Positions 1 through 64,000 of a stretch of 64,000 nt of DNA are shown piece by piece. A program made the position numbers and the translations under genes. Location of the stretch: the NCBI RefSeq assembly GCF_964355755.1, contig NC_092675.1, forward strand, positions 17,642,912-17,706,911, given 5' to 3'. This DNA is from Antedon mediterranea (taxonomy: Eukaryota > Animalia > Echinodermata). A model generated the notes under the pieces. That model was given only the letters and a program-made list of their open reading frames with translations, was not told the origin of the DNA and made no database searches. Position 1 is the stretch's first letter. Each line of letters begins with the position of its first letter.

Positions 1-152
1 AATGCACTGGATCTTCTATGATCATTTGAGGGAGATTTTATAGTTTCATAGAATTTAAGAAGCAAATTTAATTCTCTTGTATTAATATTTATATTACAAT
101 ATTTTTCATTCATATTTTTCGAATCCTAATATTTTTGCATTTTATCTGTTAG

Positions 153-1408
153 CCTTTGTTGGTCAGTGTCCATTCCCATGGGCTGATGTCAGTACATGTA
201 ATGGCTACTCCAGCTCATGTGTCCACAATGGAGACTGTCCAACCAACCAAATGTGTTGTGAGAGTGGTTGTGGAAAACAATGCAGAGCTTCTGAAGGTGT
301 TACATCAGGAACTACTACAGACACTAACAAAGCTGTTGTTACAACCAACGCCTTCTTGAACAGTAAGATGAACTGGATTTTTTGGTCACTATTATGTCCT
401 TTTTCAATTTCTGCTTAAGACTGTAATTTATTTTACTATGAAATAAACATGCTTTTAAATTTATAATTTCAGAGAAGACAGGAATGTGCCCAGCTGCTAA
501 ATATCTTCCTTGCTCTTACGTGCAAGAATGTGCTGTGGATTCCGATTGTACCGGAGAAAGCAAATGTTGTAACAATGGTTGTGGATTTGTGTGCACTGGA
601 CCATGGACCAGCAGTAAGTATTATGATGTATAACATTCAGAAAATATTGGTTTACTTCAAGAAAGGTAAAGTTCTTTATAAATTTGATTTTGTTCATTTC
701 AGCTAAATATGGTGTCTGTCCACGTGCTAGCGTGCAAGATGTTCTAACCAATGCAGCAAGCTGTACAACAGACATGAACTGCCCAGGCAACAGGAAATGT
801 TGTAACATTGATGCTACACAGAAAGCTTGTGTCAATGTCTGGGAAAAAGGTAAGATATGGTTCTTTCACCAGCTTCCAGGTAATGGTGATAGCACTCCTG
901 ATGGTTCACAGGAACATGTACCTTCCATATTGTTTGATTGTCAATTTGAGTGCGTGATTAGTGAAACTAATTATATTTTAGAAAGATGGAAATATTTAAC
1001 TTTTAAAAGGTTTTGATCATACAAATCAAATCAATCTTTTTATTCATCAATACAATACACATAACAAAATGAAAGAGTAATACATTTAATGTAGATCAAA
1101 GAGACCTCCAAGAAACCACAAGGAGGAGGCCCATTATAAACTAGTTTCAATAATGTTGAATGTGGTGCATGATAAAAAATAAACAACGGCAATTACCAAT
1201 CACCATTACAATAGTACTATGATTATATTTGCATATTTTGTAGTAACCAGTGGTCAGTGTCCATCATATACCAGCCTAGAGGTGACATCATGTGTGTATA
1301 CTGATGAGTGTGCTACTGATGTAGACTGTTTGATTTATGGAACTGGTAGAAAGTGTTGCTCAACACCATGTGGTGGCACCAAGTGCAAGGTTGCTGATGT
1401 CTATCCAT
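153..1408 (+). CDS. Four WAP (four-disulfide core) domain exons of the giant gene
   Basis: Exons 153-362, 473-613, 703-849, 1244-1408 each give G-x-CP...C...C-x-x-D-x-DC...KCC-x3-C-x3-C, e.g. KTGMCPAAKYLPCSYVQECAVDSDCTGESKCCNNGCGFVC. Confidence 0.9.
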
Positions 1409-4400
1409 GTAAGTCAATATCTGTACACTGATGTGATGACCCTGCTAGGTTTATACAGGTTGCCTTTCCAGAAATATTGTTCCTGAAAACAGAAAGAAAA
1501 GGGATTGCTATACAGATAGGTATCTACATCACCACTGTTAGTTTGTTTAGAATCTATTCAGGTCGGAAAAGCAGGCGCGGATATCAATTTCTTAAAGAAT
1601 TGTAAAACGTTCGGCGTTTTTCCCAGATACATTCTGGATTATAAATGTTCCTCAACTTCCTATCTTGAGTTGAGCACACACTACACCACTTTCTCTTGTG
1701 TGAGGTCCTAAACACGCCCTTGCATATTCTGTCTTTATGTGTGTATCTTACAACCATTCACTTCTAGAAAATTAAATAAATAGTTATGCATGAATGACTT
1801 CCTATTGTTTCCAGCATGTATGTACAAAGGCAAACAATACGTCCACCAAGACTTCTGGTCGCCAGACAGTTGCACAGTCTGCAAATGCTGGTCCGGTACT
1901 GCTAGGTGCACACAGAGGAAATGTCCACGCTACGATGCCACTAAATGTCAATCAGTCTACCGTGATGGTCAGTGCTGTCCAGATGTATACTGTGAATCAC
2001 AGAATGTCGTCGGTCAACCTGCTGGTAAGCTTAAAATTGCATTGGTCAACCTGCCATTGAAGAAAATGTAGATTTGTACATGCAAATATTTTTTCTGTAG
2101 ATGGTTTACTTTTGAATATCTATTGTAAGAAAAATGTTTAACTAAGCCACTATTTGAGTAGATCATCCTCCATAGTGGCCACTGGCCTGAGGTTGTCCTC
2201 CATTTGTGGTCACTGAGGTTGTCATGGGCTTATAGAGATAATGTTGTTATCAGAGTTTAGTGGTGCATAATCCTCATAAAATTCACAAAAATCACTCTTG
2301 ATTACACATTATGTTGCTATATCATATCTTCACTTCTTTTTCATATTTTTTTTTCTAGTAAACTATTTATGATATCTTCATCACTTGTAGTCTTCTTGTC
2401 TTTCTACCCAACTTTGTAAAGTTTAAATTATCTACTGGTTCATCTTTTATAATTCATCCCTTGCTTGCTTGATACATTTTTGTTTATTTTTTAACTAGTA
2501 AAATGTACAGATCAACAAGGACTTAGCTATCAGAATGGCGATGTGTGGTATCCTGATATCTGCAGTGAATGTCGATGCATTGATGGTCAAGTATCTTGCT
2601 CCAATTACAAATGCTTTACTGAATCACCACAGAATACAACTGGATGTACAGTTATCAACGTCCCTGGAAAGTGCTGTCCTGAAATCAAATGTCAAGACAG
2701 TGAGTGTTAAATGGTTAACTTTAGTTTCTAATGTTACAAATTTAAATATGTTGTAAGCATTAATAAATTAAAACACTACATTTGCAATGATTCCATTATA
2801 TTTAGAGCCTTTTGAAAAAAAAAGAGATTAATATATGTTCTTTTTATCATATCTGATAGGTTGTGACTTCTGAAAGGAATCATCACTAATATGTTTTATC
2901 ATCAAATAATTCCTATAATATTAATCCACCTAAACCTAAGATTAACCGAGCCTTCTTAAAGCTCTGTCTACACTATCAAACTAGTTAAAAAAAAAAAAAG
3001 TGTGATGTGCTCAAATATGGTGGTGATATGCCCAAATATGGTAATGATATGACATCATCATGTTTGTCTTATTCTTAGCCTGTGTTGACCATGCTGGAAA
3101 TCTACGATATGAGAATGACCAATGGATGATTGAAGACTGTGTGACCTGTCGATGTTTCAATGGTAAAGTTAGCTGTGTTAGTGAAGTTTGTCCAATGCAT
3201 CATGACCCATCATGTGAACTGAGGAAGGTCAAGGGTCAATGCTGCTCAGATGTCTTCTGTCCAGTGACTATTAGTAAGTTACCTACCTGCGTAGAATCTT
3301 GTAATTTTAGTCAATCTATTAACAAATAAAATCAACATTCTATTGGTTTGAGTCGAGTGGCTGAGCGGTTAAGACAGGGGCACTGCAAAGCATAGCTATA
3401 CAACTGGCACAAGTTTAAGGAACCCTTGATCATTGGGATAAGGAATAGGATAGGAATATTTACTAACAGCACAGTTGTACATTTCTTATTAATATTGTTT
3501 TTGGTTTTTTTTTAGATCCATCTAGGATGTGCGTTGACGGTGCCAACTCATACGGTGATGGTACCGAGTTCACTCGTGGAGCCTGTGAGAAGTGTCTTTG
3601 TATGAACAGGGTTATTGAATGTCAAACAATTGAATGTGCCGCTGATACCAACCCACTCCTTGCTAACTGTTTGAAGGTCAACATTGAAGGAAGATGCTGT
3701 CCTGAGGTTGTTTGCAATCAAGAAGGTATGGTGCAAAATAGGAAATTTAATTTCCACTTTTGAATGAACTTTTATATTATGAAGCTTTTGATTTTGCAGC
3801 AACCTAGGACTAGGAAGTTGTCATATGGAGGTACTATTTGCAAAATTTAGTTTTGCAATTGGGTCAGGCCTAATTTGATTGATTGTCCATTGATTGTCTG
3901 CTATCAGAAAAATGATTTAATGGATTTGAATCTTTATATTGGTGATGTTTTTCGGAGAAAAAAAATCAATTTTACAGAGCTTGACAATACTTATGACAAT
4001 ACAAATGACTTCATAAGTCATGCATAATTTGCATAAAGACCTAGATCATTGCAAATCGAAAACGCCATATTGTCACAGATGCACAAACCTTATGTGCAGT
4101 TAAATAGTGTATGGTGATATGATATCCCCATTCTTTGCATTTTGGCTGTGCAGTGTAATCATCTCCCAATTTTAAATTACTTATTTATCTTTCACTAGCT
4201 GGCTTGTGTACCCATGAGGGCAGTCAATATTTTGACAGCGAGACCTGGCAACCAGATACCTGCACTCTGTGTACTTGTGAAAAAGGAGTAACTAAATGCC
4301 ATGTGATGTCATGCCCACCAATCAAACAAGGTTGTACCGCTCAGTTCGTTGATGGTAAATGCTGTCCACAAATCACATGTCAATCAAGTGCTGTCAGTAA

Positions 4401-7400
4401 GTTAAGCTTAATATGAGGTTTAGATATATATACATAATTACACATACTGTAGAACCACTATTAAGGGGACATTTTCCGGGCCTAACAAAGTTTCCCTTTA
4501 ATAGTTTGAAAGTTCAAAGTACAATTAGTGTCAATTACTTAGGATAGGAAAATTCTCAATTTTTAACATAACCAATTTTGACGTTTGACTCCAACCCCTA
4601 ATCAGTTAAAATTGTAAATTTATAGTCTCCAAAATAACATTATTGCCTGAGGAAACACATGAAGGCTGATTAAGAATGTGATCAACCGTTTTTTAACTTA
4701 ATATTTAAAATTTTAATTATTGTCTGAAAACAAAGTTTTCAAGCAATGGCATCTTAATTTCGTCTGATACTAATTTGGCTTTTTTAGCTGCTCTGTGCTT
4801 TAATGAAGGCACCTGGAGAAGTGAGGGTGACACTTGGAACCAAGGCCGATGTGATGTCTGTACCTGCACTGGTGGTGTTGTCACCTGCAATCCAATGACC
4901 TGCCCCAGAGTTCAAGCCAGTGCTGGTTGCCATGTTGTCCAACATAATGGATTCTGCTGTCCTGTCAAAGTTTGTCGAGGATCTGGTGAGTTTAAATTTT
5001 ACAGGATCAAATAGATATTATACTATCCAATCGAATGCGAAATCAACTGTGCATTGTTATTATTTATAATGTCATGTAAATTACAATTATTCTATCTTTT
5101 TTTAAATAGATATGCAATGCGTCACTCCAGAGTTAACTATTGCCAATGGCGAAAACTACACCATCAGCAACCCACTACCAGCCGAGTCAGGCCATGTATG
5201 GTACTCACCAATGACTGTAACTGAGCGTGCTCACTGCACCTGCAACATGGGACGCCTAACATGTACAAGAAGTGCTTGCCCTGTTGCTCAGTATCCATGC
5301 ACTGAACAGCCATTAGCTGTTGGTGCCCAAGGCTGTGCAAGCATTACTTGCCCTTTTGGTAAGCTATGCCAAGTGTTATAGAGTATCTTTTTCAATTATA
5401 TTTAGATTACCAATCATCTGAAAACGAGGATTTCAGCTTAAAGTGTTAATCTCTTTCATATTTTGTTATTGTAATTTTATATATTGAGTTCATCTTGTGT
5501 TTTATGACATACTTATTTTGATTGATTGTTATTTCAGTGAAACCAGGTGTATGTCCATTCCCAAGACCAGGATTCCTAGGCTCATGTGATAACCAATGTA
5601 ACTTAGATTCTGACTGCCAAGGTGCTACCAAGTGCTGTAGTAATGGATGTGGTACTGAATGCTCTACTCCATGGAGAGAAGGTAACCAATCATTAAGATT
5701 TAAACATGTAGCTACAAAAAGCTTAATATGTGCTAGCAGGCTAGGTGTGGGTGGCAATATTTTAGATATCTGACAACAAAATGTGATGTGCCCATATATG
5801 ATGTCATATTACTACCATATTTAAGCCCCAAACTAGTTTGATAGTACAGACAGAGCTTTATAATCAGTAAAGTTCAGCTGAGTGGAAAGTCTTAAAATAT
5901 TTCCTAATTTTGAGTCAATCAACTCTATTTGTGTATGCAGGTGATTAAATGTTGCGATCCAGATCCTGACTCTTTTTTAATATATTACTAACTAATTCCA
6001 TTATTGTCAAAGGTTGTGTTGATGAAACAGGAAGTGATCGAACAAGTGGTGATGTCTGGTACCAAGATCTCTGCACAATCTGCAAGTGTGTCAATAACCA
6101 ATCCATCTGTGAGGAACAGCAGTGCCCCGAGGTACCTACTGGCTGCTCAATCAAACTGGTTAATGGAAAATGTTGTGGAGAGATTGTCTGCCAACCATCT
6201 TCCAATGCACAAGGTATACTTTTATTTAGAATTAATATACAGCTGATGACTGTGAGTTGTATTGAATATTTGAATTCAATAAGAACAACAAACTTATATA
6301 TAGCTTACAATGTCTCTTTTATAAAATGCCTTTTCTAACTAGAAACCAACAACGAAATTGAAGGTAAATAGACCTAACTAGCCTGCTTATTAGTAAAAAT
6401 GAATCCTCTTGTAGATTTTTACTTACTGGCTTCACATTTTAATTTTATTGGACCAGAGTATTTCAAATATACCATTCAATCATCTTGACATTTTATTTCA
6501 ATCTCTTATTTTTCCCCACAGTTGTGACCTGTAGCTATGAGGGCCAGACCTACATGCCTGGCAACACCTGGATCGTTGACAGCTGCACCAGCTGCCGATG
6601 TACCCCACAAGGCCGTACTATATGTGACAAACAAATATGTCCAGAAACAAGTAACTTTGGCTGCCGTATGTTATACGTAGCTGGAAAATGCTGTCCTGAG
6701 AAGGTCTGCAGAGAACGTAAGTTGTAATATTGCCAAGACATGGCACAATGATGTTAAATGATACATTTTAAAGTTGATTGGCATAGTACAGTCACAATAC
6801 AACCAATAAAAAAGCAGTACCTTATTATTTTCCAATTCAAAAGGACACTTTTTAAAATATATGAATACATATATTTTTTCTTTATGTCACAGCTAAAAGC
6901 TGTCTGTATGATGGTGTCTACTACCTTAACAGCGAAAAATTCTATGTTTCTGCCTGTGAAGAATGCCAATGCTTAAACGGTATTGTGACATGCCAGAACC
7001 AGACTTGCCCCACACCAACAGGAATGTGCACTTATGAAACACCAGTTGGTGTTGATGCTGATTTCAGTTGTTGCAAGAACATCACATGCCCTCTAATCGG
7101 TAAGTTTTTATATGTAATGAACAAAAGATAAGATACAGTATCTATATTGTTGTTTGTGTCTTTATTATCATGAGCAATATAACAATGATATGATCAAATT
7201 TGAGGACATAAGCGTATCCACCTCTCCAAACCAGTTTCTGTACATTTAACTAATTTCTAACATGTGTTTTCTTAACCTTTTATTAACACTTTGACACCCA
7301 AGACTTTACTGTAAAACGGTAAAGAGTGTCTCGAAATATCAAGTCGCAGATCTATCCAAGTTTTCTATATCTACAGAAATGTTTTCAGATTTTCGAGTAG

Positions 7401-10400
7401 GATTCTTCATCTAGAAAACTCATCTCATCTTCAAAAAGTGGGTTTTATTAAATATTTCCCAATATATATATAGTGTGTAAAAACTTGCTTATTTGATATT
7501 CTTATGTTATTGACTATCATTTTTTTGACAGCTCCTGGTCAGACCTGCACATACAATGGTATGACATATAACTACAATGAATTGTTCATGCGTGATGCTT
7601 GTACCAGTTGTAGATGCAATGCTGGTGAGGTTACCTGTACCACTACCTCTTGTCCTCAAGTGAATCTTGAGCCTGGTTGCCGTGCTGTTCCAGTTTTTGG
7701 AAAGTGTTGTCCTCAAATCACATGCCGAGATGGTAAGTAATGGAAAGTATGATGCGAATAATTAGTTGTTTGACATGGGATCTGCCATATCTACTCAAGG
7801 ATTACAGTTAGGTTGAAAACATGATGAGCCTAGCAAAGAAAATAATTAACAGTTTAAAATTAAAAGTTTAATTAAGATACTTAAAGCCCAAAATTTCCAT
7901 GGCCCTAAATTTTCGCGATTTTACATTTTCAACTATTTCGAATGTAAATAAACATTTTAGTTGAACAGTGGGCGATGCATGTGTTTAATAGATTCTTAGA
8001 TAGTGAACACCCCCATAAAATGAATGTACTTTACCAATTTTTGTTTGTTTCTACAACAACAATGGACGCGACGCCGGCCGGATGGATGGATGTGAATCTT
8101 TAGAGAGCTTGCGCATGGTGATGGTATTTTTTCTACGCACAATGTAGAATAATTTTTCAACTTATCTTATGATTTAATGGACAAAAGACTCGTCAAGCAA
8201 GTACGCTATACATTAAAAAAAAATTTACCTAAGAAATGTCATAAGCTTTTTTATTCCAATTGGAACATTTTTTTAGCGATCAATCCTCCACACACGGCGG
8301 CACACTTCTTGATCACTGAGGAGGAATTGTTTTGAGCGAGGCGCAGGCTGAGTATGGCCTAGCATTTTCGGTCGGTTGCAATTTATTTTAATGTTTTAAT
8401 TACATCTGAACAAACAGTATAATTAATCGGGGATCGTAAATGTTTCAAAGAATACACAATCAAAAGTTTATCGTAACTATTTTGCCTTGCTAACTAAGCC
8501 TAGGCTAGGCCTGATAGATCGACTGTAAAAAACCTTACTGCAAATTTTGAAATTTTCGCGGACTTTTTATTTTCGCGGGCTCTTTATTTGTTGTTGTTGT
8601 TCAATTGCAAAAGTAGCGAAAATAAAAGGCCTGCGACAATTTTGGGTAATTAACTTGTTTCTTTCAGTTCATAGCTGCATTGAATCAGGAGTTGAGCATC
8701 TAAATGGAGAACAGTGGACCAAAGACAAGTGCACCACTTGCCGATGTGACCATGGAATGATGCTTTGCACCAAAAGAACATGTCCCATGCCAAGACCTGG
8801 TTGCCAGTATGACCTCACTGCACCAAATCTGAACCAATGCTGTGGTGACATCAAATGCCCAAGAAGTCCAGGTAAGTTGGACAGACAGACAAACAGAACA
8901 AAAAGACTAAGACATTTTCCAATTAAAGCTTGATGAATACTAATATGATATGTTTCAAATTAAAGATCACACTATATTCTAAAGCACATTTTAATCAAAA
9001 GAAAACCTTTTGAAGAAAAAATGTAAACAACAACTATTTGTATACCATTTTATATGATTTATTATTATTATTTATAGTATTTGGTAAATTTTCAATAATT
9101 TTATTTATTTATATTGGGTTTTTTATTTAACCTGTTACAACCTATTTAACAGTATATACCTAAAGGGAATGTAAATTATACACTTCTAAGAATTAAACAA
9201 AATTAATTTGTATTATATAGGATACAGAAAATGTACCGATAAAGCCACTAATGTTCGTTACAACCACGGAGAAGTATGGATGCGTGACTCATGCACACAA
9301 TGCCAGTGCCGTCATGGATACACCAAATGCAATGTATTTACCTGCCCAACCAACGTAGCTGATGGATGCCGCACCCTGAACATTGAAGGACAATGCTGTC
9401 CTCATGTGCTTTGTGATACAGGTAAAGTAACCGTATGCTTTGTTAGTCAATTTTAGGAGATCATGTACATATATAGAAAAATACAGAAGAACCTTCATTT
9501 TACTATTAAAGAATCACTATGCTTTTACAGCGAGTTACAATCGGTTAAGAAAGTGAGAACGTAAATACGTAGCCATGACATCGGCTAGGGTTCGAGGCTC
9601 ACTCGCTCCATGATTCTGGTGGTAGAACGAGTCTTCTCGGATAATGACTATAAACCGTAGGTCCTGTGTACACATCTCATGTGCAATTTAAAGAACCTAG
9701 TACATCTTTCGAGATGAGTAGGGGGTTACCCTGGTGTACTAGTACATCACAGCCACTGAACACAAGTGGGCCTTCTGGGAAACCAGTCGTTGATTGAAGA
9801 AGAAGTCGCCCAGTATAGATAAAATATTTTGATTCAATTATTAGTAAATTTCTATTTTAGTGAAAGTTGGTCAGTGCCCTGCCTACAACCCATTGATGGA
9901 TGCTGTCACCGTTGATATGTGCGGTAGTGATGCTGACTGTGTTGGTAAATCCAAGTGCTGTAATACTCCAGCTGCCAGAACATGTATGTCTCCAGTTATA
10001 CTAGGTAAGTTGCTAAACATTCTACAATACAGTATAGTAGGTTGTAAGCTTGAACCTGGACATTAGGCAAAAGTGCTTGATGCAAAGCAGAGCAGAATAG
10101 ATGCTAGGTATAACCTTTTAATGCACTACAGGCTGTTTCATGAGGAGTACCACAATCTGTAATGCTTGGCTCTGTACAGTATATGTATTAAAAATATATA
10201 TATTTCATTGATTTAAGGACATTTTTTTTATTCTATATAAAATTATAAATATAAAATCTTTTGTACGTAAAACTTCAAATGAAGGTTGTTTTCATTTGTA
10301 ATTCTTTAATATTTTCATTCCAGAACGACCAGGTTCATGCCCTAACACACAACCAACCTCCGGTGTTCTACGAAAAACTTGTGTCACTGAATGCACAGCA

Positions 10401-13400
10401 GATAGTGAATGTACCCAAAATTGGAAGTGTTGCAGCGATGGTGGATGTAGTCGTGTATGTCGCCCTCCAGTGATGAATGACTTTGGACCTAACAGTCCAC
10501 TTCAGCCAATCGTACCACAGGAACCATCTCCACCAGGATTCGACAGTAAGTATGACCTCTATAGAAGATAGCTTTCTGTAAATGCTATTTTTTAAAAAGA
10601 TTCAGTTAAATTCATTGCAGTCTTTATGGTGTTTAGTTATAGCTATTTTATCCTTTTAATTGTTATTTTATTGAATGATTGGTAAAATGATTCCTATATG
10701 ATTTATTTATTCAACTTTGTTTCACAAGGACAGCTGATTTTGAAGATGCCCTCATAAAAACAATACACAATTAATACAAATGACATTCAAACGTATGATT
10801 TATTTGTGCAAGCATTTGCTTATATTTTTCAGCTAAAGACGGAGTCTGCCCTAAGACTGTTGCATCAATTGATCGACTGTTCTGCTTGACTCAGTGTAGC
10901 ATTGATACAGACTGTACTGGTTCGAAAAAGTGTTGCTCAGCTGGATGTGGTAGATCATGTGTAATTCCACTGCCAACCAACAATGGTAAACTAAAAAAAA
11001 AACTAGTAACTCTATTTCATTTCAGTTTGCTCTCAAACTGGCTTAATATCAGTTATTAATAACAATTCAGAAGTAACAATATATAAAAAAAAATGTGAGG
11101 AAAGGTTAGTGTCAACTGGAAGCTCTGCATCCTCTTTCTAGCTGTTTTACTTTCGATTTAGCTTTTTGCTTATTAGTATCTGCTCCTTGTGATGTATGAG
11201 ATCGTCATCATCATTTTTTTCTGTATTATTCTTCTTTCTTTCAACTCTATTTTTGCGCGTCACATTTCTCTAAAACGTGTAAACAGAATTTTTTCAACAT
11301 TTTAATATGTTGCTGCTAAAACAATTATCTTCCAAAACTGTTATCTTCATGTTTAATTTTGATGACGTTATCATTTTAAAAATTTAAATAAAAGGTGGGT
11401 CAAGTAATTTCAACTATGCTACACTGTATGTTGTATATAGTATTATACTGTATATGCTATAAGGCACAAAATAGACAGAATTTAGCACCAACATATTATT
11501 ATTATTCGGTCATAAGTGCTGTAATCTTTTTCTGTTCACATTTTCTAGCGTACCTGCATGTGGCACTGTTGTGCGCATAACTATCTCGTCAAATCTAGTT
11601 TTAGTTGTATCTCCATTGAGATCCATCCACTGATACCCACAGCATTGTAAATTTTTCAGTAATTTGCCCTTGAATTAATTAAATACATGGTTGAATTTGG
11701 TTGAGCATTAAGGTACACTGTTAAATGCCTACTTCATAATTGGTACAAGAAGTCCCCTGAATTTAGTGAATGTATATTCATTCATTTATTGGTTTCACTC
11801 AATAAATATTTAGTAATTTGCCTTAAAAGTGGTATTCATTTAGATAGACAAATTCTTTATTATGTTAAGAGTGTTTATTTAAAGTGTGAATGGCAACATG
11901 TACAAATAGTAAATGTGTATTAACTTATTGAGTTACAGTATAGATAGAACTGGATATTTAACTAATTCTTATGTTAATTTTTCAGTAAAAACTGGAGTAT
12001 GCCCAATGATACAACCCCAAGGTATATGTCAAAGTAACATTGATGTGTGCAGTTTGGACAATGAGTGTACTGCTAACAAGAAGTGTTGCTTTAATGGTTG
12101 TTTCATGGAATGTTTGGCTCCAGGAGCACCAGGTAAAGAAATGGAATTAAAATCTCCTAAAATTCAAATTTCTAGTTGGCCAGTTTCTGTTTCTTTAATT
12201 TTAAGTAAAATATTGCAACACAAAATTAAATGACAATAGAGAGATATTAACGTAGTGTATAACTGACTCAAAATAACTATGTTATTTAAACATAATCAGT
12301 GCATCTATTGGTTTTTAAGAGAGATATAAATTCATTTTTTAATGAAATTATGTAGTAAATTCATTTGACTATGTATCCAATTTATAATCACACATTGAGT
12401 AAGTATCACTTAATTTACTATATCACTTTTGTAGTTATCAAGTGTCCAGTAGTATCACTAACCTGCAACAAACTTTGTCCCGAGGGCTATGCAACTGACC
12501 CTGAAGGTTGTGAGATCTGTGAATGTGCACGTACATGCCAACCAATCAATGCTCAGACCTGCAATAAAGAATGTGTCTTTGGATATGCCACTGACGGTAG
12601 AGGCTGCCAGATCTGTAGTTGCAAGCATCCATGTAAGTTTATTTTGAGAAAAAATATGAAAAAAAAAACCTGATTCAAACTATCTCCCCACAAGATATAG
12701 TTACATATTGACTGAACCCCAGAATTGAATAAAGAATGTTGTATTAAGCAATATGAGAGGCTCACCTATCCAAGATCCATGATTTTGAAATAGGGGGGGG
12801 GGGGGAAGAAATTTAACTAATTTTGTATCTTATCATTTTCAGTTAACAAAATGTGGGGGATGGTTAAGTTCTAACTTTACATTATGGTTTTATGTTTGTA
12901 TGTCCTTTTAAAGGGTGTTAATATATATAAAAATGACATATTTATCAGGTAGAATTCCTGTCACACAACACTAAACTCCTATTGGTCTGTTTAAATGACT
13001 TCTATTGAATATTATTACAGCTTTCCCAGAACAACCAGCCGTAAGAGGACCCAATAGCAAGCCTGTGTTCTGTGAAGTCTTGAAATCCTCAACTTGTCCA
13101 TTGACATGTACTTATGGATTCAAGACTGATTTAATTGGATGTGAAACATGCTCTTGCAAGCAAGCTCGTAAGTTATGCTAATTCTCTTTAGTTTTATTTA
13201 TTTATTTTCCATGTACAAAAAATACAGTGGAAACCCAAAGCACAAATATTTATGCTAATATGCATCCTTAAGCTTTGTCTACACTATCAAACTAGTTAGA
13301 CAAAAAATGTGTGATGTGCCCAAATATGATAGTGATATGACATCTTTGTGTCCATATTTGTGTACATCACATTTTTTTTATATCAAGCAAACTGTGCAGA

Positions 13401-16400
13401 CAAATTTTCTTTCCATGGCCTAAGGAAATTAAAGCCTTAACTAGTATTTATCCTTCACTATGGTCCTCTTATATATTTAAATGCGTACTTATTCTACAGC
13501 CAATGCTTGTACTCCTCTGACATCTTGTGGCCTATACTGTCCATATGGCCTTGCTACAAATGCAAATGGATGTGAAATCTGCCAATGCAAGATCCCAGGT
13601 AAGACAATCAATCAATATATGTGGTATTCCTAGTTATCTCGTTATCTTATGATAATTAAGTAATCACACAAATACTTGAATGCTGAATTGATTAATCTTT
13701 CAGATATGAATAAAATATTCTACAATCCAATCAAGACATTCTGTGAGAGGCCAAATTGTGTAACCAACCGTTGTTCTGAAGGTTATGCCACTGATTCTCA
13801 TGGTTGTGACATGCGTAACTGTATGTGTAAGAGACCAGGTAACAACATCTTATTGAATTTGTTTAAATTTTGCAGTTTGTTCCATTTTTGCCATTTCTAT
13901 AGCAACAATGGCCAATAATACATATTTTGAAACTAAAGTAAACCACACTAAGCTCAATAGATTTATTAACATAATAACGAGGCTGTATCCACCATATCCT
14001 TAAAATTGGCAAATGTTTGAAGTGGTAACCACCTCTTTTGAAGAGTAAGATGTTAACTTGGTGTATTGATTCATCTCATTGACTTACCCATTATCCAAAT
14101 ATCTGGACATTTCTGATCGCAATATATATCACTGCTGTTTTCCACCATGTGTTGTAAAATGGATGGACCTACATATTACATTTGCCCAGCCAGATCTAGA
14201 GTAGGCTCAAATAGGATATATTCATTCTTTCATTTTTGTAAAACGGCCTTAAAAATGCCAAAGAAAATGTGTCACACTTAATGCTACGTAGTCTTGGCGT
14301 TATTTGTTTATTACCTTCCTTTTATAGCAACTGATTGCCCAAGAATGACACCCGAAACATGTACAGAGCGATGTCCATATGGATATGCCACCGATACTCG
14401 TGGCTGTGAGGTTTGCAAGTGCCGACTATCAGGTTTGTTACATCAAAGTTCTTTTTTAACTAACAATACTGTACTGTACATATACATCCAGAATTTATAC
14501 TCTAAATATAAAAATTGAATGCTAGAATTTGAATAATGTCTCTTTGTCTTAAGCTCTGTCTACATTATCAAACTTTATGTAACAAAAAAATGCGATGTGC
14601 CCATATACAGACAAGTTGATGTCATATCACTACCATATATGGGCACATCACACTTGTTTGATAGTGTTGACAAAGCTTTAGTCCGATGGTGCGAATCGTG
14701 CTCCGGTTATCATCACATTTTTTTTTTTTTATTATTAAATTAAATATTAATATATAACAAATTATTTAATCTTTCTTTACAGGAAAGTGCCCAGATATGT
14801 CAAGTTGTGTTGAGACCTGTGTTGAAACAGGATTCCAAACTGACAAATTTGGATGCAAGCAATGTTCATGCAACCCACGTCCAAGTAAGTAACACTTACA
14901 CAATTGTTTTGCTTTACTTTACTTTACTTTACTTTATCATTTCTAAAAGAAAATATACAATAGATATTGTACAGACTATAAATAATTGTGTGGTGAATAC
15001 GCATGTATATTTACGATTAAGTATTTATAAAATTTATCGTACATAAATTAAAAAATAAAATGTACAGTTAAATTATCCAAATAGGATACCTGATTGTAAT
15101 TTATTGCAGCAATGTAATTTGAATGTACTTATGTTTTATCTTTTCACATTACAGTTAGCCAGTGCCCACCATTGACCATTCAAGCATGCCCAATGAAGGA
15201 GATGTGTGCTTATGGTCTGGCTACCGATGACCTTGGATGCCCCATGTGTGTATGCAAATTACCAGGTGATTTCATTTCCTTAGTCTTAATATTGCTTGAA
15301 TAACTTTTCTCAGCTTAGGAACACAAGTAAAAATGATATTAAAGGGCTTTGATTTTTTCAAACCATCACCTATGCAGGTCTTCATTGAAAAGACTGATAT
15401 TAAGGGCTCCTCTGTCAATTCAAATACATATATAAGATAATACAAAAACATGAGAAAAGACCAAACAATATATAAAGTTTGTCATTTGAATTCATTCTAA
15501 ATGTGACTGCAGTAGAAACATCTGTAGATTAGTGTCAAAAGAGTAGAAATTAATTGGTAGAACCAGTCAAAATTTCATACAATCTTCTCTTTTAAAAAGT
15601 GTAATATTTACAGATATTAATGTTATATTGTGCAATAATTTATTGAATGTTTTATATAGGTATTTCATGCCAACCACTGTCATGCAACTTGAGATGTGTG
15701 TATGGTTTGCGTACTGATAACAACGGCTGTGAACTCTGTGAATGCAAACAACCTAGTAAGTTCATTTCGTTTTGTCAATTCATTTTATTAGTATAATGTA
15801 ACATACCAGAGTACAGACAAATGTAAATTGACAAATACAGTCAATACCGGACTTTCTATAAACCAGAAACTCTCCCATTACTCAGACTTTGCTCAAGGTT
15901 CAAAAGGTCCCACATTTATTTTTACCATTAATGAACAACACATTCCGAATATCAGACTTTCAGGAAAACCAGACATATTTGGTCAGCCCAATGGTGTCCG
16001 GTATTGGGAGATATTAATAAAGAATTGAATGTATAACCAAGGCAATCTAACAACAGGACACCTTGCCAAGATAGGAACTCGTAACAGTCCTTTCATCTTA
16101 TGACTGGCTGCAAGATATACCAACAGTACTGTACTATACATTTGTATTTATTCTTCTCTTTGTAGGCTCCAAGTGTCCAATTGTTAGCAACTTAAACTGC
16201 AAGAAAGTGTGTCCATTTGGCTTGGCAACATGCTCAAATGGTTGTGAAATCTGTTCCTGCAAATTGCCAGGTAAACACAGCAAAACTGAATGTTGACAAA
16301 AAAAATGTGATATGCCCTAGTTTGATAGTGTAGACAGAGCTTAATAAATAATAGCAATGAAATAAAATATGTTTCAGACAGGACCTTGCTCCTTGATAGC

Positions 16401-19400
16401 AGTAGGAGATCTACCATCAAATAAGAACTCTCTCTCTTTACTCTTTCAGTCTCTAAAACCTCCAACAAATTCCATTCCAAGACAATGTATGGAGCAACAT
16501 GCGAGCCTCTGACTTCCAGAAATTGTGCTTTGACTTGTCCAGATGGTTATGCCACAGACTTTGGATGCGAGATCTGCCAATGTCGTCAACCAGGTAAAAT
16601 ATGATGAATGTAATTTCCATCATTTCAGCAAACTCATTATGAGCAATAGGTTTTTTTTTCACATAAAGTTTGATAGTGTAGAGTAGCTTAAGTAGTGCAT
16701 AATGTTACTGATTGCTTGTCATCATAGAAATAATATGCTTTAGACATGTTTCTCCTTATGTAGATAATGTGATTGGTTCTTAGAACCTTCCAAATGGATT
16801 CAGTCTTTCACACTACATGACTCATTGACATGAAAATTCCCTATCATTAAAAAAAACTTGATTATATAGTCCCAAACACATAAGTATAAGCTTAGCTATT
16901 GAAAATCTGTTTGCACTTTTTCAGAGGTTAATTGCCCAGTCTTGACCGATGTTGTTTGTCCAAGAAAGCTGACTTGTCCATATGGTTTGTCCAGCAACAG
17001 CCAAGGATGTCCAATCTGTGAATGTAAACAACCAAGTAAGCTAAAGGATTTACATCTATTCATTCATTATATTTTGTTATCCACCTTACAGCAAGTACCA
17101 ATGGCCGTGGTTACAATGCCTTTTTAAAAAGCTAAAACTAGAACATCCAATATTTCTATTTTTAATTACTGATTTCTTGTCATACATTACATTAATTTTT
17201 ACTATGTTATATTGTACGTATTTTCATTTATTTTGTAACAGTTTCATGCAGTGTGAATGAGTGTGCTATTGAATGTCCATATGGATATGCTACAGACCTT
17301 CAAGGTTGTGACATCTGCAAATGCAAATTAGCACGTAAGTTATTTAAGTTATTGAATGTGTGTTACTTCAAAAAACACTCTTTAAACACACAAAAACTAT
17401 TAAATTATTATATTTAAATATCACACATTGAATAGGAAAGTAAAATTAATTATGTAAACTTTTATCAATTTTGGTATCTTTTATGCAATCTTCACACAAT
17501 CTTCACACAGTTATGATTAATGTAAAGCCAAAGGAAATACTTTAATGTTTAATAAAAAATATGTACCTTGACTGCATTTTTGTAATTTCTGTATGTTTTG
17601 GAAACATTTCTTATAACAATCAGTAGCTCTTATTATTATTACAGTAATGTATTCAACTAAATATTGAGGTATCATTAACTTGTCTTTGTTTTTGACAGCA
17701 TCTGCAACATGCAAACCAATGACCATTCATACCTGTCAGAAGATGTGTACCTTTGGATATGCCACTGATGTTAATGGATGTGAGATCTGTGCCTGCAAAC
17801 AACCTTCAGGTATTTAATACTAATAGTATGTAACATGTTTGTATTTCAGTTCTGCAGGAGGCAGGCAAATATGTTTTTTTTTAACTGCACATAGGACATC
17901 ATATCAATAGGAAGTACCTTTGTATAATAATCTGTGTGTTAAGTTAATGCAGGGCATGAACAAAAGTGCTCGATACAAAAGAACAAAATAGATAAATGAA
18001 TGACTTGAATTAACATTTCACATATTACACTCATGAATTTGATAAAATCACCCTTCAATCATCAGTTTCTAGGCTCCAATATGTATATAATGATGTACTG
18101 TATATGAAACAATTTTATACCTTATTATGGACTTGTATTTATGTCTGAATAAATATTATTAGCATTTGTAAAAATATCTTCTGAAATATTTCATTTTATA
18201 ACCCTACTTTAGTTAACATGGGTATCACTGTGTCAGAATCACCAATGTGTCAACCATTGACTGGTTGCCAGGCTTCATGTAACAATGGTTATGCCACTGA
18301 CAACAATGGATGTGAAATCTGTTCATGCAGAGCTCCAGGTGAGATAATGAAACAAAGATTACTTGGTCTATTTTCTTTATCAGCATAGTAGCATTTTTAT
18401 CATTATCAACATTGTCATCATCATAATTTGTATTACCATCATCATAGTTACCACCAATATACAGTATTATACTAGAAGTTGATATATTTAATTTGGTGTC
18501 TTCGTGGTCTTATACAGGTTCTCGATGTACAACTCTTTCATTTGAAACCTGTCCACAAGTGACTACCTGCCCCTACGGTCTAGCAACCAACTCAGACGGA
18601 TGCGACATCTGCTCTTGCAAGATTCCAGGTATGTTTTTTAACACTGTTGCTTGGGGGTTGATAAGATTGGTGGTTGACATGTCTGCTTACCAATTCCAGA
18701 GTCCTGGGTCCAACTGCTGATTTAGCACCACCATTTCTATCAAGATGCCTTGAATTTATTGGTAATTTTCTATCCCTGTATTGGGAATTACATTTACTGT
18801 TGGACGTCTACTGAATGAAAGTACTTTCAATGTATTGTTGATCACATAAGCATAAACGTTATATATGTAATTTTATTTCAGCTACCTGCCCTAAGGTTGA
18901 TCGTACTAACTGTGATAAACTATGCGACTTTGGCTATGCCACTAATTCAAGAGGCTGTGAGATCTGCTTGTGTAAAGTATTCAGTAAGTTTTCAATTCAT
19001 TTAAATATTAACTTATTCCAAAAACCTTCAGAATTTGGTTGTCAGATGTATCTATCAAGTATTGTTCTAATTCCAGTATTTAAGTATACTGCTCCATTAT
19101 TCCTATAATAAACAATTTCATGATAATGCATTTGTGAAGAATGAATGCACTGCTTGCACAGCATCAAATAATATTCAAACATTTTTCAAACTTGTTGTAT
19201 GTACACAGACAAAGCTCTTAAGATAAATATAAAAACACGATAATGAAAAACACATCAAAGGCCTACAATGGGACACAGTTTATAATTATACTAATCTTAT
19301 CTAGATGTTTTGCTGTTATATAGAGTTATGGAGTTTAGAATAAATGACTTTCTATATTCGAGTGTTTGACGAGTGTAAAGAGATCTAATATAGACTAATG

Positions 19401-22400
19401 ATGGGAGAAATTCGTATTCCAAAAAATAAGGGATGAGACGGTTGTAGGAGTATACGCTCTACCATTTTAAGGATCGCAACTACATATTTAAAACTTGATG
19501 TTGCATACGTTTAACTTTTCTATTTTATTAGATTTTTTACGAATTCTCTCTAAAAGACCCCATGTCATTAGCTGTAAGGCTGTCGCCCCAGACTATAAAA
19601 CAAAAATAAATCACACTGGATATCATCGAGATATAAATAATAATAAGATTTATAGAGCGCACATATCCACAAAGTGCTCAAGGCGCTTAAATTATAATAT
19701 AATTCTATAATTTTCGTCTAGAAAATTACTTTATTAAAAATCTGTGCTATTGTATTAATATTGTGAGTGATGTTTCTATTTTGTAACAAATGACTGGGTT
19801 CAGATAAAGTACTTTAGTTTTTAAGTAAATTACAATTAGTGTCCATAAGTATTTGGTATCTCACACATATACTCTACCAACTGTTGGTTTGTGTAGTCTA
19901 TGAGTGTATATATGTATGGCATATGTAATGTGTATATGGGTGGGTATCAACACCACTATTTGTTTGTTTTTGAAAAACAATAATCTTTGTGATTTGTTAT
20001 CTTTTTCTAGACCCTAGATCATGCTCATTAGTCCATGATTTTAACTGCCGTAAGTTCTGTCCATACGGTCTGGCTACCAATGCACTTGGATGTGAAATCT
20101 GTGAATGTAAATTGCCACGTAAGTATCACCCATCAATCATAATAAATACTTAGAATCAATTTTATTATTTATAATTATTATTAAAGACCAAAAAGACCAA
20201 AAGGAAGACCAAAAACAACATGGATGGGAAACATAAAAAAGGAAACAGAACTTTTCACATGCGGACCTGTACACGTAAAAAAAAAACCGTACAGAGTGGC
20301 GAACACAAGTGAGACGCGCAATGTCTAACGACGATTAGCGTTTAAGATGATAATGATTATTATTTATTTGTCAATTGCTACTGTCCATGCTATTTTATGT
20401 CTTTAACATACCATTTTTGTAGCAATTAGTTCCCTTTCATTTTTTTATAGTAGATAACAGAAGATTAAACTTTGTGAATTGCATTGGTACTAAATTCATC
20501 AATTAAAGTTATTGATTTTATGTTACAGCTGGTCAAGAAACCTACTCTGTTGTCACATTGACCCCAGTCACCAGATGTCCAAAGAATGCCCTCAGAGATT
20601 GCACTTTGACCTGTCCCAACGGATATGCTACTAACAACAAGGGATGTAAAATCTGTAGATGCAAGGAGTCAGGTATTTGTTACATTTATTATATTTAATT
20701 ATGGTGTCTAGTTTTATACACCAACTTCCTTAGACAGCATTGAATGCATTCATTTTTACAAAATATTGACTTCTTTTCACCTCATTTTACTGTAAATACT
20801 TTCCTTATCCTGAAATAATCAATATGTTCTTTTCTTTCAGAGCCTGTGTGCACTGTTATTAGCCAAGATGTTTGCCCCAAGATTTATACTTGCGAATTTG
20901 GTCTTGAAACTAATGAAATTGGCTGTGAAATCTGTTCTTGTCGCCAACCAGCCCTCTGTAAATCCATGAAGACTTGTAATACTCAATGCGAGTATGGCTT
21001 TGCAACCGATAGATATGGATGTGAGATTTGTGAATGCAAGCGAAAGGGTAGGTTTATTACATTTGGTTGTATTGTGCATGTTTGTGTCTGTCAGAGTGGT
21101 GAACCATTCCTCTCCCTTACAAACAAATCTGAAATACTATCGCATTTTTGTCACCTGCATTGGGAAGAACAAGGTCGCCCCAGTGCCCTATATTCAGATT
21201 ATCACCTTCTATTTTTATTAAGTAGCCTAATATACCAAACCTTCCCAACTTAAGTTTATATTAAGTCTAGGTATACTATATTTTCAAATAACTGTACACA
21301 CCTGCAATTAAAATTAGTTACTATGTTGTTGCTAAATCATAGTTCATCTACAAATGTGTTTGTTACAAAAAGACTGTTTCTGTGTTGGAATTTAATTACA
21401 GAGAAACATTGATATTTTGTCTTTGTTTTCAGATTCCACATGTACATCTTTCACCAACTGCAATGTCGCTCAGAACTGTAGAAATGGTTTGGCCACTGAT
21501 CCTATCACACGTTGTGAGATCTGCAAATGTAAAATGCCAAGTAAGTAGTATTGATCATCTCTCTGATAATGTACTTAATAAAATGCCTGAATATTTTATA
21601 CCTTTGGCTCTGTGGTTGGGTAATTATCATGCTTGCTTTACCAATCCCAGCTCCTGTATTTATACCCTGGTTGTCTACCACATTACTAGAATAATAAAAA
21701 TATCACCACTGGCTCATTAAGTCATTTAATGACACCAGTTCACCCTGTAATTAGTAGCTCAGTTTTAGTTTAATTGTATGGTTGAAGTATAGTCGAAGAC
21801 TGTTCTGAGTCTAGGACAGCATTGTTCTGTCGTTATATAAATAAGCTAAGTAGCGTAAATTATGGCTAGCTTCTCGAATACATTTAATACATTATATAAG
21901 TATAAAATTACCAGGTATATATTATTGACAATGGACAGTGTTTGTAACCAGATTATGGACCATAGTAATGTGCATATGTATAATCACTGTATAATATTTG
22001 TTTTTAGGAGCACCAGAATTCTTCGGAACTCCTGATGCTGGAAAGAAGAACTTCCTAATTCCTCAAGTGAAAACTTGTAACTATTCACCTCAACGATCAT
22101 GTGCACTCACATGTACTGATGGTTATGCCACTGATTATAAGGGATGTGAAATATGCAAATGCAAGATCATTGATAGTAAGTGAACTTTATCACTAAAGCT
22201 CTGTCTACACTATCAAACTTTGATGATGATGTCATATTACTACCATATTTGGGCACATCACACTTTTTTTCAAACTATTTTGATAGTGTAGACAGAGGTT
22301 TAGACAATCACATGGTTATTTATATTTTTCCTTGTAATTTTTAAATTACAAATGGTGGTAAACTATTAAAATATTAAACAAATATAATTCTCCTTGCAGA

Positions 22401-25400
22401 CAATGTATGCCCAGTTATAATAGAAACCGTGTGCCCACTCATGAGAAGATGTGAATATGGTCTGGCAACCAATGCTAATGGATGCAATGTCTGTGAATGC
22501 AAAGTACCAGGTAATGTCACAAACAATTATTTTCTTAATACTTTTTAAGTCTTGGTTTATGTATGGAATTTTCACTCTCATAACTGAAAACTAGTAATAT
22601 TTAGACACTACTCAGTCATTATCATTACAAACTTGTATTCAAAACTTTCTGTTATTTAAAAGTCAAAGATAGCCAGGTCTCGGGTCCATTCTATAGTCGC
22701 CACAGATTGACTTCTTCATCAGTACTTCTATGAATGGATGATTAGTTTGGAACATGAACGCTTGTTGATCATACCCAGTACCGTTTTGGTTGTACGATTA
22801 CGTTTATTAAAGCAATTTCTAGAGGAAATGACTTTAATTAGGTTATATGCATTATCATGCATATAACCTCTTGATTCTGTCAAAATCTTTATTTATTTAT
22901 TTATTTATTCTTTCCTTAGCACTATTTTGTCCGTGAATTATCTTGATATCAGTTTTCTCTATCTAAGTCAATTTTTCAGAGTATATTCCTTATGGCCAGG
23001 AATCGATGTGGTTATATTTTCACGATGCGCAATCAAAAATTACGCGGTCTACGCGCGATTTTACGAAATCACGTTTGTAATCATATCTTCACAAGCATGA
23101 ATCACAATTAAACAAAATTTGGTACTCATAAATTTCAGGTCATATTTCATCATATGGCAATACAATTACGTGCGTAGCGCATATAACGCTTGCGTACGCG
23201 CGCTTAAAATGTTCAAAATTGTCAAAATTAATTTTCGATGAAATTAGAGTACGTTTCAGGCAATTTTAAGCGTTTAAAAAATTGCCATGAGTGCGCCGAT
23301 TTGTTCACGCGCACGGCGCGTTAAACGTTAATGCGCACTCTTTTTGCCCGATTTCTGTTTTACAATCTTTCTTTAATAATATCATCATATTTGATTCACG
23401 TTTCAACTCGAAGTTGCGTTATACGAGCACGTCAAAAGTGACTGGCTACGCACGTATAAGTTAACAAAATGGTGAAAATATGCTAAATTTTTAAATTAAT
23501 ATATATCGTCAGAATGCAGGGGAACACCTATTTTTTATTTCATTTTCTTGAAGTATATGTATCATATGTATGATTTATTATCAAATTAAGAGAACAAAAG
23601 TTGATTAAGTCATCATTAATTGCATATTAAATAAAAAAATAATAATTTCGACAATCAAACAAATTATGACATTTTCTTAGGCCAAAATAACAAACTTAAC
23701 ATTAACTTTCTTCCTTCCAAAGTTCATATATTAAAGTTAAAAGTATATAGTTTGACAGTGCATCATTTGTTTACATTTTAAAGATGTCATCATAGTAAAA
23801 AATTATAATTCATTGCGGTATGTAATAATCTATTTGCACCAAACTGGTTACTGCATAGTAAATACACGGAGGAATTTTTCTACAACTTTTAGTCAGTGGT
23901 GTATGGCTCGATGGTCTGTGCTCGTGTCTATGGCATTCAAGGTACCGAGATCGAGTCTCACCTTTGGAAACGAAATAAGATTTTTTTTTTATTATCCGTA
24001 TTGTTTGTTCAAATTGATTTCTTAGTGTATAGATTATACACATGATTTATAATGAAATCTAGATAAAAATTAACTTATGCCTTTATTATTATGTAACAAC
24101 AAATGTGGTTTATGACATTATACGCATATGGATCTTTGATCGGATTGTGATACCGGCTATGGTGGTCACGTTAGCAAGGCCAGGTCACGTCCTATCATAT
24201 AATATAAATAATTAAAGATTCTGAGAAAAATCAATCAATCAATTAGAAAAGAAAATGAAGATCCTACAAAAATTCTTACTTTTCACACAACACAAAGTAA
24301 ATGAAGAGGTCGGAAGATACCATCAGTACTTGATAGAGTTGTACAACAAAGTCAACTTACTAGATGCAACTTCATTAGAGCCTGCTTCAACAGAAATTTA
24401 TAATTCCCAGCAATGTTTTAACTGTATATATGAACTGTTTTATAAGTTGTTTTGTGACTGTGTAATTTGGTAGTAGTCACTCTCATACTGTAGGCCTACA
24501 TTTAAAAGTAACACATCCAAATGCCAACTTCAAGTCAATGGCTACCAGATGTCTCTGTGAGACGGTTATTTGAACCAGTACCAGTACCAGTACCAATCAA
24601 TCAATATATCTTTTAAAAATCAATTATCTTTATTTAAATCAATGCATATAACCTATAATTCGTCATAGTGACGAATTAAATCTAGTTTATTTATTTATTC
24701 TTTCCTTAGCACTATTTGTCCGTGAATTATCTTGGCATCAGTTTCATCTATCTAAGTCAATTTTTCAGAGTATATTCCTTATGGCCAGGAATTGATGGGG
24801 TTATGTTTTCACGATGCGCAATCAAAAATTACGCGGTCTACGCGCGATTTAACGAAATCACGTTTGTAATCATATCTTCACAAACATGAATCACTTTTAA
24901 ACAAAATTTGGTACTCATAAATTTCAGGTCATATTTCATCATATGGCAATACAATTACGTGCGTAGTGCATATAACGCATGCGTACGCGCGCTTAAAATG
25001 TTCAAAATTGTCAGAATTTATTTTCGATGAAATTAGAGTACGTTTCAGGCAATTTTAAGCGTTTAAAAAATTGCCATGAGTGCGCAGATTTTTGCACGCG
25101 CACTGCGCGTCAAACGTTAATGCGCACTGTTTGTGTCCGATTACTGTTGTATAACCTTTCTTTAATAATATCATCATAATTTATTCACTTTTCAACGCGA
25201 AACAGCGTTATACGAGCACGTCAAAAGTGACGGGCTACGCACGTGTAAGTTAACAAAATGGTGAAAATATGCTAAATTTTAAAATTAATATATATCGTTA
25301 GAATGCTCGGGAACACCTATTTTTTATTTAATTTTCTTGAAGTGTATGTATCATATGTATGATTTATTATGAAATTAGAAGAACAAAAGTTGATTAAGTC

Positions 25401-28400
25401 ATCATTAATGGCATATTAAATTTAACAAAATTAATTTCGACAATCAAACAAATTATAACATTTTCTTAGGGCAAAATAACAAACTTAACGTTAACTTTCT
25501 TCCTTAAGAAGTTCATATATTAAAGTTAAAAGTATATAGTTTGACAGTGCATCATTTTTTTTAATTTTTAAAGATGTCATCATAGTAAAACATTATAATT
25601 CATTGCGGTATGTAATAATCTATCTGCACCAAAGTGGTTACTGCATAGTAAATACACGGAGGAATCTTTCCATAACTTTTAGTCAGTTGTGTATGGCTCG
25701 GTGGTCTTTGCTCGTGTCTATAGCATTCAAGTACCGAGATCGAGTCTCACCTTGGGAAACGAAACAAAATTAGTTTTTTTTTATTATCCGTATTGTTTGT
25801 TCAAATTTATTTTTTAGTGTATAGATTATACACATGATTTATAATGAAATCTAGATAAAAATTAACTTATGTCTTTATTATTATGTAACAACAAATGTGG
25901 TTTATGACATTATACGCATATGGATCTTTGATCGGATTGTGATACCGGCTATGGTGTTCGCGTTAGCAAGGTCCTATCATATATTATAAATAATTAAAGA
26001 TTCTGAGAAAATCAATCAATCAATATATATTTTAAAAATCAATTATCTTTATTTAAATCAATGCATATAACCTATAATTCGTCATAGTGACGAATTAAAT
26101 CTAGTTAATTATTACTTTTATTTAGGTATATTTAGGATGCTCTTTTGAAATTTTACCTTTTCATCTTCATTGCAAGAGTATGCAGTAGTTATGATAATTT
26201 TCTTACTTTTTTTATAGCACTTTGTCAACCAATCGATTCTAGCAACTGTAACCTTCGTTGTGAATATGGCTTTGCAACTGACTCTTATGGCTGCCAGAAA
26301 TGTTCTTGCAAGAACCAAGGTTTGTGTTCTTTTTCAGTATGTAACAACCATTGTTGTAGATTATCCAAAAGGTTTGAAAAAAATACAATTGAATATCTTA
26401 CCTTACAATTTATCTCAAAACAATCTTATCAGACCTGAGTAACTCGATAAAACTGTTTTGAGGTTTAACATTGGTTTATTTTGGATAAATCTGTTTTACC
26501 TATAAATATATCTATTTCAATTCACAGCCACATCATGTGTACCAGTTACCTCTGTCAACTGCCCACTTACATGTACTCTTGGCCTTGCAACTGATTCTGA
26601 AGGCTGTGAAATTTGCAAGTGTAGAATGCCGTGTAAGTGACTGTTTTATTTACTTTACTCTACTTTACTTAATGAAAGTATAGACATGTACTATACTATA
26701 ATTGCAAGTCACTCAATAACCGGCACCCTGAATACTGGAAAAACAATTCAGAAAACTAGAATGTTCTTACAGCCTTACCTGTACTAACTATGTACAGTAC
26801 AGTAGTGGAGCTGTAGCTTGGTGGTTAACATTCTAAGTTCAATCTTGACCTAGTGCCAGGGGTGTAACACAACTCTTTCAACTCCACTCCCCAAGCCTCA
26901 AATGAGACTGGTGAGTTTCTAGCTATTGTATGCTTATGAAATAAACATGAAATGAACACAATCAAAAATGTTTCTTGTTTTCTTCATGAAGAATTCAATT
27001 CAATTAAAACTTTATTATCCCCACTCTCTCTCAAAATACAGTACATACATATATAAAATGAATACAGTACATAAAATATATAAATTACGATATAAAAGCC
27101 ATACAAAATATAAATATAAAACACTAGGAGTTCATTTCTTTAATTTGAAATTCTTCAGGTGTGATTAAGACATTTAGTTTCAAGGTACCAACTACTGCTC
27201 AGCCCGATGCTCTAGTACCACAGAGTCGATGGATTCCAAACCTCCAATGCTTTAACCTCAATGACTGTCTACGTACATGCCCTTACGGATACGTTACCAA
27301 CACCATGGGATGTGAAATCTGTCAATGCAGAAAATCACGTAAGAATATTTTTATTTTCTATGTAAGATATTAGGGTTAGTCAAAAGGTTTTTTTCTAACT
27401 TGATTTTTTAAATTAGGTTTATTCACACTTCTTTTGAATTTATTTTCAATATAACTTGGTATATTACTACTATATTACTTCTATTAATAATATTTGATTA
27501 TATGAGGGAGTGAGTGATAAGTAGTTAACAAGACAGTGGAACCGTAATACATAGCCATAACATTAGCAAAGGATGGAGGCTCACTATAGCTATATGGTTG
27601 TGGTGGTAAAATGAGTCTTCTTGGATAAGGACTATAAACTGTAGATTCAGTGTACACATCTGGCTCTTGTGCACTTTAAAGAACCTAGTACATCTTTTAC
27701 TCCATGTTTATATTTAAACTTAATCATACTTCATTCTATATCTAGCCTCTCAGTGCCAGACTCCTATGTATTATTTCTTGTTTTCATTCTATATTTGTAG
27801 CCTCTCAGTGCCAGACTGTGACCAGTGATACTTGCCCAATCAAGGAAACATGTCCATATGGTTTGAGAACTGATGTTGATGGATGTGAAATCTGTTCTTG
27901 CAAACAACCAAGTATGATATTTTATTTCTATGATACTATATTGGAAAATTTATCGGGCAGATTGTGTGTATTTTAACATTCAGTACAAACAAATCCTAAA
28001 TACAGTATGATCCATCTTTGCATGATACGATAATGATCATTTCAAATCAACCAATTGTATTATTATCACAAAATGTTTAGTTTTAAAATAGATACATTCA
28101 TAGTTCAGTGTATCATTGAAAATTCACATGGCAGAAATTGTTCACCCCCAGTTTTATTTTAGGAATCAATAAGGGTCTGGTTGAAATATTTGTTTTATTC
28201 GGTACTCCACAAAGATGACCCATAAAGCTGAAATAGCTTATTTTCAATGGGGCTCTATTAACAATCAATTACAGTTACAAATAGAAAGTGTTTAAATGTG
28301 TATTGATTAATTTATTATTATTGTTATTTATTTGTATAATATTATTATTGTTATTATTTGTTAATCCGATATTTATATTTTTGTTTACAGCCCCATGCAG

Positions 28401-31400
28401 TACAACACCTTCAGCAAAATGTACAACTGTTTGTTTGAATGGGTATGCAACTGATACAGCTGGTTGCCCTGACTACACACTATGCAAATGCAAGAGATCA
28501 GGTATATATTCCTTTCCTAATATTATGTTCTACTATATACTGTATAATACTATTAAAGCATATTCAGTACATTGCTGTTAATCCTTATTTAATGTGTGTG
28601 TGTAAGATGATGAGCGCTGCTTTGTGCAGCTGTATGACACTGTATGAAAAGAGTTTCTTGTGAGTCGCAGGTTATTCCCCCACATTTTTATTTACATTTT
28701 ATATCATCAGACAAATTTGTATATTCATGGCCTATATTAAGTAGGTAGTAGTAAATTGTTGAATTAACTGTAGACACTTTATACTTATTTGAACCACCAT
28801 TTACATTTATATATACTCAATGATTCATAAAGAATATAATGTATTATTTGTGAAAAATCAATAAAAAACAACAACAATTATATCATACTAATTACTATTA
28901 TTTATTGAAAATACTCTCAAATTCCACCAATTTGTATTTATTATTTGCTTCCTTGATTATAGCTGCCTCACGTGTGTGTAATTCTAGAAGAGAGGAAATG
29001 AGGAACTGCAAGAAGTCTTGCGCTTATGGATATGCTTCCAACACCTTTGGATGTCCTATCTGCAAGTGCCAACAGCCAAGTAAGTACTCATTCAAAATAT
29101 CAATCACTCTAAACTAAATGTAGCAACAGAGAGATCTTTGTTTTCTAGTTTATTAGTGTAGACAGAGCTGAAGAAAGTAAATAAGAAAATGCGATTTGGT
29201 TTTTTTTTTCATTCTTTCTTTGTCTGAAAAGTTGCATATACTACACTAAGCAGTTAGTTTTCATATTATATATATATATATATATACTATTGTTATTTGC
29301 AATTTATTAAATATAATGTTTTTTTTTCTCAGCTTCCAAGGAGTTGTCCAACAGAGTTAGTGTTTCCAGAACCTTTTACACAACCCCCAACAAGTACCCA
29401 ACCACCTTCTACAGTGGTGTCAATTCTGTCAACACTGTCAATTGTCCATTGATCAATTCTGAATCTTGCACTTTGACGTGTAACTATGGATTTGCTACAG
29501 ACACTACTGGTTGTACAATATGCAGATGTAGATCTAACCCAGGTTAGTTAAACTATATTGTTAAACCATACTCTCCCAGTACCAAACTTTCCGAAATTGA
29601 ATTTCTCACTTTGTATGATAATGGAATTTTAATTTTGTTTCTATTCATTTCAAATTGTTAGCATCATGTACTGAGGTTAGTCCAGATGTTTGTCCACTTG
29701 CCTTGACCGCTAAGTATGGACTGGCGACAAACAATGCTGGATGTGATATGTGCATTGCTCGTAGACCAAGTAAGTTCCAATTTTTTTCTACTCTAAATAC
29801 ATTTTTTTTTTGTGTTCTTGATTTATTTACATACTAAGTAAATACAGTTGAATCTAATGGGACTGGCATGAAAAGTTTGAATTATGGGAATTTTGACTAA
29901 AAGACAAACTCTTTTACAGCCTCGCTACAGCTAGGCCTACTTACTTGAAACATTTCGTACCATACATGCCCTACATTCTGAGCCTTGAATTGAGTTGGAT
30001 GCTAAGCTAGGTTTATTAATTGCTAAGCCTAAACTTTAACAGTAATGTGTACTACTGTTATACAATTCACTATTCTTTATTTGTTTTTTTCTAGTCACTT
30101 GCAACCCAATCAACACTCACAACTGTGCCAACACCTGCCTCTATGGGTATGCTACAGATAGCTTTGGATGTGAAGTCTGCAACATTTGTGCAAAACCACG
30201 TAAGTAGCATGTCGTTTACCTTATTGCAAAAATTCAGATATAAATTGTTTGTGCTATTTTATTCATCTGTTTATGTATTTGTTTTTATTTTCCTATTTTA
30301 TGTTCTTTTCTTTTAGCTGGTGAATGTTTGGTTGTTCTTACATCTTGTCAAAAGAGTTGTAATTATGGGTATGCCACAGACCCACAAGGATGCTCCATGT
30401 GCCTCTGTCGTCAACCACCATGTAAGATCATTAGATTATATTTAATCTATTTTAAACAGACATTGCACTTTTAGTCAAATGTTTGAGGAAGGAATTGTTT
30501 GTGTCTTTCTTTTTCAGTTTATTTGTTGGAGTGGCATGTCTAACAGAAGTTGTTGACCTCTTTTGTGCCTCTCCTTATTTGAACATTTGTTTGCCAAACT
30601 TAATCAAATAAGTTACAGTTGCTGAAAAATTGATTAAATTAAATTCAACATTTATTTTCTGTCAAGAAAACAACTTTTTTTTTATGAAGGAATAATAATA
30701 ATACATAAATCATTGTGCATTGTTATCTGTGTTTTGTCTTTTAGCATTCAAGACTTCTCGTGTCATCAATTTCAAACCTGCCATCACTCCATCAACTGCT
30801 CCCACACCTACCTGTCCAGAACTCAACTGTGCTCTGTCTTGCTCACAAGGCTATGCCACTGATCCAAACACCGGATGTGCTCTTTGCAAATGCAGTGCTC
30901 TTAGTAAGTCCATATGCAACTTATGATAGAGTGTAGGAATTCATTTTTCAATTTTTCAAAACTGATTGTTAAAATTTAAATTAAAATTAAATTAAAAACA
31001 TATTCAGAGCTATGAATATTCACGTTAAAACTATTTTACCTGACTTAGATTCTTCTTATTGAACTCTTATGTAAACAATTGTTAACCATGCCATTTATTC
31101 TCATGTGTTTTTTAGATTGCCGTGAACGTGAGTGCGCTGGCAAATGCCCATTTGGTGTTGTCACCAACCGCAAAGGATGCCCAACATGCACTTGCAAGAA
31201 ACCAAGTATGAAGATACATTTCTTTTAAAAGCCATGTTTTATTATATATATATACAGTGTACTTTAGAACTATATTTTATAAATGTATTTTTTTTTTTAG
31301 TAACTTGTGCACCACTTGGTCAATGTGACTTGGTATGTCCACGGGGATATGCCACCAACATTCATGGCTGTGAAATTTGTATGTGCAAGAAAAATTGTAA

Positions 31401-34400
31401 GTTAATTATGTTTTGCGATGTTTTGGTTTTTTTTTTCAGTTTAGTGTATCAGTTCATGTGATGCTCTAATTATTTTTATCAAAGAGTTATTTTTCTCTTT
31501 AAAATTGATTTGTTTTTTAAAATTCTATAGTTGATGTTTGCCCAGAACCAATGTGTGAGATTGATGAGACGCTAAGATGTTCTTTTGGCTACGCAACAGA
31601 TGCTAACGGCTGCGAAATTTGTCAGTGCAAGATGCCAGGTTAGTTTACTAGACCAAGTCATAAATGATATTAAAACCACTATTGTACCAGGTCACTAAGT
31701 TTGTATTAGTAGACCAGGTCATAAATTATATTAAAACCACTTTTGTACCAGGTCACTAAGTTGGTATTAGTAGACCAGGTCATAAATGATATTAAAACCA
31801 CTATTGTACAAAGTCACGAAGTTAGTATACTAGATCAAGTCATAAATGATATAAAAACCACTATTGTACAAGTCACTAGGTGTATATAATAGACCAAGTC
31901 ACTAGGTTAGTTTAGTAGACCAAGTCATAAATGATATTAAAACCACTATTGTACAAAGTCACTAGGTTTGTATACTAGACCAAGTCACTAGGTTAGTTTA
32001 GTAGACCAAGTCATAAATGATATTAAAACCTCTATTGTACAAAGTCACTAGGTTAGTATAGTAGACCAGGTCATAAATGACAGTCATAACAGACAAAAAC
32101 TCTCACTTTCGTATTAAAACCACTATTGTAATGTCACTAAGATGTATTATTAATTATGCGACATGAATATTTTCCACAGTGAGATCAATTCTACCAATTA
32201 AATTTACACCTGCTAAGTGCACCCCATTGTCTTCTGAAACCTGTAGTGAACGATGCCCTGATGGATATGCCACTGATACCATGGGATGTGAAATTTGCAC
32301 TTGTATAAAACCAGGTAAGATGGTCTTTCAGTTTTGTTTACTTCTATCCAGATGATTCAACACCACATATGGTCCCTGCAAGAAGGCACACACAGTTTTT
32401 TTCTACTTTTCTAAAAAATAGTGAGCAATGTAATATCTATCTATAACCCTTATTGTTTTTGTTTAGTAACTGAATGTGGAATCATTGCTGCTGATTGTAA
32501 AAAATAGTGAGCAATATAATATCTATCTATAACCCTTATTGTTTTTTTTAGTAACTGAATGTGGAATCATTGCTGCTGATTGTGCTATTGCTAAGACTTG
32601 TCCATATGGCCTTGCTACTGATGATCTAGGCTGCACAATTTGTAAATGTAAAATGCCATGTAAGTTTACTGTTTTAGATTGATTGATTAATAATGTTCAT
32701 CCTCAAATTGAAGAACGTCACATTAGATCCTCCACAGCCATAGTGAGGCTCCTACCACGAAAGGGGAGATCTGTGCGTCTGGGCAACCTTTAATCGTCCA
32801 AAAAAGAGGCCCTATGTTATTTAAAGTACACAAAAGCCAGATGAGGTCAGTGGACCCTTAATGGTCCTTATTCGAGAAGACTTGTTCTACTACAAGAACT
32901 GTGGCCGAGGAGAGCCTTATAGAATTAATCTTTCTATTTTATTTACAGTTTAAAATATAGATCGATGATCTATTTAATGATAAATGATATTGTTTAAACT
33001 AAACCCTTAATTGCATTTTAAACTTTAGGTTTGTGTACACCACTTCCCCGAGGCTGCAATGAAAACTGTGAATATGGATTTGCCACCAACTTCTTTGGCT
33101 GTGAAGTCTGCAGATGCAAAGAGTGTAAGAGAACATTACAATCCTTTTCATACATATTACCAGTGCGCCCTGGAGCTTTTGGGAGTGGGGGGGGGGGGGC
33201 CTGAGGAGTGCCCAGAGGAAGAAAAAAGGCATTAAAATACGTCAGAGACCTCTAGTGTTGCAGCCACTTATGGCCTCAAGTTTCTGCGTTATGCCACTGC
33301 ATATTATTTTATAACAACACGACAAATTTATGAAATTATGAAAAACAAAAATGAAACATTTCTTTATATATATTAAAATAATCCTTATTAAAATAATTCT
33401 AGTTGTCTTATTTATGTGATTTCTTTTTTCATAAATCTTTATCTTTGATTTACCTAATAGATTCTTCAAGTGAATGTCCATCTTTGGACGGATGCAATTT
33501 GAACTGTCCACTTGGTCTGGCCAGCAACCGTGAGGGATGTGAAATTTGCAAATGTAAATACCCAAGTAAGTAAACCTTAATTTATGTGAATAAATGTTAT
33601 GTATGTATATGCCTACATCATTTTGATTTACTTGATCCTTCCCTGTATGAACACTTTAATACAGATTTTCAATAAAGACAGATAATTGGTAGATTGATCG
33701 ACAACAAAAAAATATTTTAGCTTTAAGCTTGGTTCCCATTAAGACACAACGCAAAACATAGATACAACACAAGCAAGTTGACCAATGACAAGCGACAGTT
33801 TGAATAATGCATCGCTTATGATTGGTTAAATCACTTACATTGCTCTTGCGTCCTAGTGGAAACCAAGCTTTGCTGGCTACAATAACAAGCAATATAATTA
33901 ATACTTTTTTTCAAATTTTTTTTCAGCTACTGAAATGGTATCTAGAGTAAGAGATATGACACCTGTGCAAGGTCCCAATATGATGCCAACAATTCCAGGA
34001 GTAAATGTACTAGCCCCTGAACCAGCATGTCCAACAGTCAACTGCTTTGTGCATTGTCCTCATGGCTTTGCAATCGATCCAGTCACTGGATGTGAAAATT
34101 GTGATTGCAAGGCTGGTAAGTTTAACTCATTTGTACAGGAGGGATGTATATGGAGTTGTTAGGTTCGGTTGGGTTGTCATTGTTCAACATTGGGCTGACT
34201 GAGACGACTCCTTTTAATTTAATAATCCAGATATTGAGGTGCAGGTTAGTGGAGATAGCACTGATATAGATAGGTCAGGGCCGGAATTTAACGCTGATTA
34301 TACACCACTCCAATCGGGTCTTCACCTACTCATCTACCATTTATTCTTTCCTGATGGTTCTGGAGGTCTACATTTCCTTAAGCCATGAAAAAGAAATTTA

Positions 34401-37400
34401 ATGTCTGTTTTAATATTTACCATAGTTACTTATGTTATTTATATATTGTTTTTTTAGCCGATTATATTTCATTGTATGTTTACATGTATATATGCCAATC
34501 AAATTTAATCTTCATCTGAATTCAAATATCCTTTTAAACAACTTTAACCTACTCTCTTTCTTTGATATTCAGCACCACTATTCACCTGTCCAGCCGTTCC
34601 ACGAACTACTCACAGCATGTGTGTTAACTTCTGTTCGATGGACTCAGATTGTCCATCTGGTGCCTACTGCTGCTCTAATGGATGTGGAAAGACATGTTTG
34701 ACTGCAACATCTAATGGTAATATTTAAACCAACAATTTCATTGCAAATAAAATATATTATGATCATATGCTGTACACTGGTCGGAGATCCCCACTTGGAA
34801 AACTGAAATATTTGCAAAAATTTGTGAAAGCATAGCCAAACAAGTGACATGCTATAAAGATTCTTTAAAATACAGACTGTTTTAATACTGCCCTTTACAA
34901 TAGAGGGCGCTATTAAAACAATCTTATCTGCATTTATAGGAAACAATGGAAGCTACGCCCTTTTGCAGGAAAAAAAGTGGAAAATGCGTTGAGAAATGCA
35001 TTTTTGTCCCTTTAGTTAACAAGCTAGGGCCCAGTAGTAGAGCCTAAATATTTTTACTGTGAACATTAATCATGAGAAATTATCTAGGACATGAGTTTAC
35101 CTGGACTCATTAGAGTATCATACATTTTAAAGGGGTTTTTTATGTTTAGAATGTATTGATGAACATGGTGTTTCTCATGCTTCTGGTAAGCTGTGGATGA
35201 GAGATAGTTGTACTCGCTGCTCTTGTGATCAGGGAACCACGTCATGCACCGCATTCAAGTGTGATCCAATCCCACAAGGATGTCAACCATACTACATCAC
35301 TGGACAATGCTGTCCAAGCGCTAGTTGCCGTAAGTCTTTCTTTTTCCAGCCACTTTCACAGATAACTTATTCATATATTCCTGAATATGTACATACGTTG
35401 ATACAATATTGGTGCTGGTAGTAGTGATGTCATATTTCAACAGCAAAATATACAAATTTAGATCATGTGTTTGATAAATGAATACATTAAACATAATTTA
35501 TTTAATAAATGGATATGTATAGTAAAATTTTAGTTAGTTTTAGGTATAATAGACAACATGAAATGGAATTCCTCCAACTGAATTATGATTGCACATTTTA
35601 CATGCATTTTATGTGGTTGCCTGTTCCATCGTCCGTTTCAATTTTGAGTTTTAACAAAATATCCGATTTACATTTGTAAATTACATGCAATAAGTTCTAA
35701 ACATTTTAAAGAAATGTTAATTAAATGGCATTAAATCTGCAATTTTTTTTTTAAATTACCAATTCAAGTTCCAAATTTTCCATTCTACTACATATGAAGT
35801 CATCTACGATTTATACTTACAATTCCGTTTTGATTTTGATCAACTTTATTTGACATTGCAGCCCAGAAAACTTGTTTGACCCAGGATACTTGGTCTGAAG
35901 ACACCTGCACCAACTGTACATGCGTTGATAATGCAGCAGTGTGTACTAAACAGATGTGCCCAGAGATCAAGCCAGGATGCACCCCAGAATACATCCGAGG
36001 AAAATGTTGTCCAGATATGAAATGCCAAGGTTAGGAGTAACTACTATTTATATTTATGTATATGCAATGTCATTTTGAAATTAAGAAGTTGTGTAGTAAC
36101 TAAGGAACATTTATTTTCACAACTTTTTTTTTATATGAAGGATGCCATTTGGGCAATGGTCAAAGAATGCGCAATGGTGAATCATGGAATAAGGATAAGT
36201 GCACAACATGCCGTTGTGAGAATGGCAATGCAGTCTGCTCAACCGCTACATGTGAACAACCCAAACCAGGATGTAAGGTTGTTAACTTAGTCAATCAATG
36301 CTGTCCTCGTATTGTATGTCCTACTGAAGGTAATGTTTGTTTAAGAATCTTTGATTGTGTTTAATTTAATTCGCCTTGTCCTCTTGATGGGATATTAAGC
36401 TGTTGGTGCTGTGTACACCACTGCAAGTGCTACACAAAATAAATTGTATTATTTATATTCATATTTAATAGCCAGTACAATTCATATCTGTATTTATCAT
36501 GTTACAAAAATTTCTCCTAACCAATGAAACAGTTTAATAATTCTTCCTTAGATGCATATGAATCAATTAACATGTATTGTGTCCATATTATAGGATCTGG
36601 AACCTCATCATCAACATTGGGAACAGTTGGAGAACAACCCTGCTATGCTCACAAGAAGATGGTGCCAACAATCAACATGATGGGTGTGTCCATCCCAATA
36701 ACTGGCTTCTTTAACCCAGTTTGTACTGCTAACGGATTCTATGAAGGTAAACAGTGTCATCCATCAACCGGTTTCTGCTGGTGTGCTGATCCATTTGGCA
36801 AGGAGATTGCCAACACAAGAACACAACATGGTGGCTTAGTCTGTGGTGAGTGTTTTATCTGTAATTACAACAAAGATATGAATGTTTGTTCATTAGAATA
36901 TTTATTTATTAAACTTTATCACTGCACATAACAACAAAACAAAAAAGCAGCGAAAAGAAAGGAATGAACAGGTGACAAGCACATCTATCCACATACTCCC
37001 CCCCCCCCCCTTAAAATACACATAACATTACATAGAATATATACCATTATATATCTTTTAAATTGCATTACTTCATTCATAATAGTATATTTATTAAAAA
37101 TAGAGTAAAACTGAATTGTGTGGTTTTTACATGATAAAATTTACAGTGTATAAAAATATCAATCTAAAACACATAAAAAAGACAAATAAAGTGGCAAAGC
37201 CCAGAATGACAGAAAAGCAATGCAGTACAAGGGAAATGTAACATATATTTTAAAGTTACAATTCTGTTAGACAACGAAAATGCACACTACTGTAGCTCTT
37301 TTATTAGTTTTGATGTTTATGTGTCTGTATTTATTAAGTAAGATAAAACGGAAAATGTTTTGTATCCATTTTTAAGATAAAGTTATTAATATTATTGATT

Positions 37401-40400
37401 ATTTCCCAGTCTTTTCCATGATTTCTGTCACCCTTGGTCCTCTGTCATTCCTAACATCATCATGTATGAGATTAATAAAAGTTTTTGTTTTTTAGAAGCT
37501 CAAATAACAAATGTTCTTCAGTTATATTAATTCAAAAACGGAACAGCCATCAATTTGCAAGTTTTGTAAATCTCTGTCTACACTATCAAACTAGTTTGAC
37601 AAAAAAAAAATGATGTGCCCAAATATAGTAGTGATATGCTTAAATATGGTAGTGATATGACATCATCATGTCCATATATGGGAACATCAAATTTTTTTGT
37701 CACATACAATTTTTGTAGACAGAGGTTTAGATATAAATCATTACAGTTGTTTTGTTCTTTAATGTTTGCAGATCAATCAATGTGTTTGGACCACCTGAAC
37801 AGCCCACGCATTCATGGAGATCAATGGAAACCTGAATCCTGCACCACATGTACTTGTGAATATGGACAGAGTGCCTGTCTACCAGTAGAATGCCCTGTTG
37901 TTCCACAGGGTTGTGTTATTACCTCAAATACTGGATGTTGCCCTGAGTTCACTTGTGGAGAAGGTAAGACCACTTTACTATTATTACCCTATTAACTTTC
38001 TGTGACAACAATATGTGATGTTCCCATACATGATGATGTCACATCACTACCATATTTGAACATATCACTACCATATTTGGACACATCACACTTTTTATCA
38101 AACTAGTTTGATCTGAAGACTGATCTTTAGAATCAAATATTACTGTTTTCAATTTTACTGTTTATATTTTCTAGGATGTACAGTAAATGAAATCCACTAT
38201 GCCATTGGAGAGTCTTGGAACGCTGCAAACTGCCAGAAATGTACTTGTATGGCCTCTGGCCAACAGTGCTTGTCGCGTACCTGCCAAGTATTCACTGACC
38301 CAATTCCAACAGAATGTCATGCTGTCTGGACTGATGATGTATGTTGCCCTCGTACTGTTGTATGCAACGGTGGTAAGTTTAGAGTTTTTTTCTCATTAAC
38401 ATCACCAATATCTTTTTTCATGTACATAATTTTAATATCATGTGTGCTTAAATTTATATTGTCACTCATTGATAAACAATATTAAATAGTGCAGTATAGA
38501 AAGGTAATATTTCATTCAGATGCATTAAACAAGCCATTACAGTCATGGGATTCAGAGTAAAAAAAATCAATATTTAGGTAACTTTACATCAAATTTGATG
38601 GATGTTTCTTTTTTCGTGTATAGATTGTCCAGTTGACAAGCCACAATATGCTTGTTTTGTCAACCCCTGTGACAATATTCGTTGCCCAATGAACCCTAAT
38701 GCCATCTGCAAGCCTAACTACTGTGGAGGATGCAACGCTGTATTCTACAACAGCAACAATGTTCCTGTTCAGTGTACAAGTAAGTATAACCTAGGGCTGA
38801 GCAGTAACAATATACAGTGAGTTATTTTCCTAAAATGCAACAAAAAGAGAACTGAAAATAAATTTGTTGCCTAGAATACAGATATTAAACAGTGAGGTTT
38901 CTTTATTCTTTATTTAAAGTGCAACAAACTTAACCATAATATTGTGAATGACTAAATATTGGAAAACTTAATTATGTACTACATTATGGTATAGCCTTAA
39001 AGCCTCAACAGGCTCAAACCTATTTAATCAGTGTTGAATTTAAACAGGATATTATTTTGTTTACTTACCCACAATGCTTTGTTTAGATTGTATGTCAGCT
39101 ACTGGCAGAATGTATCTCCCTGGTGAAGATTGGATTGAAGGAAGCTGTAGACTCTGTGCCTGTAACAGTGTAGGTAGATCAGTGTGCTCTAACTCCTGTC
39201 AGCAACCACAGACAGCTAGTAAGTGTGCTGAAGTAACTTAAAGATTGAAAGAATGATATTGATCCAAAGAAAGTAAATACTTCATTTGCAAATCTAGTAA
39301 TTGGGGTGTTACAGATCTATTATGGAACGAATGCATCCCAGGTTACTTATCATCTTGTCGTAATGGATCTGAGACTGTCATTCCTTTGGCCATCCATTTG
39401 GCAGGGCTATAATATACCAGAACACCAGATTAGCCACCTACTCTTCTAAAAGATGCCATTGGTTTCCAGAAGTTTACACTGGACCTTGGGTTTAAAATCC
39501 TTATCTAAAATGACTTGTCTACCACCAGAAGAGAGAAGAATGCCCTGAATCTATGCCAATATTATGGCTAAGGTTTGCAGCACCCTGCCTAAACCGCTCC
39601 ACCACCGGAAGTGGTTTGTTTTTTATTAATTAATAATTAATTATATTCTGTTGGAATCTGTGTTTTCAAGACTACAGAGTTTTATAGAAAGTGGGCTAAT
39701 TGGATTACAGGAGTAAAGGGTCTTTAACACCCAATCGAACATCAATGTTTCGTTTTCATGCAACTACACGCATATCGTTTGGCACATAGCCGCGTGGAAC
39801 GTCGTGAAAATGAAACATTGATATTCGATTTGTCTGACCGGAACTATGCGGGAACAGATGTGAAAGACCCTTAAAGGCAGAAAAATCAAGCCCTGAATAT
39901 ACACATGCTTGTTGCATTTGTATTTAAGATACTAATATTTTGGATTTTTATAGCCTTTTTTTAAACTTTATTGTACAAAGCGCTTCACATAGGATATACA
40001 CTTCATTACACATCAATTTTAATATTTTTCAGGCACCAAAACTTGTGTGGATATCTCAGGACAGGTTTACTACGTCGGTCAAAAATGGGAGAACACAAAA
40101 TGCCAGACCTGTACCTGTGAAGCTAGTGGTCAAATCTCTTGCGCTAGCAAATGCAAATATTCTCTAACTGACCCATTGCCAGCAGGATGTAACTTTATAT
40201 GGACAGACGATAAATGTTGTCCAATCCAACCTGTTTGTAATAATGGAGGTAAGAACAATTTTTGTTGATACATAATAATAATGATATTAATGTTTTTAAT
40301 TCCATTGTGCTTAAAGTACAATATAGTTCAACCAATATTTAATGTTTGACGAGTAAAATTTGTTTCAATTTTAATTTTTGGAGGACTGAATGAATTCTAT

Positions 40401-43400
40401 ACTAGTCACAAAACAATTAATGAAAACCTGATGATAATTTCTGAATTTAAAGTGTGTGACTTATAAGTGTTATGATTAATAATTGTTTTGTATACACAGA
40501 GTGCCCAGCTGGCGTTCCTACTACACCATGCCTCATAAATCCCTGCCGTTTTGCCCAATGTCCACTTAACCAAGCTGCAAGGTGTCACAGTAACTACTGT
40601 GGTGGTTGCAATGCTGTGTTTATAGACCAAAACAATTTCCCTGTCCAGTGTACTGGTGAGTTGAAGTAAATTTCTTTTCTTTTTGATACTCCAACAACAA
40701 CAACATTCCTTTAGAAACTAACTTGCTAAGACGTGCTGTCTTGATCTTGATACTGACAACTTTTACTAATTTTTATTAAGTATACCATTATAGGCCTTGG
40801 CAAGATACTAAATTACACCATGAGGTCATTGATAGTAAAACTTAAAAGTTGCCTGATTTTTTATACCTTTACTTGGTGACAGAATGTGTATCCAGCTGGG
40901 GCAAGGAATTTTCTAGTGGAGAAACATGGATTGAAGATGGCTGCAGAGAATGCCTCTGCACAAGTAAACAAACCAAGACTTGCCGTACCATCCAATGCCC
41001 AACAAACACCGATCCTATACCAGATGGATGTCGTCTTGTGCCATCTACTGAAGGATGTTGTAACCTCAAAGTCTCTTGTGGTATGTACATTGAAATGTTA
41101 TGCATACAAAGTGTGTGTGGCTGAGCTAAGACAGCAGAACCGTAATCCATAGCCATATATTGGCAAGGGTTCAAGGCTCACCATTTACTCTGGTAATAGG
41201 TTCTGGTGGTAGAACAGGTCTTCTCTGGTAAGAACTATAAACCGTAGGCCTAGTGTACACAAAATGTCTGTGTGCACTTTAAAGGGAGTTGTGCTAATTC
41301 ACACACAGAGTGTAGAGCACCGTAGTTGACTGCACTGCACTTACAGTACATGGCGTGACCTTTAGAGGAGAAGCAAATGAACTGATTCATTATGTCAAGT
41401 ACCCCAAGTACTCATTTATTAATTTTAAATTATCTCTAAAGCAATATTTTAAAAGTCGGAGAGAAACTTTGTTACTTTTTAAATCATTTTTTTTATCTTG
41501 TGAAATGTCTATGTTATTATAGTATATATTCTTGTTATTTGTAATTTTTTGTGTTGGAGAGACACACCTTACCGGTGACAGCGTTTTGTTTAATGCTTTT
41601 GTCTCTCCTTGGCTTCGTGTCTTGTACTTCATATATATATATATTTCTATGTTTTGTAATTATTATTTCATGTTTATTGCTGAAATGAATAAAACAAAAT
41701 AAATAATAAATAAGTCCACATCACTATGAGGAATGATCATATACAAATGGATATTATCAATTTTTGTTGTGTCATCAACTGATATTTCTCACTTGTGTTT
41801 TTGTATTTTAGAATGTGAAGTAACCTCTGGTTCAAACTACTGCTTTGCATGTGCATTAGCTACATGTCCAGCTAACCCACAAGCTGCCTGCAAAGTGAAC
41901 AAATGCAATGGGTGCAATGCTGTCTTCTATGATGAGTTTGATAAGCCAGTCCATTGCCAATGTAAGTTTTATTTATCATTTAATGAGAACAAAAGGATCA
42001 ATTAGACCTTCACTAATTTTCAATTCTTACCACTGCTTTCGTTGTGTTGGACTGATTGCAATGCATGGTAATATGGTCCTTTCATATGGGTTAAATTACT
42101 TTCTAGAATCTGACCTCCAGATGAACTGTGCAGGGTAAATTAGACCTGGACGCGTAGTACGCGAATGCAATGCTAGCGTGTTTGGAACAAGTTTAGAAGG
42201 AAACATCATTGGCCACCTAGCTGCTGTAATTTGTTATGGCTTAGTCCAGGGCAGGTTTAAAGATAGTCCGGGACTAAAGATAGTTCTCTTTCATGAATAC
42301 AGCGTAGCAGATTATTAAAAAAACAATTTGGAATTAATTAAAATAATAAAATAAATATAAAGATGATAAAACACATACATACACTGTATTTGTGTCTAGA
42401 GTAGAACAATTTAAAATTCCTTTTTTTTTTTTCAGATTTGCCTCCACTTCATAACTGCCCTGCTGGATTAGATCACATGCAATGCTTCATAAACCCTTGT
42501 GCTAATGCTCAATGTGCTGCTAGACCAGATGCCCTCTGCCGTCCAAACTACTGTGGAACCTGCCATCCAGAATTCTTTGATACCAATGGACAGCTTGTGA
42601 ATTGTGATACTCGTGAGTTTTGAATTTTTAAAAATTAATCAAATTCATATTACTCACACATATGCTAGTTCTCCGATATATATTTAATCGTCAGCCCAAG
42701 TTTATAAGCACACATCATTATTATAATTTGAGTTTTAAGATACAATACAAATCTTTGGAAAGCATGGATCGCATATCTGAGAATCACAGCAACAAAGGCA
42801 GTATAACTCTATGCGATATAGTAAATAAGGGTAGTAAATGCATCATGCATAATATTATAGTATTGCTATTTTATATTTGTATAAAAGGTACTTTTAAAGA
42901 TGTATTGTCCCCCTGAAAAATTTATTCTTAACAATTTTTCTGTTGAATATGCCATTTTAATGTCATTAAATAGTTATCCACTTGACCAAAATTTTGATCG
43001 AAAAAAAAAAAGTCTTTACCTAAAAAAATGTAATTTAAAGCAAAAAATAGCTGCCAGCCTATGGGTTTTTGGTTGAATTTAACCATTTATTTTGTAATTT
43101 TATAAGTGAAGACATTCATTTTTCCTTTTTTTTTCTACAGAAATGATTAACTTTATTATAGCTACAAAATAATCTATTCTAAGTCTCTTTTTATTAATCT
43201 TTATTTTTCATGTTTTTGGGGGACAATACATCTTTAAATTAATAAAGATTGGTAAACATGAGTTTTATTTCCATAAAAATTCCAAAATGTCATTTCTGTT
43301 TGAACGTCACAGAACCTGAATGTGCTCGTGCCTGTCTAACAAACCCTTGTGAGACTGCTCAATGCCCAGATCATCCAACTGCCATCTGTAAACCAAATTA

Positions 43401-46193
43401 CTGTGGAGGATGTGTCGCAGAGTTCTTTGATGAAAACAATCGACAAGTTACATGTTCAGGTTAGTCACACAAGCTCCTAGGACTAAGTATATTATTGACG
43501 ATGATAATTATGTTAAATAACAAACGAATTCTAAACTGCCCGATTATATACTGAAACAAGAAAGAGAAAGCTGCCCCAACTGATATTCAAACTTGGAATC
43601 TTTTGCTTGATATGCAGATGTCCTAACTGTGCTTTCATGATATTATTCAATTTCGAGTGGATAAAGAATCCTAACGGCGTGGTATGGCGGACCAACACTA
43701 GTTCAAAATGATGATTAATGTGAAATAATAAAACAAATTAGTATAGTTTGTTGGAGAGGCACTTAATCAAACAGCTGTTTATTCAAATAGAGCACTTGTA
43801 GAATCTACTGTATTGGTGCTACTTTTTACAATTTTGTACATAGTATGGTTCTTTGTGGGTAAACATTAATTTAATATATCAATTTGCAGCCAATGTTTAT
43901 GTATCCCAGAATAACAGTTTGCTAATTAAACTAAGAATTAATGACATTGTTACAAAACTAACGCTTTATTATTAATTACGTTTTCAGAATGTCCACCTTC
44001 GAAGCCCAAACACTGGTGTTTCTTTAACCCATGTAATTCAGAGACTTGCTCCAACTATCCAAATGCTCTATGTCGACCAAACTCTTGCGGAGGTTGCACA
44101 GCAGAATTCTACAATTTGAATAATGAAATACTACAGTGCAGCGCGACTCCAGTGGGTCTACAGCAAGACGTCATGACCACAGAAATACCAGTCCAAGGTA
44201 TTGTCTTTTGAAACTGTATTTATGGTTTTTTTTACCATATTTTCTAATTTTTGTTTTTAACTATTGTATCGATGATGAATAAATTAGACATGTATAAAAG
44301 TGTAAACAATCAATCTTCATTAACAAGTTTAATTATTAGCCTATTAAGAATGGTCCTTTTTCATTGGAGAATGCTTTGTAAGGTGTAGAAAGCTCTCTAG
44401 TTGTATAATACATCTATGGACTCCGTTGTTGCATTACTGAATATATATACACATTGATACATACAGTACAAAGGTATAGTTCGTTTCCTAATTTTTGCCC
44501 AATGTTCTCTCAGAAACCGAAAGCCCATGTAATCCACTGATCGTAAAGTACTTGACCAGTCCAATTGAAACCAGTTTCACACCACGTTGTGCATCTGATG
44601 GCTACTTCTCACCAAAGCAGTGTGATGGTAGAGGATCCTGTTGGTGTACTGATCCAAGCGGTCAACAGGTCAATAGCTTCATTAATGGTGAAGAACAGGC
44701 CTCCAACCTCGAATGTGCTGACAGTAAGTCATTTTTTTATTTGATTTATTTTTATACCATACATAAAGAAAACAAACAAAGATCAGGGTTAGCCTTCTAA
44801 ATCACTAAAAGGGCAATACATTCTGAGGGCTCTCCTTAAACATAAAACCAATGCATTCTGACAAAAAAAAATTGATAAATTGTAGATAAAATACAAAAAA
44901 AAAAGGAAGAAAGGTTCGTAAACAATTTCTTTCGAAGGTACCGGTAAGATCTTGAGGTTAAAAAGATAAAATTGATAAAAAGCTGAATACTAAAAATATA
45001 TTATTAAGTCTATGTACATAGAGTTATTCATTAACAATTTCTTTCTTTATATCCTCATTTTATTATTCTAGTTTATATCTGGTTTTTCTCATAAATTGTA
45101 AACATTCTGGGGAAAAACTGCTAAATAATATTGTATATTTTATATCATTTAAAAAAGCAGAATAAGTCAGTATGATTTTGTAGATATCAAATTCATAAAT
45201 CACCCTTTTACGCCTTCTATAATTCATAAAAAAAAAAATTCATATCATAGTTAATGTTTGTCCACAGCACCATGTCTTCAAGCTCGAATTGAAGCACAAA
45301 ACAAAATAAATCGTGGAGAACAATCTGTGTGGATGCCTGACTGTGACTCGGAAAGTGTCTTTGAGGAAGAACAATGCAATGATGTAGACTGCTGGTGTGT
45401 GGAGTCAGATGGAACTAAAATTCCATATTCAGCAAGACCAATCAGTGTTGACATCTCTTGTGGTAAGCTATATTCATTGAAAAGTAGTTTTAGTTTTTAA
45501 TAATACATAAGGCATATAAACACATTTTGAATTTTAAATGTTCTTAGTAATAATTATTCATATATTATAACTAGACAAGATATAACAAGACATAAAGGCA
45601 ACATTATAAAGTTGTTAACCAAACCTCGCTATTTCAATTCAAATTCACTTAAATTCTTGTTTTATATATATATATATATAAATTTTACACTCAGTACAAA
45701 AAAAACTAACATTACATTTAGATTATCTCTAAAACAAAATTTGATTCCAGGCAAACACATTTAAAATACAATTTTTTTTAAAAAGGGTACAAAGCTGAGA
45801 CGATCAAACGATTTTAAAAATCTATTTAACCTTTAACACTATTGTTTTCTTTTGTTCTGAACACAACCCTATATATCCATCCCTAAAACACACAGCATAT
45901 ACAGTAGGTGTATTAAATGATAAATAAAATAATAAATATCACTGCTTGCCAGTCTCTGTCATCAAATGATAGGAACAGTTGATTAAATTACACTCTTTAA
46001 TTACTTGCAAGGCATGTATATATTTACTTTAATGAAAATGTCTTTTTTTGTTATAGATGAAATTTGTTTTGGTCAACTACCCTCTTCTAATAATGTGTGT
46101 ACTATGAATGATTCTTGTGATCCTGGTAATTTCTGTCATAAACTTGAAGGCAAACAACAAGGACGATGTTGTAAAATTCCAAGGAACATTTAA
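153..46193 (+). CDS. Giant multi-exon cysteine-rich modular protein (WAP / VWC / antistasin / thyroglobulin type-1; kielin/chordin- or CRIM1-like domain content), 5'-partial, probably secreted
   Basis: About 82 GT-AG bounded exons join in frame; each internal exon I measured is a multiple of 3 with phase-1 ends (e.g. 153-362, 473-613, 703-849, 1244-1408, 1815-2024, 12435-12632, 33927-34115, 45268-45462). Last coding exon 46057-46196 contains TAA at 46191-46193. No start codon or signal peptide in the window, no transmembrane segment at the C terminus. Rough size in window >4,000 aa. Confidence 0.9.
1815..9421 (+). CDS. Thirteen VWC (von Willebrand factor C) domain exons with one interspersed WAP exon (5538-5681)
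   Basis: Repeated C...Y-x-x-G-x-x-W-x-x-D-x-C-x-x-C-x-C-x-x-G-x-x-x-C...CP...C...G-x-CCP-x3-C in ~200 bp exons, e.g. CTHEGSQYFDSETWQPDTCTLCTCEKGVTKCHVMSCPPIKQGCTAQFVDGKCCPQITC. Confidence 0.9.
9530..9815 (+). mobile_element. tRNA-derived SINE, dispersed family (other copies approx. 27515-27697 +, 41115-41285 +, 32700-32915 -, 39340-39612 -, head only 3355-3430 +)
   Basis: B-box-like GGTTCGAGGC after an A-box-like TGGCTGAGCGG head, followed by shared body TTCTGGTGGTAGAACGAGTCTTCTCGGATAA-GACTATAAACCGTAGGTCC...GCACTTTAAAGAACCTAGTACATCTT seen in several diverged copies on both strands. Confidence 0.75.
9861..12132 (+). CDS. Four WAP domain exons
   Basis: Exons starting at 9861, 10324, 10833, 11986, e.g. 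KTGVCPMIQPQGICQSNIDVCSLDNECTANKKCCFNGCFMEC. Confidence 0.88.
12435..34115 (+). CDS. Array of about 43 antistasin-like domains on 41 exons
   Basis: Each ~90-210 bp exon encodes C-x(4-9)-C-x(3-7)-C-x-x-G-[YFL]-A-T-[DN]-x-x-GC-E-I-C-x-C; exons 12435-12632 and 20841-21047 carry two domains each. Confidence 0.9.
14552..14677. mobile_element. PIF/Harbinger-like MITE family A, complete copy
   Basis: TIR AGCTCTGTCTACA(C/T)TATCAAAC / GTTTGATAGTGT-GACA-AGCT with TTA on both flanks; internal CAAATATGGTAGTGATATG repeats. Partial copies near 2960-3065, 5775-5860, 13270-13385, 16295-16343, 16665-16690, 29146-29170, 37995-38128. Confidence 0.8.
22197..22299. mobile_element. MITE family A, complete copy
   Basis: AGCTCTGTCTACACTATCAAA ... 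TTTGATAGTGTAGACAGAGGT, flanked by TAA/TTA. Confidence 0.8.
22840..26104 (+). mobile_element. Head-to-tail pair of non-autonomous Helentron/Helitron-like (HINE/DINE-1-type) elements
   Basis: 5' subterminal repeat AGGTTATATGCAT (22840-22852) with adjacent inverted copy (22857-22869), (TTTA)n, ~1.4 kb body, 3' subterminal ATGCATATAACCT, hairpin AATTCGTCA-TAG-TGACGAATT and terminal CTAG at 24682-24685; body and 3' end repeated at 24686-26104. Confidence 0.8.
31639..32140 (+). repeat. Intronic minisatellite, ~59 bp unit with ~28 bp sub-unit, about 8 copies
   Basis: Recurring TAGACCAAGTCATAAATGATATTAAAACCACTATTGTAC(C/A)A(G/A)GTCACTA starting at the splice donor of the exon ending at 31638. Confidence 0.9.
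33726..33869. mobile_element. Short Harbinger-like MITE
   Basis: Imperfect TIR AGCTTGGTTCCCATTAAGACACAA / TTGCGTCCTAGTGGAAACCAAGCT; TTA on the left flank. Confidence 0.6.
34573..38372 (+). CDS. WAP exon (34573-34716), five VWC exons and a thyroglobulin type-1 exon (36594-36845)
   Basis: Thyroglobulin motif PVCTANGFYEGKQCHPSTGFCWCADPFGKEI (QC...CWCxD); VWC and WAP cysteine patterns as above. Confidence 0.88.
37570..37726. mobile_element. MITE family A, complete copy
   Basis: ATCTCTGTCTACACTATCAAAC ... GTAGACAGAGGT with TAA/TTA flanks and two internal ~22 bp repeats. Confidence 0.75.
38624..44197 (+). CDS. Six exons of an unnamed 8-cysteine module interleaved with three VWC-type exons
   Basis: Exons 38624-38779, 40500-40655, 41812-41961, 42436-42612, 43313-43459, 43988-44197 share C...C-x-x-NPC-x4-CP-x-x-P-x-A-x-C-x-x-NYCGGC-x-A-x-F-x-[DN]-x4-V-x-C; VWC exons at 39087-39218, 40033-40248, 40883-41080. 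Confidence 0.85.
39717..39871. mobile_element. Short Harbinger-like MITE
   Basis: TIR AGGGTCTTTAACA / TGTGAAAGACCCT with TAA on both sides; inner inverted repeat ATCAATGTTTCGTTTTCATG / CGTGAAAATGAAACATTGAT. Confidence 0.7.
42898..43233. mobile_element. Kolobok-like non-autonomous DNA transposon
   Basis: Perfect 16 bp TIR AGATGTATTGTCCCCC / GGGGGACAATACATCT with TTAA on both flanks; AG...CT ends with TTAA duplication fit Kolobok rather than piggyBac (CC ends). Confidence 0.75.
44514..45462 (+). CDS. Two thyroglobulin type-1 domain exons (44514-44723, 45268-45462)
   Basis: FTPRCASDGYFSPKQCDGRGSCWCTDPSG and WMPDCDSESVFEEEQCNDVDCWCVESDG match the P-x-C...QC...CWCV signature. Confidence 0.88.
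46057..46193 (+). CDS. Terminal coding exon, lustrin/WR1-like six-cysteine module
   Basis: EICFGQLPSSNNVCTMNDSCDPGNFCHKLEGKQQGRCCKIPRNI-stop; C-x-G-x-x-P...C...C-x-x-G-x-x-C...CC pattern. Family assignment is from memory of the pattern only. Confidence 0.65.
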
Positions 46194-46869
46194 GATGTAA
46201 GTTTTCAATTGAGTTTTGGCAATATTACACAACAGCATCCAATAAAATCAGAAGATTGATAACAAAAATACATTTACAGTAGCCTGTTGTGTTGTTTTGT
46301 TGAAGGTGGCATGAATCAGCTCTTGCTGGCTGGGTCACCCTTGAAATAATCCATTGAAATAACCTAAAATTATACAAACAGTGTCAAAACAAAACAGGAC
46401 ATAAAACTTAGTCATTATGTTGTCAATGCAAGTAACCAAAAAGGAAATATAATTTCCTCTATTGTGTAACAGAGTAGTTGAAAACAAGCACAGTAATACA
46501 TTCATGTCAGTTTCCTTACTGATAACAAAAAAAACAGGATAGAGAACAAAGACTGAAAGATCCTAAATTAATACACACCACAAGTGCTGGCAGCCCCTTA
46601 TGTAATTGCTATTTTTTCCTCCATGGTGTGATCAACTACTGCTCTAAATCTATTGGACAAAAGAATGAATTTCAAAGTATTTCAGATAATCCATATAACA
46701 TTACTATTCATATGAAATAGTTAAAATAAATATTACAACTATAACAATTATGTGTAAACTAGACATGATGAATGATATGAACATACATATTTAAAAGGAA
46801 GATAAGTTAGGCATTGCTATTTACAGTTACTAAGGGTGGGGCTAATGCTGTGTGAACAACACAATAAAG

Positions 46870-47365
46870 TAATTTTAGCCAATTTATTTATGGGTCATCA
46901 TGAACAAACATGGTTAAAGAACTTCTCACAAGCTTCGGTCATGTTTTACCGTCGTTATGTTGATGACATTTTTTGTTTATTCAATACAAAAGATGATGCA
47001 AATACTTTCTTTGACTATATTAACGATCAGCACCCCAACATAAAGTTCACAATTGAATATGAGATTGACCATTGTCTTCCGTTTTTAGATATAATGTTAA
47101 ACAATAATGGTTCTTCTGTCGTAACTTCGGTCTTCAGAAAGCCTACCTTCACGGGTCTCCTCACTAATTTTAACAGTTTCACTTCCTTTTCTTACAAAAT
47201 TGTGCTTGTTTATACTTTGATTGACAGAGTTTACAAATTGAATAATTCCTGGTCTAGCTTTAACAATGAAATTTCAACTCTTAAAACCATTTTAAGTAAA
47301 AACTGTTTTCCACTCAGTATAATTAATGACAATATTTACAGATATCTTACTAATATCGATATAAA
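46870..47365 (+). mobile_element. Penelope-like retroelement reverse transcriptase fragment
   Basis: ORF 46836-47435 contains ANLFMGHHE, RYVDDIF, HPNIKFTIEYE, LPFLDI, VFRKPTFTG: RT motifs 4-7 and thumb typical of Penelope-like elements; both ends truncated, no GIY-YIG part. Confidence 0.8.
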
Positions 47366-47755
47366 TCTTCAACCATCTTTAATATTTATTACCAAAATTG
47401 GTAGGCATATAGGGCTACGTGTTCCATTTTGCTGAATCGGAATTAATTTTAAGTATACAATTGTTATACGTCAGTATAAACTGTACTTATACTCGACGCA
47501 AAGTATATTATAAATTATACCTCCGTGATTGGACCCTCATAACATATGCATGTAATTATCAAAAATGTAAAATATTACATATTTAAATGACATGCAAAAC
47601 ACAATATTATATCCAGTACATATAAAACTTAAGTCACTGAAAATATGCATGCAAACAAAAATAAAGGCCTTAGTATATCAGGATATAAATTGTAAATGAA
47701 AGTTTAAAGGAATGAATGTTAAATTCTAACATAATAATTCTTTTTTTCTCTCCAG

Positions 47756-48085
47756 ATAAATAGTACTGTACTGTAGTTTATGCTAGATTAGCATTATATT
47801 GGACCATCATCACCATGACAATGGATTTGAAGACCAGAAGATTTTTTTCTGAGTTCAATTTTGATTAAATGTATCTAGTATGTAGAACATTTGGATAAAC
47901 ACTATATTATATGCATTCTTTTAGATATTTCTTATTGTGTGTCGTGGGGACTCTACCACTGTATATTTGACTCTGACCACATATTTTTTTGTTGGCGTTT
48001 CATATTTACATTATAATGCATCTTTGTTAAAATGCTGTTTTGAATAATAATCGATTAATAAATTTTTAAAAAGGTATATACTTCT
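47756..48085 (+). other. Probable non-coding 3'UTR exon of the giant gene
   Basis: GTAAGT donor at 46197, 3 nt after the stop; strong pyrimidine tract plus CAG at 47738-47755; AATAAA at 48057-48062 followed by T/GT-rich sequence. Confidence 0.6.
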
Positions 48086-48154
48086 ATTGTAATTTTATAT
48101 TTCATCGTCGTTTTGTATGGTTCATGAACAATTATGTTGATGATGACTAAAAGA

Positions 48155-48226
48155 ACATGCTGATGAAAAAAAAATGTTGATGAAAAAAAATGTTGATGGA
48201 AAAAAACATGTTGATTGAAAAAAAAC
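48155..48226 (+). repeat. Short tandem repeat, ~16 bp x4
   Basis: ATG(C/T)TGATGAAAAAAAA repeated four times. Confidence 0.7.
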
Positions 48227-48939
48227 AATTGAAGCTGACAAAGATTTTTTTACTAAGCCTAACATATAGAATATATTCATGTGATGAGGGTTACCAGCAC
48301 GTTTTGGCATTGTTAGATCAATCCCACACAGCTTTTGTACAAATGCAATTTGTTTACCCACAATATGATACCAAATGCTGATTGTGGAAGTGAATACAGT
48401 ATGTAAATTAGGATTTTGGCCTTTGTTGATGAATCAATCATGATCTGAAAATATCCAAATGAAACAGAAGAAAATAAACAATAAGGTACTAGAAGACCTG
48501 AAGTGCCTGAAATTATAAATAAGGATAAAATGAGAAGTGATTATATTTCTCTGTTTTGAAAAAGTAAGAGCATGCTCCGCTGCATGGTTTTGTCCCCGAG
48601 AAAGAAGTTGTTACACACGAGAATTATTGACACTAGGTTGAAGCTATTTTGCATGTTTTATTTATAACTTCCCATGTTTATATATATTGTACTCATATTC
48701 GCAAGTTAAACAAAAGGTTTATAATTAGGATGATTTTTTATCTGGTGGATATGATAAAAATATGTACAGTATTTACTTTCAACAATTGTAATTCTCTCCG
48801 ATGATATTTCAGATACTATATAATGAAATTATGGAAAATAAATGACTATTATAATATTCTGAAACTATTTCTTTCTTGGAATTATTTAGATCCTGACCCA
48901 TATTATTATTCCAATTATCTAAATGTCATCATCGACATC

Positions 48940-49181
48940 CATCGTGACGTATTGGGTCCAAAAACTATTTTTCTAGAATAACTTTCCTTTATCTGTAATT
49001 ACGTCACAAAGGATGACATCATTTCAAAAAATAAATTAGGAAGTGACACGTCACCACAACATATAAAAAGAAGGAAATCGGGTGTCGGTCTCAAAACGAA
49101 GTGCAATCGTCGTGCGTTACGTTTGTTTCGAAAACTTGATTGAAAATTGTTTGTTAGAAATCACTTAATAAATAACATTTG
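48940..49181 (+). promoter_or_regulatory. Probable polyubiquitin promoter and non-coding first exon (~49090-49181)
   Basis: CRE-like TGACGT (48945) and TTACGTCA (48999), heat-shock-element core TTCTAGAA (48971-48978), GGAAGT (49039), TATAAAA (49062-49068), CpG-rich leader, GTAAGT donor at 49182, matching acceptor CAG at 52867-52869 six bases before the ATG. A single 5'UTR intron is the usual animal polyubiquitin layout. Confidence 0.7.
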
Positions 49182-49723
49182 GTAAGTTGTTTTATAACTA
49201 ACTCGATATATAATATGTATATTAATAATACTGTATGTGATATTTTGTCTAATAGTTTAGTATTTTATTCGTATTTTGTGTGTAAATGTACAGAGAGGTG
49301 ACACGCACACGTCACTAGGCCTAGGCTAGCTAGGCCTCTTTTTTGTTTGGTTTTGTTGTGACGCACAAACAAAAGGGCGAACCACGACCGTGCCAACAAG
49401 CCACCCGAGTGGACTTCCCTTTGTTTTCTGATGATTGAGCAATATTAAAAAATGCTTTGTTGTTTGTCCTGATTATTTAACTTCATTAAACGCATTTAAG
49501 CTTTAAATTTTAAGTAATTAGTTTTAGAAAAAAAAAACTCTTTTTATAATACTGTAATGAATGTAGGCCTAGGCCTAAAGTGTAAATAAAATTTAAAAAA
49601 AGTATGCTAGGCCTAGCTAGGCAGTTACCTCGGTGTAGAGCGAGTAGGATTTAATATCGCCGTGGCTAAAGATACGATACCGTATTCTAACTTCCGTTTG
49701 CTAAAGGTATGGTAAAAAAAAAT

Positions 49724-50618
49724 GGCGCTAGTTCCGTTTCGCACCTGTCGTTTATTTCGACTCAAAATTGGTTAAGTAACTTTATCGTGAGTACCACACC
49801 TTAGAATTAGGCCTCAAAAATATTTTTACGAAGGAGATCACACAAAAAGTAAAAAATAAATCCTTTAAATTGATGAATTTACTGATATGTTTCTCGCACA
49901 TCGGTTCGTGAATTTCGCATACTCCATGTTCAATGTTGTTGTTTCTATGGAGCGCCAAAAGAGCAATCATGATAGAGGGCTAAAAACTCAGTAAATTGCG
50001 TATATTTAATGCATTTATTATGGTGAAAATTACGATCAATTTTATCATATTTTGTCAATGTCAATGCAACAAAAATATTACTGTTGATACTGTACATGGT
50101 TTTTGCAGGAACTTTTAGGAATGAAAATCGACAAATTCATCATCATATTACATGTACTGTAGGGGTATACCTGATCTAAATAATATTCCTCTTAGTCTTA
50201 CTCTTAGGTCTAGGGTTGGTTGCTATTTGAAAACAGCAAATTATTAGCACTAAAATGTTACAGCATTTTTATTGACAAAATATATTAAAATTAAACGTGT
50301 ATTTCAATAATAAAATATTCATTAAAAGAAGACGCATTCCACTGAGTTTTTAACCATCTATTCTTGTTGCTCTTTTGGCGCTCCATAGAAACGAAAATAT
50401 TGAACTTCGAGTATGCTAAATTCGCGAACGGTATGCGAGAAACATGTCTGTAAAATCATCAATTTAAGGATTTATTTGTTACTTTTTATGTGATTCTTCT
50501 TCATAAAAGTACTTATGAGGCCCAATTTTAAGGTGTGGTATTCACAATAAGTTGCTTTTAACAATTTGGAGTCAAAAGGAAGTCGAAATAAAAACAGGTG
50601 CGAAACGGAACTAGCGCC
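49724..50618. mobile_element. Merlin-like (or Mutator-like) foldback element with ~250 bp inverted arms
   Basis: Ends GGCGCTAGTTCCGTTTCGCACCTG / CAGGTGCGAAACGGAACTAGCGCC; arms stay similar for ~250 bp; 8 bp direct repeat AAAAAAAT on both flanks; GG-N-R-M terminus. Confidence 0.8.
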
Positions 50619-50888
50619 AAAAAAATTACATTACGTCATAATCAGCCAATGGGGTGCTGGTACGTCATTGTATAAGGACAGTCACTGTGTTCGGACGTAA
50701 AATCAGTTACACATGTAACTTTACATGTGTAATCAGTGATCGTTCGGACGATGAACAATTTACACGTAAACTAACAAAAAATTGCTCCTTATCTTGCAGT
50801 TAATCAGCTTGCGGTTTAAGGTGTAATTGAAAAATACACCTCATGAGGTGAATTTTTAATTTTATTTACACCACACGCGACCATTACA

Positions 50889-52089
50889 CAGACCTTGATT
50901 TATAAATATAAGAGGAGAGCTCCTAATGGCTCTCCTCAATATGTTGAGGAGAGCCATCATTATTTTGATTAAGTATTCGAGGCACAGGCCCACCATGGTT
51001 GGGCCTGTGGCGAGCCGAATTTTGATAAATGACACCTCTAGATGGCCGGAAATGGTATTCTCGCACGTAAAATTCATTGTAGGTCATTGTTCTCTGAACG
51101 TAGTCTACGATCGATGTATTGTTATGATAATTATCTACGCGTCGATCGTAGGGTTAGTAAACACCATTGTCATCGCCTTTACTTTAGAAGCATGGACAAT
51201 GCAAACAAACAATGTATTGTTTGCTAATTAAAATCCTATCTAAAGATAGTAGACGTCAATTTTTGTAGCCACCCTAGCTAGGCCTAGGTTATCCTAATTT
51301 GGACGGAAATCCGCCGCCGACGAGACGACATCGGGTCCGTGGACCTCTCAGCTCACGCAGAGAGAGAGAGTCGAGGCTATCTATCTAGTCTAGTTTCGGC
51401 GGCCTACACTATACATTATTTAATCCTACCTTGGGTTAGCGAATTATAAAAACAACGACACCTAGGCTAGGACACCAACAAAATATATGCAAAATAAATA
51501 TATATTCCATATTAATTACTATAAGATTTAACATAAAGGCGACATGTGTATAAGAAAAGGCCCGACCAGAATTTGGAGGGGAAAACATGTGATAAGAGAG
51601 AGTGTTTCATGTCATGTGACACAAAATCCAGGTACACGATCTTAATTACTGTTTATCGTCGGCAAGCCACCCTCACATACTGAGTTAAAAAAAAAACGTG
51701 AGATGTTGCGGTAAAGCAGAGAGTATCGCGTTTCATGCCATGTGACCAAAAAAACTAGGTCTGTATAATTACGGTCTTCTGACGGCAGTCTTTTTGAGCT
51801 ACCGATTGAACGTTCTGATACTATATTTAGAATGAATTGTTTACGATATTTTTCTCGCAACATAAGATCGTAGGCGCGCCTAGCCTATCGGGGGTAGCCA
51901 TAACAAAGATCGTTTGCGCGACTATATATAGACTGTGTGTTGTATTCGGGGTTAATATTCTTATCATTATATATATTTTTATGACGCACTGTAACAGGTT
52001 GGGGAGCGCTATTTTAGGCGCTCCTTTGATCGTTTTCAGGAGCGCCAAGGAGCGTCAGCGCCATGGCGCTCCTTTTAAATCAAGGTCTG
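50889..52089. mobile_element. Non-autonomous DNA transposon, 13 bp TIR, 6 bp target duplication
   Basis: CAGACCTTGATTT (50889-50901) / AAATCAAGGTCTG (52077-52089); ATTACA immediately outside both ends; subterminal GGAGAGC/GGAGCGC repeats. Superfamily not assigned (hAT-like CAG end). Confidence 0.75.
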
Positions 52090-52845
52090 ATTACATATGT
52101 AAAATTTGTTCCGTCCAAACGGGCTTTTAAAATTTTTTTTCATATCGCGAAAACACATTTTCTTTATGCTTCATTTATTGCTATTATCGCCGTCGTGTGC
52201 GACAAAAACTAAATTTAGCCTACGTCTGTTATTATTGAAAAGCCAAAACATGTTGGACGAATAAACTAGACGCAACACAATTACCAACATTGAATTATAA
52301 TTCCTTTACTTCTAATTTGGCTATTAACATATCAAATTATTATACTACTACTGTATGTTGTATAATGAAATAATATTTGAGATTGAGAGCATGTTTTAAA
52401 CGCTTTATGTAACGGCCCCACCAACCACATGCACTTGCTCTATTACTACATCATTGACGTTATCGCCCATTATTAAACGTCTGGATTCAACATTGCTAGG
52501 TCTAGCCCCGGGGCTGAGTCACAGAATCGGCGCACACCTCTCAATGACGTCACATACGTACCAGCACCCCATTGACTGATTATGACGTAATGCAATTTTA
52601 CCGTACCATTAGTAAAGGGAAGTTAGGATTCGGTACCGCGATTTAATATTAGATTAGGCCAAGTTGAGACCATGAACTTATGTACTACATACATAATTAA
52701 TAATAATCAAATTAATAATAGTTACACAAGCATCAACAAGTATTATTTAATATCTCGATATAATAGAAAGACAGTTTACAATCAGTATACACAATATTTA
52801 ATATACAGGTATTATTGAATTATAACTTTGGAAATTATAATATAA

Positions 52846-54021
<1,176 letters not shown>

Positions 54022-54224
54022 AATTAATTAATTTGTGCAACATTTTTATTTAAAAATACAACTTCTTATATACAGTGTTTCAATTTAACATATCTTTAAA
54101 ATTAAGAATGGAAGTTTGTCTGGTTTCGTATTAAAAATGTTATAAATAAATGAAAGTGAAAAGTTAGCAATATAAACGGTGTTGTTTTTATTATTGTACT
54201 ACCACTATTTTGTAACACAAACAA

Positions 54225-54465
54225 ACTACAACATCCAGAAAGAGTCAACCCTTAAAGTAGCCCTTCAACTTCGTGGTGGACTTTAAATTCATTTGTGCAA
54301 AATTTTAAAATATAAATTTACAAGTTCTTAAATACCATATTTCAATTTAACAATTCCTTAAAATTGATAATAGAAAGTTTGTCTGGTTTCGTATTAACAA
54401 TGTTATAAATAAATGAGAATATAAAGTTAGCAATCTAAACGGTGTTTGTGTTTATTATTTGTATT
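54225..54465 (+). repeat. Diverged tandem copy of the polyubiquitin CDS end and 3'UTR
   Basis: ACTACAACATCCAGAAAGAGTCAACCCTT...CTTCGTGGTGGACTTTAAA...GTTTGTCTGGTTTCGTATTAA...AATAAA mirrors 53960-54200. Confidence 0.9.
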
Positions 54466-54704
54466 GGTATAGTACTACTGTTGTCAAAAATAATACCCCA
54501 GCAATTCTGAATTGATGTTCCTTCTGATGAAAATTCTGTAATGCAGTTTTATATTTGTTTCACATGTATTGCCTCGTATCCTTAAATGATTCAGGCACCG
54601 CATGTTATGCTGGCACATGAGATGCTGTATGTACAAAAGTTAGGATTCTTACAACTGCTAAAATGACCATGTAGGAAATAAGTATACTATATATATATAT
54701 TTAT

Positions 54705-55037
54705 TTCCGCCATGATATGACCAAAAGCACACATTAATGTTCTCATTCAGGAACAGCCCAATTATTCATAAGGTATTCAAGTTCAATAGTTTTATCCTAT
54801 TATATAACTGTATTATAAATCTTTCATACTTATATGGCTCATTATGCAAAAAGCTTCAATCTGTGAAATGAAATAAGTTAACGAATGTGATTTCCACCAT
54901 GATATAAAAACAAGGGTACAATAATACTCTCATTCAAGAACAGCCTAATATATCATAAGGTTTTGATCCTATTTTATAACTAAATTATTATTATAATTCA
55001 GACTTATAGCTCATTATGCTAAAAGCTTCAATCTGTG
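54705..55037 (+). repeat. Intergenic tandem duplication, two diverged ~150-185 bp copies
   Basis: TTCC(G/A)CCATGATAT...CTCATTCA(G/A)GAACAGCC...CATAAGGT...CTCATTATGC-AAAAGCTTCAATCTGTG at ~54705-54865 and ~54892-55036. Confidence 0.8.
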
Positions 55038-55769
55038 CTTAACACTAAAAACAAAGGTGAGTTTTTAAAGCTTCTTTCAAAACCAAGAAAAACAATGATT
55101 TACTCATTGGTATTAAACCTATAAACAGTAATCCTAAATCTAAACACTAAAAAAAAATATTGCACATCATTATGTTGTTTAGGTTAATAAATAAGTTTAC
55201 ACTAACCGAATTTTAGTTAAATTAATTTTAGAAAAAAATGCACCAAATTTGCTAAATAAATAGTGTTGATAAAAGTAAAGTCAAAATATATTGGTCAAAT
55301 AATAAAACATGTTTTAGGTGGACTTTGGAGTTTTTTGCTCTCTACTGAACCACTTTGGAAATCAATTCTAAACCCCAAATTGTCATTCAGTATTAAGACA
55401 TTTATAAAATAAATGAAACCCGAAATAAAACTTCATATTTATGACTACAGTATAGTTGATTTTAAAATGTATATTAATAGGCTTAATGTACTCAGTCAAA
55501 TTTTATGAACAGAAACTTTTGTCTTATGACAAACGCATAATAATATAGTACAGTAGTTGTAAATGTAAAATTAAAAAAGCCCAAAAACCATATAGAGAAC
55601 AATAACATAATTCCATTCCTGTTGTCATGTATGGTATTCATTTTCAAATTACACAAGCCGAGACTTTTATAATTCCAGTTTGCAATAAACTACAAAAAAT
55701 TACATTTCTATAATATGGTTATATATTTTGTGTTTGAATCTGCTTTTCTGTTAAAACGTTGACTGTAAA

Positions 55770-55921
55770 AAATCGGAAATGAATGCGCCGCATAGTGTGA
55801 TGTCATCACATATTGACCAATCATGTTTAGGCAATGTTATGCGTCATTTTATGGATATGCAAATTGATCGCAAATCCCGCTTGGACAGTCTCTTTCTCGC
55901 AAACAGCAAGACAAAATGGCT
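55770..55921 (+). promoter_or_regulatory. Probable promoter/5' region of the hnRNP gene
   Basis: CCAAT at 55817, octamer ATGCAAAT at 55857-55864, pyrimidine-rich start region near 55889, YY1-like AAAATGGC overlapping the ATG; local CpG enrichment. Confidence 0.45.
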
Positions 55922-58900
55922 AGCACAGAATATCAAACCGAAGATTTCTCGCAAGATCCAGCCGGGGAATCGACGTTTAATGATGGTACATTACAGCCAG
56001 TAGAACAACAATCAAATGGGGGTCAGAAATCTGCTTCAGATAATAGAATTAACGCATCAAAACACGTTGAAGATGGAACGTAAGTAACTACCTAGCTAGG
56101 CCTACGTTTATTTTTGTGCGACGACACATACCACCGGTGCCATGCACGCCGTTTAAACAAAGCCATGTGACTAGCAGTTTTTTAGCATATTTTCTGTTAA
56201 TTTGCTTTTTGTTGCCTTATTAATATGGCCATTTTGTTAGTTAGTTGTTTATATAAAAAAAGTAAAATATTTAGTTTCTATATCTCAACGAATGAGGAAT
56301 CATCCAAACAAACCTATTACTGTATTTACTATATTTAGTGTAGCTGCCTACTAAAACCAAACAAAGATGAATGGCAATCCAAATGAAGGTATTTAGGCTA
56401 GTTTAGGTAACTAGGGCTAGGCCATGTTTGATAGGCCTAACCAGTGCAGTGTGTTTTTTTATACATATATTGTATTATAGGGCCTAGACTAGGCTATATA
56501 TTTTTGTATCATAATTTGTTTGTTTTTTTCTCTAATTTGCACCCAAACAGCAAAAAGAAAAATCAATGAATCTGATCAAGCAGGAATTTTTTTTATGTTT
56601 GCCTACTTGCCTAATTAATAACACAAAAATCCCTCTAGCTACAGTAGATGCTAGCCTGCATAGTGTATAAAAGTGTTAAACCTTGTACTCATCAAGATGA
56701 GGATAAAAGACATTATACAAACAATTTCAAACATGAGAAAAACGGATCGCAAAAACAACCCTTCCTCGAACACATTTAAAATACTTTAAATTAACTAAAA
56801 TACAAGTTAGTCTTATAAATTTATTGCTCTGCTATTCAAATACTGTAAAGCATGGAGCCATGTTTTGTTGAAATTTGACTTGACTCGGTCTCTTGAAACT
56901 ACATAAAAAAAATCTTCTTGGTAAATAGCTAAATTGTTACAATTAAGGTATTCTAAATTAAATAATATTGTCAAGAAGAAGGTAGTTAATGTTTTTTAAT
57001 TGTGATTAGTGAAACACTATTTTATTTAAACTAGCTTTTAGAATGTCAATTGAAAAGAATTGTAACCAGTATTATGTAGTGACAATCAATGGCATTGTTT
57101 TTGAAAACAAAACCATTCCACCTGCAGGTTAAGCACATGAATGATTTTTAATTCAATGAATGTTATGTTCATTAAACTTCATTGTTCCTGTAAAATGTAT
57201 ACATTTAATCACATACTTTTCTGTATAATAATTATCTTTGAAATTACTATTCTGCAATGAGTAAGAAAAAATCAGTATATTTTAAAGTGGAGGTGTACTC
57301 AGGGCTTTTCCTTCTGTTATTTACTTCAGTATATTAATATTAGTAGGTACAAACATAAAAAATCATATCAAAATAAGCAGTGAAATAAGGAAAATAAAAA
57401 AATTTTCAAAAATGACGAAAACTCGCTGTATTTTTTTTTCAGCAGTTAGGTAATGACCTTAGTTGTAAAGGTCACGTTACCATGTAATCGCTCGAGCTGA
57501 CGACGAGACGCGCTAACTACACATGTATCATTTTTGTCTCCCTGCTCATAATTAAATAGACATCCATCCACATCCGATCGAACGAACACAATTTATTATT
57601 GTCTTGCCTTTTGTTATTACTTTTTGTGTCTACTCTTAGCTTCAAAATGAAGCACTGTATGGTATACAAGTGCCATAACAAGTCACATAGAGATATCAAT
57701 CGAGAGTGAGGTGGTTAATCTCCATTCGTCGCTCTGTTGCTGGGGCCTAGTCTGATTTACATCTTCGCCGTCGGCAGTTTGTGATGATTTTATGGGCCTA
57801 GGTTCTGGTTCAGGCCTACGATTAAACCAAACATTGCAGTTTGATCCGTCTATCTTTTCAAATAACCACGTAAAACAATCTTAATCTTAGACTTACTATT
57901 CGTATGTATTTTATATCCTAGTTTGTCGAGTCGAGGAAGATCAAAGGATCGAGAGTCGTGAAAGAGTAAAGAAAGCCAAAAGGTCGCGCATGTGCAAATT
58001 GATTGACTCCCTAGGAAGTAAAAATTACCCACTTGGCTCAAGTGGGTAGTTTTTTTAATTAGGTTAAAAAAATTGAAAATGAATTGGTCAAGCCCTTAAA
58101 AACACATCGGGAATGAAAAATTCGGCTTCCGAAGAATCTTGCATATATTTTTTAAGTTTTTTTTAAAAACGCATCATTTTTTTTTTTTCAATCTACAGGC
58201 AAATGAATAGGGAAAAAGGTTTGTAATTTGAACTATCCCCCAGATGGCATTTTTTAATGTTTTTCAGAATAACCATGCAGCATTCAACAAATTTAAAAAA
58301 TACCTTAATTTAGATGGAAGTAATGTTCATTATGAACTGAATAAAATAAAAATTTGAAATTTTTTGAGAGCACCTCCACTTTAAGGGAAAAAACGCAAAT
58401 TTACGATGTACAGTATACAGTACATTGTTCTATCTGCTGATGTTTTAAACGCAAGGCATTGGACCGTTGACCGTTGATAGATTACTGTACACCTGAAGTC
58501 TGAACATACCCTTACACTGACTTTTTTAAATTCATTTAAGACTTGTATCCCTTTGAAATGCAGAAAAAGTGAATACATGTTGCATGCAGCATAATATTGT
58601 AAACATAAAGTTGTTATTGTATGACTAGCTGCTGTGGTATGATGTTTAAATGTTATTTGAACTCTGCCACGGTTGATGCATGCATACCAATAATTGAAAT
58701 ATCTTGTATGAACGTAGGAGACATTGTAATGTTGCTTAACTGTATTTAATTTATTTGTAAAATAAAATAGATTTTAGATTACAGTAGTACCTCTTTTTTA
58801 TGTACCCTGATTTTACAATAAATAATATAAAATGACGTCATCATTTTCAGAAATTTATTGCATAAATTAGTGTTATTTTCTTACATTGAGGGCGCAATTT

Positions 58901-61900
58901 AACATCAAATCACAAAGCCAAGACTGTGAAACAAACCCCACATGTGCATTCTCCCTACAGCATCAACTGTTTTTATTGACAGAAAATACAAGAAAATCAA
59001 TTTTTTATTTATAACACTATACTTTTCTAGTTCGGCCTCACATCTAGCTTGGACTAGATTAATCTAGTGAGTAGGGTAGGTGAACACAACAGCCTTACGA
59101 TCTACGTATTTAGGGTTATTTTAAGGTCAACCTGGGTTTTTTACGAATCCTACGGGTATGTTTTACGTACACCTTTTGGTCCCGTACCGTATGTACAATA
59201 AAGGTTCTACTGTATTTTTAAAGGTATTGCTTTGTACAGTATTTTAATTTAAAACTTTTTTTTTTCAGAAAACTATTTGTGGGAGGCCTTAGTTGGGAAA
59301 CAAGTGACAGTAAGTTAATTTCATTAATTTTTATTGAATACATTCTTCTCAAATATAAGTAAAGATAATATTTTAATAAAATGTTCTTCCGTTTTAGACC
59401 ACTCATAGAACAAAAGAGTGGTCTTAACCACAATCATACCGGATTCTTTTTAAGTGCAGTTCACATGAAAACGCATTCTTTTTTGATAGTGATCATTTTA
59501 AGAGGTTGCTGCAATAAATACATGTTTTTTTAACTTGCAGAAAGTATGAAAGATTACTTTTCACAGTATGGTACAGTAACAGAAGTTGAAATAAAAAGAG
59601 AACCTGGTGGGCAATCAAGAGGATTTGCTTTTGTTATGTTTGAAGACCCATCATCTGTGCAAGCAGTAAGTAAAGTTTTCTGTTGTATTTTAAAGTAACA
59701 CAATGTTTCAATAATATTTGTTTATTAATTGTAAAGGACTGTTTTTTAGAAGAGACAATAAAGTTAACAAGTTAATAAAAAAAGAAAAAAAAGAATAAAG
59801 AAATGTAAGAAGATGTTAGTGAAATTGTATAAGTTGACCACTAAATGTTTCAATAGGTTCTCAACAAAACTGATCACGTATTAGACGAAAAAATAATAGA
59901 TGCCAAAATTGCACGTGCGCTAAAGAAAGATGAACCAGTTGTCGAAAACAAGAAAATCTTTGTAGGAGGTCTAGCACCAGGATCAACAGTAGAAGTAATC
60001 ACAGAGTTCTTTACAACATATGGTGAGGTAAGTACAGCGTTACAATACAGTCTTTAAATTTACGGTTACACTTGATCTACTAGTTCACACCAGACTAAAA
60101 AATTATTTTTTAATACAATGTAAAGTTTGTAAAAAAGTTTCTAGTGATGGCCATGTTTTTATTGTCTTACTTTGAAAAAGACGATTTCAAATATTTGGTG
60201 TTTTTTTTTTGTAACACTAACAGGTAGAAGAAGTTGTTCTTCCTGAAGATAAACAAACGAGAAGAAAGCGTGGATTTGGCTTTGTAACATTTAAAGAACA
60301 ATCTAGTGTGGAAAAGGTGATGGCATCTGGAACTGGTGGACAGAAATCATATGTTACTTTAGATGGCCATCAAGTAGAGGTTAAGCCAGCTGTACCACGC
60401 GACCAACAGGATTCAATGAAAGCACAGCGATCTTTTAGAGGTCGAGGAAGGGGTGGTGGAGCAGGATGTAAGTATTTTTGTTGTTGTTCACTCGTATGCT
60501 ACCTGCATCTGTCTACCACCTAGAGAAACTTCCATAAACTTTACCTAGTATTGGCAAATTCTTTATTTTTAATAGTTTGCTACAAAATTGATAGGCATCA
60601 CATGAGTGATCAGAGGATATATTGCCTGAGTTGTAGGAACTCGATTTGAAGTCTGCCGTCACTAGACAAATAAATTAATTGATGGTTTTCAAACTCAGGA
60701 CGTCAAAGCAGTGTAAATCTCTTGGTGCTGTCGAATGTTATATTTCATCTTTACTTTGACAATAATTAATTTCTTTGTTTAATCATCAGTCCGAGGAGGT
60801 TACAGTAACCAAGGTGGGGACTACTACAACTCAGGCAACTATGGATATGGTGGTGGGGCTGCTTATAACACAGGCTACAATGATGGTAGTTATAACTATG
60901 ACAGCTACAATAACAGCTATGGGAGTTACAGTGGTTACCAGGACCAGTCATATGGAGGTCAAGCAGCGTATGGAGGTGGTGGATACTACGAAGGCTACAA
61001 CAATCAGACTGGATACAATCAAGGATATGGTCAAGGTAGTAAAATTATACTTGCTTATAAATGTTCAAAATATTTTATTTAGTAATTTCACTCAATTACT
61101 TTGTAATTACCGTACTGACGCGGCTATAAGCCCATACTCGGGTATAAGCCCACCCCCGACTTTTGACTAATTTTCATGAAAAATGAGGCACTCGGGTATA
61201 AGCCCACCCATTAATTCGAAGATCTACAGTGTGTGTTGTAATACATTATTTTGCATTTGGCGACGTCCATACACCGAATATACCTACCTTTGATCATAAC
61301 CAAGCTAGGCTAATATACGCTAGGCCATATGAGGCCTAGCGGTCCTGTTTTGTTTACACTCCATCGCGGTCGAAGATCGCTTCACACACGACGCTACAAG
61401 TCGCCAAAACGGAAAACCACTATTTGGTATCGGCTGCCATAAACAAGCTTATTAAATTTCTTTGGTACATTTCTATTTAACGAACATTGTATACTTGCTT
61501 TTCTGCTTGATAAATTCTTGTTAAATTGATGTTTAAAATAAGATATTCTACGATAAATTACACGAACTAATTTTCCGACACTCTACACCTCGTGTATTTA
61601 GAGGCAACGTCGTACATGTGAGGGCGCTCGCTCGCATGGTGGAATACACAGTATACATATGCTGTTTTTGACGATCTGCATTTTTGGATCCTCGGGTATA
61701 AGCCCACCCCCCAAACTTGACATGATTTCATGTTCGAGGGGGGTGGGCTTATACCCGCGTCAGTACGGTATACACACATAGAGCTGCATCCAATCAAATC
61801 GTATAAGAGTTTATATATATAGATTAGCTAGAGGATAGACTCCAATGTTATCACAGTTCTCCATGAAGAGGGGGACAGTAAGTATGGTGGCTGCAATCGA

Positions 61901-62406
61901 CCATGTGATGTCACTAGTTATGGAGTCATGAACTACACGTCTGTTACAGCATAAACATATTCTGTACAATCCTTATATGCAGAAATGAAAGATATTTACC
62001 ATCTATCATTTACCATCTATTTTTTAGAACTTTAATGTGCTTTAAAAATGGGTTCTAATTTATGTGATCTTTAATATAGATTAGATAGATTATTTTTAAT
62101 ATATATTAAATTATATTTGAACTACGGTGAATTTTGATTTTGCACCCTTACTGTTGAGAATCTATGGTTATGAAAGTAACTACCATTATGCACATCTAAA
62201 ATTAAAAAATAAATTGCAAAATTAAGGTTTGTAATTGAAGGGTTCTTGTTTTTTTTTTTTTTTTTTTTTTTTGGTTGCATGTGGTAGGCCTTCTCTATTT
62301 CTCATTTGTAGGTGGTAATGCCGGGGCAAGTGGTGGATATGGCAAGTGGAATCAAGGTAGTAACCGTGCTGGTCGAGGTGGTGGATATCATCCATATAAT
62401 CGTTAA
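55916..62406 (+). CDS. hnRNP A/B-D family (squid / AUF1-like) RNA-binding protein, two RRMs plus Gly/Tyr-rich tail, ~361 aa
   Basis: Exons 55916-56079, 59269-59309, 59541-59665, 59857-60027, 60224-60467, 60790-61035, 62312-62406 join in frame: ...RINASKHVEDGTKLFVGGLSWETS...SRGFAFVMF...KKIFVGGL...KRGFGFVTF...RGRGRGG...GY-rich...RGGGYHPYNR-stop (RNP2/RNP1 twice, RGG, PY-NLS). Confidence 0.92.
61110..61768. mobile_element. Tc1/mariner superfamily (pogo/Tc2-like) MITE in hnRNP intron 6
   Basis: TIR CCGTACTGACGCGG(C/G)TATAAGCCCA at both ends, TA on both flanks, internal repeats of CTCGGGTATAAGCCCACC. Confidence 0.88.
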
Positions 62407-62432
62407 CTGTTTTTAAGGGATAATTTCATGGG

Positions 62433-62681
62433 GTAAGTTTCCTTAGCATGTATTCCAGTAGATCATTTTTATTCCAATACTGGTCAAAATCCCATAAACA
62501 AACCTCTCAATTACAAACTCTTCTTTTTTAAATTAACTTTTTTTTATTTTAACTAATTTTAAACATATTTGATTTACATTCTTTTTACTTGATATTATGG
62601 GTGTGGAAATTTGTTCAGCTTGTTATCTTTATGACTTGGATTTTTTTAATGTATTAAAATGGTGGTGTTTATTTCTTTCAG
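62433..62681 (+). other. Probable 3'UTR intron of the hnRNP gene
   Basis: GTAAGT at 62433, 26 nt after the stop; TTTATTTCTTTCAG acceptor ending 62681; AATAAA candidates downstream near 63028 and 63625. Confidence 0.65.
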
Positions 62682-64000
62682 GGTATGATGTACATTATTC
62701 AGACTGGAGATAATAGAACAATGGATTGTTCTCTTGCATTGGAACTTGTGATTTAGATGTATTCTACCGGTGAAGGATGAGACCAGTTTATAAAACCGTC
62801 CTCTTCACTTCTGATTAAAATAAATTGGGGGAAAAATTTGGACTCTCAGATGAGAAACCTGCATATGATGACAACATGGAGTTGCTGTATAATTGTCAAC
62901 CTTTTATTTTCTAACCTTTCCTTCTATTTTTTTTTCTCTAGTCTTGTGGCTTTGATATGTGAATATGTGTTGTTAAATCTGTTATTTTCCTCATTAAAAA
63001 ATAAGTGAATTTCCATGTAATTGGTTAAATAAAGACTTGCATTTTAATAGTTGGCCCTAGGACTAGGTGTAATTGTCTTATTTTGAGTCTTAAATCCAAA
63101 ATCCTCCAAAAAACATAAGAAACAAAGTGCAATCTTAATACTTAACATATTGTCTAATTAATTAACATAACGTTCATTACTTATTTAACAGTTACATTCC
63201 ACAAGATATTTGTTGTACTAAGGATTGAATATGTAAGGCCAAATGGTTTGATAACAAAAGTTAATTATACCAAAACGTTGCCTTTTGTATAAATAATACA
63301 GGCAACTCTTTTAATTTTAGGCACCTTATTGTCATGTACAGTGTTTTATATGAAAATGAAAAGAATGTTTTGATAGAAAAAGAAAAAAATGCTGCATTTG
63401 TCTTCATTCCAGTGTCTCAGGTCTCTTTGAAATTTGACCTAGATAAACAAATTAAGAAAAAATGTTAAGATTAAAATTTGGCATGTTTAATTAACTGGCC
63501 TATAGAGTACATTAGTAGTTTAAAGTATTAGCCAAAGCTGGATTTAAATACAGTATTTGGGAATAGAAGTCCATTCCTTTTATAAAACTTCCCTGTATAT
63601 ACCTCTAGCTTTGTAATAATGTACAATAAAATTCAATCCTTTCTACCTAATAGTAACATGTCCATTAAATTATTGACATGATAAATAATTTACATAAAAA
63701 TAACTAATTTATAAATGATTTACAGATTAAATTATAACAGTATTTCCATAATTACACAATAAACCATTTAAAAGTACTATAATTATAATTCCCAAGACCT
63801 ATAAACAAACAATATTAATTTAACATAAAATACATTGCCAAAATAAATACTGCATAAAAAACTAAACTAGATATTCAAATGGATCCAATAGTTGTACAGT
63901 ACTGCATTTATTAGCAGCTAGTGATGCAGAAATCATGAGTTCATTCATTATATTCAATATGTACAAGATAGATAGCTGGCCTACTTCCTAAATAATCTCT

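What the first reader, a model, noticed from the sequence alone, without database searches (positions are those of the whole stretch)
153..46193. A >4,000 aa 'toolbox' protein concatenating several protease-inhibitor folds and growth-factor-binding modules
Seen: about 84 cysteine-rich modules in one open reading frame, arranged in blocks WAP4-VWC7-WAP-VWC6-WAP4-Antistasin43-WAP-VWC3-TY-VWC2-(module X/VWC)-TY2-terminal module, with more upstream of the window. Established: WAP and antistasin domains inhibit serine proteases, thyroglobulin type-1 domains inhibit cysteine/aspartic proteases, VWC domains bind BMP/TGF-beta or mediate multimerisation; CRIM1 combines VWC and antistasin but with only 6 and 4 copies and a membrane anchor. 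I know no characterised protein with this architecture or copy number. Inference: a secreted broad-spectrum anti-protease polyprotein or a disulfide-rich matrix/mucus/adhesive scaffold.
Basis: partly seen in the sequence, partly recalled or inferred. Interest (0 to 1): 0.85.

Follow-up and report, generated by a model that had tools for sequence, protein, structure and literature searches.

The report
Ancient giant disulfide-bead protein of deuterostomes
This feather-star gene encodes a predicted secreted chain of about 4,900 amino acids built from some 95 small cysteine-rich modules, whose order is kept in acorn worms and amphioxus, and it likely serves as a long extracellular scaffold with a few protease-blocking modules rather than as a pure inhibitor cocktail.

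Summary
My model is identical (4,209 of 4,209 aa) to the C-terminal part of a 4,927-aa RefSeq 'uncharacterized' protein of the crinoid Antedon mediterranea, which begins with a signal-peptide-like stretch. Spliced contigs of a probable RNA run tile exons 5-82 in register. The architecture is not a one-off: a second crinoid, two hemichordates and amphioxus carry the same blocks in the same order, and sea urchins carry colinear pieces. The two crinoids and two hemichordates each have 43 antistasin modules, with a four-module register shared between Antedon and Ptychodera. Only 3 of 43 have Lys/Arg at the inhibitory P1 site. Furin sites and a membrane anchor are absent. This favours an uncleaved extracellular scaffold over a broad inhibitor polyprotein, but no function is shown. 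'Module X' is a widespread domain with no Pfam family; its predicted fold weakly but repeatedly matches the snail carboxypeptidase inhibitor NvCI. I found no paper on the family.

The parts
153..46193 (+). Exons 1-82 (as seen in the window) of one spliced gene; 4,209 aa; 718 aa more lie upstream
153..1408 (+). 4 WAP exons (last four of a block of six; exon 3 has 6 Cys)
1815..5358 (+). 7 VWC exons (exon 11, 5110-5358, degenerate with 8 Cys, E 0.04)
5538..5681 (+). WAP exon
6013..9421 (+). 6 VWC exons
9861..12132 (+). 4 WAP exons (exon 19 has 6 Cys)
12435..34115 (+). 43 six-Cys antistasin modules in 41 exons, four-module register (long loops at modules 8, 12, 16, 20, 22, 24, 28, 32, 38, 40); exon 52 degenerate with 4 Cys
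34573..34716 (+). WAP exon
35150..36329 (+). 3 VWC exons
36594..36845 (+). Thyroglobulin type-1 exon
37772..38372 (+). 2 VWC exons
38624..44197 (+). Six 8-Cys X modules (exons 71, 74, 76-79) interleaved with one half and two whole VWC exons; seen only in the two crinoids (hemichordates, amphioxus and Diadema have one X here)
44514..45462 (+). 2 thyroglobulin type-1 exons
46057..46193 (+). Terminal 6-Cys module, conserved to amphioxus, weakly lustrin-like (E 0.007-0.04, below cut-off in 3 of 3 orthologues); stop codon
46194..46526 (+).

Best explanation
This is one conserved deuterostome gene for a predicted secreted, roughly 530-kDa chain of about 95 cysteine-rich modules that likely stays uncut and likely works as a long, protease-resistant extracellular scaffold (matrix, mucus or coat), with a minority of modules likely blocking proteases that attack it. 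Shown: gene structure, module order, orthologues, absence of furin and GDPH motifs and of a hydrophobic anchor, P1 residues. Inferred: secretion (hydrophobic N-terminus), disulfide pairing, length and register mattering for function. Untested: polymerisation through a seventh, conserved cysteine in each of the four N-terminal thyroglobulin modules, which lie upstream of the window.
For: Same block order in Antedon (T2 X W4 T2 X W6 V7 W V6 W4 A43 W V3 T V2 X... T2 Z), Ptychodera, Saccoglossus (terminal module not in its model) and amphioxus (A19) (my profiles miss the degenerate seventh VWC of Antedon). VWC modules keep their positions: nearest tree neighbour has the same index in 18 of 18 (Ptychodera-Saccoglossus) and 15 of 18 (Ptychodera-amphioxus). 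43 antistasin modules in 2 crinoids and 2 hemichordates; long-loop positions overlap 9 of 10 between Antedon and Ptychodera, spacing rho 0.67 (37 pairs), same-index similarity 0.453 against 0.368 +/- 0.010 in 20,000 permutations and at most 0.411 at other offsets. All 5 solved antistasin inhibitors hit have Arg/Lys right after the second Cys, the P1 site of hirustasin (PMC3014083); Antedon has 3 of 43, and 5 of 32 three-residue loops have K/R/L/M/F/Y against 46% of 716 loops in other hits (Fisher p 5e-4). No R-x-K/R-R or GDPH in Antedon, Ptychodera, Saccoglossus or amphioxus; longest Cys-free stretch 34-48 aa. Precedents: WAP/antistasin proteins in sea-star footprint glue (Sfp3, 8, 15; PMC9382459) and the leech cocoon protein (cited in PMC7851590).
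Against: No tissue, localisation or biochemical data were available. 14 of 43 modules have Ala, Thr, Val or Ser at P1, which elastase-type proteases accept (own knowledge), and Lys/Arg is commoner in Saccoglossus (8 of 43) and amphioxus (5 of 19). Individual antistasin modules are not one-to-one between crinoid and hemichordate by best hit (2 of 43 in the tree; rho 0.27), so the equal count partly rests on register features, and the four-fold period inflates the overlap test (shifts of 4 or 8 give 6-7 of 10). Amphioxus has 19 modules without the long-loop pattern, so length is not fixed. Conserved order also fits a multi-ligand regulator. The comparison set of 716 loops is of uncharacterised proteins.
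Confidence: 0.5

Rival explanations
1. A soluble polyvalent protease inhibitor of body fluid or mucus: WAP and antistasin modules against serine proteases, TY against cysteine proteases, X against carboxypeptidases.
For: Every module class except VWC has inhibitory members; diverse P1 residues could cover many proteases; P1 is the least conserved loop position between the two crinoids (18 of 30 the same, against 23 and 22 for P1' and P2'); a sea-cucumber antistasin/WAP inhibitor is cited in PMC11310086; X resembles NvCI.
Against: Few Lys/Arg P1 residues, 8 of 43 with Pro; no processing sites; all 8 X modules are internal, whereas NvCI needs a free two-residue C-terminal tail (PMC5511257); strict order over 500 million years is not needed for a cocktail (inference).
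Confidence: 0.27
2. A matrix-bound regulator of BMP/TGF-beta or other growth factors through its 21 VWC modules, like kielin/chordin-like protein or CRIM1.
For: 21 VWC modules with position-specific conservation; automatic names such as KCP.
Against: The names follow from VWC repeats only: the vertebrate kielin-like hit has 22 VWC and none of the other modules; many VWC modules do not bind BMP (own knowledge); this does not explain 43 antistasin modules.
Confidence: 0.12
3. A dedicated adhesive of crinoid tube feet or larval attachment, related to sea-star footprint proteins.
For: Sfp3, Sfp8 and Sfp15 carry WAP and antistasin domains, Sfp6 VWC repeats (PMC9382459).
Against: Sfp8 and Sfp3 have FAMeT domains; Pfam found none in the Ptychodera or Anneissia orthologues or the window exons. 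The gene is kept in acorn worms and amphioxus, which have no tube feet.
Confidence: 0.06
4. The iodination matrix for thyroid-hormone synthesis in invertebrate deuterostomes (thyroglobulin-like).
For: Large, secreted-type, 7 TY modules; amphioxus form 305-357 kDa; the amphioxus hormonogenic protein is unidentified (PMC12992692).
Against: Tyr only 1.8-2.8%; C-terminus is cysteine-rich, against that paper's signature; none of its RefSeq/GenBank candidates for Branchiostoma floridae, B. lanceolatum, Saccoglossus, Ptychodera or Lytechinus matches an accession of this family that I retrieved; TY is a small part of the chain.
Confidence: 0.05

Closest known systems
Leech antistasin-type inhibitors (MEROPS I15: antistasin 1skz, hirustasin 1bx7/1hia, bdellastasin 1c9p; gigastasin 5ubm)
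   Same: Six-Cys subdomain with C-x3-C loop, E 2e-8 to 0.26
   Different: Those are 55-137 aa with Arg/Lys at P1; here 43 tandem copies, 3 with Lys/Arg, 11 with longer loops
Sea-star footprint proteins Sfp3, Sfp8, Sfp15, Sfp6 (PMC9382459) and limpet P-vulgata_12 (PMC7333891)
   Same: Secreted, cysteine-rich, WAP plus antistasin (or VWC) repeats in extracellular glue
   Different: FAMeT/EGF domains or small size; no TY or VWC combined with antistasin in the passages read; sequences not compared (supplement not readable)
Theromyzon cocoon protein
   Same: Antistasin-like repeats used in a structural coat (seen only as cited in PMC7851590 and PMC9382459)
   Different: Six antistasin/Notch-like repeats; none of the other modules mentioned
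CRIM1 and kielin/chordin-like protein
   Same: VWC repeats; CRIM1 also antistasin (recalled)
   Different: No transmembrane segment here; the Latimeria kielin-like hit has VWC only among my six module types
Papilin and WFIKKN (recalled, not tested)
   Same: Extracellular mosaics of inhibitor folds whose main roles are matrix or growth-factor related
   Different: Kunitz/follistatin/Ig based; different modules and far fewer
NvCI, Nerita carboxypeptidase inhibitor (PDB 4a94_C, 5mrv_C)
   Same: Top fold match for module X in two models and two programs (Z 3.6, rmsd 2.7, 42 aligned, 31% id; Z 3.1, rmsd 3.7, 43 aligned, 28% id); similar Cys and aromatic spacing
   Different: X has 8 Cys and a 2-residue instead of 10-residue hairpin loop; internal here, so no free tail; scores are below the level the tool calls reliable; no sequence match at E<=10

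Membership tests
Antistasin-type serine protease inhibitors (I15) | Six-Cys antistasin domain (PF02822) | tested here: met
   38 of 41 exons above the curated cut-off, 40 at E<=0.01
Antistasin-type serine protease inhibitors (I15) | C-P1-P1'-P2'-C loop with Arg/Lys as in solved inhibitors | tested here: not met
   3 of 43 modules; 32 of 43 have the three-residue loop; other P1 residues may suit other proteases
Antistasin-type serine protease inhibitors (I15) | Measured inhibition | not testable with these tools
   needs assay
CRIM1 | Single transmembrane segment and cytoplasmic tail (recalled) | tested here: not met
   Highest 19-residue hydropathy 1.29 in the model; chain ends in a Cys module
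Kielin/chordin-like protein / crossveinless-2 | VWC array followed by a VWD domain (recalled) | tested here: not met
   No VWD in any window exon through to the stop or in Ptychodera/Anneissia orthologues
Kielin/chordin-like protein / crossveinless-2 | BMP binding | not testable with these tools
   needs binding assay
Gel-forming mucins, zonadhesin, SCO-spondin | VWD-C8-TIL units, GDPH site, long PTS region or TSP1/LDLa repeats (recalled) | tested here: not met
   No such Pfam hits; GDPH 0; longest Cys-free stretch 40 aa
Thyroglobulin-like precursors (PMC12992692 signature) | Over 2,000 aa with multiple Tg1 domains and many disulfides | tested here: met
   4,927 aa, 7 TY, 704 Cys
Thyroglobulin-like precursors (PMC12992692 signature) | [quoted passage not shown] | tested here: not met
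   Ends in TY-TY and a six-Cys module
NvCI-type carboxypeptidase inhibitors (module X) | Same fold | tested here: inconclusive
   Top hit but Z 3.1-3.6, E 0.7-1.0; no sequence hit
NvCI-type carboxypeptidase inhibitors (module X) | Free C-terminal tail after the last Cys | tested here: not met
   All 8 X modules of the Antedon protein are internal; 17 of 80 other X proteins end within 6 residues of the last Cys, some possibly fragments
Sea-star Sfp8/Sfp3 adhesives | FAMeT domains with WAP/antistasin | tested here: not met
   No FAMeT in window exons or in the full-length Ptychodera orthologue; the 718 upstream Antedon residues were scanned only with my six module profiles

The most novel reading that the evidence does not exclude
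An unrecognised ancestral deuterostome structural polymer: a half-megadalton chain that links to itself through extra cysteines in its N-terminal thyroglobulin modules and uses a fixed-register ruler of 43 repurposed inhibitor beads to set the mesh of a mucus net or matrix shared by feather stars, acorn worms and amphioxus and not found in vertebrates; its X module defines a widespread new domain family that is the missing kin of the carboxypeptidase inhibitor NvCI.
Probability: 0.25. Interest if true: 0.85.

Novelty: new variant of a known kind. Interest (0 to 1): 0.62.

Why it matters
A 3,200-4,900-residue protein whose module order has survived since the common ancestor of echinoderms, hemichordates and chordates is likely a basic part of the ancestral deuterostome extracellular toolkit, yet it sits in databases under four wrong names and is split into several genes in sea urchins and Anneissia. 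It is testable now in sea urchin, amphioxus and acorn-worm embryos. Module X is an unclassified domain found from sponges and Hydra to amoebae and bacteria; if it is the NvCI fold, many short X proteins with free tails become candidate carboxypeptidase inhibitors.

Tried and rejected
No whole genome is held for the window, so the 5' part comes from RefSeq proteins. No holder is on record as RNA; X1 is a guess, though its pieces stop at exon edges while DNA-like X2 runs through introns. A two-copy prediction for the N-terminal TY pair was not available, so there is no verdict on self-association. The ESM Atlas gave no answer for module X. Sequence search of PDB with three X alignments found nothing at E<=10. 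Several separate genes: rejected (continuous phase-1 frame, contigs across all block borders, single RefSeq model). Transposon or low-complexity artefact: rejected (Pfam hits, orthologues). Recent tandem amplification or concerted evolution of the antistasin array: rejected (within-protein non-Cys identity 0.32, at most 0.54; 43 of 43 one-to-one with Anneissia). One-to-one best-hit orthology of antistasin modules between crinoid and hemichordate: not found. No colinear orthologue from vertebrates, tunicates, sea stars, sea cucumbers or protostomes appeared among 11 hits of 643 candidates of 2,015-6,414 aa; split or short models would be missed and only 20 of the 150 hits were looked up by name, so absence is not shown. 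Paper searches: domain combination, 2 unrelated arthropod papers; antistasin+echinoderm, 11 listed; six accessions, 0; amphioxus+thyroglobulin+antistasin, 1; 25 of 1,231 deuterostome papers listed, none with 'antistasin'; Simakov 2015 supplements, 2 files held, 0 hits. Whether the 2,400-aa amphioxus protein of PMC3464141 is an old model of this gene could not be told (its alignment is an image).

Full report
Gene structure. The window is AT-rich animal DNA. Only two ORFs of 150 aa or more exist, both downstream of the finding, and the unspliced stretch has 910-995 stops per frame. Cysteine-rich segments recur every 300-500 nt on the + strand. A codon and splice-site model trained on the window gave 82 exons, all phase 1 at both ends. 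After setting exon 7's donor and the last exon by hand, all 81 introns are GT-AG and the spliced frame is 4,209 codons ending in TAA at 46191-46193, with 611 Cys, 8 N-glycosylation sequons, no RGD, GDPH or R-x-K/R-R, and no hydrophobic anchor. All exons but one encode an even number of Cys, with two more Cys at exon junctions.

One transcript. Five runs hold part of the gene; none is on record as RNA. X1 behaves as spliced RNA: its listed pieces end at exon edges, while X2 gives continuous genomic pieces. Mapped on my model, the listed pieces of three X1 contigs have constant offsets (3, 2 and 7 pieces), and their lengths place them at exons 5-15, 16-32 and from the end of 32 to 333 nt past the stop; a fourth has 982 nt upstream of exon 1. 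Contigs do not prove a single molecule. The model is identical over 4,209 residues to RefSeq XP_071954539.1 and is the tail of XP_071954538.1, 4,927 aa with a hydrophobic N-terminus. The neighbouring hnRNP exon is 96% identical to Antedon mediterranea. RefSeq likely rests on the same genome, so it checks my exon calls rather than adding independent proof.

Orthologues. A profile of the 43 antistasin modules against 1.84 billion representatives returned two proteins with 43 stretches: Ptychodera flava XP_070544252.1 and Anneissia japonica XP_033108270.1. A search with the latter added Antedon, Saccoglossus XP_006821660.1 and Branchiostoma lanceolatum CAH1246674.1, whose cluster of 12 also holds B. 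floridae, B. belcheri and hybrids. With profiles built from the window, the order T2 X W4 T2 X W6 V7 W V6 W4 A(n) W V3 T V2 X T2 Z recurs: n = 43 in both crinoids and both hemichordates (which have one extra WAP after module 17) and 19 in amphioxus (W3 in two blocks). Crinoids add five X and extra VWC modules near the end. Identity to my model is 78% (Anneissia) and 45-46% (hemichordates, amphioxus), much of it Cys, Trp, Gly and Pro. Diadema and Lytechinus models map as colinear pieces at 35-40%. VWC, WAP, TY and X modules largely keep their positions. Antistasin modules are one-to-one between crinoids (43 of 43) and mostly between hemichordates (27 of 43), but not by best hit between the two phyla (2 of 43 in the tree). 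Register survives: long loops at 8, 12, 16, 20, 22, 24, 28, 32, 38, 40 in Antedon overlap 9 of 10 with Ptychodera, long linkers recur every four modules, and same-index similarity exceeds all other offsets; shifts of four also score 6-7 of 10, so part of this is periodicity.

Inhibitor or scaffold. In hirustasin the residue after the second Cys is P1 (PMC3014083, passages), and all five solved relatives have Arg or Lys there. Antedon has Asn 8, Pro 8, Ala 7, Thr 4, Gln 3 and Lys/Arg 3; K/R/L/M/F/Y in 5 of 32 three-residue loops against 46% of 716 in other hits, after removing the family's own members and two unnamed look-alikes. Against this, small residues can serve elastase-type enzymes (own knowledge), P1 varies most between crinoids, and other orthologues have more Lys/Arg. 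No furin motif occurs in four full-length orthologues and linkers are short. The four N-terminal TY modules, outside the window, each carry an extra Cys (C-W/F-C-x3-C-G) in all five orthologues checked; they may bond within each pair or between chains, which is untested. I put an uncut scaffold with a partial protease shield at 0.5.

Module X. Six 8-Cys copies align at 43-57% with no Pfam match. Eighty homologues came from sponge, Hydra, jellyfish, rotifers, a nematomorph, molluscs, echinoderms, hemichordates, amphioxus, tunicates, amoebae and Myxococcota, often beside WAP, TIL, TY, Kazal or Kunitz domains. AlphaFold gives pLDDT 93.6 with a two-stranded hairpin. NvCI is the top match by Foldseek (E 1.0) and VIA-align (Z 3.6, rmsd 2.7, 42 aligned), and again for a Mytilus homologue (E 0.7; Z 3.1, rmsd 3.7, 43 aligned), whose last residue aligns with NvCI's Ala53. 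NvCI's Cys at 15, 23, 38, 51 and Trp42 (PMC5511257, passages) parallel X's Cys at 20, 28, 36, 50 and Phe40, but its hairpin loop is 10 residues, not 2. The scores are weak, the two models are related, and three sequence searches failed. NvCI inhibits through a free tail, which the internal copies here lack.

Literature. Seen as passages: PMC9382459 (also section 2.4; supplements not readable), PMC11310086, PMC7333891, PMC6780499, PMC5511257, PMC9966942, PMC3464141 (one supplement is an image), PMC13078365, PMC4729200 (2 supplement files searched), PMC10381214, PMC3014083, PMC7851590. PMC12992692: parts 1-3 of 9 and rows of its supplementary datasets; its Supplementary Fig. 10 was not seen. The leech cocoon protein and the sea-cucumber inhibitor were seen only as citations. 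Papilin, WFIKKN, CRIM1 and kielin architectures are recalled. Searches for the domain combination and for six accessions found no description of this family; subscription papers, bioRxiv supplements and other gene identifiers were not covered.

Verdict. A real, well-supported gene and an apparently undescribed, architecture-conserved deuterostome family built from known modules plus one unclassified domain. It is a new variant of the secreted cysteine-rich mosaic kind; function remains inferred.

Noticed in passing
window 52876-54021 +: Intronless polyubiquitin of five units (fourth with Ala for Pro19, one extra C-terminal Leu), followed by a 263-nt duplication of its end
   Followed up: no
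window about 55868-62406 +: hnRNP A/B-like gene; one exon 96% identical to Antedon mediterranea
   Followed up: partly
window 46806-47435 +: Reverse-transcriptase fragment just past the gene's 3' end (RVT_1, E 0.009)
   Followed up: no
window 22896-24243 and 24686-26024 (intron 44): Direct duplication of about 1.35 kb at 93% identity that makes this the longest intron
   Followed up: partly
window 2957-3063, 13268-13378, 14549-14682, 22192-22307, 37562-37712, 38025-38112: Short intronic repeat family with 21-nt sub-repeats in both orientations and very high contig depth, MITE-like
   Followed up: no
window 32412-32583 and 31645-32073: An 86-nt tandem duplication that copies the acceptor and start of exon 60, and a 61/86-nt minisatellite in intron 58
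   Followed up: no
window 49755-50577: Nested long inverted repeats, foldback-element-like
   Followed up: no
P0092 (XP_071961378.1) and P0098 (XP_033095823.1): A second giant crinoid family: Antedon 5,095 aa with 30-34 antistasin modules plus TY, Ig and FN3 domains; Anneissia relative with 11 TY stretches
   Followed up: no
P0258, P0257, P0006, P0007, P0001: Other X-rich mosaics: Asterias X2 W X5 W27 X, Glandiceps X4 W3 T W19..., Styela X12 W X W, amphioxus X/WAP/TY/PEBP, Gordionus with 12 X alone
   Followed up: no
P0056, P0069, P0078-P0080, P0043, P0026: Module X also occurs in bacterial-type proteins (secretion-signal or TIMP-like domains) and amoebae
   Followed up: no
P0263 residues 75-553 (upstream of the window): Extra conserved Cys in the four N-terminal TY modules from crinoid to amphioxus
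   Followed up: partly
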